Positions 1 through 64,000 of a stretch of 64,000 bases of DNA are shown here, piece by piece (position 1 is the first letter of the stretch; every line of letters begins with the position of its first letter). The stretch lies in the IMG/VR virus record IMGVR_UViG_3300050120_000361, positions 124,001 through 188,000 of that record, one strand, 5' to 3'. The position numbers were made by a program, and so were the translations under genes. The notes beneath the pieces were generated by a model. It saw nothing but the letters and a program-made list of their open reading frames with translations. It was not told the origin of the DNA and did not search any database.

Positions 1-88
1 CAATCCGCAGCGCCGAGCCATTTCCCTTGAAGGGCGGGGCATCCCAAATAACACAATAAACCTAAGAGAAACAACAAAAAACAGAACT

Positions 89-418
89 ATGACCGCCAAG
101 GTAATCAAGAAAATAACCGGTAAGCGAGGGGAGACGGGGTGGGTGTCGGACGTGCAGGAGAGCTTTTTCTGGAGCGGGGTGGTTTCATTTCTGATGATAT
201 TCGCGTTCGACCTGGAATTCGTGGAAAAGGGCTTCGGGGCGTACATACTTCTGGCGAAGGCCATGAACACAGGCGTGTGCTGGTTCTGCTTCATAATGGG
301 AAGCAGGAAGACATTGAACGTGCTTTCCCAGTTCATGAAGCTCTTCAACGCGATAAAGCGCGGCGACGAGAGGCTGGCCGAGGACGAAGAGGAGGCAGGA
401 ACGCCAGAAACAGAGTAA
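89..418 (+). CDS. small membrane protein (possible holin-like)
   Basis: Two hydrophobic segments, basic N-terminus, charged C-terminus, A-rich leader. Confidence 0.5.
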   Translation: MTAKVIKKITGKRGETGWVSDVQESFFWSGVVSFLMIFAFDLEFVEKGFGAYILLAKAMNTGVCWFCFIMGSRKTLNVLSQFMKLFNAIKRGDERLAEDEEEAGTPETE

Positions 419-436
419 GACCAAAAACAAATAACC

Positions 437-856
437 ATGAACACCACTATCAGCCACCCCGACAAGCAGCAGCTCATTGAAATGAGTCTCAGCTCCTACT
501 ACGTATGGATAATACTCGGCGCGACCGCTTTTACAGCCGCTGGTTGGGTGTGGTGCATGGCAATAAACAGGAGGCAGGGCGTCGGCTCCTTTAACATGGG
601 AAACCTGCTGTACCTAACATCTTACCTCCTGCTCATTGGCAGGAACGTGTACCTCTGCCTGCAGGGCCCCAACATGCGGGACGCGCTGGCCATAAGGCTC
701 ACGCTCACGATAACGCTCCTGCAGCTCGGCGCCGTCGCGTGGTTCGTGATGACCTACTACTGGAACAGGCAGCAGAAGAACGAGTGGGGCGGAAGCCGGA
801 GCATAGGCGCATTCGACGCGCAAATGGACAAAACCGGCGATAACGACAAAAAGTAA
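437..856 (+). CDS. membrane protein, about 3 TM helices
   Basis: Three hydrophobic stretches; co-oriented with neighbours; A-rich leader. Confidence 0.55.
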   Translation: MNTTISHPDKQQLIEMSLSSYYVWIILGATAFTAAGWVWCMAINRRQGVGSFNMGNLLYLTSYLLLIGRNVYLCLQGPNMRDALAIRLTLTITLLQLGAVAWFVMTYYWNRQQKNEWGGSRSIGAFDAQMDKTGDNDKK

Positions 857-887
857 ATAGGTTTCAGGACCAAAACAAATACAGAAC

Positions 888-3800
888 ATGAGCAATTTTC
901 TCGAGCTTCCATTCGGAATTAAGACATTAACCCCAACACCAGTGATATACTGGGAAGGCCCGTATTCATCCATAGCGGCCGCGAACGCCGCGGTGCCTTT
1001 GGGCGTGCGTTACCCATCCATGACTGTGCGAATAGTCCCTGGCGGCAACACGGCACCGTACATGGCCATGTGGGGCAATGACGTTTCGGACAACGGGCTC
1101 GCGGCGGTGCAGACGGGCGGCGGAGGGGGGAACGTGCAGCCGGTTTCTGGAACTTACGCGGAATTGACGGCTCTGGCCCAGGCGGGTTCATTGGTCCCAG
1201 GCGGCAGGTACCTGCTCACGGACTACAAGACGAGCTGGTGGTCGCCGGCCGACAGCCAGGCGCACACCGCGGATGTCGGCGAGACTTTGGTCCTTTTGGC
1301 GGCGAACGCAAACATATTCTCAAGAATAGCGCAGTCTCTCCAGAACCCAGACGATGAGCTCATATACGAATTCGCCTACAACAACCTGAGCGTAGGCTTT
1401 GAAATAAACTACCCCGTTACCGGCCGCATAATACGGCGCACTGACGTTCGGGGCAACCAGATAAACTTCGACTTCGTGGCGATACAGTTCGCCGGCGTGC
1501 CGGTTTTCGACCCGGACGCCCAGTGCGCCAACAACGTCATAGTCGGCAGCTTCGGCTTCACCGGGACCAACCAGCAGAACCCGGTAGCCGTCATGATACC
1601 GCTAATATACCCAATGGCCATAGCCGCCGGCGCTAACGAGAACTTCATAGACTCTGGCTCCCAGAACATAACCATAGGCGCGGGCTCATGCGGCAACAGG
1701 ATAGGGAAGAACGTCGGGCAGCAGCACGGATACGTAATATCACCGGGCTCTAACAACAACACGGTGGCCGACAACGCCAACCAGGGCGTGGCCGGAATAA
1801 TTGGCTCGGGCTCGAGCTACAATTTACTCGGGAACGGCGTCAGCCGCATAGGCTCGGGATGCTCGCACAACACGGTGCATGACGGCTGGAGCGCGGACAT
1901 AGCCTTCAACAACGGCGGCTCGAGCGGCAACGAAATAGGCCTGAAGGGCAACAGCGGCGGAAGCGGCATAGTGCTCGGCGGCGGCTGCGCCAACAACAAG
2001 GTAAAGGCGCCCAATGTTGACATGTCAGCTGGAGGGATAAACGGCATGGACATAGGCTCCGGCGGCGGACACGTGATAGGAGGCGGCTGCCACGACATAA
2101 CAGTGTCGAACGGCGTGACCAACTTGACATTCGGCAGCTCATGCTATGACATGTGGATTAAGGACGCGGGCCTGAGCGGAACCACCTACGCCAACGGCAC
2201 GAACAATGTTTGGCCATGGTCGCAGGGGGGCGCTTCAGTGATTGAGAAGACGTACTCCGAATTGATGACCCTCATCGCCGGAGCGGGGCTCCAGCCGGGC
2301 GCCACGTACAAGGTGACTGATTATCAGACCACATGGGTTCAGGGCATCACAGGCAAAGTTATAGTTAACGACATTGAACCGCTTTGGGTCAGGGCAATAG
2401 ACGCGTCAACCCTTGAGAAAAGCGTAATTTCACAGCAGTTCCCTTCGGATATTATAGAATGGAATGCCGAGGTGGATACAATACTTCAGGGAAGCCAAGT
2501 GCCTGGCGGCGCTGGAAGCGCCCTGGCCATGATAGACCCCACGGCGCTTACGGGTCAGTACCCGAACCTGGCATCCGTCGGCATAGGCATCGGTTCGGCG
2601 AGCAACCTAACCTGGGACCCGACCATAAGGGGCAGGGTTTCCGAGAACATATCGCCGAACAACGGCGACGGAACCCTTGAGATAATAGTGAGCATACAGA
2701 ACGATGACGACGGCGCGGACCTTCAGGGCCTGCATTTCATGGTGAACGGACAGGACTACTCCTTCGTATCCTCCGGCTCCAACGGCCCGACCTACTACTT
2801 GAACGGCGACGGCGTGTCTCCCATTTCAGCGGCCCAATTCCCGGGCAACGTCAACATACAGATGTGGGACAGCCAGCAGCCCCAGGACCTCACCACATCC
2901 CTGCCGCCGTACACCCCGGCGAGCAACGGCCTGCCACTCGAGGACACCCCAACCAAGGGCCTTATAAAACGGCGCGTGGACGAAAACGGTAACAGCATGC
3001 CTTGGGATCTGCGCGCGGCAATGTACGAGTCTCTCGTGCAGGCCGACCAGCCCGCGGGACCTCCCGCCGCGCAGTCCAGTATGTCCATACCATACCGGAT
3101 AGGCGAGCTCACGCACCGCAGGGCGAACTTCAAGCTGGACTCAACCGCACTTACCGGAGACTATTCCGGAGCGGGAAACAATGTGTTCTCCCTGGACAGC
3201 TACGCCAGCGGCTCAAGCGGAACTGGCTCATTCCTGCAATGGCACCTGAACCAGGCGGGAAAGACGGAAGGCGACGGCTTCCATACCGGAGACGGCAGCG
3301 GCGGCGACACCACCCCGATAAACGCCGAGGCGCAGCTCCTGGCGAATTCGGTGCCATTCGCGATACTCTTCAGCGCGAGGAACGCCTACACGGTGAACGC
3401 GAACATAGAGTACGAAGCTCCAAACATATCGGTTTGGGCCAACGTCAAGTTCAAGATAAACGGGGTTAACTACAAAGTGAACACCATTTACGGTAACACG
3501 CAGCAGAGCGTAAACAATCCACTGCTGCGCGTATCGGACAATCAGCCGATAAATTGGACCACGCTCCTTGGCGCCGACCCGATGTCCCACATAGTATCGC
3601 AGAACCTGCTCATACAGCTTTGGGATACCGTGGAGCCGGACGCCTACGACCTGACGCCTTTCTCCCTCGGTAACGACTCGCAGACGTACCAAATAAACAT
3701 ACTCGACGCGAACTCGAGTATGTTGGCCCAATTGGGCTTCGCGTACGGAGAATTCAACAGGACCCAGCCAATCTACCAGCAAACCTACTTCAATCCGGTG

Positions 3801-6800
3801 TACCCGCTAAGCGCGCAGATAACCACCAATATGGACCAGCAAGGCGGGGCATTCAATGTTATGGTCAACGGCCAGGTGACATCCATCGGCGAAATGGCGG
3901 CCAATGAGACTCGGGAGCTCGCCGGCGGGATAACGCCCAATGCGCTTTTCACCATTTACGGGCAGGCGCCTGAAGCCAATTCGCTCGCGGGGCTGCTGAT
4001 AGACGACAGCGCGCTTACGGGAAGATACGATTGGGGCGGCTCCCTGAGCAACGACCAGCAATCAACGGTGGGCAGGGGCGACGCTTACGTATTGGAAGTA
4101 ATTTGCGACCAAACGGCTGAAACCATATTCGCGAAGTCCTACAATGACGGGTCGGTTAACAGGCTTGAACCGCTTATCTACATTCCACAACTTGCTGACG
4201 ACCAGAGCCAATTAACATACACGGTGTACCTGTCGCGCAAGGCCCAATCCAATATTCTGAGGATTTCGGTGAACGGAGTCCTCAGCGCATTCCAGGACAA
4301 CAACATGGCGGCGCGGTATTCTCAGGGATACTCGGCGACAACCCCAATAGCCTCTGGCGTTTCAGGTAACATACAGATAACACTGTTCGATAACGATAAC
4401 GCCCAACCCGCAACATCGCTCTCCGACATTCCGGACCTTTCAGCGGCCGGGCAGTTGCCAAACCCCATTCAGCAGCAATTGGCCGATTGGTCCGAGGGAC
4501 AGCCGGAAATACCTGCAATCTACTCCGACTATGAGGTATTCGACGACTACACGCAGTGCTTCGGCAATTACGCCGAAAGCCCTTTCCTTAGGACGCTCAA
4601 CATAGCGCCGCAGTCGAACGGCAACAGGATACTCGGCAGTTCCGACAAGATAATAATAAGGGGCAATTCCTCGCGGAACACAATAACCGACGCGGTACTC
4701 GTAACACTCGACGAATACTCCGTTGAAAACACCGTGACCGGGACGAACGCCGACGGCAACGGGGCATCACCATACGATGGCGGAGGCTTCACGCACGTGC
4801 GCAACATCTACATAGGCTCAATATCCTCGCGGAACAGGGTGTTCGCCTCCAACACATCCATCCAGGAGCAGTCGTGCGACAACTTCGTAAAAGAGGCAAC
4901 GAGCACCAATTACTCCGCGGTTTCGATAAGCGGCCAGTCCAGCAACAATAAGATATTGGGTACCAATATCTCTATGGGCACAACCTCCAATGACAACTTT
5001 TTCGACGAGCTGTGCAACAACATAACCGCTGGAAACGACTTCAATGACAACCAGGTCTGGAACCAGCACGACATGGTTTACGGAGTCAACTGCACCAGGA
5101 ACATCGAGCAGGACCAAAGCGGACTAAGCAGAGGGGACAATTGGCAGGACCACAACCCCTACCGTTTCGACCCCGCGCCAATAGACATACTTTACAATGA
5201 CCTGCTGACACTCATAGGCGTTGCCGGACTTGTCAGGGGCCGAAACTACAGGATAACGGACTACCGGACAACTTGGGTTCAAGGGCTGACAACCAGGGTC
5301 AGGGCCGCCGACGTGGAGCCGCTGATAGTTACCGCCCTTGACGCGCAGACTCTGGACCAAAAGGTGAAATCCGCGCTGTGGCCAGCCGATGAAATATACT
5401 ACGACATCGAGCAATCCGTTATAGGCGCGCAGTCGCTTTCATACCCCATTACTGGAACAACAAAGTACCGAATAGACCCTTCAGCCCTTCAGTTCCGGGA
5501 CCTTCCGGACCTCACGCAGGGAGGCGTTTCGATGCAGTACGTGCAGTCGGACTCTTCGCCGTTCATGTCGTGGAATTTCCCGGACGGCATAACGGACCTT
5601 TTCCAGCAGACGCAGAACATGCTCGTTCAGGTGATACCCACCTACGCGAACGGCGGCCTCGACGTGAACGACCAGGCCGTTAAGGTAAAAATCAACGGGG
5701 AGGACTTTGCAATGAACGTGGACGGGGACGGCGTTGCCGCTTGGATTTCACAGCAGGACCAGTCAAACCTTGCGGACAGGTCGTGGGGCGGGAACATTTT
5801 AGTTCAGCTTTGGGATTTGGACAACCCAGAAGTCTACTCGCTTCTTCCGCAGACCACTGATGTTCCACAGCTCCCACTCCAGGACGTTCCCATAATGGGC
5901 CGAATATACTCGCGCAAGGACCAGTACGGAAACAAAGCGCCATACGACATCAGAGCGGTACTCGCAGCCTTCGTGCGGCAGGCAGTGCAGCCTGCCGGGC
6001 CGCCAACAGCAATGTTTAAGGCTGATGTTTTGTGGGAAGTCGGGCCGCTTGTGCATACCACGCCTTCGCAGTATTATTTGAAATTCGACAACACAGCGCT
6101 CACAGGCAGTTTCCCGAACAACGTGTCGGTAATATCTGTTGAGAAGTCCAATTCCCAGGACGGGGTGCAGTACTTCGTCAATTTGGCCTACTTCAGGAGC
6201 CACTTCAACTCGCCATTCTCTTCGCAGTTCGGCCTGAACACTGAGATAGCATGGAACGGTGACGCAATAGCCAATATAATGGTGGCGAGCTCCTCAACGA
6301 CGAACCCCCACACTTGGCCTACGAACCTCAAGCTCAAGATAAACGGGGTGAACTACACGACAGCGCCCACATGGCCCAACAACCAGCAGTTCGCGCAGCT
6401 CGTAAGGGTATCTGACGGCGCGCCGATAGACTTGCTTGCTGTATGCTCCTCGACAAGGAGCGGGCGCATGGACAACAACGTTCTTATTCAGCTTTGGGAT
6501 ACCGTTGAGCCGGCTCAATACGCCCTCGAAAACGTGGGAACGCCCGCGGTTCAGGGCAACGAAGACGTGAACTTCTATGTTGGGCTGTTCAACCAGGCGG
6601 ATATTCAGGCCAACCTTGAAATAAAGGCCTCGAACCTCACCCAGGACTACACCGGCGCCAATTCGTACACCTTCAATGTCGGCCCTTTCGGCGACACATC
6701 GGATGGCAGCAATTACCTTCAGGTTGGCAGCCTCAACGGGAACAACCAGGACGTAACCGCCGCGGTTACCAAGGCTGCGATGTCGGCGCAGGCGGTGTAC

Positions 6801-9800
6801 GAATTGGTCGGCGACTTCGCCGACGGCTCATTAAGCGTGGACGCGGGAGGCGTAACCTACTCTCTCGCGAACGGCCAGTTCATATCCGCCGCCGACAATA
6901 CCACTGAGCTCTCCACGGTATCATTCACCGAGGGGACTGTATTCAATCTTTGGGATACCACCCAACCGGCCCCACAGGCACCGGCCCCTGACGGCTTTGA
7001 CACCGGCTTAGCCGTAGATGGCGCGCCGTTCGGCTATGGAACAAAAAACCAGAACCTTGCGCTGCAGGTTATAGACCACACGGCGGAATATGCGGTTGCG
7101 GTTTGGTCTGACCACGACTATGACGGTCCCGGCTTCGATTTGATAGTGAACGGGCACACCGATATAGGCAACGCTCTGCCGAGAATAACGTCCCTGGCCG
7201 CGGGTAAGACGCATTCCACCAACGTCGCCTCCAACGACCTGACCGGCGAGAACATCCAGGTGCAGGTGTTTGGCGACACGGCCAACGGGCTTGTGGGCAT
7301 GCAGTTGGCCACTCTCTTCGGTGGAAACTACGACTGGGCCGGCGGCTCATCCATAGGCGACTGGTTCGATTTGCGGGTCTACAGAGACAGCGACTTTGCC
7401 ATCCTGCTGCAGATAACTCCGGGAAACATACCTGACATCGCGCTCGCTCTTCAGTACCTTGACGCTGCGGACACCTATTCCGTGTATTTCGGCAGGAAGC
7501 TCAACAACAACGTAGTTTCGCTGAACTTCAACGGCACGCAGACAAACTACTCCGACAACAACATAGTGGAATTCGAGGCTGCAACAGCACCCGAATTCCC
7601 GTTATCTTCCGTGATAGCCGCGGGGCTTTCAGGCCAGAATATTGCAATAGCTGTTTGGGATGCAGTTGGGGAACTGAACGGAAGCGCGCCAAACCCTCCG
7701 AGCATACCATACCTCCTACAGCCTGGCGAGCTCGCCCAACCTGCCTTTACGCCGCTTCCGGACTGGACCGACGGCGTGCCCTTCATTCCCGCAATATACG
7801 GCGACTCCCCCATATTTGCCCAAGACGGCACAGTATTGGATAACGTTATAGAGGACCCGCGCACGCTTACAGCAATGTTCGGTAGCGGGTGCGTTGGCAA
7901 CAGGCTCACGGCCGGCTCCGACAGGGTGACAATGCCTGGCTACGCGGTCGGCAACACGATAGACTCTGCCACAGATGTTATGATTAACTACGGCGCGGAG
8001 AACAACTACGTTTCCGGTCTCGACCAGGAAGGCGGCGCAAACAATGTTTTCATTGACGGCAGCTCCTCGGGGAACAAGGTTTACGGCAGCGGAATATCCA
8101 TAGGACAGAACAGCAATGACAACATTGTCGGACCTAACGCATGGCTGTCAAAGATAATGAACGGCTGCCAGCGCAACAGGGTTTTCGGCCAGCTGAACCT
8201 GATAGAGGACGGCGGCGTTGAGAACTACATCGACGAACAGAGCCAGTCTGTTAAGGTGGGACTCAATGGCAAGCAGAACAGCTTCATAAACAGCTCATTC
8301 GTGACCTACGGGCAGAACGCCGTGAGGAACACCGAGCTCAACAGCTCATACGTGACCCGCCCCGACAACTGGTCGGGTAACGACAACTCATCCGGTCCGG
8401 CCCTCCTTCTCCAGATAGGGAACATACTTAACGCGCACTTCCACCTCGCAACCCTGAACTGGCAGCAGGTCAACTCGCTCGTCACAAGGGACATGTTCGA
8501 CGACGGCGAACCATTGGACGCCGAGAGCGACGCGTACATACTCGAAAACACACAGTCCGTAAGCGTCACATCAACCCTTGAGGACGGCCACGCGCACACC
8601 GTATCTGTCAACTACAACCCGTACACGCGCAAATTCTTCGTTGACCCGGCAACGGTTCCGGCCAACCACCTGTGCTGGTTCATCGGACAGGACGCTGAAG
8701 CTATTGTCTGGAGCAGTTACGCCGAATTGTCGGCGCTCGCTGCCAACCAGCAGCTCGAGCCCGGCAAAAAGTACGTGATGTCTGACTTCACGAGCAAATT
8801 CAGGTACAACGGCGGCATAACAACAGGGCCGGTTGAGTGGCTCGTCCTTGAGGCGCTGAACCCCGGGCAGTTCCACGGCAAGGCGCAATCCATGCAGTAC
8901 CCCAAAGATGATATTTGGTACGACATTGCCGCTGGACCGATAATATCCGCCGATGCGGTTCAGGGATGGTCCAACACGCAATTGGAAGTCAATTCCGACG
9001 GCGTGGACGCTGCGCCGTTCGCTGGTGCAACCCTGATGCTCTACAACGCCACTACAGGGGAGTCGGTGCAGACCATAAATCCGGGCGCGGGCGACTCGCA
9101 AAACGCGATAGTACAGGTTCCCATAGGGTTCGCTTTCAGATTGTATCCCCTCGGCGTGTCCACAGGCACTTTTTGGGTGCAGATAAACGGCACGTCCTAC
9201 GAGGTTGGCCCTTACGACAATTCCGCGATAAGCGACGTCACGCAGGCGACCCAGATAGGTCCGGACATCGCGGCTAACTACTACGGTCAGGTGTACCTTG
9301 ACCAGGCGCAGGTTCCGCTGTACAGCCCATTGCCGGACAATTCCGCCGGCGTGCCCGAGCAGCAGGTTGCGATACCGGGAATGATAACCCGCCGCGTCGA
9401 TGACCAATTGAATGAGGCCCAGTACGACCACCGCAACGTTTACTTCTACTCGGGCGGGGAGGCCACCTACACTTTCGGCGCCAGTTCGAGGAACAACACC
9501 GTAAAGGCCATCATGCAGGACATCAACACCTATCCTCTGTGCTTTCTCGGGGCCGGGGCCATAGGGAACTATTTGGACGAAAGCTGCTTCGCCGTCTCAA
9601 CGGGCATTAACCCGGCTTTCAACAGGATTGAGGCCTGCCAGGTAATGACAATGGGCGAAGGCTGCCAGGGCAATTACTACCGAGGAGTCAGCAATTTCAG
9701 CGTGGCTGACGGAACTGTTGGCTTCGCGCAATGGGACTTCATGTACAGGAACCTCCAAGTGGTTAGGGACACCCCGAGCGGCCCGGTGGATGGCTCCAAC

Positions 9801-10010
9801 AACCTGTTCACCTTCAACCAGGAGTGCGTCGCGGGCACCGAAGAGGTATTCGTCAATGGCCTGCTAATGGAGCCAGGAACGGACTACACCATAGTGGATG
9901 TGAGCGGCTTCACCCTTGCGGTGACGCCCACCCCAACAGGGTTCAACGGAGCGCCGACGAGGATAAGGTGCAACTACCAGACACCCGGTCCGGGAGTCGG
10001 AGGGTTCTAA
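888..10010 (+). CDS. giant modular tail fibre / virion appendage protein (3040 aa)
   Basis: Four copies of a Y.EL..L.....L.PG..Y..TDY module, Asn/Gly-rich beta-helix-like repeats, repeated ALTG...QLWD domains, C-terminal VNG....GTDYT domain. Confidence 0.75.
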   Translation: MSNFLELPFGIKTLTPTPVIYWEGPYSSIAAANAAVPLGVRYPSMTVRIVPGGNTAPYMAMWGNDVSDNGLAAVQTGGGGGNVQPVSGTYAELTALAQAGSLVPGGRYLLTDYKTSWWSPADSQAHTADVGETLVLLAANANIFSRIAQSLQNPDDELIYEFAYNNLSVGFEINYPVTGRIIRRTDVRGNQINFDFVAIQFAGVPVFDPDAQCANNVIVGSFGFTGTNQQNPVAVMIPLIYPMAIAAGANENFIDSGSQNITIGAGSCGNRIGKNVGQQHGYVISPGSNNNTVADNANQGVAGIIGSGSSYNLLGNGVSRIGSGCSHNTVHDGWSADIAFNNGGSSGNEIGLKGNSGGSGIVLGGGCANNKVKAPNVDMSAGGINGMDIGSGGGHVIGGGCHDITVSNGVTNLTFGSSCYDMWIKDAGLSGTTYANGTNNVWPWSQGGASVIEKTYSELMTLIAGAGLQPGATYKVTDYQTTWVQGITGKVIVNDIEPLWVRAIDASTLEKSVISQQFPSDIIEWNAEVDTILQGSQVPGGAGSALAMIDPTALTGQYPNLASVGIGIGSASNLTWDPTIRGRVSENISPNNGDGTLEIIVSIQNDDDGADLQGLHFMVNGQDYSFVSSGSNGPTYYLNGDGVSPISAAQFPGNVNIQMWDSQQPQDLTTSLPPYTPASNGLPLEDTPTKGLIKRRVDENGNSMPWDLRAAMYESLVQADQPAGPPAAQSSMSIPYRIGELTHRRANFKLDSTALTGDYSGAGNNVFSLDSYASGSSGTGSFLQWHLNQAGKTEGDGFHTGDGSGGDTTPINAEAQLLANSVPFAILFSARNAYTVNANIEYEAPNISVWANVKFKINGVNYKVNTIYGNTQQSVNNPLLRVSDNQPINWTTLLGADPMSHIVSQNLLIQLWDTVEPDAYDLTPFSLGNDSQTYQINILDANSSMLAQLGFAYGEFNRTQPIYQQTYFNPVYPLSAQITTNMDQQGGAFNVMVNGQVTSIGEMAANETRELAGGITPNALFTIYGQAPEANSLAGLLIDDSALTGRYDWGGSLSNDQQSTVGRGDAYVLEVICDQTAETIFAKSYNDGSVNRLEPLIYIPQLADDQSQLTYTVYLSRKAQSNILRISVNGVLSAFQDNNMAARYSQGYSATTPIASGVSGNIQITLFDNDNAQPATSLSDIPDLSAAGQLPNPIQQQLADWSEGQPEIPAIYSDYEVFDDYTQCFGNYAESPFLRTLNIAPQSNGNRILGSSDKIIIRGNSSRNTITDAVLVTLDEYSVENTVTGTNADGNGASPYDGGGFTHVRNIYIGSISSRNRVFASNTSIQEQSCDNFVKEATSTNYSAVSISGQSSNNKILGTNISMGTTSNDNFFDELCNNITAGNDFNDNQVWNQHDMVYGVNCTRNIEQDQSGLSRGDNWQDHNPYRFDPAPIDILYNDLLTLIGVAGLVRGRNYRITDYRTTWVQGLTTRVRAADVEPLIVTALDAQTLDQKVKSALWPADEIYYDIEQSVIGAQSLSYPITGTTKYRIDPSALQFRDLPDLTQGGVSMQYVQSDSSPFMSWNFPDGITDLFQQTQNMLVQVIPTYANGGLDVNDQAVKVKINGEDFAMNVDGDGVAAWISQQDQSNLADRSWGGNILVQLWDLDNPEVYSLLPQTTDVPQLPLQDVPIMGRIYSRKDQYGNKAPYDIRAVLAAFVRQAVQPAGPPTAMFKADVLWEVGPLVHTTPSQYYLKFDNTALTGSFPNNVSVISVEKSNSQDGVQYFVNLAYFRSHFNSPFSSQFGLNTEIAWNGDAIANIMVASSSTTNPHTWPTNLKLKINGVNYTTAPTWPNNQQFAQLVRVSDGAPIDLLAVCSSTRSGRMDNNVLIQLWDTVEPAQYALENVGTPAVQGNEDVNFYVGLFNQADIQANLEIKASNLTQDYTGANSYTFNVGPFGDTSDGSNYLQVGSLNGNNQDVTAAVTKAAMSAQAVYELVGDFADGSLSVDAGGVTYSLANGQFISAADNTTELSTVSFTEGTVFNLWDTTQPAPQAPAPDGFDTGLAVDGAPFGYGTKNQNLALQVIDHTAEYAVAVWSDHDYDGPGFDLIVNGHTDIGNALPRITSLAAGKTHSTNVASNDLTGENIQVQVFGDTANGLVGMQLATLFGGNYDWAGGSSIGDWFDLRVYRDSDFAILLQITPGNIPDIALALQYLDAADTYSVYFGRKLNNNVVSLNFNGTQTNYSDNNIVEFEAATAPEFPLSSVIAAGLSGQNIAIAVWDAVGELNGSAPNPPSIPYLLQPGELAQPAFTPLPDWTDGVPFIPAIYGDSPIFAQDGTVLDNVIEDPRTLTAMFGSGCVGNRLTAGSDRVTMPGYAVGNTIDSATDVMINYGAENNYVSGLDQEGGANNVFIDGSSSGNKVYGSGISIGQNSNDNIVGPNAWLSKIMNGCQRNRVFGQLNLIEDGGVENYIDEQSQSVKVGLNGKQNSFINSSFVTYGQNAVRNTELNSSYVTRPDNWSGNDNSSGPALLLQIGNILNAHFHLATLNWQQVNSLVTRDMFDDGEPLDAESDAYILENTQSVSVTSTLEDGHAHTVSVNYNPYTRKFFVDPATVPANHLCWFIGQDAEAIVWSSYAELSALAANQQLEPGKKYVMSDFTSKFRYNGGITTGPVEWLVLEALNPGQFHGKAQSMQYPKDDIWYDIAAGPIISADAVQGWSNTQLEVNSDGVDAAPFAGATLMLYNATTGESVQTINPGAGDSQNAIVQVPIGFAFRLYPLGVSTGTFWVQINGTSYEVGPYDNSAISDVTQATQIGPDIAANYYGQVYLDQAQVPLYSPLPDNSAGVPEQQVAIPGMITRRVDDQLNEAQYDHRNVYFYSGGEATYTFGASSRNNTVKAIMQDINTYPLCFLGAGAIGNYLDESCFAVSTGINPAFNRIEACQVMTMGEGCQGNYYRGVSNFSVADGTVGFAQWDFMYRNLQVVRDTPSGPVDGSNNLFTFNQECVAGTEEVFVNGLLMEPGTDYTIVDVSGFTLAVTPTPTGFNGAPTRIRCNYQTPGPGVGGF

Positions 10011-10052
10011 CGGGCGATAACAATCAAACATTACGAAAATAGTATATAACCA

Positions 10053-11030
10053 ATGTCGGACAGGCTTATCAGAACCCGCACAGGGCTGCGAATAGCACAC
10101 ACAGTAAAACCAACACTCATGCCAAACACACAGCAGTGGAACGTGCCCGGAGCAACGGACGTTCAAGACACATACAAGTTCTCGGGCTCAATAGGGCCGA
10201 ACGTGGGACAGGACAAGACCTTCACTTGGGCCCTTATAAAGACGGCGATAAGCGCCTTCCTCGCGTCGACATTTGCCGCGATAACCGGAAGGCTGAGCGC
10301 GCTTGAGGCTCTCACAAAGACCAACCCCACATACGTAATGCCAGTTGTCGTTGAGTCGGTCACGGCCGGCCAGCAGCCCGGCAGGTACGAGTACGGAACC
10401 GTCATCGGCCCTCTGACCTTCGCGGCGTCCCTTCAGGTGAACGACTCCGGAGGCCCGGCGGTCGGAGGCGGCATACACATGATGCAGAACGGCTCATTGG
10501 CCGGGACGAACAGCCCCCTGGCCGTCAACTCATTCGCTCTCGAGGCCAACAACGCGCTCGTGCTGCAGGCCAACATATCCTTCCTCGCCGGCGCGGTCAA
10601 GAACGACAGCTTAGGTCAGCCATACCCCACAGGACAGATACAAGCAGGGACGGCCAACGGTTCGCCTAAGATGTGGCAGGGCGATTACGCCGTGTTCTAT
10701 GGAGCCCTTTCCGGGAACATATTGGACTTCAACCTATCGTCGCAGATAAGGGGTTCAAGCCTTGATAATGTGCTATCATCCGCGATACAGGGCGGAACCA
10801 TCAATACCGGCACGGATGACACATACTTCATGGTCGCGCTCCCGCCGAACAGGACCCTGGCTTCTGTGGTGGATTTGGACGCTCTGAGCGTGGACATCAC
10901 CTCGCAGTACGCGCTCACGGTGGCCAATATAAACGATTTGGCCGGAAACGCCCAGCAGTACAACATATACAGGATGCACGTGTCCATACCGTATTCGGCC
11001 AACCACAGGCACCAATTCACATTAAACTAA
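10053..11030 (+). CDS. virion structural / fibre-associated protein
   Basis: Directly follows the giant fibre; beta-rich; AVKNDSLGQPY motif resembles AVKNDNYGNPY in 47855..48880. Confidence 0.5.
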   Translation: MSDRLIRTRTGLRIAHTVKPTLMPNTQQWNVPGATDVQDTYKFSGSIGPNVGQDKTFTWALIKTAISAFLASTFAAITGRLSALEALTKTNPTYVMPVVVESVTAGQQPGRYEYGTVIGPLTFAASLQVNDSGGPAVGGGIHMMQNGSLAGTNSPLAVNSFALEANNALVLQANISFLAGAVKNDSLGQPYPTGQIQAGTANGSPKMWQGDYAVFYGALSGNILDFNLSSQIRGSSLDNVLSSAIQGGTINTGTDDTYFMVALPPNRTLASVVDLDALSVDITSQYALTVANINDLAGNAQQYNIYRMHVSIPYSANHRHQFTLN

Positions 11031-11042
11031 AAACACAAAGAT

Positions 11043-11411
11043 ATGCCACAAATCACAGAAAACCAGAGCACTGGCGGTGTTGCCGTCACTGGCCAAGTAT
11101 CAAAACTCCGCCAGTTCCGCAGGAACGCCTGGAACTCATTCAAGTCAAAATCGCCCAAGTGGGTGGTTTTCCTTCAGGGGATGTGCGTCGCGGTGGGCGG
11201 CTACGGGGCCACGCTCCAGGCCACCCACTTCACGATCAAGGGGCTTTCATTCCTCAACGACCTCGCGCCCGAAATGATTGAAGCGAGCGTTGTCGCCGGC
11301 GTGGCCCTGCAGTTCATTCAGCGCGTTGAGTCAGCCATACTCGCCCCAGGAGACACCATAAGGAACGAGACCGACAAGCCCGTGCAGGTTGACGTCCCTA
11401 CCGAGCAGTAA
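11043..11411 (+). CDS. holin-like membrane protein
   Basis: Basic amphipathic FKSKSPKW segment followed by two hydrophobic helices, as in small Bacteroidota phage membrane proteins. Confidence 0.4.
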   Translation: MPQITENQSTGGVAVTGQVSKLRQFRRNAWNSFKSKSPKWVVFLQGMCVAVGGYGATLQATHFTIKGLSFLNDLAPEMIEASVVAGVALQFIQRVESAILAPGDTIRNETDKPVQVDVPTEQ

Positions 11412-11453
11412 TTGCTGAAAATCCGCGCACAGCCAGCACAACATACATAGAAG

Positions 11454-12293
11454 ATGATAAGGGTACAATCAGAGAACCAGGGAAAAAGCAACCAGTCCAA
11501 CGGGGCGCTTCGGCTGACCGAAGCCGACAGGGAATTCGTCGACAGGGTTAACAACAGGATAACCGTTTTCGGGCAGATACCATACACCGTTCCCGAACAG
11601 ATGATTGTAGCCATGATTAAGGCGTCCGCGCGCTACTTCTACAAGTTCGACTCCAAGACCTGGGCGCGCAAGACCATATACATACGCTCTGACACCATAA
11701 AGCGTTACATAGACGACGTGCAGGACGACTCCTCCTCGAACGCCAAGATTTCAGGTTCGAGCGTGTCTTTCGGCATACAGCTGACCAAGGACATAATACT
11801 CGTTAGGGGGGTTACGGAGATGAAGGCGTACAGGGCCCAGGAGCTTACCGAGGCCATGGACCTTACAACCTATGGCGGAACCGCCGGCGCGATAGGCATA
11901 AACAACAACCTGTTCGTCATAGAGCGCGCGTGCGTGGCCCAGGAGCGCAAGGTCTTCGACAGCGTATTCAAGTCCACCATAGTGTACGACTTCACCCCCG
12001 GCACGGGCTTTCTGACCATATTCAACAAGTCGCACGAGGGCCTTTCGCTGATGCTGGACGTGGAGAAGGCCGTGGCGATAGAGTACCTGTACAACGACTC
12101 CTACTTCGAAAGGCACGTGATAGCGTGCGTGAAGCGGGAGCTTAAAAGGGTGCTTGGAGGCCACGTCTTCGAACTGCCGGGCGGAGTTACCATGAACGCA
12201 GACGAGATATGCAACAACCTGGACGACGCCGAAAAGATTGAGGAACTGCTGAAGCAGGGGGGCGGCGTCGGGGACATAATAATGAAGCGGTAA
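11454..12293 (+). CDS. gp13: neck protein, T4 gp13-like
   Basis: C-terminal VKRELKRVLGGHVFELPGGVTMNADEI matches the gp13 LPGGVTLNG signature. Confidence 0.75.
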   Translation: MIRVQSENQGKSNQSNGALRLTEADREFVDRVNNRITVFGQIPYTVPEQMIVAMIKASARYFYKFDSKTWARKTIYIRSDTIKRYIDDVQDDSSSNAKISGSSVSFGIQLTKDIILVRGVTEMKAYRAQELTEAMDLTTYGGTAGAIGINNNLFVIERACVAQERKVFDSVFKSTIVYDFTPGTGFLTIFNKSHEGLSLMLDVEKAVAIEYLYNDSYFERHVIACVKRELKRVLGGHVFELPGGVTMNADEICNNLDDAEKIEELLKQGGGVGDIIMKR

Positions 12294-12309
12294 ACCAAAA
12301 ATTAAGGAT

Positions 12310-12705
12310 ATGAAGATACTTACGGCAATACTTCTGATAATGGTGGCGATGGCGCTGTGCGTCCTGCTTTTCCCCTTGTGCGTGGCGTTCGCGGTAATCT
12401 ACTTCGCCCTGGCCAGGGAGGACTCAACTGGATGGTACAACTGGTTCTACCGCATAGCATTGGGTCTTGACATGCTTGGAAACACTGTGTGCGGTCCGCT
12501 GTTCAATGTGGTAATGATAAGGGCCGGCGGCTACTGCTTCGGGCTTGACGGCGAGACCATAAGCTCGGCCCTTGGTAAGAACGTGGTCAGAGGGACGCTC
12601 ACCTGGCCTGGAAGGCTCCTCAACTGGCTGCTCTGCAGGATACAGGCCAACCACGCGGTACTGTCAATTGAAGAAGGGGTCAGTAATCCGGATATTAGGG
12701 AATAA
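12310..12705 (+). CDS. conserved phage membrane protein
   Basis: N-terminal TM helix; D..GN ... FG..GETISS.LGKN motif of a widespread phage protein family. Confidence 0.6.
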   Translation: MKILTAILLIMVAMALCVLLFPLCVAFAVIYFALAREDSTGWYNWFYRIALGLDMLGNTVCGPLFNVVMIRAGGYCFGLDGETISSALGKNVVRGTLTWPGRLLNWLLCRIQANHAVLSIEEGVSNPDIRE

Positions 12706-12717
12706 ACACACTGATAA

Positions 12718-13134
12718 ATGGCCGCACAGCAAAGCACCCCATTCCCCAAGACAATAGCAATGCGCGAGAGCCCAGACCGTGAAAGGCTGGACAGGTTCGA
12801 CGCATGCGGAAACGCTGTAGGGTTTCTGAAGATAGACAAGCCAGCCTTCAACGTTGCATACATCTGGCACCTCAAGGTGCTCAAGGAGTACCGCAACCAG
12901 GGGCACGCCAAAGAGCTCATGCGTTCCGCCATAGATAGGATAAGGGCCATTTACACCGGGGTGACCGTAATAACCATAAACGCCTGCCCCTTCGAGGACG
13001 GTGCGTGCCCGCTCGAATCGCTCGTCAGGCTGTACGAAAGCTTCGGCTTTGAGACATTCGCCGGCACGCAGACAACCAGGAGCATGAAGCTCGATTTGGC
13101 GCAGAAGGGCCTGCTAAGGTTCGGCGGGCAATGA
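12718..13134 (+). CDS. GNAT-family acetyltransferase
   Basis: Acetyl-CoA motif A (LKVLKEYRNQGHAKELM) and motif B (LVRLYESFGF). Confidence 0.8.
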   Translation: MAAQQSTPFPKTIAMRESPDRERLDRFDACGNAVGFLKIDKPAFNVAYIWHLKVLKEYRNQGHAKELMRSAIDRIRAIYTGVTVITINACPFEDGACPLESLVRLYESFGFETFAGTQTTRSMKLDLAQKGLLRFGGQ

Positions 13135-13178
13135 CGGGAAAATGAGGCAGAAACGCAAGGCATAAATACAGTACAGGC

Positions 13179-13463
13179 ATGGAATACTTCACCGTCGACG
13201 GAATACTCAAAAAGGGACTGGTGGAGTTCATCGGCACATGGAATTTGGTTCTAAAGCTTAAGGGGGACTGGTACCAGATACCATTCACTGACTTGGACCA
13301 CGAGTTCCCGGGACACAGGTTCCGGTTCAGGGGACTGAACCCGCTGGAGGCCAATCTGCTGATAGACGAGATTTCGCACGAGCTCCTGTACAATTGGAGC
13401 TACTTCGAGCACATAATGGCCCACAACATGATTGAACAGTCGAAGGTAAAAACGAAAAGGTAA
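13179..13463 (+). CDS. hypothetical protein
   Basis: Fills the gap between neighbours on the + strand; TAAATA motif just upstream. Confidence 0.55.
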   Translation: MEYFTVDGILKKGLVEFIGTWNLVLKLKGDWYQIPFTDLDHEFPGHRFRFRGLNPLEANLLIDEISHELLYNWSYFEHIMAHNMIEQSKVKTKR

Positions 13464-13483
13464 AAACAAAAATCGATAATATT

Positions 13484-14095
13484 ATGAGTAATTCAGCGAA
13501 CGGAATACTTCCAAAGGATAAGCCAAAACTGGCCCAGGACGCCCTTAGGGCCCTTATAACAGGCATCGACCGCACCCTACACCCCATAGTGGTTGTCGGC
13601 GTCAGGAGCTACTACCTGTCAATGGGCAAAGGGGCCGCCGTGACGAGAGACCTGTACGATGACGCCATATTCCTGGACACACCGAACATGACAATGAACT
13701 TCAACGCCAACACCGACCCTACGGCGTACCGCAAGGGTCAGGGCACCGGCGCCACCAAGGGCATGGCCTCCCTGAACGCCGGCACATGGTACGCCCACCA
13801 GTTCGGAATACACAATGGAGAGTACCCGGCGCTTATACAGACTGGCGGCCAGGTCGGCGTTACACGCGACGGCGACCCGCCGTACCAGGACAAGGGCTGG
13901 TTCGGCATAAACATCCACAAGGGCGGTTGGGGCATCACCTCAAGCGAGGGGTGCCAGACGATATACCCGAGCGAGTGGCCCGACTTCATAAACAATGCCA
14001 CCAGCGAGGCGATAAGGCTTTTCGGCGCGGACAAGTACAAGGCGCAGATAATCCCATACCTCCTGATAGAGAACACAGGCCAGATAAGCCACTAA
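13484..14095 (+). CDS. putative endolysin / peptidoglycan peptidase with L,D-transpeptidase-like catalytic motif
   Basis: GINIHKGG...SSEGCQ His/Cys motif; near holin-like genes; followed by a terminator. Confidence 0.6.
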   Translation: MSNSANGILPKDKPKLAQDALRALITGIDRTLHPIVVVGVRSYYLSMGKGAAVTRDLYDDAIFLDTPNMTMNFNANTDPTAYRKGQGTGATKGMASLNAGTWYAHQFGIHNGEYPALIQTGGQVGVTRDGDPPYQDKGWFGINIHKGGWGITSSEGCQTIYPSEWPDFINNATSEAIRLFGADKYKAQIIPYLLIENTGQISH

Positions 14096-14137
14096 GGAAA
14101 ATCGTAAACCGTACGTCGTTCTACATTGCGATTGATT

Positions 14138-14169
14138 GCCCGAGAAAGGTTTTTCCTTCTCGGGCTTTA
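14138..14169 (+). terminator. intrinsic terminator hairpin
   Basis: GCCCGAGAAAGG-TTTTT-CCTTCTCGGGC followed by TTTA. Confidence 0.65.
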
Positions 14170-14173
14170 TCCA

Positions 14174-14179
14174 TAAATA
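14174..14179 (+). promoter_or_regulatory. putative late promoter TAAATA
   Basis: T4 late promoter core; between a terminator and the structural operon. Confidence 0.55.
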
Positions 14180-14207
14180 CACAATAACGCCAACAAACAA
14201 AATAATT

Positions 14208-17200
14208 ATGCAGTCGAGTGCCGAAGTTATACTTGCCAACATGGAAATGCTCTACGAGAACATTTTCAACCTTCTCGTGGGTTTCCAGAACGCTTCGGGC
14301 TCTTCGCAGGCTGTCGTGGAGGTCACGCTCAAGAACTCGGACGGCAGCGTTTCAACTTACCCGATAAACACGTTCCAGAACCTCCAAAAGGATTTGGCCC
14401 GCATAGACGCGAACTTCACCTCGCTTACAAACTCGGACAACATATCCTACATACTCGCGGCTGACGGCAGCATATCCCAGTACGCAAAGACCACCTTCAT
14501 GAACGCGGAGTACCTGTCCGGGTTCAAGTTCGGAACCGCCAAAAACGCCACGGACGCCGCCGCGAACTGCATAGTGGACAACTCATCGCTTCTGAAGCAG
14601 ATGGTTTTCCCGAACGTTAAGATACCAATACTCATTGACAGCACCATAATCACGCCCGTGAGGTGCAGGTACTATGACGTTTCCGTGGGATGGGACCAGG
14701 TACCCGCCAATCCGGACGTCGCCACGATAGAGTACCTGATGAGTCAGGGGACAATCGTGGCCGTCAAGGATGAGACGGTTCTGGAGCTTGAGAAGGAGCA
14801 GATACAGTACTTCGGCAACTTCACACTAACGTCTGCCTCAATGACAGGCAACACGGCTACGGTGCAGTTCGCCTCATGGACATACCAGAACCTGTACACC
14901 ACAGGGAGCCCGATAACGCTTAAGATTGGGGACCTGCTGGTTACCGCCGCCGGCTCCACACAGTTCCAGATAGCGGCTATAGACACCTTCACCGGCGTGG
15001 CGACACTGAACCGGGTCGCCGGTACGGGCTCCGTGGCCGTTGGCGTGAGCGTGCTTCAGTACAATCAGGTTCTTGCGAACCCTGAACAGAATATAGTTGG
15101 TGTCCCTGTCACTCCAAACAAGACTTTCGTAATCTTCCTGTCTTCGCAGAACCTTGACGCGATTGGTTATCCGTCCGTAGGCATAAAATTGGACACATCC
15201 ACCTACCAGGTCACTGCCCAGGGCACCAACTATACTTTGGACGACTACTTCGAGAAGTTCGTAACGAACTTTTCCGACTACATATTCGCGCTGATAAACG
15301 AGACCACAATACCCCTGAGCCTCGGCGTCGCCCCGGCACAAATAGTGCTCGACCCAGCCAACTTCACCGTGATACAGACGAACGCGCACGTAACGGACGC
15401 AACCACCACGGCGCAGATAAGCTCGCTCAACCAGCAGAAGCAGAAGATACAGCTGGACATCAACTACCAGCAGACCCAGATAAACACCATACAGAACCAA
15501 ATCGACACGCAGAAGTTCAATTCTGCTTCGGCCAAGCAGGCGGCCCTGGACCAGATACAGGCCCTTAAGAACGCTATAGCGGTCGACAACCAGAACCTCC
15601 TAACCGTTGCCGCGAACCTTGACGCGGATGCGGTTCAGGCCGGACTCAAGTCATTGACGCCGGAGTACGCGGTCCTGGGCTTCTGGCCGATACAGCCGCC
15701 CATATTCTCTCCGCAGACCAAGGCCCAGAACATCATAGGCTACAACGTGCAGTACAGGTACCTGTCCGCTAACGCCGACACGGTGAACTCGACATCCCTG
15801 ACCATGATTGACAATGGGGTGCAGGTGAACGTCGTGTTTTCGGCCTGGAACCAGCTGCCAACGAGGTTCCTGAACAAGGTCCTCCAGCCGGACGGCTCAT
15901 CGGCCTGGGAGGTGCCGGTCCTTGACAGCGTAACCGACATCAACATAAACCAGGCGAACATACCCATAGGCCCCGGGGAGAGCGTTGAGGTAAAGGTGCA
16001 GGCGGTTTCCGAGGCAGGGTACCCAATAAGCTCCCTGACATCGCCTTGGAGCGACTCCCTGAGGATTGACTTTCCGACCTCGCTCGCCAACAACGCGCTT
16101 AACACGATAGTGACGCAGAACGTTACTGACCTGCAGAACGCGCAGTTCCAGAACATACTGCAGACGGCCGGGCTGCTCAAGCACATATCGGGCCAGATAC
16201 AGGAACAGGACCGCTTCTTCATGCACTCAGCCGATGACATAGCCTCGGGCTTCTACTCCCCGGAGCAGAACATAATAGATTTGAAGACGCTCCTGACACA
16301 GATACAGTCGAACATAGCGGCCCTTCAAAGCGCTTCGGTGCTAAACAACGTTACCGTTTCTATAGTGGACTTCGGCGGCGAGAGCTACGTGGTGCAGAAC
16401 AACTCAACAATAAACCTGCAGGCTGGCAACTATTCGGACAGCCTGAACCTGTTGGACAACACCAAGTGGGGCAGTATCATAAGGATGCAGGGTTCCATAC
16501 AGCTTGTGAACAATAACGCGCAGCCGATAGAGATTACCAGCCTCGTGCCGGGCTCGCAGTTCGACTCCACAACGGCCGCGAACTACTACAACACGCCCGT
16601 GAGGACGCAGACTGGATTGGTCCAGAACAGCAAGCAGATACTTTACTTCAGGAATTTGGACATCACCAACCAGACCGAAGACCTGTTCAAGCTCGTGAAG
16701 CCCAAGCTCGCCAACGCAGCCACCAATCCGAACCCGAACTACATAAACAACCAGGCTCTTGAGGCGGACAAGAACATAGTGTACTTGGACACCGACGGAA
16801 ACGTCAAGATATGCGCCCTGCTGTCCAATGCTGGAACCGACTTCGTCGCATTCACCACCGAGAACCCCGTATACGACGTGAACGCCAAGCAGAACATGCT
16901 GCCCGAGTTCGCGCGCGAGAAGCTGTACACGGACAACGTTAAGGCGCTCCAGTACCAGTCAGAGGAAACCGTGAACGACACGCTTGGCCTGGGCTTCAAT
17001 GACAACGACTTCTTCGCGATAGGAGAGACCACTTGCGGCGCCTTCCTCTACCCGATATTCAGCAACATAGCCGCTATAAGCGTTGTGGGCTCCAACACCA
17101 CGTCCTCGCTGATACTCGCTCCGGGCGCACAGATAGTCGTTCCCTTCATGTTCGAGTTCAGGATGATGGACCGGCTCGGAAACGTTGACGGCAGGACCGA

Positions 17201-17390
17201 CACTACGATAAACGACACAATGACCTACAGCAAGAAGGTGGGTCTGGACATGCTCCTCAACAACCAGATGTTCAAGTTCGACATAAACGTTTCAGCAAAC
17301 CTCAAATCCAATGTCGTTCCGATACCTTCCCTAAACGTGTCAAGCGTTACCGCCGCATTCGGAAATGAAACACCTGAAAATCCAAGCTAA
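14208..17390 (+). CDS. large virion structural (baseplate-like) protein
   Basis: Start moved to ATG 14208, after the terminator, TAAATA and A-rich leader; Gln/Asn coiled coil and an FN3-like VKVQAVSEAG..S..S.WS segment; operon with downstream tail genes. Confidence 0.55.
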   Translation: MQSSAEVILANMEMLYENIFNLLVGFQNASGSSQAVVEVTLKNSDGSVSTYPINTFQNLQKDLARIDANFTSLTNSDNISYILAADGSISQYAKTTFMNAEYLSGFKFGTAKNATDAAANCIVDNSSLLKQMVFPNVKIPILIDSTIITPVRCRYYDVSVGWDQVPANPDVATIEYLMSQGTIVAVKDETVLELEKEQIQYFGNFTLTSASMTGNTATVQFASWTYQNLYTTGSPITLKIGDLLVTAAGSTQFQIAAIDTFTGVATLNRVAGTGSVAVGVSVLQYNQVLANPEQNIVGVPVTPNKTFVIFLSSQNLDAIGYPSVGIKLDTSTYQVTAQGTNYTLDDYFEKFVTNFSDYIFALINETTIPLSLGVAPAQIVLDPANFTVIQTNAHVTDATTTAQISSLNQQKQKIQLDINYQQTQINTIQNQIDTQKFNSASAKQAALDQIQALKNAIAVDNQNLLTVAANLDADAVQAGLKSLTPEYAVLGFWPIQPPIFSPQTKAQNIIGYNVQYRYLSANADTVNSTSLTMIDNGVQVNVVFSAWNQLPTRFLNKVLQPDGSSAWEVPVLDSVTDININQANIPIGPGESVEVKVQAVSEAGYPISSLTSPWSDSLRIDFPTSLANNALNTIVTQNVTDLQNAQFQNILQTAGLLKHISGQIQEQDRFFMHSADDIASGFYSPEQNIIDLKTLLTQIQSNIAALQSASVLNNVTVSIVDFGGESYVVQNNSTINLQAGNYSDSLNLLDNTKWGSIIRMQGSIQLVNNNAQPIEITSLVPGSQFDSTTAANYYNTPVRTQTGLVQNSKQILYFRNLDITNQTEDLFKLVKPKLANAATNPNPNYINNQALEADKNIVYLDTDGNVKICALLSNAGTDFVAFTTENPVYDVNAKQNMLPEFAREKLYTDNVKALQYQSEETVNDTLGLGFNDNDFFAIGETTCGAFLYPIFSNIAAISVVGSNTTSSLILAPGAQIVVPFMFEFRMMDRLGNVDGRTDTTINDTMTYSKKVGLDMLLNNQMFKFDINVSANLKSNVVPIPSLNVSSVTAAFGNETPENPS

Positions 17391-17392
17391 GG

Positions 17393-20300
17393 ATGCTTCC
17401 AAACATATCTAATGAACTTTCGCCCAATATGTTCGAAGCGTCCACGGGCGTTTTGAACTTCGCTCCCATAAAGATTTCAGGGCAGTACAAGATCGTCATA
17501 GACATAAACCAGCAGCTCTGGCTCGACGACTACAACAACCGCAGGGTCGCCGTGAACCTCGGAGCCGACTTCCTGCCGCAGGCGGCGGCTTTCCTCAGGA
17601 CGCCGACAGTGCTCAAGGACAACAGCAACACCGCGTACGGCGGCTACAACCCCGCGGCGCACAAGACATGGCACGTTCCACTGTACCTGGGAAGCGACGG
17701 CGCGCTGCCCACCCACTTCGTCGTCTCACAGGCGGTTAACCAGGCGATAACCGACCCGTCCGTGCTTCAAAACTATTCCAGCATAATATCGCTTGTGGAC
17801 CTGAAGCAGTGCGGCGTCTTTGGCATTCTGCAGCAGATACAGGAACAGGCCATAAACGACTATCCTGTGCAAATGGATTGGGATGGCGGCGTGGCCACTA
17901 TTTACGGGTTCTCGATACAGAAGGCGGCTTTTGTCCAACAGGCCATAACCCTACTTGACAGCCAGTCGAACCAGCCGTACTACGCGGTGCTTAACAACAT
18001 GTTCCTGAACTCTTTCAAGAACAACGGCATATTCTTTCCCAAGTTCGTTAACATTGAGATGGAGTTCGACTACGTTAACGACAAAGTCCACTTCAACAAC
18101 TTCTACGGCTACCTGACAACGGCCAAGCCTATACAGCTTTCCGACTACAGCCAGTCATTCGTAACTGCCAGGGTAAAGGAGTACCCGCAAAGGATTGAAT
18201 GGGAGCAGCAGCTTTCGGGCACTCAGCAGCTCGCACAGTACCAGCTCGTTCAGGGCTCCACCACCATAATAGCGCTTGACGCCCAACCGGCACAGATACG
18301 CATACTCGCCAAGAGGATACAGGCCGGTGACGTGCTCACGGTAAAGCATCCGGACACCAGCACCTACTTCACTTATACGGTACTTCCGGCGGACATACGC
18401 CCAACGCTGCTCGCAACGCTCAAGCAGCTGTGCATCAAATTGACCACTGTTTCCAACAGGTTCCTTGTTTTCACGTGCGACGTCAATGACGTGATAACAG
18501 TATCCGCTAACATAGACGACGACCTGATAGAGGGCTACACCGTAATGCTTCCACCGAGCATGTCCTACGAGGACGGCAGGAGCAATTTCATGCAGATAAC
18601 CAATAAGGACCTCGCATTGAGTTCGGCGCTCGACGTCGCAACGGCACTTACATGGTCTGATTTGATAATAAACGGAATTGACTACGTGCTCGTAACGGCC
18701 TTCAGTTTCGCCGGCCAGACAATAGTGCGCCTTAACAAGCAGCCGGTAATCACCAAGTACACAACCGCTCAGATATTCAGCACCGTTACCGAGGACCTGC
18801 TGCAGCTCAGGCCTCTGCCATGGTTTACGTACAATTCCGACCTGGCAGCTGTTCCGCAGTACGACATCGGGGCATACTGCGCCGAACTTACAAAGAAATT
18901 CGTTACTGACTCGGTTCAAGACCAGGAACTGAAGGACGCTTCCACCGCGGCCATAACCGACTTCCTCGCGGAGAACACGGCTATTGACGTGACTCCCTAC
19001 GTAAGCATGGACGGAAACGGCAATTTCAACTCGGAAGACCACGTGACATACGATGCCACCCCGAACGACAACGGGGTGCTTCTGATGTCCTTCAACACTC
19101 CAGGCAGCACCTCGTTCGTGACCCCGAACACCTTCAATATGGACATGCAGTTCTGGGACAAGAACGGGAACCCGGACCCCAAGCTGCTTAAGCTTGACCC
19201 GCTGCGCTTCCACTGGTTTTTGATAAAGGGCGAGGCTCCGGCGTACGTGTCACAGGACGTGAGGCGGTTCAGGTACTTCACGGACGCGCCGGCCATAGGC
19301 TCGAGGCTCATAGCGAACGGCGCACTTTACTCCGGGGAGGCTTACTGCGAAACGGTGTTCCTCGGCGTAAGGTACCAGTTGCCGCAAAAGTACTCTGGCT
19401 ACCTTTTCTCGGTTTACCTTGACCCAAATGACGATACCCACCAGTCTGTTGCCTACAATTTCGAGATAGACGACGCGAACAGGCTGCTCAGGCTCAGGAT
19501 AGCAAAGTACCTGGACTTCAGCGACCTTATGCGCGGCTCTGACAGCGGCAATACGGCATTCCTGGACGTAGGGGCGCTATACTCTGTAAAGGAGTCCTAC
19601 AACACCAAGTCCACCAACATAGCGGGCTTCCAGCCTGGCGGCTTGATGCTTGGAGACAAGACAATCCAGACAGTCTTCAATTCCACGCTCACAACGGACA
19701 TGAAGATCCAGGACACTGATGGCACCTGGTACATATGCCTCAAGAGGTCCTCAGCCGTGGTTACTCAGCCATTGGATGAGATGTTCCTGCCGGCCGGAAA
19801 CGGAAAGTTCTCCATATTCTCCAAAGTGACCGTTGACGGGACAGTCTACGAGTACATGTCGGTTGACTTCACAATAGTCGGCATACACCAGATAGCGCCA
19901 AACTACCTTTGGTGCAGGGACCTTCAGGTGCAATTCTTCGACACTCCGAGCATTTTCATAAATCAGTGGAGCCTCGACCCTGTGGAGATATTCCCAGTGG
20001 ATAAGTCCACAATACTGTCATCCGTACCGGTTTCCGGAAACGTATACGGCGACGACAACATAATAGCCACTATACTCGTTGACGGCTCGAACCAGCAGTT
20101 CAGGCTGTTAAACCACGACAAGGTTTTCTCCTTCATCGAGGATTGGTTCGAACTATCGCGCGTTATAACCTACGCATTGGACACGGCAATACCGGGACAG
20201 CTGGTAGATACTGACTTCTACTTCCCAGGCGGGCTGTACAACGGATGGACACTCGACCAGATAAAGGCGCAGTTCCTTGAAAGCTCCTTCGACAGCATGA

Positions 20301-21127
20301 CGCCCAAGCAGCTTATAACCCTATTCGACAGGAACCAGATATGGCACATGCTTAGGGACGTGATGCTTACGGATACGGTCTTCAAGGAGAGCACTTCAAA
20401 GCAGATAATAAACAATCTGGCGCAGCTGCTCGTTTCGCAGCTGCAGGACTCAGCGAACCTTGGCTCGCTTCCGGCAACGGGCGGTTCTGGCTCGCAGGCG
20501 GACAAGTTCATAAACATGACGGTCGTGGGCACGGACGTAAACTTGGCCATATGGAAGACGGGGCCTGCCGGCGCGCTTACGCCGAAGCTGCACGCGCTCA
20601 ACAGGTTCCACGGGCCCTACCTGCCCTACCTGCGCAAGCTCGACAATGAGCTTCAGTTCCAGTCTGAAGTTTCGACAAAGCCGCAGTCATCCATACTCAA
20701 CATATGGGACCCGAACTTCGGAGGCTTGGGCGTGAGCGCCACGGGCCTCTGGGCTGAGGTTGAGGGCAACGTGGTGAGTTCGCTGTTCTGCATGGACAAG
20801 ACGCTCGTTGTCACGGAGGCGTTCGGCACCCAGTTCGATATGCGCCAGCTTCTCGGCACACTGATAACGATAGACGAGGCGATAATAGTGAACGACAACG
20901 CGGCGTATATAAGCAGGATAAACGCGAATGTGGACCAGTACATAGTGTCTTCATACATCGATTGGCTGCTGCTCAACATGTACGGTCTCGGCACGGTAAC
21001 CAATGAATTGGGCCAAAAGGTCGCCTTTACCGTGTCCACCACAAACGCGTATATAATAAACTTCCAACCGGCAAATACATACCAGACAAGGTTTAATATG
21101 CTGGTATTCAACTTCATAAGGAAATAA
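17393..21127 (+). CDS. large virion structural (baseplate wedge-like) protein
   Basis: 1244 aa, tightly coupled between structural genes, beta-rich; no specific motif recognised. Confidence 0.45.
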   Translation: MLPNISNELSPNMFEASTGVLNFAPIKISGQYKIVIDINQQLWLDDYNNRRVAVNLGADFLPQAAAFLRTPTVLKDNSNTAYGGYNPAAHKTWHVPLYLGSDGALPTHFVVSQAVNQAITDPSVLQNYSSIISLVDLKQCGVFGILQQIQEQAINDYPVQMDWDGGVATIYGFSIQKAAFVQQAITLLDSQSNQPYYAVLNNMFLNSFKNNGIFFPKFVNIEMEFDYVNDKVHFNNFYGYLTTAKPIQLSDYSQSFVTARVKEYPQRIEWEQQLSGTQQLAQYQLVQGSTTIIALDAQPAQIRILAKRIQAGDVLTVKHPDTSTYFTYTVLPADIRPTLLATLKQLCIKLTTVSNRFLVFTCDVNDVITVSANIDDDLIEGYTVMLPPSMSYEDGRSNFMQITNKDLALSSALDVATALTWSDLIINGIDYVLVTAFSFAGQTIVRLNKQPVITKYTTAQIFSTVTEDLLQLRPLPWFTYNSDLAAVPQYDIGAYCAELTKKFVTDSVQDQELKDASTAAITDFLAENTAIDVTPYVSMDGNGNFNSEDHVTYDATPNDNGVLLMSFNTPGSTSFVTPNTFNMDMQFWDKNGNPDPKLLKLDPLRFHWFLIKGEAPAYVSQDVRRFRYFTDAPAIGSRLIANGALYSGEAYCETVFLGVRYQLPQKYSGYLFSVYLDPNDDTHQSVAYNFEIDDANRLLRLRIAKYLDFSDLMRGSDSGNTAFLDVGALYSVKESYNTKSTNIAGFQPGGLMLGDKTIQTVFNSTLTTDMKIQDTDGTWYICLKRSSAVVTQPLDEMFLPAGNGKFSIFSKVTVDGTVYEYMSVDFTIVGIHQIAPNYLWCRDLQVQFFDTPSIFINQWSLDPVEIFPVDKSTILSSVPVSGNVYGDDNIIATILVDGSNQQFRLLNHDKVFSFIEDWFELSRVITYALDTAIPGQLVDTDFYFPGGLYNGWTLDQIKAQFLESSFDSMTPKQLITLFDRNQIWHMLRDVMLTDTVFKESTSKQIINNLAQLLVSQLQDSANLGSLPATGGSGSQADKFINMTVVGTDVNLAIWKTGPAGALTPKLHALNRFHGPYLPYLRKLDNELQFQSEVSTKPQSSILNIWDPNFGGLGVSATGLWAEVEGNVVSSLFCMDKTLVVTEAFGTQFDMRQLLGTLITIDEAIIVNDNAAYISRINANVDQYIVSSYIDWLLLNMYGLGTVTNELGQKVAFTVSTTNAYIINFQPANTYQTRFNMLVFNFIRK

Positions 21128-21133
21128 CAGGAA

Positions 21134-24100
21134 ATGGGACAGAACATAGACACTCTCAAAAAGATAACGTACACCACAATGGACACGTTCCTCGAGGACC
21201 TTAACAGGAACTTCGCGGTAATACAGAATTCCCCATTGTATAAGGGCGTTCCCGGACAGGGTGGTCCAGAAGGCGACGACGGTACCGCCGGCACGCGCGG
21301 CTCTTCCTTCATTTTCGTTTCACTTCAGTCCTTCCAGGCGATATTCCCGAATGAGCTGCAGGCCGGAAGCGACATATCGCTGATATACCTGAACTCAAAG
21401 CTCGGAACGTTTGAGAACCAGCAGCTGCTGATGCAGGCCCTCGGGGTTACGCAGCTCGTGGACAAGGACATCGTGGTGCTGACTAACACCGAGATGCTCT
21501 CGTACTCTTACGGGGCAAACACGTTTTCGGACACTGGAATAGCCTTCAACCAGCAGACTTCCCTGGCGGCATCTATAGAGCAGGAGATTGAGACGTATGT
21601 GGCTTACTACGTGCAGAACAGTTCGGTAATCAACAGCATAAAGAACATATTCTCCGATTTCCAGTCGCTTGGCAAGAACTACCCGGACACCAACAACACA
21701 TTCACCACCACATCCATAACGGGCTCAACGGTGTACTCGCCGTACATACCCGGGTACAACAGCCAGATAGGCGTTCCGATAACTAACCACAAGTACTTCG
21801 GCTTCCAGGACAATGAGTTCCCTGTCAACAATGCAGGCACTACTGTCTTCGGCTCGATAAAGCAGTACTACAACATGCTGATGGCAACCGTCTCAACGGA
21901 CGGCAACAACACGCTGAACTCGGCATACGCTCCCGGCGTCAACAACATACCATCCGCCATATTCCTGCAGGACACCTACAACAACGGGCTGCTGGTCGGC
22001 TACAAGGGAAAGGCGAACCTGCGGAACTTCGGCTCCATATACAAGAATGAGGTAGACGAGTTCGTGATACAGTCGGACGCCGGCTCGCAGGACTCCGAGT
22101 ACAGCAAGCTCCTGCTGCACGCAACCTACATGAAGTACGCCAAGATCGTGTATTTCATGAACGACCTGCAGGTTAGCAGGGACCTGACGGTTGGGGGCGA
22201 CCTGGACACCAAGGCGGTAAACACCGGAAAGTACACTGCTGGCGCCAGTTCCGGCAACAGCTTCAACAGCGGGGTTTCCGAATTCGGCGTACAGGAGAGC
22301 GGCTCGGTGAACAAGTCCGTAGCTACAACCGAGCAATGGCCCAACTACCCGAGCGCCGTCCTCGTGGCGGACAGCGTTGGCAACATACTGAAGAGCTACG
22401 GCATTGAGACAGCCGCTGAGAATGGGGCTGACCTCGTGGACCTGGCGCCAATAACCGTAATACCGAACAGCTCGCACAGCATACTGACTTCGAACTATTT
22501 CTCGTTCCTTGCCCAGAAGATAAACGCCGTTACGACCTACGCCGCAAACAACTACTGGCGCAAGAACCAGTTCAATACCGGTGAAATATCGGACATTACG
22601 ACATCGGATTCGCTGAACACCACCGGCAATACCAACCTCAGCGCGATGCTCACGCTCGTAAAGAATACGGGAATAGCTACGCTTACGGCCAACCAGTTCA
22701 TTGACAATTCAGTGGCGAAGAAGTACGGCTTCTTCAAGGGAAACGTGTTCGTTACGGACGCTAACGGCAACCTGTCGCAGTCATACTTTTTGGACACCAT
22801 CTACCCGCCAGACAGCGAGATAACCTCACCCGCCGACCTGCCGATATACTCCACGTCATCGCAGACGCTTATATCCACGTACCATTACGCGCACCTCGCG
22901 CAGAAGATAAACGCCAACAACAGCAATTTGGCCGCCAACTACTGGTCCAAGGCTCAGTTCAGCACCTTCGCGATACCCAACCTGGCTCTCAGCGGCGACC
23001 TTTCCGCAAGGGGCAGCGTGGACTTCTCGCCGAACGGTGGCTCAAGCGTTTTCCACATAGACAATACCGCTGGCTCGATGACAATCGGCTCGACCACCTC
23101 ACAGGTAGTTGTGCAGACGAACTCGTTAAAGCTGCAGCAGTTTCCAAGCAATGTGATAGTCACCGACGGTGCGGGAAACGTGGTGAACACCTACTCCATT
23201 GAGACCAACCAGTTCGCTTCGGGGGACCAGGCCGACGCCAACCCAATAACGGTGAACGTCACATCGGGCAGCAAGATACCCACTTCGGCCAATGTCGGAT
23301 GGCTCGCCACAAAGCTCAACAATTTCATGGCGTGGGTTCAGGCCAATTACTGGAACAGGACCCAATTGTCCAATGGCTCCGTAAGCGACATAAGGGCGAC
23401 CAACTCAATAAAATCCGACAACATACTCCAGGCGGGCAACTCCTCGGACACTACGTTTTCCGCTAACGGTTCTACGGCCGTTCTTGGCAAGTCAAACGGC
23501 TCTACCACGATACGCGGCTCGGTCATAAACTTCGCCAACCAGCCTTCAATAGTTCTGACAACAGACGCGTCAGGCAACCTCACGGGAAGCTACACCATTG
23601 AAACCGCAAAGCCTGTGTACACTTCTCAGTCGGACATTACCAACAACTACTGGGCCACAGGAGCGAGCGCATTCGACACGGTTGCCTCATCTGCTGGCGG
23701 CGTTGTAACATCGGATATGTTCCTGTTCATAATGCGGAACTTCAACTCCGTAAGGCAGCTCCTGTTCAACAGGCCGACCTATGCGGAGCTGAACAGCGTG
23801 CTGCCATCTGGTTCGATAATCATGTGGACTAACAAGACCGGCTCGGTTCCATCCAACTTCACCATATGCGACGGCAGGGCCCTCGGCGGAAGCGGCGGCC
23901 TGATATTCACCGACAACCTGATAGACAAGTTCATTAAGGGCTCTCTTACCCCTGCGGTCGATGGCGGAAACGCGGGCCACCAACAGGTCCTTGTAACAGC
24001 CAACCTTGCGGCACACGGGCACAATGTGACAGTGGATGCGGGCGGCCTGCACACCCACAACGTAGAAGTAGGAGGAGGCCACACGCACACCCTGGCTCTT

Positions 24101-24325
24101 ACGAGATCGCCGTACCACACATACGGTTCAGGGTCTGACACGCCATACATATCTGGTCCTGGTGCTCAAGACATTCTTGGAACAAGCAACCAGGGAAGTC
24201 ACAGCCACGTCATAGACTATGACGGAACCCATTCGCACACGGCCACAGCCGACGCCGCGGGAAGCGGCACAGCTTTCAGCGTGGAGCCACAGAGCTACAC
24301 CGCCATATTCATCATGAAGAACTAA
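21134..24325 (+). CDS. baseplate / short tail fibre protein with collar domain and HxH tip
   Basis: LPSGSIIMW...PSNFTICDG...DKFIKG collar motif; five HxH motifs; short G-x-x run near the N-terminus; internal repeats. Confidence 0.75.
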   Translation: MGQNIDTLKKITYTTMDTFLEDLNRNFAVIQNSPLYKGVPGQGGPEGDDGTAGTRGSSFIFVSLQSFQAIFPNELQAGSDISLIYLNSKLGTFENQQLLMQALGVTQLVDKDIVVLTNTEMLSYSYGANTFSDTGIAFNQQTSLAASIEQEIETYVAYYVQNSSVINSIKNIFSDFQSLGKNYPDTNNTFTTTSITGSTVYSPYIPGYNSQIGVPITNHKYFGFQDNEFPVNNAGTTVFGSIKQYYNMLMATVSTDGNNTLNSAYAPGVNNIPSAIFLQDTYNNGLLVGYKGKANLRNFGSIYKNEVDEFVIQSDAGSQDSEYSKLLLHATYMKYAKIVYFMNDLQVSRDLTVGGDLDTKAVNTGKYTAGASSGNSFNSGVSEFGVQESGSVNKSVATTEQWPNYPSAVLVADSVGNILKSYGIETAAENGADLVDLAPITVIPNSSHSILTSNYFSFLAQKINAVTTYAANNYWRKNQFNTGEISDITTSDSLNTTGNTNLSAMLTLVKNTGIATLTANQFIDNSVAKKYGFFKGNVFVTDANGNLSQSYFLDTIYPPDSEITSPADLPIYSTSSQTLISTYHYAHLAQKINANNSNLAANYWSKAQFSTFAIPNLALSGDLSARGSVDFSPNGGSSVFHIDNTAGSMTIGSTTSQVVVQTNSLKLQQFPSNVIVTDGAGNVVNTYSIETNQFASGDQADANPITVNVTSGSKIPTSANVGWLATKLNNFMAWVQANYWNRTQLSNGSVSDIRATNSIKSDNILQAGNSSDTTFSANGSTAVLGKSNGSTTIRGSVINFANQPSIVLTTDASGNLTGSYTIETAKPVYTSQSDITNNYWATGASAFDTVASSAGGVVTSDMFLFIMRNFNSVRQLLFNRPTYAELNSVLPSGSIIMWTNKTGSVPSNFTICDGRALGGSGGLIFTDNLIDKFIKGSLTPAVDGGNAGHQQVLVTANLAAHGHNVTVDAGGLHTHNVEVGGGHTHTLALTRSPYHTYGSGSDTPYISGPGAQDILGTSNQGSHSHVIDYDGTHSHTATADAAGSGTAFSVEPQSYTAIFIMKN

Positions 24326-24326
24326 T

Positions 24327-26111
24327 ATGTCAGAAAGCCAGGACATAGGGATATTTGAGGACGGCAACGACGGCTTCGCGAGCTATCAGGGAATGATTTT
24401 CTGGGAGAACGCGGTGCTGTACGTGGTCCAAAAATTCACCAAATTCGACATTGACAAGCTTTCGCTTGCGGTAGACCAGCAGGACCTTTTCGACATAAAG
24501 GCTGCCTACTCCTACGACAACAGGAACTGGAGCGAGCCGAAGCCGCTTGATGATTGGCAGGCAGAGAACGAGTACCTGCAGGCCAATGCTGAGTATCCGG
24601 ACCTGCAGTACGTTTGGATAAGCCTCTGGTTCATGAAGCGCGAGCCAAGCGACAGGGTTACGGACACGCTCTACATCAGGCAGAACACCGACAAGAACCT
24701 TTACATCTGCAGGGTTGCGGAAATATCATACAACGGTTCGTCTTTGGACTTCAACGACGAGGACGTGATACACGTGCGGCCGTTCCACAACGTAATAGAC
24801 AGGTACCCCAAATGGAACTTCTACGACAACCAGCAGGTGAACATACGCAGGTGGAAGGACATGTGCAGGTCCACGTTGTACAGTCATGGGCACGTTGCCG
24901 TTTGGTTTAAGACGCTGCCGGTTGAGTCCGCCACGCAAAACACCTTCGCTAACCATGTGATGAGGAACGTGGTTTCTATTAAGAAGCTGTTGGTGATTTC
25001 ACCGAACAACGAGATACCTTCAGAGAAGCAGGTCTACACCGAGTGGGACATGCCTCTGATGGACGATTTCGTTATCCACGTGGTTGACGAGCTCTTCAAG
25101 AACGCGTTCGGAGAGGACACGGTTCCCCTCCAGAAGGACTACCTGTACATACCAATGCTTGACAGGCTTTTCAAGGTGAGCAATGTGCAGCCCTCAGACA
25201 AGCGCTTCATGGGCAAGGTCGGTTGGTGGGAGTGTTACCTAGCAAAATACGAGGAGGACGCCACTGTGGGCATGAAGCCCGGTCTCCGTGAGGAAATGGA
25301 GCAATTCGATGGTATGGACGAAGCTCTTGAAGGCTTCAACGTCATTGAGGAGCTTGAGGACATGCGGGAAGATGCGGTGCTTGACGCCGAAAAGATCTCA
25401 CACCTAACGGCTGATGAGAAGAAGGCCGTCAACCAGAACTATTCTAACAAGCTAGTGGACAGCACCAATTTCGTTGACCTGAAGGACACTGAGAGCCAGC
25501 GCTCCCTTTACTCGAAGCGTCTCGACATAATTTCAGTAAACCCCGACGGCAATTCGCTCTTTCCGGTGACAATGTACAACTGCGCCGCGATAGGCTCAAG
25601 GGAGGTTGCGCTGACATACGACCTGAAGGACTACACGGCCACGAGCGGCAACAGGCTGACTGTCGGCGGGACTCTTTCATTCTCTTTTGATTTCGTTCTG
25701 CAGTCCAAATTCAACGGTGAACTGTTCGACCTGTCTCCCGCAATGACGCTCGTAATGTCGAGAGCGTGCAAGCTGTCCATAGTGCTAAACTCCACGCAGG
25801 TTACCCAAAAGGCGGACTATGCCTTCGTTGCCGGCGAGTACTACAAGATTGAACTGGATTGGACCAAGTCAATAAACCAACTGGCTCTCAGGATATTTCT
25901 GCTGGCTGACGGGGCAAAAACCATAGCCTATCAGAACATATACATAGTGAATGGCGGACTCAATACCGACCCATTCGGCTCAACACCGCAGCAGCTGATA
26001 ATGTACGGCGGAAACTGGCTGTGCGGGCAGACAAAACTCGACATCGACGAAAAATCGATAATAGCCGACGCGGTTAACCCGATACTTGTTCTGAACAAGT
26101 TCGGCCTATAA
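24327..26111 (+). CDS. gp14: neck protein, T4 gp14-like, with extra domains
   Basis: FKNAFGEDTVPLQKDYLYIPMLDRLFKV resembles gp14 P.EGDL.Y.P....LFEI. Confidence 0.6.
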   Translation: MSESQDIGIFEDGNDGFASYQGMIFWENAVLYVVQKFTKFDIDKLSLAVDQQDLFDIKAAYSYDNRNWSEPKPLDDWQAENEYLQANAEYPDLQYVWISLWFMKREPSDRVTDTLYIRQNTDKNLYICRVAEISYNGSSLDFNDEDVIHVRPFHNVIDRYPKWNFYDNQQVNIRRWKDMCRSTLYSHGHVAVWFKTLPVESATQNTFANHVMRNVVSIKKLLVISPNNEIPSEKQVYTEWDMPLMDDFVIHVVDELFKNAFGEDTVPLQKDYLYIPMLDRLFKVSNVQPSDKRFMGKVGWWECYLAKYEEDATVGMKPGLREEMEQFDGMDEALEGFNVIEELEDMREDAVLDAEKISHLTADEKKAVNQNYSNKLVDSTNFVDLKDTESQRSLYSKRLDIISVNPDGNSLFPVTMYNCAAIGSREVALTYDLKDYTATSGNRLTVGGTLSFSFDFVLQSKFNGELFDLSPAMTLVMSRACKLSIVLNSTQVTQKADYAFVAGEYYKIELDWTKSINQLALRIFLLADGAKTIAYQNIYIVNGGLNTDPFGSTPQQLIMYGGNWLCGQTKLDIDEKSIIADAVNPILVLNKFGL

Positions 26112-26137
26112 CAAATACCATAACAGGATAACAAAGG

Positions 26138-26896
26138 ATGGAAAACAGCGAAGAAACATACCATCAGTATGAAGAAGAGGTAAACAGATACGCTCAGGAA
26201 AACCCCGAACCGGACGATGATTTGGATGACTTCGAGCAGATGGAGGACCCGGGAACGGACTACTTTGCTTCGATAGACGAGCTGCCCACGGACGATGATG
26301 TCCTGAAGCTTACGGAATACGACGGCAATCTGGGCCTTCAGCCCACTAACGGCGTTGTTGCCGAGTACCGCGACATCGACATAGAGAAGGTCGACAAGAA
26401 GCACGAGATACAGGCGAAAAACTTCGTAACGCGAGTGACGAAGTTCATAATCGACTTCAAGGACGTAGAGCTTTCGGACAAGCACCAGCTGTACATCAAG
26501 GATGTGGCCAAGTTCCAGTTGGAGAACCTTGTCGACATGATGTCGCTGGTATCGGTCAATAAGGAAATGCTGGCCAACATAGTGCGCAGAGTCAACAGCA
26601 CACAGGCCGAGGACTACGCAATGATTGGCACATACAACAACCTTGTGACGCTTCACCTCAAATTGATGAAGGAGCTCCAGAACAGCTACAAGTCGCTTCC
26701 GAGCGTGCTCAAGAAAATGCGCACAGAGGTGCTTTGTAACCAGGAACTCGGTGACGCCACAGGACCGGAGCCCGGAGACGAGAAGGAGCCCATCACCGAG
26801 CAGTACGGAAGCCTGCAGTTCAACAACACTAAGCATCTGCTCAAGACATTGCGGGCGAAAAACGACGAGAAAACCGCCAATGCGCCTCAGCAATAG
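26138..26896 (+). CDS. possible terminase small subunit (gp16-like)
   Basis: Helical core; C-terminal FNNTKHLLKTL resembles the gp16 F.GST.EL.K.L tail; lies between gp14 and sheath. Confidence 0.35.
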   Translation: MENSEETYHQYEEEVNRYAQENPEPDDDLDDFEQMEDPGTDYFASIDELPTDDDVLKLTEYDGNLGLQPTNGVVAEYRDIDIEKVDKKHEIQAKNFVTRVTKFIIDFKDVELSDKHQLYIKDVAKFQLENLVDMMSLVSVNKEMLANIVRRVNSTQAEDYAMIGTYNNLVTLHLKLMKELQNSYKSLPSVLKKMRTEVLCNQELGDATGPEPGDEKEPITEQYGSLQFNNTKHLLKTLRAKNDEKTANAPQQ

Positions 26897-26899
26897 ATA
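26894..26899 (+). promoter_or_regulatory. putative late promoter TAGATA (sheath)
   Basis: CAATAGATAA is identical upstream of the sheath and tube genes. Confidence 0.55.
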
Positions 26900-26947
26900 A
26901 AACAATAATAGTAAAAATATTCATAAACAAAAATAAAGCAAAAAATC

Positions 26948-29668
26948 ATGGACCCAAGGTTATTAGCAATTGCAGCCAAAGCTGCAGGAACTTACTTTAT
27001 CGTGACGGACAATTCGCTTGTTCAAACGACTGCAGTACCGCCTAACCTACGGATAATTTTTGTGAATGTACCGGCCGGTCCTGTTAATACGGTGGTGGTA
27101 TTTCAGCAAGGAGACACCGCAGGCCTGGCCTCAATATTCGGAACCGCTTCCCGCACGCAGGAGAAGAAGGGCAACTACTCACTTAGGACGTGCAACGACG
27201 CGCTTGTCGGCGGACCGATAGGAGTGATAAACCTGCGCGTCTTCGCTTCAGAAGACCTTGTGGGAGTCGCCGGCATATCACCTAACAGCACCTTTTTGGA
27301 GGACAAGACCACGGCTTACGCCAACGTCTTCAACACCAATGGCTTCTGGACGGCCCAGGCCAAAAACATAGCTCCGCTGATGTCCCGCGCCAACTACCTG
27401 AACTTCGCAAACGTCGGAGCTTCGAACGTCAGCATATTCGTCACCTCGGCAATACCGGCCAACTACCAGTCGCTTACCAGCCAGTACGGCAACACGCTTA
27501 CGGCTATGAGCCTGAGCGTTGACGACTATCCTGGTTTGGACATGGGCATCAAGCTGGCCGACACATTCGTTGACGTTTACGTTTTCGCGAACACTTTCGA
27601 CCCGCAGACGGTTTCAACCAACCGCTACTACGGCCAGCTGTTCAACAGCGACGGGAGCATCAACTACGAGAACCTCCCTGCCCTTTCGCTCATACCTGAG
27701 TCCGGCTTCATACGCACAATCACTGGCTCACTGCTGCCAAACCTCCTGAGCGAAAGCGCGGCCGATTTGTCAATAGACACGCTGATGAACACGCTGTACC
27801 CTCAAACGGGCGTGATAGCGCACATCAATGATGATTTGCTGGAAACCGATTTGACCGAGCCGCCCGTGCTCAACGTTAACGCCACGGACGTGTACAACGC
27901 CGACGGCACGCTTAACCAGCTCACAGGTTCGAGCATCAGCATACTGTCGCACATGTTCAAGGAAATCGACGGAATGCCTACGGTTGACCTGGATGAGGTT
28001 CACGACGCTGACGTTGTGGGCATGAACACCCACCTGTTGCTTTCGGTTACTGGCACTATCTTCCAGGACGGCCAGGAAAACGGGAACAAGATACTCTCAA
28101 TCTACGAGCAGGGCACGCGCATTGGCGACGAGATCGTTTTCGAGGATTTGGACACCGAGGACACCAAAACGGTTGTCGTTACTGGCCTTTCCATCATTGA
28201 GCAGAACGTCGCTACGGACCCAATAACGCTTGCGGCCCTTGCCAAGACCGTACTCACTATACCACAGCCCACAGACACCATTTCAGTTGTGTTGGATTGG
28301 ACGGCGGTTACGCACGCGGACACTTACAGCGTGTACCGCAAGAAATCTACCGACTCGGCTTGGGTACTCCTGCAGGGCGCGATTTCAGCGCTTACCTACA
28401 CTGACACGACTGTTCAGCCTTCATTCACATACCAATACTACGTGTTGGCAGTGAACGCCGCGGCGGCCTACGTGTCCAGCATATCAATAGCCAAGCAGAT
28501 AACCACCATTGCGGTTAACGGCGACCCAACCACAATTGGCGCTTCAACTGCGTCCAACAACCAACCGGCCGACCTTCCAACAACAATAGCTGGAACAAAG
28601 ACCTATTCGGTTGCCCTGCTTACCTGCTCTGGACCGGTTAACGCCGCGTCATACACCCGCAAGAAGCCATTCAAGACAATCGCCGGCATAGCCACCATGC
28701 CTTTCGGTCTTGTCGCTTACACGCCGCGTACGGCCCAATTCACCGACGGCACCTCGGCCACCCAGTCCGCGATACTCGACGTGATGAACACGCCGGGACT
28801 CGTTAAGGGCATAGCCGCTCTCGGCACGGCGCGCTACGTAGTGGACGCTTTCAAGTCCTTCGTTGAAGGGAGCTACAAGTACCAGTACGGCCAGTTGGCG
28901 TACACGCTCGACGCTAAGAACACTTTCGTCCGTAACATCATCAACGAGCCGTTCCTGCAGGACCTGCAGAAGTCCACCAACCCGCTGTTCTCGCAAGGGC
29001 CTGGCTTCCCATTCGACCCAAGCTACCTCGCGCAGGGCGGCAATCCGGACTTCTCCACAGTCCTGCTCTCCAAGTTCGGACAAGGCTCTGAGATGAGCTT
29101 CTTCTTCGGCTCCGGTAACGTTGACGCTAAGGGCAATGTGTCTCCGGTTGCGGGAATAGTGTCAAACGTGTTCATTAACAAGCAGTTCCCTTACGACGTT
29201 GCTGCCAATGCGAGCGGCTACCTGACAGGCATAACAGGCCTTGAGGACAGCCCCAACGGTTCCGACGACCGCCTGCCATATGAGCAGTTCCTCTGGAACC
29301 CGATAATAGCGCAGAAGGGAAGCTTCACGATATACGGCAACTTTACCGGCCAGAAAATCAACACCTCCCTTCAGGCCATACACAACTCTGAGCTGCTCGC
29401 CTACGTTAAGGGCACCCTGCTAGCGATGACCATTGACGACCCGTTCAAGAAGGGCCTGTACAACGAGTACCTCGCAACGCAGACCGAGGTCAACACTTTC
29501 ATCCAGAGCCTCGTGCTCGCGGGCGCGATACAGCCGAACCCTATCGTGATATGCGACGCCACCAACAACACCGTTGACGTGTCAAAGGCTAAAATCAAGC
29601 TGATACACGTAGAGTACACCGGCGTTGACTGCCTTGACAAGACTGTGTTTGATTTGAACCTGGACTAA
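26948..29668 (+). CDS. gp18: contractile tail sheath protein with inserted FN3 domain
   Basis: N-terminal AGTY; C-terminal WNPI...IYGN.T...SLQ.I...ELL and ICDATNNT sheath motifs. Confidence 0.85.
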   Translation: MDPRLLAIAAKAAGTYFIVTDNSLVQTTAVPPNLRIIFVNVPAGPVNTVVVFQQGDTAGLASIFGTASRTQEKKGNYSLRTCNDALVGGPIGVINLRVFASEDLVGVAGISPNSTFLEDKTTAYANVFNTNGFWTAQAKNIAPLMSRANYLNFANVGASNVSIFVTSAIPANYQSLTSQYGNTLTAMSLSVDDYPGLDMGIKLADTFVDVYVFANTFDPQTVSTNRYYGQLFNSDGSINYENLPALSLIPESGFIRTITGSLLPNLLSESAADLSIDTLMNTLYPQTGVIAHINDDLLETDLTEPPVLNVNATDVYNADGTLNQLTGSSISILSHMFKEIDGMPTVDLDEVHDADVVGMNTHLLLSVTGTIFQDGQENGNKILSIYEQGTRIGDEIVFEDLDTEDTKTVVVTGLSIIEQNVATDPITLAALAKTVLTIPQPTDTISVVLDWTAVTHADTYSVYRKKSTDSAWVLLQGAISALTYTDTTVQPSFTYQYYVLAVNAAAAYVSSISIAKQITTIAVNGDPTTIGASTASNNQPADLPTTIAGTKTYSVALLTCSGPVNAASYTRKKPFKTIAGIATMPFGLVAYTPRTAQFTDGTSATQSAILDVMNTPGLVKGIAALGTARYVVDAFKSFVEGSYKYQYGQLAYTLDAKNTFVRNIINEPFLQDLQKSTNPLFSQGPGFPFDPSYLAQGGNPDFSTVLLSKFGQGSEMSFFFGSGNVDAKGNVSPVAGIVSNVFINKQFPYDVAANASGYLTGITGLEDSPNGSDDRLPYEQFLWNPIIAQKGSFTIYGNFTGQKINTSLQAIHNSELLAYVKGTLLAMTIDDPFKKGLYNEYLATQTEVNTFIQSLVLAGAIQPNPIVICDATNNTVDVSKAKIKLIHVEYTGVDCLDKTVFDLNLD

Positions 29669-29693
29669 CCGGGCGGACAAGGAAACAAAAAAC

Positions 29694-29722
29694 AGGGAAA
29701 ACGGCGAAAATCCGTTTTCCCT
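29694..29722 (+). terminator. perfect 11-bp hairpin after the sheath gene
   Basis: AGGGAAAACGG-CGAAAAT-CCGTTTTCCCT. Confidence 0.6.
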
Positions 29723-29751
29723 AAATAACTTACTTATAAAACAAATAGGAT

Positions 29752-31014
29752 ATGAGAAACTTTTCTGAGCAGGACCCGGAACAGCTTATGCGGACTGACA
29801 GAGACTCATCCATTGAGAGGATATGCGAGAGCACCGGCCTTCCTATGGAAAACGTCGAAAAGATGTACGAGTCCATGAAGGCCGAAAAACTATCCGACAC
29901 TGCCATAGTTGAACATTTCGAAAAGGCCGCAAAGCCTAAGCAAATGGTGAGCTGCTCAGAGTTCTTCGGCTCTATGGTGGCCGGCATAAGCGGCGTCGAG
30001 GGAGACATGGACGACGTCAAGAGAACCGGCATAACCCGCGGAATACTCAGGGCGCTTGACGCGATGTCCACCGGCGTTGACGGCCAAATGCTCGACTCAA
30101 CGGAAATGCTCGCAGTGGTCAAGGGGCTTATAGAGATTAAGGACCCAAAGGCCAAGGGACTGCTGTCGACCGACGAGGAGGACAAACTGCTCATAGAGCC
30201 AGTAAGGCACGACTTTTCAAAGCTGAACGAGGCCACGACGCTTTCAATGCCTGAGGATGACGCCATGAATACAGTGGAACTGTTCGAGGGGCTTAAGCAC
30301 ATACTGGGCAAGAACACCCGCCGATGGGGAAACGCCTACAGGCTCACGAACTCATACGAGGCGATAATGAACTACATAGACGAGCAGACCAAGCAGATAC
30401 AGCTTGAGGCCTCGATAACGAGCGTGGACGACGGGTTCCACATCGAGCTCCTGAACGACCTTCTGACCGGCAACGTCAACCCCATATACAAGTCGATAAA
30501 CGGGGTTAGGCAGCTGATACCGGACGGGCAGACGCTGCTGTTCGATATGATACTGCTGGTGAACTCTTTCATGCAGCAGAACGACTACGCACTGCAGTAC
30601 ATAAGCAGGCAGAACGTGCTCGAGTACAAGACGGCCGCAAGGAACCTTCTGGCATCAATCTCGTCCTCGCGCCACCGCAGCAAGATTGTCTATGACAGCA
30701 TGCGCAAGAATAACTACGACGAGGGCTCCGCGGAAGGCTATGACAACAACTTAAAGTGCGGCGGCCCAAGCGGCTATGCAAGTCAGAACTTCCTTGAGGA
30801 GTACACTGGCAGCATAGACAGCGGAAAGCTGCAGAACTACGGCTGGAACCTTCCGCTCAAGGCTGTTGTGGACATGCTGAACCTAAGCAAGTCGATGTCT
30901 ACGGACTTCAACCTGAAGATACGCCCGCTAATACGCAACTTCGTGACCAAGGCCTACGGGCTGACTGGGCGCGTAGAGCGCGCGAAGAGGGAAGTGGCAA
31001 TGTTCAAGATATAG
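29752..31014 (+). CDS. hypothetical protein, possible virion/head protein
   Basis: 420-aa ORF between sheath and tube; KLNEA motif. Confidence 0.55.
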   Translation: MRNFSEQDPEQLMRTDRDSSIERICESTGLPMENVEKMYESMKAEKLSDTAIVEHFEKAAKPKQMVSCSEFFGSMVAGISGVEGDMDDVKRTGITRGILRALDAMSTGVDGQMLDSTEMLAVVKGLIEIKDPKAKGLLSTDEEDKLLIEPVRHDFSKLNEATTLSMPEDDAMNTVELFEGLKHILGKNTRRWGNAYRLTNSYEAIMNYIDEQTKQIQLEASITSVDDGFHIELLNDLLTGNVNPIYKSINGVRQLIPDGQTLLFDMILLVNSFMQQNDYALQYISRQNVLEYKTAARNLLASISSSRHRSKIVYDSMRKNNYDEGSAEGYDNNLKCGGPSGYASQNFLEEYTGSIDSGKLQNYGWNLPLKAVVDMLNLSKSMSTDFNLKIRPLIRNFVTKAYGLTGRVERAKREVAMFKI

Positions 31015-31023
31015 CCAAGGCAA

Positions 31024-31029
31024 TAGATA
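31024..31029 (+). promoter_or_regulatory. putative late promoter TAGATA (tube)
   Basis: CAATAGATAA, same as at the sheath gene. Confidence 0.55.
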
Positions 31030-31066
31030 ACAAACAGAAACAAGAACAATTTAAAAATCAAAAGAT

Positions 31067-31654
31067 ATGTCAAATTTGATTCAATTCCCGCACACCACTA
31101 ATTCAACAGCGGCTGTGCAACGCTACGAGCCCGTTATCAGCAGCAACTACAATGCGCACTTCGTGCTCATGGGCAACCTGAAAACCAAGCTCGGAGACTA
31201 CGGCTTCCTTTCGGAGTACATCAAGTCCGTTACGGGCCTGTTCGTTGAGAAGGCCGGCGGCTCAATCGAGGGCGGGTACAAATGGATAAAGTTCCGTTAC
31301 GACTCAAACGAGAAGGAGACGGTGTACGATGTGGTGGTTCAGTTCCACAACTTCCTGGACACCAACTCACGTATGTTCGTGTACAACGCGATAGTGGCCT
31401 GGTCACGCTTCAAGTACAACCCACTCACCGGCGAGAAGACGCTGAAGGCGGACTACGCCAACGCAGCCATCGTCGGCGAGAAGTTCAACCGCGACGGCAC
31501 CCTGTACTGGAGAAGGACCGGCCTGAACTGCTTTCCAATGTCGGAAATTGAGGACATGGCCATGGACTACGGCAACCACGAGGCCGGCGAATTGAGCTGC
31601 ACCTTCTCAGTGGATTACGTGCAGGACATCACCAACGACCCGCGCCTCGCGTAA
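31067..31654 (+). CDS. gp19: tail tube protein, gp19-like
   Basis: YNPLTGE..LK.DY, F.RDG, CFP, and terminal .TF.VDY motifs; about 195 aa; near the sheath gene. Confidence 0.8.
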   Translation: MSNLIQFPHTTNSTAAVQRYEPVISSNYNAHFVLMGNLKTKLGDYGFLSEYIKSVTGLFVEKAGGSIEGGYKWIKFRYDSNEKETVYDVVVQFHNFLDTNSRMFVYNAIVAWSRFKYNPLTGEKTLKADYANAAIVGEKFNRDGTLYWRRTGLNCFPMSEIEDMAMDYGNHEAGELSCTFSVDYVQDITNDPRLA

Positions 31655-31682
31655 ACTTAAGGGATTTGACATATCTTTCATT

Positions 31683-31708
31683 TGGTTTCAGTCTCTTGCC
31701 TGAAACCA
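31683..31708 (+). terminator. hairpin after the tail tube gene
   Basis: TGGTTTCAG-N8-CTGAAACCA. Confidence 0.5.
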
Positions 31709-31725
31709 TTAAACATATACGGTAA

Positions 31726-33402
31726 ATGGCAAAATTCGGCTACGACGACCACAACTCGTCATTGAATACAAACACTCTGAAGCTCTCGAACGTCTACACG
31801 AACTGGGGATACCTTTTCCTGAACGCGGATGAGGAGTGCCGGGCCCTGATGCAGGAGCTCGTTGACGAGGAGCACGGCGGCTTCGTGCTCGTCAAGCCCC
31901 AGGACTTCGCCCTGCACATGCTAGACCTGTTCTTCAACCTGTCGCCTGAGATACAGCCGCTTTTCGACGGCTACGACGCCATGCAGATAGCAGGAATGGA
32001 GCAGGTCTACAGGACCAATCCAAAGTCTATGGTAATGCGCCTGGCCGATGACCTAAGGGAGAACGAGTTCAACGGTTCGGGTCAGCGGTTCGCGGCTAAC
32101 ATTTACCCAATGACGCCTGAGGGCTTCTCTCAATGGCCGTCCGACTGGGCTTTTCCAATATACGTTGACGACAACATGCCAGGCGAAAATGCCGTGCATA
32201 TCATAAACGAGGTGATGGAGTCCTCAGACCCTGAAGAGTACGAGGAGTACTACTGCTACGGCGGAGACTTTTTCTACAAGCGCAAGGACAGTCCTAAGTA
32301 CTGGATGGACGAGGACGACGAGGCAGACGTGTCATTCGATACAATCGAGGAGATGAAGCAGTACATCAACAACGGAGGGTGGGAGGGCACCCATGCGCCC
32401 GAACCGACCCCAGAGGTAGAGGAGGTTGCGAGCGACGTGGACGAGCTGCCGGAAGGTGAAAATGAAAGCATTTGGAGTGAAAAGCGTAAAGCATTTATTA
32501 AGATAGCCCGGAATGGAGAACCTGGAGTTTGGGATGACGATCTAAATGTTTTTGTATTGACCGAAGAGTCAAAAAATGATACTGAGCCTGTTACAGCGGG
32601 AATAGTTGACAAGGCCTCTGAGGCCCAGCCTGAAATAAACTGGTCCGACACAAAGACGGGGATTTCCGAAAAGGAGGAGTACAGCGCTCTTGTCAAGAAA
32701 TTGGCTTTCGCCCAGCACAAGCTCGCCAAAACCAAGAATTCCTACCGCAAGCCTACTCTTGGAGCGCCGCGGAAGGCCCCTGTGAAAATGGAGCAGTGGA
32801 AGAAGGACGCTTTGAAGCGCCTTGAAGGAGAGGTGTCCAAGGCGCTTAAGGCCATAGACCGCTTTAAGTTCAATCACGCCGGTTTGCGTCAGGTCATGAG
32901 ACAGCTAAACATACCAGCAGCCTCTTGGAACGGAAGCGGGATGGTCAAGGAATGGGGCAATTGGACACAAGGCTACAAAATAAATGATGGCGGATGGTCG
33001 CCTGAGAAGGTTGACCTTTACCAGATAGGCAAGGAAAAATTCCTGAACCTTATAAAGACGCTTGAGGCCAAGGGCTTTGAAATCGACGTTGTAAGCGAAC
33101 CGAGCAAGGCTATAAACGGAGACAGTGTGGCATACTTCACCATAGAGCAGTACCATACTGATGAGGATTTGAAGGGAAACACAAAATTGAATGAGGACGC
33201 GCCTGTAAGCCCTTGGGCTTTGGCGGTCGGTCCAGCAGTAGTGCTTTCTGTAGTGGTAGCCTCAGTGATAAGAGAGTACAAGAAAGGCAAGGCTAAGGCA
33301 GAGGCTGGAGGCGTTAAGATGGACGGGGCCACCCGCAAGAAGGTGCTAGTCAACGCGCTTCAAAAGGCGATACTCGAGGTGCAGAAGGCGCACAACTCAT
33401 AA
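31726..33402 (+). CDS. KLSN-domain family protein 1 (multi-module, C-terminal TM helix)
   Basis: LKLSNVYTNW ... LFDGYD N-terminal domain shared with four other ORFs. Confidence 0.7.
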   Translation: MAKFGYDDHNSSLNTNTLKLSNVYTNWGYLFLNADEECRALMQELVDEEHGGFVLVKPQDFALHMLDLFFNLSPEIQPLFDGYDAMQIAGMEQVYRTNPKSMVMRLADDLRENEFNGSGQRFAANIYPMTPEGFSQWPSDWAFPIYVDDNMPGENAVHIINEVMESSDPEEYEEYYCYGGDFFYKRKDSPKYWMDEDDEADVSFDTIEEMKQYINNGGWEGTHAPEPTPEVEEVASDVDELPEGENESIWSEKRKAFIKIARNGEPGVWDDDLNVFVLTEESKNDTEPVTAGIVDKASEAQPEINWSDTKTGISEKEEYSALVKKLAFAQHKLAKTKNSYRKPTLGAPRKAPVKMEQWKKDALKRLEGEVSKALKAIDRFKFNHAGLRQVMRQLNIPAASWNGSGMVKEWGNWTQGYKINDGGWSPEKVDLYQIGKEKFLNLIKTLEAKGFEIDVVSEPSKAINGDSVAYFTIEQYHTDEDLKGNTKLNEDAPVSPWALAVGPAVVLSVVVASVIREYKKGKAKAEAGGVKMDGATRKKVLVNALQKAILEVQKAHNS

Positions 33403-33407
33403 GCATT

Positions 33408-34265
33408 ATGGAAAGACTCAAACTAAGTAATTTCTGGGAAGTATGGCCCGAGCTATGCGCCACAGAACCCAAGTTCAAGCCTTTTGAAATGCTCGCGAAC
33501 GTGTTCTCGACTTCGGACGGCAGGGCGATGCGGGCACAGCCGAAGGAGTGCACGGACTACCTGATGCGCATGTTCTCGAACTCGCAGCTTTTCAGGGGAA
33601 TGTTCGGCGGCTACACGGAGCGGGAGGCCGACACCATTGCCGCAATGGTCGCGGAGAACGGGGACGGCTTCAAAGCGCTTTCAGAAAGGCTCGCCAAAAC
33701 CTATGAGGCATGGACCGCGCTGGACGGGCCCAAGCGCACTACGGACGAGGACTTCAAGAAGTACCTGATACTGGTGAATGAAACCAATATGGCGCAGGAG
33801 GCTTTTGACAGGATTAACGCCAAGGCGACCAATGAAAAGCTTCGCAAGGACCACGTGTTCGCATCCAAGTGGCGAGCCGCAAGGGCCGAAATCAACAAGG
33901 CAGAACGCAAAACGCGCCAATTCATTCACAACACCCTGAACATCGTTAAAGGCGTAAGGTCATTAGGCCTGGAGGCATCCAAGTCGGAAACCACAGCCGT
34001 AAAGGGCTGGCACACAATTACCGACGGTTACTCTATATCCGAGGGCGATATAGAGCTGTACGGCGGCACGGGCGTGGAGAAGTATTCGGCTATACTGGCC
34101 TGGCTTAAGTCCAACGGATACGAGATAGAGTCGACTGAAAAGCCGTGGCGCTCAGGCAAGGGCATGCGCGCCAACATAAGAGTTAAGCCATGGCACGACG
34201 AGGACGCGCTGAAGGAGCGGCACAGGAAAACCGCGGAGAACATTGACAGATACATAAACGGTTAA
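33408..34265 (+). CDS. KLSN-domain family protein 2
   Basis: LKLSNFWEVW ... MFGGYT. Confidence 0.7.
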   Translation: MERLKLSNFWEVWPELCATEPKFKPFEMLANVFSTSDGRAMRAQPKECTDYLMRMFSNSQLFRGMFGGYTEREADTIAAMVAENGDGFKALSERLAKTYEAWTALDGPKRTTDEDFKKYLILVNETNMAQEAFDRINAKATNEKLRKDHVFASKWRAARAEINKAERKTRQFIHNTLNIVKGVRSLGLEASKSETTAVKGWHTITDGYSISEGDIELYGGTGVEKYSAILAWLKSNGYEIESTEKPWRSGKGMRANIRVKPWHDEDALKERHRKTAENIDRYING

Positions 34266-34293
34266 GGAACACGATACAACCAAAAACACAACA

Positions 34294-35886
34294 ATGGCAT
34301 TCAAACTTACCAACATATGGCAGCAGTGGTCCCAGTTCTGGGCGGCAGCCGAAAAGGAGGCGCCCACAGACTTCGAGAGACTTTCCAATTATTGGCAGCC
34401 TGACGGCACATACATGACCGAGGAGCCTAAGGAGGCTGTTGAGGGCCTGCTAAAGCTGCTCGCCGCGAGCGGAAGGCTCATAAACGTATTTGACGGCTAC
34501 GACCAGAAGGAAAAGGGCGGAATACTCGGCGCCTGGGCTGTCGAGGCCAACAGGCCCAAATTCATTGACGCCATATGCAAGTCTTTCGCCGATTACGTCC
34601 ATATTAAGGGCAAGTCAATAGTAGACTACAGCCACGCTTTCGCCAACGGGTTCGCAGACGATTACGCGCAGTTCCCTGAGAACGTTACAGAAACCACAAC
34701 TGGAGCGGATGACGGGAAGCGGTGCTTCACCGTTACAGGTCTTCCAGGCCTGACCTTCGAATTCGAGCAGAATGGTGAGCTCATAACCATAGTAGATGAG
34801 GTCGGTGACGATTTGGGGGACGCCTACGACAATGAGCTATTCAACACGATAGCCGCCCTGCGCAGGGCGGTACACCCAGAGGACAATGATACGGGGAACC
34901 CTGAACTACTTAAGGAACTGAACGCAATACACGCGCAGCAGAAGCCGGTTCCGGTTCCGCCAAGCGCCGTGCCTGACAAGTCGTCATCGGCCGATAAGGT
35001 TGCTGACTACCTAGGAACGGCAATGGCCAAGCACAAGAACTGCTACTTCGCCAAAATGAGCAAAGGCGTTCCACTGCCGGAAAGTTCGAGAATACCGGAA
35101 AGGATGCTCAAATGGGCGCTGTCCTGCTCGCTCCCTGAAAAGGGGGTTGATGACTTCAAAAAGGCTCTTAAGGCTATGGCGATACCCGGACTGCGCGTCA
35201 GCAAGGGGCCTTCCCGCGGGAAGAACGCTCCGGCGTACTACGTTGTTCAGTGCCCGATTGAGGAGACCAAGGTTGAGGCGAAGACCGACGTGATACACCT
35301 GGCGTCATACTCTGAGGGTTGGAGCAGCCTCGGCGAACAGGACATTGAATACTTCATGGACATATGCAGCCAGTTCCTCGCCGCCCCGGACAAAACAACT
35401 TTCTGGGACAGCCTGCGCTTCCAGATAACCAAGCTATTGCCGGGCGACGCTGAGGACATTGACCAGGCAGACATTGGTGAACGCATGGCCACAGTGAAGA
35501 CCCTGCTCCAGTACCTCAAGAAGGACCTGGCCTGGGACAAGAAGAACACCCGCGAGTACAACTCCAGGGCCAAGGCGATAGCTGACGGCAGCAAGGCCAT
35601 ATCCAAAATATCCGATGATGACATAGAGTACTTGGGAGACGCCGACAGGCCGATACTTGTCAAGATACTTACCGACTACCACCTCGGAAACCTCATAGGC
35701 AAGGTGAAGCCGAAGTCGAAAATAGTGATAGAGGCCCGCGACTACACCGAAACCGACAACTCAAACAACAGGTACACGTTCACCAAGACATACGTTGACG
35801 GCTACGTGTCAATAGACGGTTCGGAGACTGAATTCGAAAGAATACAGATTGGCTCGAGCGGCTTCGACCACTTCCCCGAGAGCTGA
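34294..35886 (+). CDS. KLSN-domain family protein 3 (multi-module)
   Basis: FKLTNIWQQW ... VFDGYD ... ANRPK. Confidence 0.7.
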   Translation: MAFKLTNIWQQWSQFWAAAEKEAPTDFERLSNYWQPDGTYMTEEPKEAVEGLLKLLAASGRLINVFDGYDQKEKGGILGAWAVEANRPKFIDAICKSFADYVHIKGKSIVDYSHAFANGFADDYAQFPENVTETTTGADDGKRCFTVTGLPGLTFEFEQNGELITIVDEVGDDLGDAYDNELFNTIAALRRAVHPEDNDTGNPELLKELNAIHAQQKPVPVPPSAVPDKSSSADKVADYLGTAMAKHKNCYFAKMSKGVPLPESSRIPERMLKWALSCSLPEKGVDDFKKALKAMAIPGLRVSKGPSRGKNAPAYYVVQCPIEETKVEAKTDVIHLASYSEGWSSLGEQDIEYFMDICSQFLAAPDKTTFWDSLRFQITKLLPGDAEDIDQADIGERMATVKTLLQYLKKDLAWDKKNTREYNSRAKAIADGSKAISKISDDDIEYLGDADRPILVKILTDYHLGNLIGKVKPKSKIVIEARDYTETDNSNNRYTFTKTYVDGYVSIDGSETEFERIQIGSSGFDHFPES

Positions 35887-35947
35887 TAGCGGAAAAAACG
35901 CAAAAGACAAAAACGCATAGATAGTTCATTACGCCGAACAGACGACA

Positions 35948-36358
35948 ATGGCGATAAGGATAAGAGACAAGACACAAAAACCCGTTGATGCTGGGGTTAG
36001 CAGAAAAGACGACCGCAATGGCCAGTCGCAACCCACCAAAGAAACCAACAAGGACGCACCTATTCCGGATGTCCGTAGCTTCAGAGAACAGGCCATACTG
36101 GTCATTAACACACTCGAGTCGGAGGGCATAGACCTGTACGACAAAGCAAGAACTCCAGGAATGTATTTGAAAAGGAGGGGGACCGCAATGGTGCCTGACC
36201 AACTAATTCAGAAAATTCTATCTGGGAACGACGACCAAGCATCGACTTTGAACGCGAAGCAGCCAACATCAACGGGAAACAATAGCGAGGCAAAGGCCGG
36301 CGGAGAGCAACTCCCGCCCGGCCTTGTCGCATTTCTGACAAAGAACAAGAAACCATAA
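35948..36358 (+). CDS. hypothetical protein
   Basis: + strand ORF preceded by TAGATA. Confidence 0.55.
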   Translation: MAIRIRDKTQKPVDAGVSRKDDRNGQSQPTKETNKDAPIPDVRSFREQAILVINTLESEGIDLYDKARTPGMYLKRRGTAMVPDQLIQKILSGNDDQASTLNAKQPTSTGNNSEAKAGGEQLPPGLVAFLTKNKKP

Positions 36359-36361
36359 ATA
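36356..36361 (+). promoter_or_regulatory. putative late promoter TAAATA
   Basis: CATAAATA upstream of the gp26-like gene. Confidence 0.45.
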
Positions 36362-36371
36362 ACAGCATAAC

Positions 36372-37373
36372 ATGTCAACAGAGAAAGACGAAATCAAGAA
36401 GCAAAAACTGGCCGAGCTCGAACAGCTTGAAAGCACCGCCAAAGGAACCGAACCGGAAGCAGCGCCAATCGAAACCGAGACTCAGCCCGAGGACGAGGAC
36501 GACAACATAGTGCGCATGGACGCTCCAAAAATGATTGACGGCTACCGCATACTCGCAAGGCCGAACATGCCATTCGGCGGCGCGCTGTACCCGCCGTCTT
36601 GGACCTTCGCCTACAAGTGCCCAATTTCCAAGCAGATCGCGAACTTCTCCACGCTCAACGAGCAGGACCAGCCCGCGATAGTGGCTGCCATCGAGGAACT
36701 GGTTAAGGCCTGCTTCGTGATACTGGACGAGAACAACGGACAGACAATAGACACTGGCGAACTGAACGACGGCGACAGGCTGTTCTTCTTCCTGCTCCTG
36801 CGCGAATTTTACCTGCACGACAAGCCCATCACGTACACCACAATAAGCCAGAACTGGCAGGAGCCCGTACAGGTAGAGCTGCTCGCCTCCAGGCTGAAGT
36901 ACAAGACACTCAGCGCCGGCCTTCTCGCGTGCTTTGACGGCCGCATATTCACGATACCGGTTAACGAAGAGTCCGAGCCGATAGTGTTCCGCGTCCCTAC
37001 TTTCAAGGCTTCTGGCAAGGTGTTCCGGCACATAGTCAAGGTGTACCGAGACAGCCAGAACGCGGACGAGACAGAGAGCAAGAAGATGCTTGACGACGAG
37101 TCGTTCAACAAGCAGTTCCTGCTGGTGGCGCCGTTCCTTTTCGTTACCGGCAACGAGACAATAGACGCCCTCAAGACCAAGTTCAAGAAGATACAGTACA
37201 ATGAGGACCTACTCAACAGCTACCTCACGGTGATAAACAAGCTCAAACTGGACAACATGGAGCGCATCGCCTACACGTACAAGGGCTCTGAGGAGGAGAC
37301 CCTGATGCGATTTCCCGGAGGATGGAAGAACATGTTTATCGATAACCAGGCTTTCGGAGGAATATTCGACTAA
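36372..37373 (+). CDS. baseplate hub assembly / tail assembly chaperone, gp26-like
   Basis: ELNDGDRLFFFLLLREF and FRVPT motifs; upstream of the tape measure gene. Confidence 0.55.
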   Translation: MSTEKDEIKKQKLAELEQLESTAKGTEPEAAPIETETQPEDEDDNIVRMDAPKMIDGYRILARPNMPFGGALYPPSWTFAYKCPISKQIANFSTLNEQDQPAIVAAIEELVKACFVILDENNGQTIDTGELNDGDRLFFFLLLREFYLHDKPITYTTISQNWQEPVQVELLASRLKYKTLSAGLLACFDGRIFTIPVNEESEPIVFRVPTFKASGKVFRHIVKVYRDSQNADETESKKMLDDESFNKQFLLVAPFLFVTGNETIDALKTKFKKIQYNEDLLNSYLTVINKLKLDNMERIAYTYKGSEEETLMRFPGGWKNMFIDNQAFGGIFD

Positions 37374-37376
37374 GAT

Positions 37377-37725
37377 ATGGGGGCCGAAGGAGGAAAAGAA
37401 GACAGCATTCCCTACCTGGTCTGAACTCTACTCGGCGAGCAAAATCGACTGGAACAGCTACTACGAGTCGGCTATAATACTGTCCGTAAAGAGCCACAAC
37501 AGCTTTGAGCAGATAGAGAACCTGGAGTTCTTTAAGTTCAATTTGCTGATGAAGTACCTGAATATATACATAGAGAACGAGAACAAACAGCAACAAAGCC
37601 CCGAAGACGCCGAAAACAAGAAGGACGAACTAATGCAGCAGTCCGCCAAGCACATGGCGGAAGCCAAGAAGAATATGCCGAAAGCGCCTAAGATGCCGAC
37701 AATAAAAGCACCAAAACTGAAGTAA
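37377..37725 (+). CDS. gp51-like baseplate hub assembly protein; 5' end unresolved (needs a +1 shift or non-AUG start)
   Basis: Frame open from 37306 to 37725 reads YYESAIILSVKSHNSFEQIENLEFFKFNLLMKYLNIYIENENK; first canonical start (TTG 37543) lies inside the conserved-looking region. Confidence 0.5.
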
Positions 37726-37735
37726 AAACACGGAA

Positions 37736-39565
37736 ATGAGCAGACTGAACAACCTCAACGAAGCGGTAATAGACACCACCAAATTCACAGGAAATGGCGG
37801 CGGTGACTTGAACATCAGACTCGCTAAGAAAGGCGCTGGAAAGTCCCTGCTTGACGACATTGAGGACGAGGACGCCGGCGCATTTGCGCCCCTTTTGCCT
37901 AACGACATTGTAGACACAAAGACAATAGCGCAGAGGCTCGCTGAAAAGAATGAGCAGTTGGCAGCCCAAACAGTTAAGGACACGAACAGGGCCGCCGAGC
38001 TTAAGGCGCTGATGCAGCTCAGGCAGAAGAAGCGCCCCGAGATAAGGCACCAGAAAACCGAGAAACAGGACCTGAACGCACAACTGCTCGACAGAACCGA
38101 TGCCGAGGAAATGCAGCTGCAGCTGCAGAACAGGCAGTTGATACAGGACTACACCGAGGCAACCGGCAACCGGCTCCCTGAAGACACTGAAATGGTGGAG
38201 ACCGTGGAGCAGATTGAGGAGGCGCTTGACGAGATACCGACAGGCGACAAGGAGGTCACGCTCGCGGACTTCGACATCGTTCCGACACCAATCCGCAAGG
38301 ACAAGACGGGCTACACAAAGACCCTCGTAACCATAAAGAAGGGCTCCGTTCCACAGGAGATGAGCGCGCTCGCCACTGAGGTTAAGAAGCTGTCCAAGGG
38401 CGTGATAAGGCACCGCATAATGGACATGCGCACCATAGCGAACACCAACAAGACGCAGCTGCGCGGGTCTGATTTAAAGCTCGGCCTCGTGTCAATAAAC
38501 TTCAAGCCCGACGGCGAGAGCCGCGTCAACAAGGGCACCAGGTTCATAGTGTCCGTTCCGGAGGACTTCCAATCCTCACGGGACGTTGTCGTGTACATAC
38601 AGGAAAGCCGCGACAAGACGATACTGGTCCTGAAAGGGAACACTTTCTCCAACTGGCCGACAATGCAGGAATTCCTTGCCGAGGCCATAGCGAATTACTA
38701 CCAGTACGGGTTCGCTTCAACCAAGACCATGCTCAAATCCAACGGCATAAGCAATCCGCTCCTTGCCGTGGTTAAGTCGGTTTCATCCTCTGGGAGATAC
38801 ACGGTCGAGCCGAAGACGGACGCCGAAGGGCGCATCGAGCAGCTAACCATAGAGAGCAAGGGCACTGACAACCAGTGGCTTCGCGTCGTGGTGCTCGAGG
38901 GGCAGCTTGCTGCGACATACAAGGTCAAGTGCCGTTCCGAGATTGACACCAATTGGTCAGTGGACATAAACAACCCAAAAGGGCATCCTCTCACCATACT
39001 GGACCTGAACGGGGACAAGTTCATAGGCATACTTGACAAGCTTTACGCGAAACAGGACTGGGGAATGGACTCTGGTGGAAGCAGGGAATACTACATGCTT
39101 GCCAAGCTGACCTACCGTGCGCTGAGGGACGCGTTCGTCAGGATGTGGACTATAGTGGATGAGCCGGAGACCAACGCAATAGGCCTGGTCATTGGCGGCA
39201 CGCTTTCGCAGAAGGACACCGCAAAGGACATACCAGGCTCGTACGCCGCGGAGGGCATTATAGGCAAGACCAGCCATTTCGACTACTTCATACTGACCTA
39301 CCTTGCGGTGCAGGAACTGGGCGGCGACAAGCGCAATCCGCAGGAGTACATCACCACGGACGAGTACCATGAAAAGTACAACATAGCCAACAGGGGCAGG
39401 TACCAGGACAGACCCGCTACCATTCTCAAGAAAGAGGGCGAAAAGCGCAACTACCACGCAAGGGTGTACAAGTTCCAGCTCGAATACGAAATAGCCGGCA
39501 GCAAGCACAAGCTTGTCAACAGCTCATTGGATGCCATACTCGAAGAGAGCGGCCTGCTCAAATAA
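37736..39565 (+). CDS. hypothetical protein, possible head-internal protein
   Basis: 609 aa; N-terminal NLNEAV; charged coiled-coil N-terminal half. Confidence 0.6.
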   Translation: MSRLNNLNEAVIDTTKFTGNGGGDLNIRLAKKGAGKSLLDDIEDEDAGAFAPLLPNDIVDTKTIAQRLAEKNEQLAAQTVKDTNRAAELKALMQLRQKKRPEIRHQKTEKQDLNAQLLDRTDAEEMQLQLQNRQLIQDYTEATGNRLPEDTEMVETVEQIEEALDEIPTGDKEVTLADFDIVPTPIRKDKTGYTKTLVTIKKGSVPQEMSALATEVKKLSKGVIRHRIMDMRTIANTNKTQLRGSDLKLGLVSINFKPDGESRVNKGTRFIVSVPEDFQSSRDVVVYIQESRDKTILVLKGNTFSNWPTMQEFLAEAIANYYQYGFASTKTMLKSNGISNPLLAVVKSVSSSGRYTVEPKTDAEGRIEQLTIESKGTDNQWLRVVVLEGQLAATYKVKCRSEIDTNWSVDINNPKGHPLTILDLNGDKFIGILDKLYAKQDWGMDSGGSREYYMLAKLTYRALRDAFVRMWTIVDEPETNAIGLVIGGTLSQKDTAKDIPGSYAAEGIIGKTSHFDYFILTYLAVQELGGDKRNPQEYITTDEYHEKYNIANRGRYQDRPATILKKEGEKRNYHARVYKFQLEYEIAGSKHKLVNSSLDAILEESGLLK

Positions 39566-39575
39566 ACAAAATCAG

Positions 39576-39893
39576 ATGAAGATAGAGAACATATCCCAGG
39601 ACCGTCAGACCAAACTGATGATGGCCATTGAGGCTAACGCATCAAGCGTTAGGCGCAGAAACGTTTCCTATACGATATACTGCTATTCTGATTTCATGGG
39701 AGTAATAACCCTTACCGTGTCCGGCAAAAGAGGAAGCGTGACAAAGGCAATTGCTGTGAACTTTGACTTGCTGCTTGAGCGTTGGACTGTTTTCTCAGAT
39801 GGCAAGAAGTACACGCTAGACCAGTTGTCCGAACTTCAGGCAATTATGAAGAGCATTGTGGCCAAGGAAACTACGAACGCGGGCAAGATATAG
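39576..39893 (+). CDS. hypothetical protein
   Basis: Start moved to in-frame ATG 39576 after an A-rich leader, removing the overlap with the upstream gene. Confidence 0.55.
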   Translation: MKIENISQDRQTKLMMAIEANASSVRRRNVSYTIYCYSDFMGVITLTVSGKRGSVTKAIAVNFDLLLERWTVFSDGKKYTLDQLSELQAIMKSIVAKETTNAGKI

Positions 39894-39912
39894 CGGGTAC
39901 GCCCCGCGTTTT
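39893..39912 (+). terminator. possible short intrinsic terminator
   Basis: GCGGG-TACGC-CCCGC followed by GTTTT. Confidence 0.35.
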
Positions 39913-40088
39913 GCCCCAAAAACGGCCAGTTTAATTATGGAGAAAAAACGTTAACTCAGTAGAAGAATATATAGCTGTGTGGAAATAAACGAACCAAATC
40001 TGGTTAATTTTCCCACAAACCAATCGAAAATGAGGTATTTGGGTCCTACGGTCAGCATAGAAGAAAATTTCAATCAAATCGGCACTTT

Positions 40089-43000
40089 ATGAAATCAGCC
40101 GCCCTTGAGCAACCAACGCAAGTAGACATGGGCTTCTCGTCCATGGTTAACATGCTTGCTCAAATGGGCAAGGAGGAGAGGCAGCAGAGCGGAGTGCTTG
40201 GTTCAATACTTGAACGCGCCACGGAAATCAAGGTTTCCGTAACGGATGCGTTCAAGTCTTTCTCATTCGACAGGACTCAAAAATTCAACGTTTACCAAAA
40301 CATTCAGACAGCCCAGCACAAGACAAACAACTGGCTTGAGGCGCTCTTCATAGAATTGCTTTCGATACGCAAGCACGTCGTTGGCATAGAGTCCGGACAG
40401 GAGGGCATGAAGCCCAAGGCAGAAAAGATGCAGAGCGGCAGACCCCTCGACTACACCGAAACCTTCAAGAAATCAAACGACCATCTCTCGGCAATATCCG
40501 CAAACACCAAGTCAGCGCTCAAATTCCTTGAGGGAATAGCCAATGGCAAAAAGGTCGAGGCTCCCAAGGCCGGACACAAGGTTGGGGAGGAAGAGGATGA
40601 GGGCTTCCACGACACCAAAAAGAAGGTGAAGGGTTTCTTCAATGTGGCCGAGTTCGCCAAATCAATTGCGATACTGAACGCGAACATAACCAAGAAAATG
40701 ATAAGCGGGCTCGGAGCGTTCGAAAAGGCCTACGCGAGCCTTCTGGAAATGCCTGAAAAGAAGATGAAGACATTCACTGATGGGACTACCAAGTTCGGTT
40801 CAGTAATGGAGAAACTCTCCAAACAGATAAAGCCCGCCGCGATAACAATAGGCGTGCTTTCCGCTGCGTTTGTAGCTTTGAGCCTGTCTGTGACCAATCC
40901 GATATTCATTGTCGGTATGGCAACAATAGGCCTGTTCGTCACGCTCGTAAAAAGGTACGGCGGCGACAAGGACGCGGACAGGGGAATGCTGAAATTCGCT
41001 GAAGGCATAGGGATACTAACGCTTGCAATGGGCCTGATGCGCTTTGTGCAATGGGAGTCCGGTGCCAAGATGCTGGTATTCATTGCTGGACTCGGTCTGG
41101 CTATGAAGCTCTACATGAAACCCGCGGAGACTTCGGGAATGTTCAAGTTCGCGATGGGTATAGGCATCCTTACGGTTGCCATGGCCCTGATGAATTTCGT
41201 GGACTGGTCCTCAGGGGCCAAGATGCTGATATTCATTGGCGGTCTCGGACTGGCTTTGCGGACCTTCAGCGGTTCCGGCGCGAACGGCGGGCTCGGCAAG
41301 CAGTTGCTAGCTTTCGGTGAGGGGCTCGGCATAATGGTTCTCGCGCTCGTTGCTTTCAACTACATAAACTTCACTTCGGTCCTGAAGATGATAACCTTCG
41401 TGGCGGGGCTCGGACTCGCCCTCAAGCTGTTCGGAGAAGACAAGGGCGGCCTAAAATCCCCACTGCTCTCGTTTGCGTTCGGCATTGGATTGATGGTTCT
41501 TGGGCTGCTCGCGTTCGCTGAGATACCGCTCACGGCCATAATGAAGATGCTTACGTTCATTGGCCTATTGGGCCTTGAGCTCAAGCTTTTCTCCAACGGG
41601 GACGGCAAGTCGCCGATGCTTCAATTCGCAATGGGTTTGGGCATAATGGTTCTCGCCATGTATGCCATGAATGAGCTTCCGTGGGAGGCTCTCGGAAAGA
41701 CTTTGCTGTTCCTGGGCGGTCTCGGACTGGTTATGAAGCTGTTCGAAGGCGGCTCGGGCGCCGATTTCCTTATGATGGCAGGCGGCATACTGGTAATAGC
41801 CGGAGCCCTTTGGGTCTTCAAGAAGATAGGCTGGACCATGGCGGACGCCCTGATACTTGGCGGCACGATAACCATACTCGGAGTGATAGTGGCCGCTGCA
41901 GGAGCCCTAGCTGAGGTGATAGTCCCTGGAGCCATTTCAATGGTGGCTATGGGTGTTTCACTCGCGCTGTTCGCGCTCAGCCTGTGGGCAATATCCAAGC
42001 TTACGATAGACTACGAGTCTATAGCCAAATTCGGGGTGGCCGCTCTCGGCCTTACCACGATGATGGCCCTGATAGCTCCGCTAGCCGCTTTGGGCGCGAT
42101 AGGCGCTGTCCTGTTCCTGCCGATAGCCGCCGCAGCCCTTCTGGGTGCCGGCTCACTTATGCTAATATCCAAAGTACGGAATTATGATACGAAAAACTTT
42201 GCAGACGCGGTATTCGACCTCACATGGGGCTTTACCAAAATTGCTCCATTCGCTGCTCTTGGTGTCATTGGGGCTACTCTTTTTCTACCAATTGCAGCAA
42301 GCGCTCTCCTTGGAGCGGCAGCGCTCAAAGCAATATCGCTACTCGCTTTCGACCAAAAGGCAATCACAGCCTACGGGGTTGGCGTCAACTCACTGATCGG
42401 AGCCCTGGACAACCTGGGCATAATACAGGTCACTCGGACCGCGGCCAAGTCGGTGCTGCTGCTGCCAATATTCGCCGCGGCGACATTGGGAGCGCTCGCG
42501 CTTAAGGCAATGTCTGAAATGGACCTGAATGAGGGAAAGGTGAACCTGGCGGCCAAGCTAATAGACAGCTTCTCATCATCGATGATTTACACCATACTCA
42601 GGAACAAGGACAGGTTCGAGAAGGCGATGCCGGGAATAAACGCATTGGCCAAGCTTATGGGAATATCCTCGGACGTCGCCAAGGCGATAGGCATGATGGC
42701 CAACATGGAGTTCGTTGAGCATGGGGTCAGGAACGGGAAGCTGTACATCAAGTCCGTGCGCAAGCTGAACCCCGCGGACATGAAGCGGGTGGGGGAGAAC
42801 CTGGCCGTAATGCTCCAATGCCTTATCGAGCCTTTGACCATTCTCGGCTCTGACACGGCAACGTTCAACATAGGCGGCAGGAAGATAGCCAACCCGTTCA
42901 AGAACCCAAGCGCGCTAAAGGGGATAGACATGCTGTCCAGGGTTGGCGGTGCTTTCAAGCCATTAATGGACTCAATATCCGAGTACGCGAACCTGCCGCT

Positions 43001-43703
43001 CGCGTCAGACCCTAAGAAGCTTCAGCTGTTCACACAAAGTCTGATGTCGGTCATAAATACCATTATATGGGCGATAGACCGCGCGGCTACGATTAAGCAG
43101 GACATAGCTTCCAAGTCCATAACAACAATATCCAGGTTCGTAAGCTCAATGAAGGACCTTAACGTGGACAGGTTCAACGGCATAAACTCTGCGGTTGAGA
43201 AGTTCCTTGGCAACCTTGCGGATGACGTCAAGTGGAAGAAGATAGCCAGCAACATGAACATGCTCCAGCAGCAGTTCAAGGGTATAGCGTCCTCGATAAA
43301 CTCCATAGACATGGGCAAGGCCACAATGTTCGAGAAGAACGTGCGCAACCTGCTGGACAAGAACGCAGGCGAGAACCTCACCCTTGTGGTTCAGGAGCTC
43401 AAGGAGTTGTTCGGACTTGTTTCGGGGCAGTACAAGGCCCAGGCCGATGCTGCCCAGGCGCCAGCCAGAGACGACAAGAAGGACAATTCAATATCCTTCG
43501 GCTTCAACAACGGCCCACAGGACAAGAAGGCCGCTAAGGCCGTAGGGAAGCCCACTGAGCACGAGGAGATGACAGAGCTTATGAACCAAATAGGGATGGC
43601 GCTCGCGGCCATAGTTCAGCAGCTGACCGGCGTCAACGACAAACTCGCTGGCAAGTTGAAGGTTGTGACCACAACTGGAACGGCCAACAGCTTTTTACCG
43701 TAA
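40089..43703 (+). CDS. tail tape measure protein
   Basis: 1204 aa, Ala/Gly/Leu-rich helical, tandem hydrophobic repeats, downstream of hub/chaperone genes. Confidence 0.75.
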   Translation: MKSAALEQPTQVDMGFSSMVNMLAQMGKEERQQSGVLGSILERATEIKVSVTDAFKSFSFDRTQKFNVYQNIQTAQHKTNNWLEALFIELLSIRKHVVGIESGQEGMKPKAEKMQSGRPLDYTETFKKSNDHLSAISANTKSALKFLEGIANGKKVEAPKAGHKVGEEEDEGFHDTKKKVKGFFNVAEFAKSIAILNANITKKMISGLGAFEKAYASLLEMPEKKMKTFTDGTTKFGSVMEKLSKQIKPAAITIGVLSAAFVALSLSVTNPIFIVGMATIGLFVTLVKRYGGDKDADRGMLKFAEGIGILTLAMGLMRFVQWESGAKMLVFIAGLGLAMKLYMKPAETSGMFKFAMGIGILTVAMALMNFVDWSSGAKMLIFIGGLGLALRTFSGSGANGGLGKQLLAFGEGLGIMVLALVAFNYINFTSVLKMITFVAGLGLALKLFGEDKGGLKSPLLSFAFGIGLMVLGLLAFAEIPLTAIMKMLTFIGLLGLELKLFSNGDGKSPMLQFAMGLGIMVLAMYAMNELPWEALGKTLLFLGGLGLVMKLFEGGSGADFLMMAGGILVIAGALWVFKKIGWTMADALILGGTITILGVIVAAAGALAEVIVPGAISMVAMGVSLALFALSLWAISKLTIDYESIAKFGVAALGLTTMMALIAPLAALGAIGAVLFLPIAAAALLGAGSLMLISKVRNYDTKNFADAVFDLTWGFTKIAPFAALGVIGATLFLPIAASALLGAAALKAISLLAFDQKAITAYGVGVNSLIGALDNLGIIQVTRTAAKSVLLLPIFAAATLGALALKAMSEMDLNEGKVNLAAKLIDSFSSSMIYTILRNKDRFEKAMPGINALAKLMGISSDVAKAIGMMANMEFVEHGVRNGKLYIKSVRKLNPADMKRVGENLAVMLQCLIEPLTILGSDTATFNIGGRKIANPFKNPSALKGIDMLSRVGGAFKPLMDSISEYANLPLASDPKKLQLFTQSLMSVINTIIWAIDRAATIKQDIASKSITTISRFVSSMKDLNVDRFNGINSAVEKFLGNLADDVKWKKIASNMNMLQQQFKGIASSINSIDMGKATMFEKNVRNLLDKNAGENLTLVVQELKELFGLVSGQYKAQADAAQAPARDDKKDNSISFGFNNGPQDKKAAKAVGKPTEHEEMTELMNQIGMALAAIVQQLTGVNDKLAGKLKVVTTTGTANSFLP

Positions 43704-43716
43704 CACTGTCGCGGGG

Positions 43717-43722
43717 TAAATA
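43717..43722 (+). promoter_or_regulatory. putative late promoter TAAATA
   Basis: At the start of the 255-nt intergenic leader. Confidence 0.45.
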
Positions 43723-43958
43723 CAATCAAGGGTATCGCAAAATGCCAATATATCAAGTTAAAATGAACAAAGCCATGTAAGCATGACGTACCTTGCCACA
43801 AGCGAATAGCAGTCAGTTGTAGCTACCTGTTGCATATCGTATTTGGGCATAAGTTCGAGGAATAGAGACGGCCTGTAAGCCATTGAACCTGGGAACGAGA
43901 AGTCATCATTGGAGTGCGTGCATTACTGCAGTTATTAACAATTTAACCCATTAACCAA

Positions 43959-45452
43959 ATGGCAATTACAAGAAAAGACTACGTCCTCAAAGTGACGGAG
44001 CAAATGGCCGAGAACGCTAAGGCGGTTCTTTCCGGACACGGACTGAAATCGCAGTTCATCAACCTTATTAGCAAGCGCCCGGACATCATCGCCAAATTGG
44101 CCGTGTTGGCCTGGTCATCAAAGACCGCGTCTAAAGGCGGCAAGGCTCTTCAGAAGAAGAACAACTTCAAAATCACGGCTTACGCCAACTTCGCGAACTT
44201 CAACTTCGGCGCGCGCCAGGACGTTGAAAAATTCATGGAGAAACTCACGCCGGCCGACCAGGCTTCATTCAGCAATGATGAGAACATTTTGACCATTCTC
44301 GCAATGGGCGACACCCCTGTGGGCATTGATTTGGAGGCGGACATCGTTAACGGCAAATCCGTTGCGCTGCCTTTCGCCAAGTCTGTTATGAAACAGTACA
44401 AATTCGGTACTGGGGCTTACATCGTGGTTATGTTCGGCGACTCTTGGCTCCAGCCAAAAGAGGAGAAAACGGCGAAATCAAAAGCAAAGGTTAACAGCCG
44501 CCTACAGGCCCGCCGTTCACCCGCCAAGGTTCGCGCCGAACTCGTTAGCAAGGCGAACGCCAAAAAGGCCGATTTGAAGAGCGATGCCATCAAATTGAAG
44601 AACGCCGCCGCCAAGCACGAAGGCGCCCTGCAGCAGTTCAACAACCTCGCGGCAACTGTTGGCGCTCCTGAAGGCGCCTCAGCAAAAGAGGCATTGGCAG
44701 CAATCAAGGCCTACAACACGACAAACAAGAAATTGATTGCCGGTCTGAGCTCTGACAATCTTCGCCAATACAACAAGGCTGCACGCCTCTACATGGGCGG
44801 CGAGAAAGCGAAAGCCAATTCGATACTTGCGAAAATCGGCATTCCCGAGCTTACTGACCTGGTTCGCGGCGGAAACAACGTAAGCACAGACAAAATCGTT
44901 GCTGCCCGCAAGAAGGCATTGACCGCCAAAATCAAGGAAATTAGCGCCGCAAATGAGGAGCTGCTTGTTAAGGTTGCTGAGTCAACCAACAGCAAGTACA
45001 AGGCGGACACCAACTTCAAGATCCGTGCCAATGTGGCAAAGATTAAGGAGCTTCGCGCGCGCATTGCATCTTTCAGCGAATTGACAACAATCGGCGCCGT
45101 TAAGAACAAGGCTTCATTGCTCTCTAAGGCGAACGCGCTTATTGCTGCTAATTTGAAGGCCGGACAGTCTGTGCAGGCAGCGCTGCAGAACGCGCTTTCT
45201 AAACTTCCGGTTGACGACGACACTAAGGAGCAGATACGCCAGCAGGTCATTGAGGGCGTTGCCCAGCAAGTGCCCATGCAGTACGCGGTCCAGCAGGCGA
45301 TACAGAACGTTGACCTACAGGCCGACGATGAGGTGGAAGCGGCCGAGGAGGAAATGGAAGATGATTTGGGATTGGATGACGATCTTGAACTGTCTGACGA
45401 CACCTCACTGGCAGGCAGCAAGTCTATTCAGGACATTCTTGCAAACCTCTAA
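43959..45452 (+). CDS. Lys/Ala-rich basic protein with acidic tail
   Basis: Composition; own upstream TAAATA and downstream terminator. Confidence 0.65.
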   Translation: MAITRKDYVLKVTEQMAENAKAVLSGHGLKSQFINLISKRPDIIAKLAVLAWSSKTASKGGKALQKKNNFKITAYANFANFNFGARQDVEKFMEKLTPADQASFSNDENILTILAMGDTPVGIDLEADIVNGKSVALPFAKSVMKQYKFGTGAYIVVMFGDSWLQPKEEKTAKSKAKVNSRLQARRSPAKVRAELVSKANAKKADLKSDAIKLKNAAAKHEGALQQFNNLAATVGAPEGASAKEALAAIKAYNTTNKKLIAGLSSDNLRQYNKAARLYMGGEKAKANSILAKIGIPELTDLVRGGNNVSTDKIVAARKKALTAKIKEISAANEELLVKVAESTNSKYKADTNFKIRANVAKIKELRARIASFSELTTIGAVKNKASLLSKANALIAANLKAGQSVQAALQNALSKLPVDDDTKEQIRQQVIEGVAQQVPMQYAVQQAIQNVDLQADDEVEAAEEEMEDDLGLDDDLELSDDTSLAGSKSIQDILANL

Positions 45453-45482
45453 CGGCATTAAATTGGTTTAGTTTAATTAGTT

Positions 45483-45530
45483 CCAGCATTCAGAATGCCC
45501 CGTCGCCGAAAGGTGTCGGGGCTTTGCTGG
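45483..45530 (+). terminator. intrinsic terminator with GAAA tetraloop
   Basis: GCCCCGTCGCC-GAAA-GGTGTCGGGGC then TTT, with outer CCAGCA/TGCTGG pairing. Confidence 0.7.
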
Positions 45531-45547
45531 TAAAAAGCGGTTTCTAA

Positions 45548-46399
45548 ATGGCGATAAAACTTAGCAATGTATGGGAAAACCTCGACTCGTTAATAATGTG
45601 GATGGTCGACGATGCGCAGAAGGCCCGGTACAAAAAGATATATGATACCAAGACCGGTAAGCTGCTCATAAGCGAGATAGACTTTCTGAAGACAGTTTGT
45701 CAGGACTTCGTTGATGTTGTAACCTTCAGGTTCCTGTTCGACTACCCAACGAACGTTAAGAAGGGAATACTTGAAGCCATAAGGTCTGACATGGACCTTG
45801 TGGTTAACAAGCTAATGGTTGACCTGTACGGCCAGCTGAACGTGCACGACGTTAAGTTCCAGGGCGCCGATGAGGTTGAGGACATTGAAAGGTACCGTGA
45901 GCTTGACGGGCGCATAAGCGCCAACAGTTCCGCGCAGGAGGACATGCGGTGGATTAGGGATTGGGTCTTCGCCAGCATGGACGAAACCGACAAGCCCGAC
46001 ATAAACGCGCTTGAGGCCATTTACCGCAAATGGCTAAGAGTGACCGGGTACAGCAACGACTACGCCATGGTATCGCCCGGCGAAATGCTGCTTGAGCTCG
46101 AGCAGGCCAATGAGCCCATAGTGTCGCTTCAGGACCAGGTAGAGCGCGCCGTCAACAAGAGCCAGGAAAAGTACAAGTGGCTTGAGGAGCAGATACCGCA
46201 GCTTAACGGATACACTGACGCGGAGGCCCTGTGGCTCATGCAGCTAAAGGGTGAAATGTCCCAGGCCAACGAGGCCGAGCGGCGCGAACTTGACAGGATA
46301 TGGGGCGCTTTCCTCGAAGATACGGACTACGTAAATACAGCACAGAACCTGAGCATTGACGAGCTAATCGCCGTGCTCTCAACCAACGAAAAACAATGA
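45548..46399 (+). CDS. KLSN-domain family protein 4
   Basis: IKLSNVWENL ... FLFDYP. Confidence 0.65.
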   Translation: MAIKLSNVWENLDSLIMWMVDDAQKARYKKIYDTKTGKLLISEIDFLKTVCQDFVDVVTFRFLFDYPTNVKKGILEAIRSDMDLVVNKLMVDLYGQLNVHDVKFQGADEVEDIERYRELDGRISANSSAQEDMRWIRDWVFASMDETDKPDINALEAIYRKWLRVTGYSNDYAMVSPGEMLLELEQANEPIVSLQDQVERAVNKSQEKYKWLEEQIPQLNGYTDAEALWLMQLKGEMSQANEAERRELDRIWGAFLEDTDYVNTAQNLSIDELIAVLSTNEKQ

Positions 46400-47064
46400 G
46401 CTTACAGCCAGGAACATCATCCCTTACGGCGCCGCAGCCGCAGGTTGCCCAATTGGAGCTAACCTTCGCGGGCCCGCTCGTAAAGGACTCGTACGTTTCC
46501 ACCAAGAACGACCTCCCAAACCTTCCAGTGGCCACGAGCTATGAGCAGAAGATGGTATGGGTGAAGGCCGATAAGTCATGGTACTACATATCGAGCGGCG
46601 ACGGTTCGCTGCTATCGCACTGGACGCTTCTCGTTGGCAGGATGACCATAGAGGCTTACGACCCCGCAAACTCCCAGGGGTATGCGGCGGGCGACACCGT
46701 ATACCAGAACGGAATAATCTACAAGGCCGTACAGGACGCGCCGCAGGGCATTGCCCCGCAGAACGGCGCATACTGGCTGATAATAGCGGGCGACGGCGTG
46801 GCGTACCGCTTCGTGTTCCAGAACGTGTCGTCCTTCGCCGTGGTTACGCCCGTAAAGAACCCGCTGTTCGAGACTATAATAGGCGACATACAGATGTCCG
46901 GTTCAGACTTCGTGATAGGCGACGACGGAATGGTGGAGATACTCAACCAGGAGATAGTGCAGGCATTCGTGCAGAAGGACGACTCTGAAACCGGAAAGTA
47001 CAACGTGTACTTCGAGACTAACGGAACGCCATTCGCTATGAGCGGCGCCATCAATGTGAAATAA
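46396..47064 (+). CDS. virion appendage protein with CBM5/12-like carbohydrate-binding module
   Basis: YAAGDTVYQNGIIYKA...P...AYW motif. Confidence 0.6.
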   Translation: MSLQPGTSSLTAPQPQVAQLELTFAGPLVKDSYVSTKNDLPNLPVATSYEQKMVWVKADKSWYYISSGDGSLLSHWTLLVGRMTIEAYDPANSQGYAAGDTVYQNGIIYKAVQDAPQGIAPQNGAYWLIIAGDGVAYRFVFQNVSSFAVVTPVKNPLFETIIGDIQMSGSDFVIGDDGMVEILNQEIVQAFVQKDDSETGKYNVYFETNGTPFAMSGAINVK

Positions 47065-47139
47065 TACGGCACGTCCTAACATTGCCGCTGTTTCAGGATA
47101 TAGATAACATCGATAACACACCAATAACAGATAGATGAC

Positions 47140-47850
47140 ATGGGCGTAAAAGCACAACCACCACAGACGGGCACTCTCAAACTCTCCAATATATGGCAGA
47201 ACCTCAGGCAGCTGATAACAGCGGCCAAGAAGACCGATGTCAAGATGCACTTAAAGCTGCTTGACGGCGCCACGTTCGATAACATGAAGCGTCCCGAGTA
47301 CCAGGCATTCGTGCTGAATACCGCGATTGACCTTTTCATGCTCAGGCCGGGACTGTTCGGATACACGCTGAACGAGATTGAGATTGTCACCGCTGGCGTA
47401 AGGGCCAACAGGCCCAAAACAGTTGCCGACATGAAGCGAAGGCTCGACGGCCAGTACAACGACAATGGGGTGTTCTTCGGCGAGCAGCCGAAGTTCACGT
47501 GGAGGCGCGGCCCAAGGATAGCCGACCAGTCAGCGAGCTTTCCGCCCGAGCGCAGGCCGTACAACTGCTACATAGAGAGCCTGCCCGGATACCACTTCAC
47601 CAAGGACGGCTTCATAGGCGGGTTGTTAAACCACGGCTGGGGCTTCACGAACGTGGGGAACGAGTGGTACAGCTCCATAGACGCATCGCCAAAGAGCATA
47701 TCGTTCGCCAGGATGTTCGAGTTCGGTGACGACAAGGAAGCCCGGAAGAACTTTGAAAAGCTCTTCGTGAGCATAATATACGGCTGGAAGTTCCCAGAGT
47801 TCAGGGAACAGATAATGGCCAAAAAATCACTAATATCATTGAAACTGTAA
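47140..47850 (+). CDS. KLSN-domain family protein 5
   Basis: LKLSNIWQNL ... LFGYT ... ANRPK. Confidence 0.65.
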   Translation: MGVKAQPPQTGTLKLSNIWQNLRQLITAAKKTDVKMHLKLLDGATFDNMKRPEYQAFVLNTAIDLFMLRPGLFGYTLNEIEIVTAGVRANRPKTVADMKRRLDGQYNDNGVFFGEQPKFTWRRGPRIADQSASFPPERRPYNCYIESLPGYHFTKDGFIGGLLNHGWGFTNVGNEWYSSIDASPKSISFARMFEFGDDKEARKNFEKLFVSIIYGWKFPEFREQIMAKKSLISLKL

Positions 47851-47854
47851 GGAT

Positions 47855-48880
47855 ATGAATTTAAGGAAATGGCTCCACGGCTTTAACATGATGGGCAACA
47901 AAATATCCAATGTGACTGTGGACGAGCCGACAATAGCCGCCCACCCCGTACCATTGGACTACCTGCAGGAGTCCCAGAACTACGACACTGCAGCGGCTAT
48001 TGCACAGGGCGACTCGCCAGTTATGCCTTGGGCTAAGGGTCTTGGAAACCAGAGCCTTAAACCGCTTCTCGACAAGGTGCTGTTTCCCGTGGTGAACCCG
48101 GTATGGACCGAGCCGGTGTTCACGAGCGTTAAGCTTACGGTTCTCGGCGAGTACTACACGCAATCGGACAAGCACCTTCTGATGACCTCGGTACAGAAGA
48201 GCATGCGCCTGGACTACACCATGGCCGTGAACGACAGGGTGTCGGGCGTTGTTGCGGTCCTCGTGGTCACAAAGGTTGGTGGCGCGCAGCAGTCATTCAA
48301 CAGTACGACAACCAGCGACAGTAACGGAACGGTGAACTTCACGTTCGATTTCGAGAACATTCAGTCCATAGCGCTTACTAAGGTATGGCAGGCTTCATCC
48401 GCCGTGAAGAACGACAACTACGGGAACCCGTACAAGCCAGTGGAGTACAACTCTCCGTACACGTTGAGCTATGACGTCTGGGAGCTGATACAGGACAGGA
48501 ATGTAGTAACGCCTCCGGTCATATACCTGAACATAGGCAACTCCGAGACAGGCTACGATACCGGCCTGTCATCGACCACGAACTACACCGACCTGCTATC
48601 ATGGGCCAAGGACAAGCGCTTCTTCCTGCAGCCCGGAGACTCCAACGCCTACACCATACTGATACCCACCGCCCTCCTGTCGAGCACGAAGCTTTACGGC
48701 ATATTCAACGGGGAGAACATAGAGATAGGCGACGACATGCTGGTGCCGGCGGCAAGCGGCCTGAAGACATTGACACTGAGCTACTTCGGCGCCCAAGTCC
48801 CATACACGGTATGCACGCTGGACTTTGGCTACTTCGCGGCGCAGACAAACCTTGACTTTCAATTCGTAGCATTAGGATAA
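47855..48880 (+). CDS. virion structural protein
   Basis: M.GNKI.NV N-terminus, LLDKVLFP..NP, and KNDNYGNPY shared with 10053..11030. Confidence 0.5.
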   Translation: MNLRKWLHGFNMMGNKISNVTVDEPTIAAHPVPLDYLQESQNYDTAAAIAQGDSPVMPWAKGLGNQSLKPLLDKVLFPVVNPVWTEPVFTSVKLTVLGEYYTQSDKHLLMTSVQKSMRLDYTMAVNDRVSGVVAVLVVTKVGGAQQSFNSTTTSDSNGTVNFTFDFENIQSIALTKVWQASSAVKNDNYGNPYKPVEYNSPYTLSYDVWELIQDRNVVTPPVIYLNIGNSETGYDTGLSSTTNYTDLLSWAKDKRFFLQPGDSNAYTILIPTALLSSTKLYGIFNGENIEIGDDMLVPAASGLKTLTLSYFGAQVPYTVCTLDFGYFAAQTNLDFQFVALG

Positions 48881-48884
48881 GACA

Positions 48885-49709
48885 ATGATAAAGAAGCAGA
48901 CCAGAATAGTGTTCAGCAATATAAGGCTGAACCAGAACAGGCCATACGACGACAGGGAGACAATCTCAAGCCTTGCAAACATAGCCACGGAGCTCCCGCT
49001 CGCAGAGAGGTATTCAGGACTGATGTTTTGGGTTACGGACATATCGCAGCTATATTGGTTCGAGGCGGATGTCACAACACCCGTTAACTTCTTCGCATCG
49101 GCGACCTCCACGGTAATACTCGAAGTCACCCAGTCCGACCAGGACTATTCGGGACTGGTTGCCGCCCTGAACTCAACGGGTCCGGAGACCGGAACAGTAA
49201 TAAACGTTTACCCACTCGGCGTTGCCTTCGCCTTTGACGGCACGAACTGGCAGTACGCCTACGGCACCTACACCGCCGACACCGATGCTGAAATACTAAC
49301 GGTGCCTTCAGCGCTGCTTAGGCCTAACACCCGCGCCGTTTCCGGGGGAGCCGCCAAGGTTATAAACGACGCTCTCGGAATAAGCCCCATAGTGACCGTT
49401 ACGGGCTCCGTTCCAGGCTCCTTCAACAGCGGTTACTATCTGGTAAACGGCTCGCTTTACAGGGCAGTCGGAGGCTCCATATACCGCATAAACAACAAGA
49501 CCTACATAAACGGCGCGTTTTCGGCGGGTGCCGGTATAACGAATATTGCCCATAACCTCAACACACCCTATGTTCGCGGGATTATGTGGATAAGTACACT
49601 AAATGAACTCGTGCCGATTTCCCTGAAGTACGTGGACGCGAACACGTCCGCTCTCGACACGAGGGTAGCCGTTTCAGGCGTGACAGTAATAATTTTCGCG
49701 GAAAACTAA
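48885..49709 (+). CDS. virion structural / fibre-like protein
   Basis: PYDDRE...RYSGLMFWV N-terminal domain; C-terminal I.HNLNT motif. Confidence 0.5.
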   Translation: MIKKQTRIVFSNIRLNQNRPYDDRETISSLANIATELPLAERYSGLMFWVTDISQLYWFEADVTTPVNFFASATSTVILEVTQSDQDYSGLVAALNSTGPETGTVINVYPLGVAFAFDGTNWQYAYGTYTADTDAEILTVPSALLRPNTRAVSGGAAKVINDALGISPIVTVTGSVPGSFNSGYYLVNGSLYRAVGGSIYRINNKTYINGAFSAGAGITNIAHNLNTPYVRGIMWISTLNELVPISLKYVDANTSALDTRVAVSGVTVIIFAEN

Positions 49710-49725
49710 CTTAAAAACAGAAGCC

Positions 49726-49866
49726 ATGAGCAACGAAGAAAACAAAAACCAGCCGGAAGAGAAAGAAGAGATTGTGTCCCTCAACGAGGACAGCAAGTCC
49801 CACCAGCACGACGCAGCCTCCTACGAGAAGCTGATGAATGAGCAGAAAGCCGAGCAGGCTAAATAA
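49726..49866 (+). CDS. 46-aa charged peptide not listed in the ORF track
   Basis: ATG after an A-rich leader; MSNEENKNQPEEKEEIVSLNEDSKSHQHDAASYEKLMNEQKAEQAK; followed by a terminator. Confidence 0.6.
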   Translation: MSNEENKNQPEEKEEIVSLNEDSKSHQHDAASYEKLMNEQKAEQAK

Positions 49867-49892
49867 GGCAAACCCACCCCAATAAATCCAGG

Positions 49893-49920
49893 AAGGCGCC
49901 GCAGTGATGCGTCGCCTTTT
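49893..49920 (+). terminator. intrinsic terminator
   Basis: AAGGCGCCGCA-GTGA-TGCGTCGCCTT followed by TT. Confidence 0.6.
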
Positions 49921-49941
49921 GATGGTTAAAAACACCGCTGA

Positions 49942-51474
49942 ATGCTGATAGACTACACCCAAAAGAAGGATAGCATTGAAATCTCCTACGTCAATGAGGC
50001 TAAGAACATTGTGGTGGAGAACCTCCCGCTCAAGAAGGGCTATTACAGGTACGTGGCCTGTGAGGATTGGGACAGGGACAGGATTGAGGGGCTTCGCTCA
50101 TTCAAGGCTAACAGCGCCATAAAGAGGGAGCCGGCCAAGTACTTCCAGAACCACAACATAAACGAGTTCTTCACAAGGGACCTGCGCGACGACTACCCAG
50201 AGGTGTACGAGCGCACCTCGCAGCTGAACGTTCCGAACCCGTACTCGGTCGACATAGAGACGGAGATAACCGACAAGTACGGGTACTCCACGCCGGAACG
50301 GGCCGAAAACCGCATACTGTCCATAGCCATAACCGACATCAACCTTAACTCCATACTCTTCATACTCAAGAACCCGAACCAGCCGACATTCGGCGAAAGC
50401 GACAGGCTTGAGATAAGGGGGGTTATAATGAACGCGCTCGGCGCGAGCTTCGCCAACAAGTACGACTACGAGTTCGACATTAGGGTGTTCGACACGGAGG
50501 GGGAGATGCTCAGCGTATTCGCGGAGTGCGTCAACAAGTACTTCCACAGCATGATAGGCTGGAACATTGAGCTTTTCGATTGGGTTTGGATAATCAACAG
50601 GATGGAGAAGAACGGAATAGACCTGCGCAAGATGTCGCCAACCTTTAGGAAGATAACCAAGCGCTTCAAGCGCAAGGACGGAACAGAGGTGAAGGTAGAC
50701 TTTCCGGCGCACAGGCCGGTCATAGACTATATGGACCAGTTCAAGGGAAGTCTCATCTACAACAACCTCGGCTCCTACTCGCTGGACTTCGTTTCAGAGC
50801 TGATACTCAAGCTGAAGAAGGTGATGTACGACGGCAACCTGCGCAAGCTGTACAACGAGCAGTACAACAGGTTCTGCGGTTACGCCTTCATGGACACCAT
50901 ACTCGTTATGCTGAACCACAAGGCCACCAACCTATACAACGTGGACTTCTTCGAGTCTTACTTCAACAACATACCGTACGCGAAGATAAGCCAGAACGCC
51001 ATATCCGAAGCACTCGTTTACAATGAGCTGCGCCCAGAGGGGATATTCCTTCTCTCGTCCGAATTCAATACGCCAGTGAAGCGCAAGTACAAGGGCGGTT
51101 ACGTGAAGACGCCTACAAAGAAGCAGATACTCGCCGGGGCGGGGCTCGACTTCAGCGGGCTCTACCCGAACAGCATGATTTCCATGTACCTGTCCCCGGA
51201 CGGAAAGGTGGACTCCATAGAGATAGACGAGGACACGTGGGAGCCGCTCAACGACCGAGAGATGCAGAAGTGGCTGAAGTACAAGGAAATGGGCTACACG
51301 CTGACTCCAATGGGCAGGATATACGACGGCACCACCGACAAGCTCTTCGTGCGCATTGAGAAGAAGCTCATAGCCCAGCGCAAGATATTCAAGGGGCACG
51401 CCGAGGACATCTACCTGAACATAACTCCCAAGCTCGAGAAGCTCATAGCCAAGAAGAAATTGGAACTCGCATAA
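49942..51474 (+). CDS. gp43A: family B DNA polymerase, N-terminal fragment (3'-5' exonuclease, motif A, first fingers helix)
   Basis: ExoI DIETE, ExoII GWNIELFD, ExoIII YAFMD, YKGGYV, motif A DFSGLYPNSM. Confidence 0.9.
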   Translation: MLIDYTQKKDSIEISYVNEAKNIVVENLPLKKGYYRYVACEDWDRDRIEGLRSFKANSAIKREPAKYFQNHNINEFFTRDLRDDYPEVYERTSQLNVPNPYSVDIETEITDKYGYSTPERAENRILSIAITDINLNSILFILKNPNQPTFGESDRLEIRGVIMNALGASFANKYDYEFDIRVFDTEGEMLSVFAECVNKYFHSMIGWNIELFDWVWIINRMEKNGIDLRKMSPTFRKITKRFKRKDGTEVKVDFPAHRPVIDYMDQFKGSLIYNNLGSYSLDFVSELILKLKKVMYDGNLRKLYNEQYNRFCGYAFMDTILVMLNHKATNLYNVDFFESYFNNIPYAKISQNAISEALVYNELRPEGIFLLSSEFNTPVKRKYKGGYVKTPTKKQILAGAGLDFSGLYPNSMISMYLSPDGKVDSIEIDEDTWEPLNDREMQKWLKYKEMGYTLTPMGRIYDGTTDKLFVRIEKKLIAQRKIFKGHAEDIYLNITPKLEKLIAKKKLELA

Positions 51475-51513
51475 ACAAACAAATCATTCAAACCATAAAA
51501 GCAAAAATTCATC

Positions 51514-52377
51514 ATGTCACAGGAACAGACAACACCAGAACAAACAGCAGGAGCGCAGCCAGCGGCTCCGGAACAGACATCAAACATCCAGGAAAGCGTA
51601 GACAAGACCTTCCAGCAAATGGGCGCAGTTACCGACGACGTGCTCGGCACGGCGGAGGCCGACATAGCGTCGCAGAACCAACAGCCTCCTGCGCCGGAAC
51701 CAGCCGCAGAGAATGCCGCTGCGGAACCAACGCCTGAGCCAGCTTCGGAAACTATAACTGAGCCTGCTCCTGAGCCAGCACCGGAAACTATAACTGAGCC
51801 TGCGCCTGCACCGGAACCAGCGCCTGAAACTATAACTGAGCCTGCGCCTGAAACTATAACTGAGCCAGCGCCTGAAACTATAACTGAGCCTGCGCCTGAG
51901 CCTGAAACCCAGCCAGGTGATGACGCAAACGACTTAGGCGGAGACAATTCGGGTAATGAAGCCGGTGAAGACGTTGATGCCGACACCGACCCGGGCAGTT
52001 CAAATACGGCCGCTCCTGAAACCAACCTTCCGCCCGCCACAACAGGAGACGAAGATGAAGACCAAACCCGAGACGAAAGCCTTATCGAGCGCGCAGAGGA
52101 TTGGGTTGAGGACAAGTTCGAAAAGCTTAAGGAGGAAGGCGAGGAGTTCTACGCGAAGGTTAAGGCAATCGTGGAAGAAAACCACTTCTTCTCTAATCTG
52201 TCATGCGGCGCCTGGTTCAAGAAGGCAGAGATAACCGTTGAGGACCTTCTCGGCTTCCACAAGGAATTCTCAGCCGAGGGCGCGCAGAACGAGAACCATC
52301 AAATACTCCTTGACACAATAGCTACCAAAGCCCCTGCGCCTGACGCCGAGACTGAAGAGGACGACGCCACCAAATAA
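51514..52377 (+). CDS. acidic Pro/Glu/Thr-repeat protein
   Basis: APETITEP tandem repeats; low complexity. Confidence 0.7.
   Translation: MSQEQTTPEQTAGAQPAAPEQTSNIQESVDKTFQQMGAVTDDVLGTAEADIASQNQQPPAPEPAAENAAAEPTPEPASETITEPAPEPAPETITEPAPAPEPAPETITEPAPETITEPAPETITEPAPEPETQPGDDANDLGGDNSGNEAGEDVDADTDPGSSNTAAPETNLPPATTGDEDEDQTRDESLIERAEDWVEDKFEKLKEEGEEFYAKVKAIVEENHFFSNLSCGAWFKKAEITVEDLLGFHKEFSAEGAQNENHQILLDTIATKAPAPDAETEEDDATK
51690..51908 (+). repeat. coding tandem repeat (GAAACTATAACTGAGCC core, five copies, with AP/EP spacers)
   Basis: Direct repeats visible in DNA and protein. Confidence 0.85.
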
Positions 52378-52401
52378 CATTCACCACCATACAATAACCT
52401 T

Positions 52402-52434
52402 ACAAGGCGCGGGCAGGTACCGCGCCTTGTTTTT
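52402..52434 (+). terminator. intrinsic terminator
   Basis: ACAAGGCGCGG-GCAGGTA-CCGCGCCTTGT followed by TTTT. Confidence 0.75.
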
Positions 52435-52465
52435 CCAAAGAACAGTGTAAACGTACCGCAACCGT

Positions 52466-53443
52466 ATGGATAACAATAACATAATAATAAAGAACTTCAA
52501 CCTCTCGCAATTCTCAAGGCTTCTCAACCAGTCCCTGCAGGTTACAAACCAGATAATGATGGAGTTCCGCGACGGCCTTCTCAAGTCCTGCTCGTTCTCT
52601 TCAACCAAGTCATTCGTCAAGCTTTGGACCATACCCATGGAGACGCTGATAGTGGTGGACGAGGCCCAGAAGGAGATGTTCGACGTTGAGGCCGCCAAGC
52701 GTGAATTCGCCGAACTGAACTTCAACTTCTACATACTCAAGGGGGACCTTTTCAAGAAGTTCATAAGCGTGCACAATCAGGAGAACGTTGACATAGAGTT
52801 CACGATAGCAATAGTGGAGGGCAAGAAGCAGGCGAGCTCCCTGACAATATCGGGAAAGAGCGAGCAGGGCTCGGCGCTTAAGACTACTTTCATCCTGACC
52901 ACGGAGGAGCTAATACTAAACAAGGTGTCCGACTATCAGTCGATACTCCAGCAGTGCTCCCCAGACCCCGACATGATGGAGATAATGTTCGTTGACGAGC
53001 AGATACAGGAGATAAAGGGCCTCATACGCAAGCTGCACAAATCGGTGAGCGACAACTCCAAGTACCTAACATTCACTGTGGACCACAAGTGCATTCGCGT
53101 AAATGACAAGGTTTTCAATGTGGAGTACCCGCTAAACAAGGAAATGATTGAGAAGAACACCATTAAGGGCAAGCTGCTCAGGGAGGGTGAGACTCTTTCA
53201 TTCAATATACTGAAGGGCGACTTCATCATAACAGGCGACCACACCTTCAACTTCTTCACATCCCACGACAGCGAGAAGGTAATAATACTCGGCAAGTACG
53301 GCAAGGCGATAATCCTGTGCCTGACAACAAAGGTCAGCGAGACACGCGACAGTTTGTCCTCCGCATCCGACGACATGCTCGGCGATTTGGACCTGAACGA
53401 GTACGGCTTCGATATACTCGAGGACAACCAGAGCTACGCCTGA
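52466..53443 (+). CDS. possible DNA sliding clamp / polymerase accessory protein
   Basis: Two-domain helix/strand pattern reminiscent of gp45/PCNA; acidic tail; lies between the polymerase halves. Confidence 0.4.
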   Translation: MDNNNIIIKNFNLSQFSRLLNQSLQVTNQIMMEFRDGLLKSCSFSSTKSFVKLWTIPMETLIVVDEAQKEMFDVEAAKREFAELNFNFYILKGDLFKKFISVHNQENVDIEFTIAIVEGKKQASSLTISGKSEQGSALKTTFILTTEELILNKVSDYQSILQQCSPDPDMMEIMFVDEQIQEIKGLIRKLHKSVSDNSKYLTFTVDHKCIRVNDKVFNVEYPLNKEMIEKNTIKGKLLREGETLSFNILKGDFIITGDHTFNFFTSHDSEKVIILGKYGKAIILCLTTKVSETRDSLSSASDDMLGDLDLNEYGFDILEDNQSYA

Positions 53444-53485
53444 TAGGGCTGGCGGATAACACTGATAACAACACAATAATGGAAA

Positions 53486-54757
53486 ATGTCGCAAAACCAA
53501 TTCTCACAAAGATACCTTGAACTCAAAAAACTCACAGATGATGATGAATACCTCGACAGGCTGAGCGTTGACGAGCTTACCAAACTGTTGGCCGAAACGG
53601 AGGCCACCAGACAAGAGTACAAGAACTTGGAGCTTATAGTGAAGCGTGACGCGAACTCGCTCTACGGCACTGCGGCTTCCATATACTTCTCCTTGGGTGA
53701 CTTCGACCTGGCAGAGGACATCACAACGGTTGGGAGCTGGCACTACACCCGCCTTGTGGACAGGGCCATAAACAACTTCTTCAAGGCCTGGGGCGAAGAG
53801 GAGCTCGCGAAGGTTCAGGAATTCTACCCGCAGGTAAGCGAGCTTAAGAGGTTCACCCAATACGTGCCTGACAGCGTGAACGACATATGCGTCTACGGCG
53901 ACACGGACTCGAGGTACATGGACATAGGCATGGTTTACCAGCTTATGGGTATTGAGCTCCCCAGGTACGATGCCGAAGGCGACAGGGAACTTTCGGATTT
54001 TGTGCTGTTCCTGATGGATAATTTCATAAACGCCCTGATAAAGAAAACCATAGGCGACGACATAGATAAGCGGAACGGAAATCCGGGCTATTTGAAGATG
54101 ACGCACGAACGTACCACGAGAAAGGGCGTTTTCCAGGCCAAAAAGAAATACGTGCTCGCTGACATATACAAGGACGGTAAGTTCCTTGACAAGCCGACCC
54201 TTAAGGAGGTTGGCGTCGAGCTGCGTAAGGGCGAGCTCAATGGAAGAATAAAGAAAATCATACGCACATTAATTGAGAAGTTCATGCTCAAGGGCTATGA
54301 TGTGGTCATGCTCCGCAACGAAACGGTGAAGATAATCGACTACATCAAGATGCGCAAGGAGAAGGACTGCATCTACAGGATAACGGCTGTCAGCGGCCTG
54401 CAGGGCGTAGTCAAAAACGAGAAGAACGTTTGGGTGTGCCCGAACAAGAGCCATTTCCAGATTAAGGTGGCCCTCTCCTGGTACAACTTCGTAGAGAAGA
54501 ACAACCTGTGGGACGAGTACAAGCCGCCTTTCGAGGGCCAGAAGATGAACTTCTACTACGGCAGGGACGCGCAGGTGATAGCTGTTCCGGACGATATAGA
54601 CATAACTAAGGTTCCTTTCCTGCCCGAACCGGACTGGAACCTAATGCTAAACGCGATTTTAATCAAACCGCTCCTAAGATACATATACGAGGACAAAAAA
54701 GTGTCCGTGGAGGACATAGAGAATTTCCTACTCAACATAAAGCAATTGAAATTTTAA
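53486..54757 (+). CDS. gp43B: family B DNA polymerase, C-terminal fragment (motifs B and C, thumb)
   Basis: K...NSLYG, YGDTDS, KKKY, G.E motifs. Confidence 0.9.
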   Translation: MSQNQFSQRYLELKKLTDDDEYLDRLSVDELTKLLAETEATRQEYKNLELIVKRDANSLYGTAASIYFSLGDFDLAEDITTVGSWHYTRLVDRAINNFFKAWGEEELAKVQEFYPQVSELKRFTQYVPDSVNDICVYGDTDSRYMDIGMVYQLMGIELPRYDAEGDRELSDFVLFLMDNFINALIKKTIGDDIDKRNGNPGYLKMTHERTTRKGVFQAKKKYVLADIYKDGKFLDKPTLKEVGVELRKGELNGRIKKIIRTLIEKFMLKGYDVVMLRNETVKIIDYIKMRKEKDCIYRITAVSGLQGVVKNEKNVWVCPNKSHFQIKVALSWYNFVEKNNLWDEYKPPFEGQKMNFYYGRDAQVIAVPDDIDITKVPFLPEPDWNLMLNAILIKPLLRYIYEDKKVSVEDIENFLLNIKQLKF

Positions 54758-54769
54758 GAAACAACATAA

Positions 54770-56590
54770 ATGAAACAGAACCTTAATACCGCTTTTTTGG
54801 GCCCAAACAGCTATCCTGCAGTGGTAGGCTCAATTTACGACGCTCTTAACGAGGCCGTATGCGACACCACAGCAGGAAACGAATTGGTCAGAGAGGCCAT
54901 TCAGAAAATGAATGAGTCCACTACCCCGGTATTGGACCTTAAGGATTTCACAACAAACGCCGAAAAGGTAGCACCGAACGACACCAAGCTAATGGACGTA
55001 ATCGACTTCGCCCGCAAGCAGGTGAAGGGGGGAGACCTGAACTGCCTGATAAACATAGCCAAGGAGGAGCACATCCAGGAGCAGAGCCGCACCGGCATGC
55101 CAACCCCGGAGGCTACAATAAAGAACTGGGAAGAGATAATGAACAAGCCATCGAGCGTAATCGAGGAGGGCATAAAGAACGGCCTGTTCAAGGGCCTTGA
55201 CTCCAAGCTTTACATGGAGCTTGAGAACATAATCTCCGAAGACGGAAAGAACAAGTCGAAGAACAAGGTGGTAGCCCCGCAGGACCACCACGAAGGCAAC
55301 GTGCTGAACGAGTCCGCCACGCTGCTGTCACCTACCGGCAATATAGCAATATACGCCCCAATTGGCGTTAGGATGGAGGACCCCAAAAACAACAGAATAC
55401 TGATGCTTACTGAGAACGCCGTGCTCACGTACGACCGCGAGAATGAGACGTTCTTCTCCCTGAACGAGAGTGAGTACAAGGACCTTAACATCCCTGACCG
55501 CCACCGCAGGCTGATGACCGCCCTGCAGACTCTTCCGTTCGACGCCGAGAAGCAGGTGTTCTCGCTTAACGAGTCATGGGATTTCGGCCTGTCCCTCAAC
55601 GACAACGGAGGAGTGGTACTTTCAAGGAACGGCAAGTCAACTGAGATGAAAAGCGAGGATGTTCCAAACTTCCTAATGGAGTCCATAGACATATACGCCG
55701 GAGAGAACAGCAACAAGAAATTCGACAGGGTGCGCTTCGCCGCGGATGCGGACAATTTCGTAATGCTAATGGAAAACCACGACAGGCTGCAGCGCCTTGA
55801 CAAGCTCCGCACCATACGCAACCTCGAGGACGGCAAGTACATCATGGTTGACACCCGCACCGAAATGGTCCCAGTGTTCATAACCTCCTCAGAGGGTCCG
55901 AAACTGTTCGAGTCGTACGAGGAGCTTACGCGCGAGGGCATGTCTGTGCTTAACGAGTCCGTTGAGGCGATATTCACGCCGCACCTTCAGCGAGAGCACG
56001 CGTTCTACAAGAACCAAAAGGAAATCATACGCACCCTGAACGAGTCGCAGCACGAGATAAACCACCTGATAAAGAAGACCACCAAGCTCCGCGACATGGC
56101 CGATGAGGACAGTCCGGCTATGGACCTCCTGAACGAGCAGGACGCCAAGCTGCGCGGCGGACTTGAAAAGAATATGAAGGCCCTTGACCGCGTGGTGAAC
56201 ATGGCCACCCCATACGGGATGTCGCTTAACGAGGCCGTGCAGTCAATAACCGTTACCGACTTTTCAGAGTACATTTCCACCACTCCGCTCACTCCCATAA
56301 AGGACGTGCTGACTGGGACAAAAATAGCGGAATTCGTTGCACGTCTGGGCAACACCGGAATGGTGCACGCGCTCGTGTCCGACGACATGAGCAACTACCT
56401 GCTGTGCTACCAGGACGCGAACACCGCGAATTGGGTAATAGACCTTTGGACGCCAATAGACGGCTATTCAGAGGAGTTCCAACAGAACAACTTCGCCGGC
56501 AGGGAAGAGGCATTGGGCTACGTTGAGAACATAAGCGAAGGAGTCGCAGCGGCGCTCAAGTCCGAACAGGCCCTCGCCAAAGCGGCTTAG
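54770..56590 (+). CDS. LNE-repeat protein, candidate prohead core / internal head protein
   Basis: Eight LNE tripeptides plus MNE, LME, LFE, LTE variants; coiled-coil segment. Confidence 0.55.
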   Translation: MKQNLNTAFLGPNSYPAVVGSIYDALNEAVCDTTAGNELVREAIQKMNESTTPVLDLKDFTTNAEKVAPNDTKLMDVIDFARKQVKGGDLNCLINIAKEEHIQEQSRTGMPTPEATIKNWEEIMNKPSSVIEEGIKNGLFKGLDSKLYMELENIISEDGKNKSKNKVVAPQDHHEGNVLNESATLLSPTGNIAIYAPIGVRMEDPKNNRILMLTENAVLTYDRENETFFSLNESEYKDLNIPDRHRRLMTALQTLPFDAEKQVFSLNESWDFGLSLNDNGGVVLSRNGKSTEMKSEDVPNFLMESIDIYAGENSNKKFDRVRFAADADNFVMLMENHDRLQRLDKLRTIRNLEDGKYIMVDTRTEMVPVFITSSEGPKLFESYEELTREGMSVLNESVEAIFTPHLQREHAFYKNQKEIIRTLNESQHEINHLIKKTTKLRDMADEDSPAMDLLNEQDAKLRGGLEKNMKALDRVVNMATPYGMSLNEAVQSITVTDFSEYISTTPLTPIKDVLTGTKIAEFVARLGNTGMVHALVSDDMSNYLLCYQDANTANWVIDLWTPIDGYSEEFQQNNFAGREEALGYVENISEGVAAALKSEQALAKAA

Positions 56591-56638
56591 GATTTTACAC
56601 AAGAGGCCTTAGGGTCCGATAACAGATGATGACCAGAG

Positions 56639-57004
56639 ATGCCCCCTAAACCCGCAAAATCCAAGTCAAAATACTACATACCACCAGAGGAATTCCATGC
56701 AGAGTACAGGCTCTCCCAGGAAAAGGGAGAGCCCACGCGGAAACTGCTTCTGATGTTCGAAAAGATCGCCAAGCGGTACTCTACCAAGTTCAAGTGCGTA
56801 AACAAGCTAGACACGGACAGCTGCGTAAACTACGCGCTTACGGAGGCCTGGCTGAAGTGGGACAAGTACGACGAGACGCGCTCGAAGAACATATTCTCAT
56901 TCTTCACGGAAGTTATAAGCAACGACCTCGCGTACCACCACAACAAGATTACCAAGTACAAGGACCATATAAGCATTGACGTGCTTTTCGCAAACCACCA
57001 GTAA
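56639..57004 (+). CDS. gp55: late transcription sigma factor, gp55-like
   Basis: YYI..EF, KIA..Y, KYD..RSKN.FSFFT.VI motifs. Confidence 0.75.
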   Translation: MPPKPAKSKSKYYIPPEEFHAEYRLSQEKGEPTRKLLLMFEKIAKRYSTKFKCVNKLDTDSCVNYALTEAWLKWDKYDETRSKNIFSFFTEVISNDLAYHHNKITKYKDHISIDVLFANHQ

Positions 57005-57016
57005 TACTGACACGCA

Positions 57017-57667
57017 ATGATGCTCAACCCGGCCACCGACAAGTTTTTGTTGGAATTCTCGTCCGACTTCTTCCCGACCTCGCTAACGCAGAAGTACGAC
57101 AACTACATGTTCCACATGAACGGTCCTGTCAAGTACCTGCAGGCGCACATCATGGAGACCATCCAGAGCGTGAACATACCCGGATGGAACGTGCAGACCA
57201 CGGAGACTAAGGGGCTGAACAACCTACGCAACGTCCCTGGGGCCGGCATGGGGAACAGGCCTGGGCAGTTCCCATCCAATACGGTTAATAGAACCTTTGC
57301 GGGTTCGGCTCCGATAAACGAGATCGTGGACGGCAACATTGTGAACATCACCTTCAGGAACTCCATACTCAATTGGATGTACCTGTGGGAATGCCTCAGG
57401 GGCTACTACGACAGGACGCGTTCGCTTAACGAGTTCAGGATAACAATGACTATAATGGACGCTGCCGAGATACCGCTGCTTCAGTTCATTTTCTCCGACT
57501 GCTTCGTGGCTGTGATGCCCGGTCTCGAGTTCTCCTTCGCGCAGTCCTTCCGCGAGGCCAAGACCATAGACGCCGGCTTCATCTTCAACAAGATTGACGT
57601 GAACTTCATGATACCCGGCTTCAAGCTGTCAAACGCCCAGTACCCAATCAACCAGCCGCAGCAATGA
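57017..57667 (+). CDS. tail completion / tube terminator, gp3-like
   Basis: FLLEF...IQSVNIPG and F.FSDCF tube-fold motifs. Confidence 0.6.
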   Translation: MMLNPATDKFLLEFSSDFFPTSLTQKYDNYMFHMNGPVKYLQAHIMETIQSVNIPGWNVQTTETKGLNNLRNVPGAGMGNRPGQFPSNTVNRTFAGSAPINEIVDGNIVNITFRNSILNWMYLWECLRGYYDRTRSLNEFRITMTIMDAAEIPLLQFIFSDCFVAVMPGLEFSFAQSFREAKTIDAGFIFNKIDVNFMIPGFKLSNAQYPINQPQQ

Positions 57668-58110
57668 CCAATCAGACGTACATGGACATTGAGAACATGT
57701 TCATCGATAACATTGAGGACGTTCCAATCATAGACATTGTCAGGTACTCTCCGGACATGCCAATGGACGCGCTGATGTACAGGTACTACGGGGGCAACCC
57801 GATAGACGCGAACGGAGTTGACCAGACAATGCAGTACCTGCCGCTAGTCCTAACCTTCAACAACAGGCCGGACATTTCAAGGATAAACTACGGGGACCTG
57901 ATAAAGTTCCCGGACATTGCGGCTCTCATAGTCTCGATACTTACGCTGGACCTTGAGACCTCGCTTCCCGGCGTGGTGACCACGCAGCAGAACGCCGCGG
58001 TCACCCAAAACAGGACAAGCTCTGGAAACTCCACCACGGCCATGCCTAAGATAGGCGTCACGCTTCCGCAGGTTAACTACGACCAGACCACAGGCATAAT
58101 AACATTCTAA
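57664..58110 (+). CDS. baseplate wedge protein, gp53/LysM-like
   Basis: D.L.YRYYG ... L.FNN..D...I..GD.I.FP. Confidence 0.6.
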   Translation: MTNQTYMDIENMFIDNIEDVPIIDIVRYSPDMPMDALMYRYYGGNPIDANGVDQTMQYLPLVLTFNNRPDISRINYGDLIKFPDIAALIVSILTLDLETSLPGVVTTQQNAAVTQNRTSSGNSTTAMPKIGVTLPQVNYDQTTGIITF

Positions 58111-58116
58111 CCGGAA

Positions 58117-59310
58117 ATGGCGATAATAGTAAAACCGACCATAGCCGTTGGAAACATACAGATACAAGCGGACCCAAACGCCGCCGAGTCTGTGCAGAAC
58201 ATTCTCGACAATTGGGGCGCAAGCATGCCTGTTGTCAAGATAAATGATTATCCGCTCGCCGCCGGCGAGCTTTTATCGTTTAGGCTGGACGTCAAGTTCG
58301 GCACCATACCGTCCTTCGGCATGGAGGTGTACGACTCGAACTACACGGTGCGGAAGGCGCTCAATGACACCATAATAGATACGGGCGTTGTGTTCATTGG
58401 GTACAGGAACTGGTACATCAAATTCAACGCTCTTTTCACGGTTTCGGTTTCTGACGCCGGGGACACCAACATAAACATTGACGGCATCGTGTGGGCGCCC
58501 GCGCTTCACGACAATTTCCAGGCGGGCTACACCAACAGGACCGTTCAGGACATACTCGCCGACATTTGCGGCAGAACCGGAACTGGCCTGTTTACGGTCA
58601 ACGGCCCAAAGCTGTCGCAATCGCTGGATAACTGCCTTAATGCGAGCTGGAAGGGACTGAATTTCCTGAACTTCGTAGTCAACAAGTACACCAATTGCCT
58701 TTGGGCAATGGACCCAATGTACACGTTCCACGTGGTGGATTGGGAGCAGCTCCAGAGCCAGCCTCTTGACCAGTACACTCTCGGCGAAAAGGGCGCTATT
58801 GTTCCGGCAACGGACATGGTGCTCACCACGCACCTCTGGCCGGACGACACGGACTCTGGAAAGCTGATGGTAAAGTGGTTCACGATAAACACCAATTTCG
58901 GCAAGGCTAACATAGACACGCCGCTTTCCATGGCCACGTACTTTGAGGGAGGGCAGAACGGAACGGACGAGGTAGACGAGGACACCACGGACCAGTTCGG
59001 CACATCGGCGGCGAAGGCCAACTCGTTCTACGGCTTCAAGGCGCAGCACCACCCGTTCCACAATGAAATGGCCGCCAAGCTGATAGCTGGTAAGAGCATA
59101 ACCTGCGAGATGGAGAACATAATATACGAGATAACGCCGTTCTCTCAGGTGAATTTTGAGGCTTGGCTGCCGCAAAGGAACGACACACCTACGGTGATGG
59201 ACACCGAGAACTCGGGGCGCAAGACCGTTATAGGCTACGCGTTCCACTTCAACAGGAAAACCGACACTACGCTGTATCCGATAGTGCGCCAGACAATTGA
59301 TTTGGTCTGA
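58117..59310 (+). CDS. baseplate hub protein (gp27/GpD-like)
   Basis: Y...TVQDILADIC motif; size and position after the gp53-like gene. Confidence 0.5.
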   Translation: MAIIVKPTIAVGNIQIQADPNAAESVQNILDNWGASMPVVKINDYPLAAGELLSFRLDVKFGTIPSFGMEVYDSNYTVRKALNDTIIDTGVVFIGYRNWYIKFNALFTVSVSDAGDTNINIDGIVWAPALHDNFQAGYTNRTVQDILADICGRTGTGLFTVNGPKLSQSLDNCLNASWKGLNFLNFVVNKYTNCLWAMDPMYTFHVVDWEQLQSQPLDQYTLGEKGAIVPATDMVLTTHLWPDDTDSGKLMVKWFTINTNFGKANIDTPLSMATYFEGGQNGTDEVDEDTTDQFGTSAAKANSFYGFKAQHHPFHNEMAAKLIAGKSITCEMENIIYEITPFSQVNFEAWLPQRNDTPTVMDTENSGRKTVIGYAFHFNRKTDTTLYPIVRQTIDLV

Positions 59311-59369
59311 CGGGACAGGAAAACAACAATATACCGTAAGCGGTAAATATACTTAATAAGAATTTCAAC

Positions 59370-60515
59370 ATGGAACAGAACCTACTATTGGTAATTGAGG
59401 GCTATAATCAGGTAATCGCCTCTTTCAAGAACAGAACGGACGTGCTTAACGGGCTTGCTTTGGCTTGGACCGGCGGCAATGACCGAGCATTGCCCGAGAA
59501 CACGCCAGTAGGAATTGGCGACGGGCTCGGAACCACCGGCTACTGCGTGTCAGCGTCAGAATGCCTGCTCAACGACGAGATATTCAAAATGTACCTTGAG
59601 TTCCGCAAGGCCAAGGCCAAGCTCATATCCATCGACATCAAGGAACAGTACTACGGGTACTGCTACAACGGCTCGCAGAACAAGTGGCATACGGCCATAC
59701 TCGTAGAGGAAAGCGGCATAAACCTGATTGTGGACGTAACGTGCAGGCAGTTCGGCGACCAGTTCATAGACAAGGACGTTTGGGACTTCCCTTCATGGGA
59801 ATTGGCGCTCCGCAGCCCCAACTGCAAACACGCCATAAGCGACAGGATTGACTATCCGGGCGGAATAGTGCCGATACACAAGGCCGCTTCAAGGGTTTCA
59901 GACCTCGACAGGATAGACCTGCTTGACGCCATGCACGACATAACCAACATAGACTCTGATGACCGCCAGGTGCTTTCCGGGTTCCTTCTCGGCAAAATGG
60001 GCGTGCTTAACGCGCGCATGCTGGTTGGCAACATAACGGTTGAGGACTACCGGTACATAGACAACTTGGGCAAGCTGCTGCAGAAGATGCCCTTCGACAC
60101 CATAAACGAGGGCTATTCGGTGCTTTCCTTCGAGACCAAGGCCGCCGCCAAGGCGTGGCTTAAGCTGTTCCTTGAGGGCCGCGGCAAGCTGCCGACCTAC
60201 ATTCTCGTTTCGCAGTCGGTTGAGGCCTCTTGCCAGCTGAACGGCTACGACGAGTGGGACGTTAACATCGCTTACAAGTCGGCCGCCAGCGCGAATAGGA
60301 CCTATTTGGTGTTCCGCTTCGGCGAGCTCTACGGCATCAAAACGGCTTGGCTCAGGAACTCAAAAATACTCGTCCCTTTCGGCATACAGCTGCCTTTCAA
60401 GCCTGAAAACATAATGAACGGAGGCGCCGCCATAGACGGCAACAAGCGGGCGGATGGAACCCTCGACCGCGAGACGAACGCGATATTCGTGACACTGGAG
60501 AACAAGACTTATTAG
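59370..60515 (+). CDS. protein with a transglutaminase/papain-like Cys-His-Asp domain
   Basis: GYCVSAS ... WHTAILV ... IVDVTCRQF. Confidence 0.55.
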   Translation: MEQNLLLVIEGYNQVIASFKNRTDVLNGLALAWTGGNDRALPENTPVGIGDGLGTTGYCVSASECLLNDEIFKMYLEFRKAKAKLISIDIKEQYYGYCYNGSQNKWHTAILVEESGINLIVDVTCRQFGDQFIDKDVWDFPSWELALRSPNCKHAISDRIDYPGGIVPIHKAASRVSDLDRIDLLDAMHDITNIDSDDRQVLSGFLLGKMGVLNARMLVGNITVEDYRYIDNLGKLLQKMPFDTINEGYSVLSFETKAAAKAWLKLFLEGRGKLPTYILVSQSVEASCQLNGYDEWDVNIAYKSAASANRTYLVFRFGELYGIKTAWLRNSKILVPFGIQLPFKPENIMNGGAAIDGNKRADGTLDRETNAIFVTLENKTY

Positions 60516-60518
60516 GGC

Positions 60519-61010
60519 ATGGATAGGAGGATATTGCGAAGACTGTCCAATGTCCATAAGTCTAAACCACAGCAGAAGACAAGGGGCTTTGTGACAGGCG
60601 ACTTCGCCAAATTCAATCCAAAGAAGTATGTCGGGCAATTGCCAATAACCTACCGTTCAAGCTACGAGCTCGCTTTCATGTTCAAGATGGAAGCCAACAG
60701 CAATGTTAAGGCTTGGGCTGCTGAACAGGTGATAATACCATACCTTCTAAAGGAAAAGCGGGGAAACGAATTCGTTGACGTCAGACACAACTACATAACG
60801 GACGCCACCGTTTGGCTGATTAACGATGAAAAGTACATCTGCGAGATAAAGCCGCTGGCGTTCACGCCGCTCAACGAGTCGCAGCTGCGGAACAGCTACG
60901 TGCACTACAAGAACGGACAGAAATGGAAATACGCCATGCTTTGGTGCAAACAGAACGGCTACACCTTCAAGCTAATAACTGAAGAGACGCTGAAAACCAA
61001 AATATTCTAA
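60519..61010 (+). CDS. gp4: head completion nuclease, T4 gp4-like (TnsA-N fold)
   Basis: NPKKY.G, YRSSYE, W..E...IPY, EIKP, KW..A..WC...G..FK.ITE. Confidence 0.9.
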   Translation: MDRRILRRLSNVHKSKPQQKTRGFVTGDFAKFNPKKYVGQLPITYRSSYELAFMFKMEANSNVKAWAAEQVIIPYLLKEKRGNEFVDVRHNYITDATVWLINDEKYICEIKPLAFTPLNESQLRNSYVHYKNGQKWKYAMLWCKQNGYTFKLITEETLKTKIF

Positions 61011-61032
61011 CAACCACAACAATCATAATTAT

Positions 61033-61563
61033 ATGAAAATAGCCAAAAAATCAGGAAATGTCGTACTGACCCACCTGACGCAGAATGAGGTTTACGGACT
61101 GCTTAAGTGCCAGATACCAATTCACCTTATATTCATGGACCTTAACGGCACCTTCGTGCAGGAGAAGACCATGAGCCTTTCAGACAGGTTGTTCGATGGC
61201 GTTCAAAAGATACTCGTCAACGAAGAGGAGTGGGAGTACAAGGCGCTTATCGCGGAAATAGGCCAGGTAATGCACTCGGGCCTGAGCCTCGGAGTGATGC
61301 TGACAATACAGGACTTCAAGGACCACGAACCGCTCATATCCATTGTTGGCTCATTGAAGCAAGACGTGGTCAATTCCGCAGTGCGCATAGAGTACGGCAA
61401 GGAGGTGTTCTGCGTGACCAACAGGCCGTTCGCCAACGGAGACTCCGATAAACTTTTTTATTACGCGGGCAACGACAGCATACTCGCCTTTGTCGAGGAG
61501 GGGCCTGTGCTCATAACCGACAACGTGCACGTCACTTCCGTTCAGGACGTGCTGTGCGATTAG
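61033..61563 (+). CDS. hypothetical protein
   Basis: Co-oriented ORF with an A-rich leader. Confidence 0.55.
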   Translation: MKIAKKSGNVVLTHLTQNEVYGLLKCQIPIHLIFMDLNGTFVQEKTMSLSDRLFDGVQKILVNEEEWEYKALIAEIGQVMHSGLSLGVMLTIQDFKDHEPLISIVGSLKQDVVNSAVRIEYGKEVFCVTNRPFANGDSDKLFYYAGNDSILAFVEEGPVLITDNVHVTSVQDVLCD

Positions 61564-61600
61564 TCAATTATTTTAAGGAAACAAACAAAAACATACGGAA

Positions 61601-62017
61601 ATGAACAAGAAGAACATCAGCGAGCTGGAGGTAATGGTCCAGCTGGGCATACCAACCGGCCCGACAAACCCGACAACCCCGAAGGCGAACCAGATAGACG
61701 GCGTGAACCGCGCCTACCTGTTCTACAACAAGACCCTGGGAGGTCTGCAGATTTGGAACGGCACGGCATGGGTTAGCTTCGCGGGAACCGTAACTTCGGG
61801 AAACACGGTGAAGGCCGTGAAGTCAACAACCGCTGCCGACGGAACCGCAACGGCGTTCGCGTTCCCGGACAACATACTCGCGGGTACCGAGGAGATTTAT
61901 GTCGCGGGCCTATTGAAGGACCGCACAACGGACTACGCGGTTGCCACCAACACAGTGACATTCACTGTGGCTCCGACAAACGGCCAAAAAGTGCTCGGGA
62001 GCTACCAGAAGGCGTAA
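61601..62017 (+). CDS. small virion decoration protein
   Basis: YN......IWNGTAW motif; AGTEE.YV.GLL....DY domain shared with the giant fibre C-terminus. Confidence 0.6.
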   Translation: MNKKNISELEVMVQLGIPTGPTNPTTPKANQIDGVNRAYLFYNKTLGGLQIWNGTAWVSFAGTVTSGNTVKAVKSTTAADGTATAFAFPDNILAGTEEIYVAGLLKDRTTDYAVATNTVTFTVAPTNGQKVLGSYQKA

Positions 62018-62033
62018 TCACAAAATATAGCTG

Positions 62034-62861
62034 GTGCGTTCCAAAAAGAAACCAATAACGCTTGAGGAATACATCAAGCAGCAGGCCAAAAAGGAAAAGG
62101 CTGGAAAGGCCGCAGGGACAAGGGCGGACTTCTTCAAGGAGAAGTACGCCCAATCCATTAAAGACGCGAGCGGCAACGAAAACCTTGAGAAGCTCATCGA
62201 TGACTACGACATCAAGGTCGGAAAGTACTCGTTGCGCACGAAGATAAGGAACAACCCATGGGTGAAGGCGGGCAGGCCCGCGTCCAAGGCCCTTGAGTGG
62301 CTCTTCAAAACGGTGTTCAAGAACCCGGAAACCTACAGGTACAAGCAGAACCTGCTCGCACAGGGGCAATTGTTCTTCTTCGAGTACAAGAACCCTAAGT
62401 ACAAGAACACTGCCAAGCTACCCTGGTTTGACAAGTACCCTCTGGTGCTTTCGCTCGGTCCGGTTGTGACCAAGCTCGGGGTCAGGAACATAGGCTTCAA
62501 CCTCCACCTGCTTCCGCCAAAGGTGCGCATAGTCGTGCTGTGCCACATATTCGAACTCTACAAGCGCTTCTACAGGTACCAGATATTCTACAAGAAGCAG
62601 GGCGCCGTGCAGATAAAGTACCAGTACATCATAAAGTCACTGGACAAGTTCGGCGCGGGCTTCGCGGTAAGGATGTACATCCCTGCGCGTCAGAACGTAA
62701 TCGTTGTCTTTCCCTTCAGGGAGTGGCACAAGGCCATATTCCTGCCGAGTCGCGGTTACGATTCGATAAAGGCCGCCAAGCTTATACAGCTTTGGCTGAA
62801 GTACGTTAGGGCCCGCAAGTTCAGCACGAGTCCGAACATCAACTGGAACACTAACATATAG
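62034..62861 (+). CDS. gp2: DNA end protector protein, T4 gp2-like
   Basis: G.L.FFEY, LPWFDKYPLVL, GFNLH.LPP..R, W..AIFLP. Confidence 0.85.
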   Translation: MRSKKKPITLEEYIKQQAKKEKAGKAAGTRADFFKEKYAQSIKDASGNENLEKLIDDYDIKVGKYSLRTKIRNNPWVKAGRPASKALEWLFKTVFKNPETYRYKQNLLAQGQLFFFEYKNPKYKNTAKLPWFDKYPLVLSLGPVVTKLGVRNIGFNLHLLPPKVRIVVLCHIFELYKRFYRYQIFYKKQGAVQIKYQYIIKSLDKFGAGFAVRMYIPARQNVIVVFPFREWHKAIFLPSRGYDSIKAAKLIQLWLKYVRARKFSTSPNINWNTNI

Positions 62862-62873
62862 CAAAGACAATTC

Positions 62874-63518
62874 ATGGACAAACCATACCAAGACAAGATT
62901 AAGTGCTTCCTTCTCGTACCGAACGGGGTTGAGGTGCGCTCGCTTCGCAGATACGCGTCTCTTCCAGAGGGTCAACAGTGCCCACTGAACCCAGGCAAGT
63001 ACAGCTACCACAACAGCCATGTACAGGTCGGGGTCTGCAGATGCGACGGCGACAAGTGGCGGCTCGGCCCGCGCGACAAGTACGACGCGATGTGGCCCAC
63101 CCACTGCGAATGCGGCTTCGAGTACACGGACTCCAACAGCAACAAGCAGCTTTTCACTGATGAGGTCTACGTATCAGTAGACAGGCCTGGCGAGGAGTTC
63201 TCCATTAAGGCGGCACCAGTTGGTGCTATGTGGGAGGTTCCGTGGTATCATGACCTTAAGGACATGTGCGGCCCTGACGGCATGGCGTACATAGTGGTAA
63301 CCCCGGGCGGTCAATGGCACATAGACGGCAGGGCGAGCAATTGCGGTTCCCCATTGGACAGCATCCACAAATGCTGGGTGCGCCACGGCACCGCGCCAAA
63401 CCTCACCGTAGACAAGAACGGCTTGACATGCAGTGCCGGGGCTGGTTCGATACAGGCAGGTGATTACCATGGATTTCTGAAAAACGGGCACTTAGTGACC
63501 AACTTAAGTTTGGTATAA
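62874..63518 (+). CDS. Cys/His-rich protein, DUF6527-like C-terminus
   Basis: TPGG.W.ID...SNC, CW.R.G..P.LTV, SI....YHGFL.NG. Confidence 0.5.
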   Translation: MDKPYQDKIKCFLLVPNGVEVRSLRRYASLPEGQQCPLNPGKYSYHNSHVQVGVCRCDGDKWRLGPRDKYDAMWPTHCECGFEYTDSNSNKQLFTDEVYVSVDRPGEEFSIKAAPVGAMWEVPWYHDLKDMCGPDGMAYIVVTPGGQWHIDGRASNCGSPLDSIHKCWVRHGTAPNLTVDKNGLTCSAGAGSIQAGDYHGFLKNGHLVTNLSLV

Positions 63519-63536
63519 CGCGCAGGATACGAAAGT

Positions 63537-63890
63537 ATGGGCAATTCAAGCAATAGCGCAGTAAACGCCAACAACGGGAACCAGATAGTATATCCTTCGA
63601 CAATACCGAAGAATATAGTGCCTGCCATAGACAATGTTGTGCGGTTCGCCGCGTACACCGACCTGGAGCAGCAGATGTTCTACGCGCTTAGGCAGGGGTT
63701 TCTCGTAATGATGCCATACGTGGACGCTGACAACAAGACCTACGAGCTCATAGCGATACAGCAGGCCGAACTCATAGCCTTCACCATTGTGGACTCATGG
63801 CCTACCGCGCTTAAGATAATACAGGTGGAGGACGACGGAACGGTCAACAATTCCACAAGCAACATACTCACAACCAAGACAAACAACTAA
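63537..63890 (+). CDS. hypothetical protein
   Basis: Co-oriented ORF. Confidence 0.5.
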   Translation: MGNSSNSAVNANNGNQIVYPSTIPKNIVPAIDNVVRFAAYTDLEQQMFYALRQGFLVMMPYVDADNKTYELIAIQQAELIAFTIVDSWPTALKIIQVEDDGTVNNSTSNILTTKTNN

Positions 63891-63893
63891 CAG

Positions 63894-64000
63894 ATGAAGA
63901 AAGTGCAGCTCTTCTTTTCCAGGCTTTTTCCAAAAATGATACTCGGCAACAAGGTTGTGGCAACGATAGTCCACAACACCGGCATACGCTTTGGGCAGAT
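63894..64000 (+). CDS. partial CDS running off the window end
   Basis: ATG 63894 with an open frame (MKKVQLFFSRLFPK...). Confidence 0.4.
   Translation, partial: MKKVQLFFSRLFPKMILGNKVVATIVHNTGIRFGQ

What the first reader, a model, noticed from the sequence alone, without database searches (positions are those of the whole stretch)
31726..47850. Five proteins share one N-terminal domain fused to different cargo: candidate capsid-loading address tag
Seen: ORFs 31726, 33408, 34294, 45548 and 47140 carry LKLSNVYTNW, LKLSNFWEVW, FKLTNIWQQW, IKLSNVWENL and LKLSNIWQNL at or near the N-terminus. About 60 aa later they carry LFDGYD, MFGGYT, VFDGYD, LFDY and LFGYT, then a helix ending TNPK or ANRPK (ANRPK is identical in 34294 and 47140). 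The roughly 100-aa domain is followed by largely unrelated C-terminal regions, and the genes sit in two clusters among late structural genes. Known: T4 internal proteins use an N-terminal capsid-targeting sequence, and phiKZ-like phages have paralogous head-protein families. Inference: a constant docking domain loads variable effectors into the head for ejection into the host, forming a polymorphic cargo system. I do not recognise the domain.
Basis: partly seen in the sequence, partly recalled or inferred. Interest (0 to 1): 0.88.

Follow-up and report, generated by a model that had tools for sequence, protein, structure and literature searches.

The report
New shared N-terminal domain, jumbo-phage gene family
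Five late genes of an uncultivated jumbo phage share a previously undescribed helical N-terminal domain of about 110 residues joined to interchangeable C-terminal modules; related phages show the same fast-changing gene array next to the tail tube gene, which fits a common docking handle for variable virion cargo, but that function is untested.

Summary
All quoted motifs are present, and the N-terminal motif occurs only in these five ORFs (0.18 expected by chance). Leave-one-out HMMs recover each member at E 1e-5 to 1e-9.

The domain is real and new:
- AlphaFold2 on 23 family N-domains gives a confident all-alpha fold (pLDDT 91).
- It has no relative in PDB, BFVD, Pfam or PHROGs.
- A profile search of 1.84 billion proteins found 14 foreign members, all with the domain at the N-terminus.

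The window is part of a 208-kb contig, a jumbo myophage distantly related to Sphingomonas phage PAU. Cluster 1 (31726-35886) lies between the tail tube gene and a probable tape measure gene. In six related metagenomic phages the same slot holds 3-5 members. They differ in number, length and C-terminal modules while the tube stays 72-86% identical. Cluster 2 (45548, 47140) has conserved orthologues in fixed synteny.

C-terminal modules are shuffled, often very acidic, match no known enzyme family, and a subset ends in a conserved hydrophobic tail.

Best reading, by inference only: a docking domain that recruits variable accessory or ejected proteins into the virion. Whether the site is head or tail is unresolved. 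The capsid-specific claim has no direct support.

The parts
31726..33402 (+). Family member 1 (558 aa), a mosaic. It has a 17-aa leader, the N-domain (aa 15-138, nt 31768-32139), and a second domain shared with P0007/P0015-type members. It also has an alpha/beta module (aa 317-483) shared with 33408, and a conserved hydrophobic helix plus Lys-rich tail (aa 485-558).
33408..34265 (+). Family member 2 (285 aa). N-domain aa 1-120. The C-terminal module is shared with 31726. Orthologues are P0014 (35% identity, full length) and L016:5730-6515.
34294..35886 (+). Family member 3 (530 aa). N-domain aa 1-118 (FKLTNIW subfamily B). The acidic 412-aa C-terminal region has no match outside the genome.
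45548..46399 (+). Family member 4 (283 aa). N-domain aa 1-119. It has conserved orthologues (P0005 and P0006, 50-53% identity) in fixed synteny. Its stop overlaps the start of 46396 by 4 nt.
47140..47850 (+). Family member 5 (236 aa). It has a 12-aa leader and the N-domain at aa 10-135 (nt 47167-47544). This N-domain segment was the query of the AF2 model. Its orthologue is P0008 (35% identity). It lies 4 nt upstream of 47855.
31067..31654 (+). Probable tail tube gene (195 aa), the conserved 5' border of the variable array. It is 38% identical to PAU gp92, which follows the annotated sheath, and 72-86% identical in related metagenomic phages.
31683..31708 (+). Stem-loop between the tube gene and the first family gene. 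It is conserved in position in L003 and L014, and is a possible attenuator or terminator.
35948..37373 (+). Conserved 3' border of the array: a 136-aa gene (46-56% identity in relatives; no homologue found in the PAU stretch examined) and a 333-aa gene (58-60% identity; homologue of PAU gp93).
40089..43703 (+). Probable tape measure protein (1204 aa). It has central hydrophobic, Gly-rich repeats (aa 247-810; DNA copies 153 and 312 nt apart) and is a homologue of PAU gp97.
45497..45522 (+). GC-rich stem-loop in the 95-nt gap before 45548 (z -3.3 for the intergenic region).
46396..47064 (+). 222-aa gene start-stop overlapped with 45548. It is a homologue of PAU gp98 (35% identity) and has only a sub-threshold CBM_5_12 match.
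47855..49709 (+). Two genes (341 and 274 aa) packed tightly behind 47140. Both are conserved in relatives (65% and 48% identity). Function unknown.

Best explanation
The five genes belong to a previously undescribed, clade-restricted multigene family of uncultivated jumbo myophages (PAU-related backbone, Bacteroidota-style leaders without a Shine-Dalgarno sequence). Each protein starts with a folded all-alpha domain of about 105-120 residues. Its signatures are K-L-[ST]-N-x-W at the extreme N-terminus, F-R-x-x-F-[DT]-G-Y-[TD]-x-x-E near residue 65, and in a subset G-Q-x-F-N-G-x-G-x-x-F at the end of the domain.

The most likely mechanism is that this domain is a common docking handle. It would bind one shared partner of the morphogenesis machinery and so recruit interchangeable C-terminal modules into the virion as low-copy accessory or ejected proteins. 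Those modules are acidic helical regions, a small alpha/beta module, and a hydrophobic-helix tail.

Shown here: the family, its fold prediction, its modular shuffling, its fixed genomic slot and its extreme turnover relative to flanking structural genes.

Inferred only: virion incorporation, ejection, the identity of the docking partner, and whether the site is the head interior or the tail/tape-measure assembly.
For: 1. Real homology and one fold: leave-one-out HMMs, and AF2 on 23 N-domains with pLDDT 91.4 and pTM 0.79.

2. The domain is always N-terminal. In all 14 genuine foreign hits of the 1.84-billion-protein profile search it starts within residues 1-17, in proteins of 192-523 aa.

3. 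Fixed slot in a late structural operon. Three to five members sit between the tube gene and a conserved 130-aa/320-aa gene pair in L003, L008, L011 and L016, and directly after the tube in L010 and L014. All are co-directional with short gaps.

4. Hyperplasticity:
- Tube 72-86%, sheath 58-69% and the 333-aa protein 58-60% identical, against array members at most about 36% identical and differing in number and architecture.
- The N-domain tree groups members that carry different C-modules.
- The hydrophobic-tail module is fused in 31726, P0013 and P0018 but stands alone in L016:4690-5109 and L010:4587-5306.

5. Where orthology persists, the C-terminal parts are as conserved as the N-domain (36-47% against 32-58%), so both parts are functional.

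6. Precedent (PMC5694885). T4 internal proteins are targeted by N-terminal sequences. SPN3US/phiKZ head proteins, including paralogs gp53 and gp54, carry N-terminal propeptides of about 125 residues thought to act as targeting sequences. Those paralog families also vary in copy number between phages.

7. Stem-loops precede both clusters, which is compatible with lower expression than the major tube protein.
Against: - There is no direct evidence of virion association. No cultured phage has the family, so no proteome exists.
- The stretches of PAU and PTm1 examined (about 42 kb each, around the sheath gene) contain no member. The domain is therefore probably not needed for the conserved tail assembly pathway.
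- No conserved protease site was seen at the domain boundary on inspection of the alignment.
- No C-terminal module matches a known effector or enzyme family.
- In L013 the array follows the terminase gene and lies next to an acetyltransferase and gyrB, not tail genes.
- Many C-parts are very acidic (net charge down to -50), unlike the T4 internal proteins, which are basic (from memory).
- Cluster 2 members are tightly packed with their downstream genes (a 4-nt overlap and a 4-nt gap). This could instead point to a partner-specific adaptor or chaperone role.
Confidence: 0.4

Rival explanations
1. Non-virion accessory ('moron'-type) proteins. The N-domain binds a common host or phage cytoplasmic or membrane target. 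The variable C-modules diversify under an arms race, for example as acidic decoys, superinfection exclusion or lysis/assembly regulation at the membrane. They would not be packaged.
For: - Extreme turnover inside an otherwise conserved operon.
- A hydrophobic C-terminal helix with a Lys-rich tail in a subset (31726, P0013, P0018), which would place the N-domain at the cytoplasmic membrane face.
- Very acidic, aromatic-rich C-parts.
- The L013 array lies beside an acetyltransferase and gyrB rather than tail genes.
- The family is absent from the PAU and PTm1 stretches examined, so it is dispensable for that part of the virion.
Against: - The genes are embedded without obvious own promoters in late structural operons in seven phages.
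- Proteins made only late can act on a new host only if they are packaged.
- Cluster 2 members are conserved orthologues in fixed synteny with structural-module genes.
Confidence: 0.25
2. Peripheral tail or baseplate components. The N-domain anchors variable modules (adaptors for fibres, decorations or host-surface binders) to a common site on the tail, as the N-terminal anchor domains of receptor-binding proteins do.
For: - Both clusters lie in the tail module, after the tube gene and after the probable tape measure gene.
- 45548 and 47140 are each followed within 4 nt or less by conserved genes, one with a sub-threshold CBM5/12 match.
- A conserved N-terminus with a variable C-terminus is the classic architecture of receptor-binding proteins (from general knowledge).
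Against: - The C-modules are short (60-420 aa) and acidic. The single-sequence model of 47140 (low confidence) shows mixed helix and strand, and some members carry a membrane-type helix.
- None matches any tail-fibre or tailspike family in Pfam or PHROGs.
- The N-domain is a globular helical unit with no match to solved anchor domains.
- The giant fibre-like proteins of this phage lie upstream (888-26111) and lack the domain.
Confidence: 0.15
3. Tail assembly chaperone-like proteins. Paralogs share a tape-measure-binding N-domain and differ in C-terminal extensions, analogous to the gpG/gpGT pair encoded between the tube and tape measure genes.
For: Cluster 1 occupies the tube-to-tape-measure interval. 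The N-domain is all-helical and about 110 aa.
Against: - Hypervariable copy number and C-termini are not expected of chaperones.
- Cluster 2 and the L013 array lie outside that interval.
- The PAU stretch examined has the same tube and tape-measure backbone but no member in it.
- Foldseek found no similarity to any solved structure, chaperones included.
- The genes are separate ORFs; frameshifting was not examined.
Confidence: 0.08

Closest known systems
T4 internal proteins (IPI-III, Alt) with the capsid-targeting sequence (CTS)
   Same: Several otherwise unrelated proteins share an N-terminal element that, in T4, recruits them to the prohead core for later ejection (PMC5694885, PMC7697877).
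   Different: - The T4 CTS is a linear propeptide of 10-20 residues removed by the gp21 protease. Here the shared element is a folded helical domain of about 110 residues whose N-terminus is part of the fold.
- No conserved cleavage motif was seen, and there is no sequence relation.
- The genes sit among tail genes, and packaging is untested.
SPN3US/phiKZ head paralog families (family A, pfam12699; family B) with long N-terminal propeptides
   Same: These are giant-phage paralog families whose copy number varies between phages. Family A members gp53 and gp54 carry N-terminal propeptides of about 125 residues proposed to act as targeting sequences, and their first 15 residues are identical (PMC5694885). 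The length and the N-terminal conservation resemble this family.
   Different: - There is no match to PF12699 or any PHROG and no BFVD fold match.
- The phage lineage differs (PAU-like, not Chimalliviridae).
- Processing and head location are unknown here.
N-terminal packaging signals of eCIS/PVC payloads
   Same: Diverse payloads share an N-terminal element that loads them into a contractile-tail tube lumen. The payload genes lie beside the tail structural operon (PMC10097599, PMC11495950).
   Different: - PVC loading depends on the Pvc15 AAA ATPase (PMC11495950).
- No ATPase was detected among the neighbours scanned here.
- The phage tube lumen is expected to hold the tape measure protein.
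N-terminal anchor domains of phage receptor-binding proteins
   Same: A conserved N-terminal attachment module with exchangeable C-terminal modules, located in the tail gene region.
   Different: The C-terminal modules here are not fibre- or spike-like and match no receptor-binding protein family. The N-domain fold is unrelated to solved structures.

Membership tests
T4-type CTS-bearing internal proteins | Short (10-20 aa) linear N-terminal propeptide | tested here: not met
   The shared element is a folded all-alpha domain of 105-125 aa. The N-terminal motif has pLDDT above 90 inside the fold.
T4-type CTS-bearing internal proteins | Prohead-protease cleavage site (hydrophobic-x-Glu) at the end of the targeting element | tested here: inconclusive
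   The only semi-conserved Glu lies in the G-Y-[TD]-x-x-E motif within the predicted helical core. No invariant Glu column is seen at the domain boundary. The phage's protease and its specificity are unknown.
T4-type CTS-bearing internal proteins | Presence in the mature head and ejection into the host | not testable with these tools
   No cultured phage carries the family.
phiKZ/SPN3US head paralog family A (PF12699) | Match to Pfam PF12699 | tested here: not met
   No Pfam hit in the five window proteins or in 21 family members.
phiKZ/SPN3US head paralog family A (PF12699) | N-terminal propeptide of about 125 aa removed at an A/S-x-E site | not testable with these tools
   The length of the shared N-domain is comparable, but processing needs mass spectrometry.
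Receptor-binding proteins / tail fibres | Fibre- or spike-type C-terminal domain recognisable by tail-fibre families | tested here: not met
   No Pfam or PHROG tail-fibre match. The C-parts are short and acidic, and some carry a hydrophobic helix.
Tail assembly chaperones (gpG/gpGT type) | Encoded between the tube and tape measure genes | tested here: inconclusive
   True for 31726-35886. Not true for 45548, 47140 or the L013 array.
Tail assembly chaperones (gpG/gpGT type) | Structural similarity to solved chaperones | tested here: not met
   Foldseek against PDB: best E 1.9, TM at most 0.28.
Polymorphic toxin systems | C-terminal toxin domain with an adjacent immunity gene | tested here: not met
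   No toxin or enzyme domain in any of 21 members. The array genes follow one another without small interleaved partner genes.
eCIS/PVC payloads | Loading by a dedicated AAA ATPase (Pvc15-like) encoded in the locus | tested here: not met
   No ATPase family was detected among the neighbouring genes scanned.

The most novel reading that the evidence does not exclude
A folded helical domain of about 110 residues, unrelated to any described targeting sequence, acts as a general loading handle. It would program the packaging of interchangeable protein modules into jumbo-phage virions (head interior or tail lumen alongside the tape measure) for ejection into the host. The tube-proximal array would then be a phage-borne polymorphic cargo locus evolving in an arms race, and the domain could be used to package heterologous proteins.
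Probability: 0.3. Interest if true: 0.85.

Novelty: new variant of a known kind. Interest (0 to 1): 0.6.

Why it matters
How giant phages select the many minor proteins they package and eject is poorly understood. It has been studied almost only in T4 and the phiKZ/SPN3US group.

This family offers a sharply defined, confidently folded and sequence-novel domain that marks a fast-evolving set of late proteins in a different, uncultivated jumbo-phage lineage. If it is a loading handle, three things follow:
- It gives a testable rule for cargo selection.
- It gives a catalogue of candidate ejected proteins, including strongly acidic ones and one type with a membrane-type helix.
- It gives a possible tool for packaging foreign proteins.

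Even if the proteins are not packaged, the array is a clear example of a hyperplastic locus held at a fixed position inside a conserved tail operon.

Tried and rejected
- Megablast of the region and tblastn of 34294, 47140 and P0016 against 50,697 phage records: no match.
- Pfam and PHROGs on the five proteins, on 21 members and on neighbours, including lenient thresholds: nothing useful.
- The search for homologous proteins with 33408 returned only itself. With the 21-sequence alignment it returned only two already known members.
- Single-protein scans with the tube gene found only the source contig and one 6-kb relative, L010.
- Single-sequence AF2 of 47140 was poor (pLDDT 39).
- P0012, a 1355-aa hit with 15 matched stretches, is an ankyrin-like repeat protein and was rejected as a false positive.
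- PAU (L002) and the first 42 kb of PTm1 (L006) contain no member. PAU gp89 at E 0.016 is not significant.
- The T4 late promoter TATAAATA is absent. The sigma-70 and terminator scans were not enriched over shuffles.
- PDB sequence and profile searches found nothing.
- There is no extended DNA identity between paralogs, so recent duplication or gene conversion is rejected.
- The rest of the 208-kb contig was not fetched. The 5-sequence profile search of the whole protein library returned no further member that had to come from this genome. Very divergent copies, such as the M-K-L-G-T-L type seen in L003 and L013, cannot be excluded.


Full report
**What is there**

The window is all + strand in this region. 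It belongs to IMGVR_UViG_3300050120_000361, a 208,538-bp viral contig. The window corresponds to roughly contig positions 124001-188000.

A regular expression for the N-terminal motif hits exactly these five among 832 six-frame ORFs. Shuffles give 0.18 on average and 2 at most.

Pairwise BLASTP is weak (23-33% identity) but always collinear from the N-terminus. Leave-one-out HMMs recover each omitted member at E 2e-5 to 1e-9, with the next-best window ORF at E 0.1-1. HMMs from 23 and 29 family sequences still find five members and nothing else in the window.

- The TNPK/ANRPK motif is in three of the five proteins.
- 31726 and 33408 share a C-terminal module of about 165 aa.
- The identifiable neighbours are tail genes, not head genes.

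**The phage and the neighbourhood**

Megablast finds nothing in 50,697 phage records. The 906-aa tail sheath (26948) is 31% identical to that of Sphingomonas phage PAU. It is more distantly related to those of the Tenacibaculum, Chryseobacterium and Lak phages.

Synteny with PAU is clear:

| Window gene | PAU homologue |
|---|---|
| 24327 | gp88 |
| sheath 26948 | gp90 |
| 31067 | gp92 (the likely tube, 38% identity) |
| 36372 | gp93 |
| 40089 | gp97 |
| 46396 | gp98 |
| DNA polymerase 49942 | gp105 |

40089 (1204 aa) has a central block of hydrophobic, Gly-rich repeats (aa 247-810) and repeated DNA copies 153 and 312 nt apart. I read it as the tape measure protein.

Relative to PAU, the five family genes are insertions into this backbone. 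Three lie between tube and gp93-like. One lies between gp97-like and gp98-like, and one lies after gp98-like. The PAU stretch examined contains no member.

Leaders are A-rich with no Shine-Dalgarno sequence. Together with the relatives, this points to a Bacteroidota-type host. That host assignment is an inference.

**The domain**

Pfam, PHROGs and PDB sequence searches give nothing for the five proteins.

A profile of the five N-domains was searched against 1.84 billion representative proteins. It returned only 20 hits at E<=1e-3:
- four are the window's own proteins;
- one (P0012) is an ankyrin-like repeat false positive;
- one (P0010, 293 aa, starts at residue 1) was not printed but appears to be encoded at L010:3696-4574, where its N-terminus was read;
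- the other 14 (192-523 aa) carry the domain starting within residues 1-17.

AlphaFold2 with an alignment of 23 N-domains gives a confident model for 47140 residues 10-134: pLDDT 91.4 and pTM 0.79. It has six helices, and the K-L-S-N-x-W segment scores above 90, so that segment belongs to the fold rather than being a free peptide.

Foldseek finds no relative in PDB or BFVD (best E 1.9, TM at most 0.28). The T/D-x-x-E after the invariant Tyr precedes a predicted helix by a few residues and may be a helix N-cap rather than a cleavage site. That reading is by eye.

**The family in other phages**

Contexts of the foreign members, scanned with the HMMs, show two kinds of locus.

Locus 1 is a tandem array directly after the tube gene. 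Where the contig continues, it is followed by a conserved 130-aa/320-aa gene pair. Lengths are in aa.

| Phage | Tube identity to window | Array |
|---|---|---|
| window | - | 558, 285, 530 |
| L016 | 86% | 139 (tail module only), 187, 261, 462, 649 |
| L014 | 85% | 294, 198, 460, 251+ |
| L010 | 80% | 293, 240 (tail module only), 312+ |
| L003 | 72% | 206, 201, 523, 224 |
| L008 | tube not on contig | 289, 490, 333, 271 |
| L011 | tube not on contig | 208+, 501, 410 |

The flanks are 46-86% identical to the window. Array members reach at most about 36%, and mostly only in the N-domain.

Locus 2 keeps orthologues of 45548 (P0005, 50% identity) and 47140 (P0008, 35% identity) in fixed synteny with the 43959-, 46396-, 47855- and 48885-like genes.

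A more distant 171-kb contig (L013, GC 23%) has four members after its terminase gene, next to an acetyltransferase and gyrB.

**Modularity**

The N-domain tree has very long branches (median terminal branch 1.07 changes per site). It resolves subfamilies shared between phages, so the paralogs are old.

Members of one N-subfamily carry different C-terminal modules. Conversely, modules recur with different N-subfamilies. 31726 is a mosaic of four parts:
- an N-domain with a 17-aa leader, as in P0013;
- a second domain, as in P0007 and P0015;
- the alpha/beta module of 33408;
- a hydrophobic helix plus Lys-rich tail that is 47-63% identical among 31726, P0013, P0018 and L010:4587-5306. A weaker 35-aa match (40% identity) lies in L016:4690-5109. 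In L010 and L016 the module stands alone.

In orthologous pairs the C-part is as conserved as the N-domain. Many C-parts are strongly acidic (20-26% Asp+Glu, net charge down to -50). None of 21 members matches a Pfam family. There is no extended DNA identity between paralogs.

**Expression clues**

The genes are co-directional with the neck, sheath, tube and tape-measure genes and have short gaps. 45548 overlaps 46396 by 4 nt, and 47140 ends 4 nt before 47855.

A stem-loop follows the tube gene in the window (31683-31708). Stronger ones sit at the same place in L003 and L014. Another precedes 45548 (45497-45522). This is compatible with lower expression than the major tube protein, but it is not proof. 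Promoter scans were uninformative.

**Interpretation**

A shared, folded, strictly N-terminal domain on otherwise exchangeable proteins implies a shared binding partner. Placement inside late morphogenesis operons in seven phages makes a morphogenesis or virion partner the simplest reading. Extreme turnover of the C-terminal modules points to a role at the phage-host interface.

Together these favour virion-recruited accessory or ejected proteins (confidence 0.4). The closest precedents are the T4 capsid-targeting sequence and, more closely in size, the propeptides of about 125 residues on SPN3US/phiKZ head proteins (PMC5694885). The N-terminal signals of PVC payloads are a tail-lumen analogue (PMC10097599, PMC11495950).

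None of these is homologous to this domain. The defining features of each that could be tested here were not met, were inconclusive, or could not be tested (see the membership table).

The identifiable neighbours are tail genes, and the tail module with its hydrophobic helix would fit a tape-measure-associated ejection role equally well.

Rivals are:
- non-packaged accessory proteins that share a host- or membrane-directed domain (0.25);
- peripheral tail or baseplate adaptors (0.15);
- chaperone-like assembly factors (0.08).

**Verdict**

This is a real family, new in sequence and in predicted fold, with a striking genomic behaviour. The loading-tag mechanism is plausible but unproven.

Novelty: new variant of a known kind (paralogous late or virion protein families with a common N-terminal element). 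Interest: 0.6.

Noticed in passing
window 888-10010 (+): A 3040-aa ORF with internal repeats. Three segments (aa 91-205, 464-540 and 1442-1539) each match the same region of PAU gp99 (33-40% identity). It may be a giant fibre or decoration protein.
   Followed up: partly
window 49942-51474 and 53486-54757 (+): The family-B DNA polymerase is split into an exonuclease part (510 aa) and a polymerase part (423 aa), with two unknown genes (51514, 52466) between them. The same order is seen in the relative whose genes are listed.
   Followed up: partly
window, all + strand gene starts (e.g. 26897-26947, 31015-31066): Leaders are A-rich and lack Shine-Dalgarno sequences. This fits a Bacteroidota-type host despite 53% GC. 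Related phages carrying the family span 23-50% GC.
   Followed up: no
window 40089-43703 (+): The probable tape measure protein has a series of hydrophobic, Gly-rich repeats of roughly 50 aa (aa 247-810), seen as DNA repeat copies 153 and 312 nt apart.
   Followed up: partly
window 35948-36358 (+): A 136-aa basic, low-complexity protein always follows the variable array in relatives (46-56% identity). No homologue was found in the PAU stretch examined, which also lacks the family. It is a candidate partner of the family.
   Followed up: partly
L010:4587-5306: A gene carrying only the hydrophobic tail module contains an exact tandem duplication of about 72 aa. This is either a real duplication or an assembly artefact.
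   Followed up: no
L014:170-952 and L014:1084-1575: In this close relative a 260-aa ORF of unknown function sits just upstream of the tube gene. The tube gene is called short (163 aa), although the open frame covers the full tube (85% identity over 190 aa). This may be a mobile insertion or simply a short gene call.
   Followed up: no
window 34545-34560 and 47403-47418: The identical ANRPK of 34294 and 47140 is encoded by an identical 16-nt string, GGCCAACAGGCCCAAA. The surrounding DNA is otherwise unrelated.
   Followed up: no

Follow-up and report, generated by a model that had tools for sequence, protein, structure and literature searches.

An ORF without an in-frame start behind a gp26/gp51-family chaperone gene: a candidate conserved +1 ribosomal frameshift in uncultivated phages

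We asked how an open reading frame is expressed when its conserved part begins ahead of its first canonical start codon. Such a frame, here called ORF X, overlaps the 3' end of another gene in the 64,000-nucleotide stretch of IMG/VR record IMGVR_UViG_3300050120_000361 that we analyzed (the window); the features of this junction are collected in Table 1. As the original prediction had described, the +1 frame relative to the upstream gene is open from 37306, directly after a TGA at 37303-37305, to the TAA at 37723-37725 (139 codons), and its earliest ATG, GTG or TTG is the TTG at 37543, followed by ATG 37549. The conserved block of X opens 135 nt 5' of this first canonical start, with 37408-37542 encoding, for example, IDWNSYYESAIILSVK; homologues, rather than beginning at the equivalent of TTG 37543 as had also been considered, align across the block. 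X belongs to a family of 177 clusters in the representative library; among the 150 clusters listed, all but one have lengths of 58-158 aa, and their called starts are scattered. The AF2 model of X consists of five helices (pLDDT 67), and searches with X gave no fold match in PDB or BFVD, no PDB sequence match and no noteworthy Pfam or PHROG family match. Mechanical ORF calling would make X a short protein of 58-60 aa that starts at TTG 37543 or ATG 37549, the first canonical starts, with the open frame upstream of them untranslated, and gene callers have produced versions of 58-78 aa in many relatives. However, it is 5' of TTG 37543 that the family is most conserved (FPT..E.Y..S.I....YY..C...S.K.SN), and this stretch is free of stops in every locus although it is AT-rich; we consider such a short protein very improbable.

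Table 1. Features at the junction of the upstream gene and ORF X, in window coordinates
Feature	Position	Strand	Remarks
Upstream gene P0002, 333 aa	36372..37373	+	stop TAA at 37371-37373
Shine-Dalgarno-like GAGGAGGAG (contains GGAGG)	37290..37298	+	14 nt upstream of TTT; synonymous-site conservation
Proposed +1 frameshift cassette CGA_TTT_CCC	37308..37316	+	TTT_CC in 34/34 junctions; CGA and CCC in surplus
Overlap, +1-frame reading PEDGRTCLSITRLSEEYST	37315..37373	+	dual-coding with the C-terminal tail of the upstream gene
ORF X past the upstream stop	37372..37725	+	alignment A2, 24 homologues; own stop 37723-37725
Parts of ORF X			variable linker 37372-37407; conserved helical domain from FPTW (37408); low-complexity stretch; basic C-terminal motif
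In-frame ATA, candidate non-AUG start	37375..37377	+	would give a 116-aa stand-alone protein
Short out-of-frame ORF from ATG 37377	37377..37424	+	15 codons plus TGA; holds the G5 run 37379-37383
609-aa gene after X	37736..39565	+	conserved; also follows X in relatives

The upstream gene is a baseplate hub assembly chaperone-like member of the T4 gp26/gp51 family (PF12322), which includes both T4 gp26 and gp51, the two T4 proteins being listed as hub assembly chaperones (PMC3004832). Its product has 78 homologues with lengths of 305-357 aa; PF12322 was matched by 5 of 35 upstream-gene homologues (best E-value 4.9e-6), several homologues carry precomputed PF12322 matches, and the window protein itself gave no match at E <= 0.01. 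When the upstream family was compared with the single T4 gp26 sequence by hhalign, nothing was found. The AF2 model of the upstream protein (pLDDT 84.8) has the fold of a PF12322 member, superposing on an ESM Atlas cluster of which 42% of the members carry PF12322 with TM-scores of 0.71/0.67 over 268 residues. Its globular part extends up to a beta-hairpin (residues 298-311) and is followed by a conserved tail (residues 312-333), the TTT codon 314 marking the end of the globular domain. Residues 50-158 of the model weakly resemble 3fgx (Z 5.4), the HK97 tail assembly chaperone 2ob9 (Z 4.6) and YqbN (3klu, Z 4.3), all below the safe level of the tool, and the Foldseek probability for the model against 2ob9 is 0.20. 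The gene stands in a contractile-tail module, with a tail sheath gene (26948..29668; phrog_34521, E-value 5.5e-93) and tail proteins upstream on the same strand. It is thus the upstream gene, instead of X, that belongs to the gp26/gp51 family: the label "gp51-like" that had been given to X found no backing in hhalign (X family against T4 gp51, probability 0.1), and X has no similarity to T4 gp51 or gp28. The original prediction had also pointed to frameshifted chaperones upstream of tape measure genes. The 609-aa protein encoded after X resembles neither T4 gp29 nor gp27 and matches none of the Pfam models, including those of tape measure proteins, so that X, unlike the G/GT pairs, does not lie immediately upstream of a recognisable tape measure gene. 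Its sequence is well conserved and globular-looking. A 1204-aa gene lies two genes beyond it.

Relatives of the junction were found by alignment-based scans of IMG/VR; scans of IMG/VR with patterns from single proteins gave no matches, and blastn and tblastn searches of cultured phage genomes with both proteins found no relatives. At all 34 distinct related junctions, a comparison that the original prediction had proposed, X stands in the +1 frame of the upstream gene, as it also does in a distant locus (L048) and on the P0227 contig. As in the G/GT type, there are two overlapping ORFs at these 34 junctions, the second in a fixed other frame and without a conserved start: a start-like codon (ATG/GTG/TTG/CTG/ATH) occurs at any one +1-frame position in at most 13 of the 34 loci, as against TTC at the proposed slip position in 34/34. 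A canonical start 5' of the conserved block is absent altogether in the window and in loci L002, L005 and L035. Besides X, just one real ORF of the window, a GTG-start gene, lacks an ATG in roughly its first 30 codons; because X is near-unique in this respect and the arrangement recurs in all related junctions, its start-less state is more than chance. The overlap carries a +1-frame stop in no locus, and the +1 frame is open across linkers of varied length, the chance of which is 0.09-0.47 per locus. Over the last 20 upstream codons the amino-acid sequence itself largely imposes this openness (probability 0.3-1.0 per locus, with a product of about 1e-3), and it is a weaker argument than first appears, not sufficient alone.

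The same relatives bear on the G5 run (ATGGGGGCC), which was judged solely by comparison with them. According to the original prediction the run might be an assembly error, the true gene starting at ATG 37377 with four Gs; a related reading takes X for a decaying pseudogene. Homopolymer runs are indeed error-prone, and one G fewer yields an ATG-initiated ORF. However, the loci L041 and L002, with upstream proteins 76% and 67% identical to that of the window, have G4 followed by A instead of C; they read ATA TGG GGA where the window reads ATA TGG GGG, with the same +1 frame and the ATG out of frame. Since these G4 relatives share the frame of the window, an assembly error is refuted by the comparison. 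The frame relation is moreover identical in 34/34 independent assemblies, and X is under purifying selection in its 177 clusters, contrary to what a pseudogene would show. Sequencing error or decay is therefore the reading to which we give the least credence of all.

A second possibility raised by the original prediction is that ribosomes initiate at ATG 37377 and slip by +1 in the G run, at the second codon GGG_G, which would give a protein beginning MGPKEEKK. This ATG is in the frame of the upstream gene, ATA 37375 being in the long frame, and as had been noted it opens only the 15-codon ORF, in a context (TAAGATATG) similar to TAAGGATATG before 12310 and 47855, that is, the usual AAGAT-ATG context of the window's genome. 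The window shares ATATGGGG with L041 and L002, and tRNA-Gly might be able to re-pair on GGG_G or GGG_A; in L041 and L002 the ORF equivalent to 37377..37424 has 6 codons and a G4 run. However, the ATG is no more than a consequence of ATA being followed by TGG (Ile-Trp), and relatives with ATA TAT, ATC TAT, ATT TAT and the like have no ATG in any frame and the same open +1 frame. Because L003, L005, L042, L043 and L047 have no ATG there, initiation followed by a slip in the run would be limited to at most the window, L041 and L002, and it would leave the conservation of the frame and the codon constraints upstream unexplained. We regard it as highly unlikely.

These constraints are concentrated in one place. 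The sole strong synonymous-site hot spots of the 333-codon upstream gene cluster at its 3' end, and comprise GGAGG, the CGA before TTT, CCC and ATC. The third codon positions of GGAGG reach z = 7-10 in AT-rich relatives, and the element is near-invariant in DNA alignment A3; at the gene starts of the window's genome no Shine-Dalgarno sequence was seen. The codon before TTT is CGA in 14 of the 17 loci with Arg there, compared with about 3% of the Arg codons elsewhere in the same genes; in the window CGA is the rarest Arg codon (about 2%), TTT makes up 11% of Phe codons and ATC 14% of its set, all three being disfavoured. CCC is enriched after TTT (z = 7.8), and the codon for I/V323 ends in C at 22 of 24 loci (z = 9.8). 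The synonymous sites of the last 11 upstream codons are under constraint well over the background, with z = 13.7 for conservation of the +1 peptide versus 5 or less elsewhere, and a dual-coding constraint is detected from codon 322 on. In nine loci there are +1-frame stops two codons ahead of TTC. From the position of these stops and the onset of dual coding, the +1 frame must be entered within about 9 codons, and in this interval TTT_C is the only codon able to re-pair at +1 in every locus.

From this observed anatomy, conservation and codon-level constraint we infer a shift, its exact site, its efficiency and a role for its product. The likeliest mechanism on the evidence of the sequence, to which we give about an even chance, is a conserved +1 shift of the reading frame at CGA_UUU_CCC that makes a chaperone-X fusion. 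Thus, of the alternatives that the original prediction had offered, a +1 shift near CGA TTT CCC is the best supported, by the invariant TTT_CC and the codon constraints, and the ATA start is a live rival. The placing of TTT 314 where the globular domain ends and the weak likeness of residues 50-158 to 2ob9, 3klu and 3fgx also speak for a shift. Most ribosomes would terminate the upstream gene at its TAA, and a minority would slip by +1, the peptidyl-tRNA-Phe on UUU (37311-37313) re-pairing with UUC (37312-37314). An E site holding CGA, a very rare codon, and an A site holding CCC, an uncommon one, would favour the slip. Translation would then go on in the +1 frame to 37722. By arithmetic from the coordinates, the fusion product would have 450 aa, namely chaperone residues 1-314 followed by 136 residues of overlap peptide, linker and X domain, with X taking the place of the chaperone's C-terminal tail. 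The +1 reading upstream of 37375 would include the peptides FPEDGR and LSEEYSTK, and the unshifted frame FPGGWK. As a counterpart of lambda G/GT or P2 E/E+E', the gene may in this way supply two tail-assembly products at a fixed ratio.

Several observations count against a frameshift. The fusion would lose the most conserved C-terminal motif of the chaperone; CCA rather than the rare CCC is in the A site at 12 of the 34 loci; and no natural in-frame chaperone-X fusion occurs among 150 listed of the 177 X-family clusters, which speaks for a separate start of X. Elsewhere in the window's genome in-frame TTT_CCN is not avoided, making up 11 of 34 Phe-Pro pairs, which means that UUU_C by itself does not provoke strong shifting there. 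The scores of the TAC-like fold resemblance, below the safe level, and the lack of a recognisable tape measure gene after X weigh against a shift as well. The pattern GGAGG-N11-17-TTTCC occurs 4 times in the genome where 3.4 are expected by chance, and with a count so near the expectation it is not a repeated signal. As to downstream RNA structure, RNAalifold gave just a 5-bp UUUCC/GGAAA hairpin of invariant codons with zero covariation, and the folding of the window junction is less stable than that of shuffled sequence (z = +1.1). Other routes into the +1 frame were considered and set aside. A quadruplet-decoding tRNA is unlikely, as the genome has only tRNA-Leu(GAG) and tRNA-Gln(UUG); hopping between take-off and landing codon pairs around the stop is feasible in few loci only; and RF2-like slippage at the stop and slippage at AAA_A, CCC_G or GGG_G sites each lack their sites in many loci.

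The rival that remains is that X might be a separate protein with a lineage-specific start in or just after the overlap, which in the window would be the non-AUG codon ATA 37375, used at a low level. Judging from the sequence we hold this possible, at clearly less than an even chance. The ATA lies one base past the upstream stop and would be reachable by just-terminated ribosomes through translational coupling, and the context CTAAGAT before it resembles genuine starts in the window's genome. In the window's clade the codon at this site is always AUN, with ATA in the window, L041, L002, L047, L003 and L005, ATC in L042, ATT in L043 and ATG in L016. In most relatives the overlap offers a canonical start of one kind or another (GTG at -89 or -53, TTG at -5, ATG at +4 or +7), which counts against a frameshift; TTG at -5 is present in several loci, and ATG at +4 and +7 in L016 and L017. 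Members of a distant X subfamily have the N-terminus M-x-S-N-P-Y-S-Y in common, encoded in the overlap and with ATG in L048, and this apparently conserved Met start again favours separate initiation over frameshifting. The T4 record, too, annotates a second product of gene 26, 26', beginning within that gene, and has gene 28 start before the end of gene 27, in the +1 frame and with 56 nt in common. On the other hand, no start position is shared family-wide (13/34 at most); an infC-type near-cognate codon at one position is seen in the window's clade (ATA/ATC/ATT/ATG at +4 or +7), not across the family, and an AUN near the stop is absent in L035, L004, L007, L010, L014, L026 and L031. The variable ATA/ATC/ATT codon for Ile followed by a conserved W or Y resembles an ordinary internal K-I-[WY] peptide, and TTC at F332, which abolishes the TTG at -5, is over-represented (z = 4.2). 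The strong synonymous constraints on ATC, TTT, CGA and GGAGG lie 30-80 nt 5' of the ATA, where the +1 frame of the window has no possible start, and the window's genome starts its genes almost exclusively with ATG.

The putative frameshift has likenesses to several known systems. In the lambda G/GT type, as in P2 E/E+E', Mu (-2) and the archaeal myovirus HSTV-2 (+1), the 3' end of a tail-assembly gene likewise overlaps a start-less ORF of ~115-135 codons. In either case the arrangement is kept throughout a large family of phages even though their sequence similarity is low, and it is found in the tail module downstream of the sheath gene; the upstream protein here adds a weak fold resemblance to the tail assembly chaperones (TAC). 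Among tail chaperones, frameshifts by -1, -2 and +1 are all on record (PMC5009743). Lambda G/GT, however, shifts by -1 at an X_XXY_YYZ heptamer, whereas here there is no -1 heptamer and UUU_C is a candidate +1 site only; the upstream protein, with its 333 aa, is of the gp26/gp51 family and not of a known TAC family, and the proposed shift would come 20 codons before the stop and replace a conserved tail. In bacteria, UUU_Y has been documented as prone to +1 shifting, and E. coli UUU_Ynn, Yersinia YopN-TyeA and influenza A PA-X (UCC_UUU_CGU) share the same UUU_C tetranucleotide, on which tRNA-Phe can re-pair with UUC (PMC5009743). The flanking codons of these sites are unusual, as are the rare CGA before and the enriched CCC after TTT here; their A-site codon is a rare Arg codon, in contrast to CCN (Pro) here with the commoner CCA in part of the loci, and they have no counterpart of the GGAGG 14 nt upstream. 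A +1 shift together with a GGAGG-like upstream element is found in prfB (RF2), including that of Bacteroidia, in organisms otherwise not using Shine-Dalgarno sequences (PMC10798248). The RF2 site is CUU_UGA, with a stop in the A site, whereas CGA_TTT_CCC is stop-free, so that the junction is not of the RF2 type; the stimulatory Shine-Dalgarno sequence of RF2 stands 3 nt upstream (PMC10798248), and the spacing of 14 nt for GGAGG here counts against a frameshift.

The T4 hub genes 26, 26' and 51 are of the same protein family as the upstream gene, and the overlap of 28 with 27 is likewise in the +1 frame. However, transcription of T4 genes 26 and 51 is divergent, and no homologue of X comes after either of them. 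The T4 cases also differ in relying not on frameshifting but on ordinary initiation or, for 26', on an internal AUU, as Nivinskas and colleagues are said to have found in 1992.

The host of the clade is probably a member of the Bacteroidota, and probably blind to Shine-Dalgarno sequences. For long-tailed phages "except T4", conservation of the G-T frameshift has been described (PMC5009743). In a wider reading, which we offer as speculative and on balance doubtful, the gp26/gp51 family would be the missing G/GT counterpart: a large uncultivated clade of contractile-tailed phages would make both products from one gene through a conserved +1 frameshift at [CGA/AAR]_UUU_CCN, where T4 would do so by the paralogues 26 and 51 and the internal start of 26', and GGAGG would be a rare case in which elongating ribosomes of a Shine-Dalgarno-blind host make functional use of their anti-Shine-Dalgarno sequence. 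Gene callers have mis-annotated X family-wide, with products of 58-158 aa (among the matches listed) in which the conserved domain is cut or chance start codons are borrowed, and annotation pipelines would do well to flag the chaperone/X pair for possible recoding. Should AUA or another AUN codon be the start of X, the family would show non-AUG initiation throughout, in a group of hosts that otherwise start on AUG nearly without exception. A genuine frameshift, in turn, would enlarge the small number of +1 recoding sites known in bacteriophages by one that is conserved and has an unusual cassette of three codons; it would tie the T4-type hub chaperones to the G/GT paradigm, of which T4 has been the stated exception, and it would provide a natural test of the use of an internal GGAGG during elongation in Shine-Dalgarno-blind bacteria.

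The sequence features originally described at the junction of the chaperone gene and the start-less open reading frame downstream of it, here called X, were all present on re-inspection (Table). X lies in the +1 frame relative to the chaperone gene, and, one GTG-start gene excepted, every other real ORF in the window has an ATG near its 5' end, whereas X has none. An assembly error in the run of five Gs had been offered as one explanation. However, L041 and L002, the related loci closest to the window (76% and 67% identity of the upstream protein, respectively), read TAA G ATA TGG GGA, i.e., four Gs, where the window reads ATA TGG GGG, yet the reading frame is common to all three, and in none of them does the ATG fall in it. 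We therefore rejected this alternative, since the closest relatives keep the frame of the window with four Gs.

Coordinates and codon-level signals of the junction and of other features in the window
Feature	Position	Strand	Remark	z
Tail sheath gene	26948..29668	+		
Chaperone gene	36372..37373	+	stop TAA at 37371-37373	
Codons ~305-309			GGG TCN GAG GAG GAG, containing GGAGG	7-10
F314			TTT, 24/24	4.1
P315			CCC in surplus	7.8
I/V323			C-ending codon	9.8
G330			GGA	4.8
F332			TTC	4.2
GGAGG (as GAG GAG GAG)	37290-37298			
Long +1 frame, containing X	37306-37725	+	open throughout	
ATA	37375	+	in the long (+1) frame	
ATG	37377	+	in the chaperone gene's frame; just 15 codons	
Conserved protein block of X	37408	+	onset	
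TTG	37543	+	earliest ATG/GTG/TTG of the long frame	
609-aa gene	37736..39565	+	directly after X	
105-aa gene	39576-39893	+	after the 609-aa gene	
Gene of ~1200 aa	40089-43703	+	next after the 105-aa gene	
ORF of 3040 aa	888-10010	+	at window start	
Large ORF	14136-17390	+	phrog_29329, E 4.6e-158	
276-codon ORF	62031-62861	+		

Comparison of the junction in related phages, as the original prediction had proposed, found X in the chaperone gene's +1 frame at 34 of 34 distinct junctions, and again in a distant subfamily looked at in addition. An invariant TTT_CC (Phe-Pro) lies some 60 nt ahead of the stop, and without exception the +1 frame is open from that point or from slightly upstream of it. 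Although the linkers vary in length and their DNA is AT-rich, the frame stays open through them (chance 0.09-0.47 per locus), which argues, on sequence grounds, that translation must enter it at or before the chaperone stop. Four of these loci, the window among them, lack a canonical start ahead of the conserved block, and in the others candidate starts are scattered at -110, -89, -53, -35, -5, +4, +7, +37 and +52 around the stop; even with CTG and ATH counted, a start-like codon occurs at any single +1-frame position in at most 13 of the 34 loci. All 34 have the slip codon TTC. X might instead be initiated separately, at a non-AUG or lineage-specific start, which we consider possible but doubtful: in the window's clade the codon just past the stop is always ATA, ATC, ATT or ATG, compatible with initiation at the AUA, and X of the distant subfamily seemingly begins at a Met within the overlap. 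The geometry is also that of T4 (L040 6349-6404), where gene 28, read in the +1 frame of gene 27, starts inside it and the two overlap by 56 nt; unlike X, however, gene 28 has an ordinary ATG. Any further reading we regard as very improbable.

Several lineages have features of their own. In a clade of nine loci (L006, L007, L009, L010, L019, L024, L032, L034 and L046) the +1 frame is open 16-24 codons further upstream and holds a conserved GTG at -89 (-92 in L032), where X could start with a 30-codon overlap. The distant X proteins (L048 796-1212; P0195, P0206 and P0227) share an N-terminus, M-x-S-N-P-Y-S-Y, encoded within the overlap in the +1 frame and beginning 4-6 codons past TTT_CAG of the upstream gene. 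A homologous chaperone-X pair (L047, 63% identity) comes from a MAG labelled Burkholderia; the 2.6-kb contig that carries it is probably a mis-binned phage contig.

When 24 chaperone genes were aligned by codon, all synonymous-site hot spots of the whole gene (z > 4.5), one column aside, fall within the last 30 codons. The +1-frame peptide of the last 11 codons is conserved above synonymous shuffles by z = 13.7, compared with at most 5 elsewhere in the gene. Of the 17 loci with Arg at codon 313, 14 use CGA, which accounts for ~3% of Arg codons in the rest of these genes and ~2% in the window. With codon shares in brackets, the site in the window (53% GC) reads CGA (2%) TTT (11%) CCC (20%), and further on TTT (11%) ATC (14%). 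Nine loci carry a +1-frame stop two codons ahead of the TTC; taken together with the codon-level signals, these stops narrow the likely entry point down to some nine codons (314-322), within which tRNA re-pairing at +1 is possible in every locus at TTT_C alone. The GGAGG also shows synonymous-site conservation at the same place in L002-L047 and is missing from L026 and L013/L033. Lying 14 nt ahead of the invariant TTT, it is kept in genomes that have a GC content of 24-30% and otherwise no Shine-Dalgarno motifs. In prfB (RF2), by contrast, the Shine-Dalgarno sequence helps the shift at a distance of 3 nt (PMC10798248). Also counting against a shift at TTT_C, TTT_CCN is not avoided elsewhere in the window's genome; the A-site codon is CCA in 12 of 34 loci, a weakness of the frameshift reading, and no conserved RNA structure was found at the junction.

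The label "gp51-like" had been attached to X, but it fits the upstream gene instead, because 5 of 35 homologues of the upstream protein match Pfam PF12322, a profile that spans T4 gp26 and gp51 alike, and its confident AF2 model (pLDDT 84.8) matches a PF12322-rich Atlas cluster (TM 0.71). Both T4 proteins are listed among the hub assembly chaperones (PMC3004832). The chaperone has 78 homologues of 305-357 aa, and the weak resemblance of its residues 50-158 to HK97 TAC and YqbN (Z 4.3-5.4) is suggestive only. For X, we found no similarity to T4 gp51 or gp28, to Pfam and PHROG families, or to solved and predicted viral structures; its AF2 model has five helices, with a basic motif at the C-terminus. 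A profile search across 1.84 billion representatives found 177 X clusters; among the 150 matches listed, all but one are 58-158 aa long, called starts spread across 60 profile positions, and none is a chaperone-X fusion. The 609-aa gene after X is not recognisable as a tape measure protein, which likewise speaks against the frameshift reading. The 105-aa gene is conserved in the window and relatives (L002-L004), and the ~1200-aa gene could encode a tape measure or spike protein.

The source record is a 208.5-kb IMG/VR virus with direct terminal repeats, of which the window represents bases 124001-188000, with every real gene on the + strand. Since the window encodes a sheath, other tail proteins and a DNA polymerase, the virus is, by gene content, a large contractile-tailed phage. 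Its gene starts follow an A-rich stretch that has no Shine-Dalgarno motif, and nearly all are ATG, which suggests a Bacteroidota-like host. Codon usage over all window genes is odd for a 53%-GC genome, ATA making up 69% of Ile codons, and the whole record (G000) has two tRNAs only, Leu(GAG) and Gln(UUG), at 83063-83145 and 99361-99432, outside the window. As to other starts, the 276-codon ORF has a GTG at codon 1 as its sole plausible start (first ATG at codon 214). The phrog_29329 ORF is opened by a TTG directly after a stop, 24 codons ahead of its first ATG; its true start is uncertain because the PHROG profile reaches ~15 positions past the ATG version.

Slippage to +1 is favoured when pairing in the E site is weak and the A-site codon is slow, as in RF2 frameshifting; the rare CGA (or AAA/AAG) on the 5' side of UUU, with the enriched CCC on its 3' side, would fit such a mechanism. 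UUU_Y is a documented bacterial +1 shift-prone site; the influenza PA-X site (UCC_UUU_CGU) is of this type, and YopN-TyeA probably too (PMC5009743). We see about an even chance that X is made through a +1 frameshift from the chaperone gene. The tail assembly chaperones of long-tailed phages are made as two products via -1, -2 or +1 frameshifts, with T4 as the stated exception (PMC5009743). A slip at TTT_C would exchange the C-terminal tail of the chaperone, which in the AF2 model directly follows the last beta-hairpin, for the linker and X, giving a shifted product of 450 aa.

What the first reader, a model, noticed from the sequence alone, without database searches (positions are those of the whole stretch)
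54770..56590. Protein with eight LNE motifs: probable prohead-protease substrate defining the cleavage code
Seen: ALNEA, VLNES, SLNES (twice), VLNES, TLNES, LLNEQ and SLNEA, plus MNES, LMES and LFES, usually followed by S or A. LNE also occurs in 29752 (KLNEA), 37736 (NLNEA near the N-terminus), 31726 and the 49726 peptide. Known: T4 gp21 cleaves after (L/I)-X-E. Inference: this is a core or internal head protein that is cut into fragments, oddly encoded between the polymerase and gp55 rather than in a head operon.
Basis: partly seen in the sequence, partly recalled or inferred. Interest (0 to 1): 0.62.

Follow-up and report, generated by a model that had tools for sequence, protein, structure and literature searches.

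The report
Heavily cut head-protease substrate protein
A 606-residue protein of an uncultured 208-kb peat phage carries far more copies of the phage's predicted head-protease cutting motif (Leu-x-Glu, mostly Leu-Asn-Glu) than any other protein in the genome. It is most likely a head-interior protein that is chopped up during capsid maturation, but this rests on sequence evidence only.

Summary
ORF 54770-56590 (+, 606 aa) has 8 LNE, against 0.43 expected (P about 2e-8), plus MNES, LTEN, LMES, LMEN and LFES.

The genome is a complete 208.5-kb PAU-like jumbo phage from peat, probably with a Bacteroidota host. It encodes a T4-type prohead protease (Peptidase S77/S80) about 11 kb downstream.

Evidence that the motif is the protease's cleavage site:
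- Ranking all 243 ORFs by [LI]xE[SN] enrichment puts the target first, the protease second and the scaffold-like ORF after the protease third.
- The capsid-protein propeptide has three conserved sites. The last aligns with the sequenced mature N-terminus of the phage PAU capsid protein, within one residue.
- In 43 homologues LNE occurs 168 times, against 13-25 for permuted tripeptides, spread over 32 alignment columns.
- The first motif residue switches from L to I in the Tenacibaculum phages, in both the target homologues and their head proteins.

The protein is a confidently folded family with no Pfam hit, no PDB fold match and no internal repeat. Its gene always lies between the split DNA polymerase and the gp55-like sigma factor (PAU gp111, PTm1 ORF-242, pT24 BPT24_169).

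Cleavage and head location remain untested. I class it as a new member of a known kind, of moderate interest.

The parts
54770..56590 (+). Target ORF, 606 aa: a multi-site L-x-E protein and member of an uncharacterised family conserved in PAU-like jumbo phages.
54770..55243 (+). N-terminal all-helical domain (residues 1-158). Contains ALNE|A (54845-54853) and MNE|S (54908-54916). The MNE site is L/I/M-x-E in 36 of 43 homologues, with Ser following in 40 of 43.
55244..55318 (+). Disordered linker (residues 159-183, pLDDT about 35). Carries VLNE|S (55304-55312), the best conserved site: LNE in 31 of 43 homologues and [LIM]xE in 40 of 43.
55319..55969 (+). Central alpha/beta domain (residues 184-400; pLDDT 94.5 when folded alone; no PDB fold match). 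Sites: LTE|N 55406-55414, LNE|S 55460-55468, LNE|S 55565-55573, LME|S 55673-55681, LME|N 55766-55774, LFE|S 55904-55912, LNE|S 55949-55957.
55964..56200 (+). Long helical hairpin (residues 399-477). Sites: LNE|S 56036-56044 and LNE|Q 56129-56137.
56225..56233 (+). SLNE|A junction site (residues 486-488). It is invariant in all six family members that carry the C-terminal extension.
56234..56587 (+). C-terminal extension (residues 489-606). It has no LNE and occurs only in the closest relatives. It is the candidate mature fragment left after processing.
53486..54757 (+). C-terminal half of the split family-B DNA polymerase. It ends 12 nt before the target's start codon, with no terminator-like site between them.
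56639..57004 (+). gp55-like late sigma factor (121 aa), the conserved downstream neighbour.
37736..39565 (+). 609-aa ORF whose N-terminus carries NLNE|A at residues 7-9. It is a candidate head-internal protein with a short cleavable leader, like PAU gp142, gp153 and gp154.

Best explanation
The ORF encodes a protein that is built into the prohead interior as a core, scaffold-like or internal protein. During capsid maturation the phage's gp21-type serine protease (Peptidase S77/S80, at G000 191641-193329, about 11 kb downstream) cuts it after Glu at up to 13 L-x-E sites. LNE followed by S is the preferred form.

Cutting would reduce residues 1-488 to fragments of roughly 15-130 residues. In this sub-clade it would also release a 118-residue C-terminal domain that sits behind an invariant LNE|A site.

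Shown here: the motif excess, its family-wide maintenance, its sharing with the protease, the scaffold-like ORF and the capsid-protein propeptide, and the co-variation of the first motif residue.

Inferred: that the protease is what reads the motif, that the protein enters the prohead, and which fragments persist.
For: 1. Motif excess: 8 LNE against 0.43 expected, P about 2e-8.
2. An unbiased ranking of 243 ORFs by [LI]xE[SN] enrichment over their own composition puts the target first (9 against 1.2), the prohead protease second (6 against 0.86) and the acidic, Q-rich ORF after the protease third.
3. The protease's sites start at TLNE|N, residues 201-203, right after the catalytic domain. This is where autoprocessing is expected.
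4. The capsid-protein N-terminus has three [LI]xE[SN] sites conserved in eight phages. The third (LFE|S here) aligns with PAU LME64|N. The PAU mature capsid protein is 520 of 585 residues by N-terminal sequencing (PMC5646251).
5. PAU proteins annotated as internal capsid proteins begin with ...LYE..KLNEA.
6. In 43 homologues LNE occurs 168 times, against 13-25 for permuted tripeptides. Of these, 110 lie outside the two conserved columns, against 19.8 expected, and they are spread over 32 columns, 15 of them singletons. That pattern indicates selection for the number of sites rather than their place.
7. The first motif residue is L in this clade and in PAU but I in PTm1 and pT24, in both target homologues and head proteins, although L and I are about equally common there.
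8. Nine of the 13 sites lie in loops, the linker or at the ends of secondary-structure elements.
9. Ser is preferred after the cut. The same preference, and propeptides with several cleavage sites, are documented for the giant-phage protease gp245 (PMC10052503).
Against: - There is no direct evidence of cleavage or of presence in proheads or virions.
- The gene sits 12 nt after the DNA-polymerase C-terminal half with no terminator between them, and upstream of gp55. It lacks the ATAAATA motif seen upstream of the protease and several structural genes. This suggests co-expression with replication genes.
- The protein is predicted to be a compact, confidently folded multi-domain protein, unlike typical extended scaffolds. 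Some sites (302, 423) are in the middle of helices.
- PAU gp111 is not annotated as a virion protein, although a fully degraded protein would not be seen anyway.
- The PAU capsid-protein residue count fits a cut one residue after Glu64 (520 rather than 521), so the experimental anchor is only approximate.
- The complex prediction gave no answer.
Confidence: 0.6

Rival explanations
1. The protein is a non-virion replication or late-transcription accessory. Its L-x-E-S motifs are short linear motifs or capping motifs read by something other than the head protease, and the resemblance to the head-protein motif is coincidental.
For: The synteny polB C-half, then this gene, then gp55-like is strictly conserved across deep divergence: this phage, PAU, PTm1, pT24 and metagenomic relatives. 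The gap to polB is 12 nt with no terminator. One cluster (P0066) is a polB-target fusion ORF. The fold is globular.
Against: This does not explain why the same motif tops the ranking in the protease and the scaffold-like ORF. It does not explain why the first motif residue switches from L to I together with the head proteins. It does not explain why sites turn over in position while their number is kept. There is no similarity to any replication or transcription family in Pfam, PHROGs or the PDB.
Confidence: 0.2
2. The protein is a substrate of the prohead protease but not a structural core component. It could be an assembly chaperone, a timer, or a decoy that occupies the protease or is inactivated by it, coupling head maturation to another process.
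For: All the motif evidence for cleavage applies equally. The folded globular architecture and the position among non-head genes fit a regulated factor better than a scaffold.
Against: T4-type proteases are activated inside the assembled prohead (established knowledge of T4 gp21). A substrate would therefore normally have to be inside the prohead. No regulatory domain is recognisable.
Confidence: 0.15
3. The motif excess is a compositional or repeat artefact: the LNE copies belong to a duplicated structural unit or arise from biased composition.
For: Some sites (LLLES-like at 302, LMEN at 333) are highly conserved in position and lie in helices, so part of the signal could be structural.
Against: Shuffles that keep composition give 0.43 LNE. 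Permuted tripeptides occur 13-25 times against 168. Profile-profile comparison of the five segments finds no internal repeat, best probability 4%. No known repeat fold matches.
Confidence: 0.03

Closest known systems
T4 prohead core and internal proteins processed by gp21 (gp22, gp67, gp68, IPI-III, Alt; cleavage after L/I-x-E)
   Same: A protease of the same family (S77) is encoded next to the portal, scaffold and capsid genes. The cleavage grammar is the same: hydrophobic L or I, any residue, Glu, then the cut. There are many sites per protein, as in gp22. A short N-terminal leader of this kind is seen on other proteins of the clade.
   Different: There is no sequence or fold similarity to any T4 core protein. 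Asn is strongly preferred as the middle residue and Ser or Asn after the cut. The protein is much larger and predicted to be globular. Its gene lies next to the polymerase and gp55, not in the head cluster.
Giant-phage (phiKZ, 201phi2-1, SPN3US) head and ejection proteins with long multi-site propeptides cut by gp175/gp245 (Peptidase S80)
   Same: The protease also matches Pfam S80. Long regions carry several cleavage motifs and are degraded to small peptides. Ser is preferred after the cut. The protease has a C-terminal autoprocessed extension (PMC10052503).
   Different: The motif there is S/A/G-x-E; here it is L-x-E. There is no homology: tblastn against 50,697 phage records found nothing. 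In most family members the motif-bearing region is the whole protein, not an N-terminal propeptide.
PAU gp111, PTm1 ORF-242, pT24 BPT24_169 (annotated hypothetical, hypothetical and 'DNA ligase 1')
   Same: They are syntenic homologues, found by profile search and by structure. They show the same motif excess: 9 against 2.4, 11 against 1.7 and 16 against 2.8.
   Different: They are only remotely similar in sequence. The Tenacibaculum phages use I-x-E-S. None has been characterised.

Membership tests
Substrates of a T4-type (gp21, S77/S80) prohead protease | A cognate prohead protease is encoded in the same genome, in a head module. | tested here: met
   PF03420 at 45 bits, PF20034 and phrog_207 match at G000 191641-193329. 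It lies between the portal (PF07230) and the capsid gene.
Substrates of a T4-type (gp21, S77/S80) prohead protease | Carries the protease's recognition motif (L/I-x-E) above chance. | tested here: met
   LNE 8 against 0.43; L[NMFY]E 11 against 0.97. The protein ranks first of 243 ORFs for [LI]xE[SN].
Substrates of a T4-type (gp21, S77/S80) prohead protease | The same motif marks proteins known to be cut in this lineage (capsid-protein propeptide, the protease's own tail, scaffold). | tested here: met
   The PAU capsid-protein mature N-terminus falls at or next to LME64 (PMC5646251). That anchor is good only to within one residue.
Substrates of a T4-type (gp21, S77/S80) prohead protease | Cleavage after Glu is demonstrated, and the protein is present in proheads. 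| not testable with these tools
   This needs mass spectrometry or N-terminomics of proheads and virions, or an in vitro cleavage assay.
T4 core/internal protein families (gp22, gp67, gp68, IPs) | Sequence homology. | tested here: not met
   No Pfam or PHROG family above threshold. No PDB sequence match with the family profile.
phiKZ/SPN3US inner-body and ejection proteins | S/A/G-x-E motif and homology to those families. | tested here: not met
   The motif here is L-x-E. tblastn found no match in the phage collection. The only BFVD structural matches are PTm1, pT24 and uncultured phages.
   hhalign of the five segments against each other gives probability of 4% or less. The central domain's best VIA-align Z is 5.0 and its best Foldseek E-value is 6.5e-3 with TM-scores of 0.2 or less. 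Only the helical hairpin gives generic coiled-coil hits.
Triphosphate tunnel metalloenzyme (TTM/CYTH) fold, from weak Foldseek rows | Eight-stranded tunnel barrel with a good structural superposition. | tested here: not met
   TM 0.14-0.18 and rmsd 15-21 A for VTC4, ThTPase and Cet1 rows. These families do not appear in the VIA-align list.

The most novel reading that the evidence does not exclude
The family is not a passive scaffold. It would be a folded, clade-specific head-interior component of T=25-class Bacteroidota jumbo phages whose programmed fragmentation at about a dozen LNE sites has a function of its own. Possibilities include forming the unexplained inner densities under the PAU capsid vertices, setting capsid size, or releasing bioactive fragments or a C-terminal cargo domain into the host. 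Alternatively it is a polymerase- or gp55-linked factor that the head protease destroys, coupling capsid maturation to replication or late transcription.
Probability: 0.12. Interest if true: 0.75.

Novelty: new member of a known kind. Interest (0 to 1): 0.42.

Why it matters
Nothing is known experimentally about head maturation in the PAU, PTm1 and pT24 group of Bacteroidota jumbo phages beyond one capsid-protein N-terminus.

This protein family gives the densest sample of the predicted cleavage motif in its clade: L-x-E cut before S, N or A, with Asn favoured in the middle, and I-x-E in the Tenacibaculum phages. The motif can therefore be used to predict propeptides and head-internal proteins across the clade, including its roughly 70 metagenomic clusters.

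The family is also a conserved, confidently folded protein with no known fold, so it is a defined target for structural and proteomic work in the cultured relatives.

If the prediction holds, it is an ordinary extension of T4 and giant-phage maturation biology, not a new principle.

Tried and rejected
- Pfam and PHROGs on the target gave only sub-threshold noise: ODAD1_CC, FTCD_C and a minor-tail PHROG at E about 3e-3.
- tblastn of the target and megablast of 10 kb against 50,697 phage records found no match.
- The family profile against PAU by six-frame search found no hit. The PAU homologue gp111 was found only through synteny, a weak BFVD row and motif content.
- Fold searches found no credible fold. 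This covers the whole model (PDB Foldseek, VIA-align wide, ESM Atlas) and the central domain alone. The Atlas feature and structure look-up was also uninformative.
- The PDB sequence-profile search gave nothing below E = 0.5.
- The internal-repeat hypothesis was rejected.
- The C-terminal 118 residues searched alone found no homologue of comparable length.
- N-terminal extensions in 13 relatives have no consistent junction site and no Pfam domain.
- Complex prediction with the protease domain and target residues 150-300 returned 'no answer'. It is not evidence either way.
- The sigma-70 promoter and terminator scan was uninformative, as expected for a Bacteroidota-type system.
- I could not reach the rest of the ENA contig behind L007 to test a homologue with no LNE against its own head genes.
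- Read laying was not used. No alternative genetic code was used.

Full report
**Observation.** The window holds an ORF at 54770-56590 (+) of 606 residues. LNE occurs 8 times against 0.43 in shuffles of the same protein (Poisson P 2.4e-8). LNE[SA] occurs 7 times against 0.06. The protein holds 8 of the 43 LNE in a proteome of 243 ORFs and 65,199 residues.

**Genome context.** The window is bases 124001-188000 of a 208,538-bp virus record with direct terminal repeats. The same DNA is found in peat metagenomes. Its capsid protein is 32% identical to gp156 of phage PAU, whose host is a Sphingobacterium. It is also related to the capsid proteins of Tenacibaculum phages pT24 and PTm1, the Chryseobacterium MA9V phages and the Lak megaphages. 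Start codons are preceded by A-rich leaders. Both facts point to a Bacteroidota host.

The window encodes tail and baseplate proteins and a 906-aa sheath. It also encodes a family-B DNA polymerase split into two genes with two ORFs between them, then the target, then a gp55-like late sigma factor. About 8-16 kb downstream of the target, outside the window, lies a T4-like head module:
- portal (PF07230);
- an 83-aa ORF;
- a 562-aa prohead protease (PF03420 Peptidase_S77 at 45 bits, also PF20034 S80);
- a 471-aa ORF with a poly-acidic N-terminal half and a Q/K-rich C-terminal half, which looks like a scaffold;
- the 624-aa capsid protein.

**Is the motif a cleavage code?** Five independent lines say yes.
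1. I ranked all 243 ORFs by excess of [LI]xE[SN] over their own composition. The target is first (9 against 1.2), the protease second (6 against 0.86) and the scaffold-like ORF third. The protease's sites begin at TLNE|N, residues 201-203, directly after the catalytic domain, followed by LYE|S, LFE|S and three further LNE. This is the pattern expected for C-terminal autoprocessing.
2. The capsid-protein N-terminus carries three [LI]xE[SN] sites that are conserved in eight phages of the clade. The third (LFE|S here) aligns with LME64|N of PAU. The PAU mature capsid protein is 520 of 585 residues by N-terminal sequencing (PMC5646251), so the cut is at that site to within one residue.
3. PAU proteins annotated as internal capsid proteins (gp142, gp154, and the paralogue gp153) begin with ...LYE..KLNEA, a short leader like the T4 capsid-targeting sequence. 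Window ORF 37736 has NLNE|A at residues 7-9.
4. The target's family has 70 clusters at 50% identity, and LNE is the commonest tripeptide in most of them. In 43 aligned full-length members LNE occurs 168 times, against 13-25 for the five permutations of the same letters. Of these, 110 lie outside the two best-conserved columns, against 19.8 expected, and they are spread over 32 columns with 15 singletons. Sites are gained and lost while their number is kept, which is how short linear motifs behave and not how structural residues behave.
5. The first motif residue is almost always L in this clade and in PAU, but mostly I in PTm1 and pT24. This holds in both the target homologues (9 of 11 and 13 of 16) and their protease and capsid-propeptide sets (10 of 15 and 9 of 14), although L and I are about equally frequent there. 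The motif in the target is therefore read by whatever reads the motif in the head proteins.

**What the protein is.** AlphaFold2 with the family alignment gives a confident multi-domain model (mean pLDDT 78):
- a helical domain, residues 1-158;
- a disordered linker, 159-183, carrying the best-conserved LNES;
- an alpha/beta domain, 184-400, with pLDDT 94.5 and pTM 0.87 when folded alone;
- a long helical hairpin, 399-477;
- a poorly modelled C-terminal extension.

Neither the whole model nor the central domain matches a solved fold. The best Z is 5.0, and the Foldseek rows to TTM enzymes have TM-scores below 0.2. There is no internal sequence repeat. Nine of the 13 sites lie in loops, the linker or at the ends of secondary-structure elements.

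Structure and profile searches identify remote homologues in PTm1 (ORF-242), in pT24 (BPT24_169, annotated 'DNA ligase 1', probably wrongly) and, more weakly, in PAU (gp111). Each lies directly after the polymerase C-terminal half and before the gp55-like gene, and each has a significant [LI]xE[SNA] excess. Metagenomic relatives keep the same order.

The 118-residue C-terminal extension occurs only in the closest relatives. In all six proteins that have it, it is preceded by an invariant LNE|A.

**Mechanism proposed.** The protein enters the prohead and, when the protease is activated, is cut after Glu at up to 13 sites. Residues 1-488 are reduced to small fragments, and in this sub-clade the C-terminal domain is freed. 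This mirrors T4 gp22 and the internal proteins (from established knowledge of T4), and the multi-site propeptides of SPN3US (PMC10052503). The motif statistics, the sharing with head proteins and the co-variation are shown. The identity of the protease as the reader of the motif, the location of the protein and the fate of the fragments are inferred.

**Evidence against.**
- The gene starts 12 nt after the polymerase gene with no terminator-like site.
- It lacks the ATAAATA/TATAAATA motif. That motif sits 11-120 nt upstream of 16 genes, including the protease and the scaffold-like ORF.
- It is predicted to be globular rather than extended.
- No proteomic record of any homologue exists.

These points keep two rivals alive: a non-virion accessory of replication or late transcription, and a non-structural substrate such as a chaperone, timer or decoy. 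A compositional or repeat artefact is excluded.

**Limits.** Everything here is computational. The PAU anchor is approximate. The complex prediction gave no answer.

**Verdict.** This is an uncharacterised, fold-novel family that is most likely the most heavily processed substrate of a T4-type prohead protease in PAU-like jumbo phages. It is a new member of a known kind, of moderate interest.

Noticed in passing
window 1-64000: Strong strand asymmetry in base counts: A 17,656 against T 12,194 (AT skew about 0.2 throughout). Nearly all ORFs are on the + strand. The whole genome is balanced, because the other half is transcribed in the opposite direction.
   Followed up: partly
window 49942-51474 and 53486-54757: The family-B DNA polymerase is split into two genes separated by two ORFs of unknown function (287 and 325 aa). 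The same split is seen in PAU, PTm1 (where an intein is annotated) and pT24.
   Followed up: partly
window 37736-39565: This 609-aa ORF starts MSRLNNLNE|A. That resembles the short cleavable leaders of the PAU 'internal capsid proteins' (gp142, gp153, gp154: ...LYE..KLNEA). It is a candidate head-internal protein.
   Followed up: partly
L002:5414-6826 (G000 193414-194829): The 471-aa ORF between the protease and the capsid gene has an extremely acidic, D-rich N-terminal half and a Q/K-rich C-terminal half. LNE|S lies 11 residues from its end. It is probably the scaffolding protein.
   Followed up: partly
L002:1010-1642 and L002:8885-9826: Two HNH homing-endonuclease genes (phrog_953, E about 1e-65) lie in and beside the head module, one upstream of the portal gene and one after the capsid gene.
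   Followed up: no
G000, 21 sites, e.g. 191607 (34 nt before the protease gene); window 13162, 14173, 36355: ATAAATA (three times as TATAAATA, the T4 late-promoter word) occurs 21 times in 208 kb. Sixteen of these are 11-120 nt upstream of a gene in the right orientation. None precedes the target.
   Followed up: partly
window 888-10010: A 3,040-aa ORF with no PHROG match. It is the largest gene of the window.
   Followed up: no
L014:11058-13868 (pT24 BPT24_169): This 936-aa pT24 protein annotated 'DNA ligase 1' is a homologue of the target family (profile E 6e-14; Foldseek E 4e-9). It is rich in E runs, and the annotation looks wrong.
   Followed up: partly
P0066 (metagenomic protein, 630 aa): One cluster is a single ORF joining the polymerase C-terminal half (PF00136) to the N-terminal part of the target family. 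It may be a real fusion, a read-through from a recoded stop, or an assembly or gene-calling artefact.
   Followed up: no
Whether it is expressed is unknown.
   Followed up: no
window, upstream of start codons (e.g. 54752-54769): Start codons are preceded by A-rich leaders (AACAAAA/AAACAAA, 16-20 times enriched) rather than Shine-Dalgarno sequences. This fits a Bacteroidota host. The DNA is found in peat metagenome runs.
   Followed up: partly
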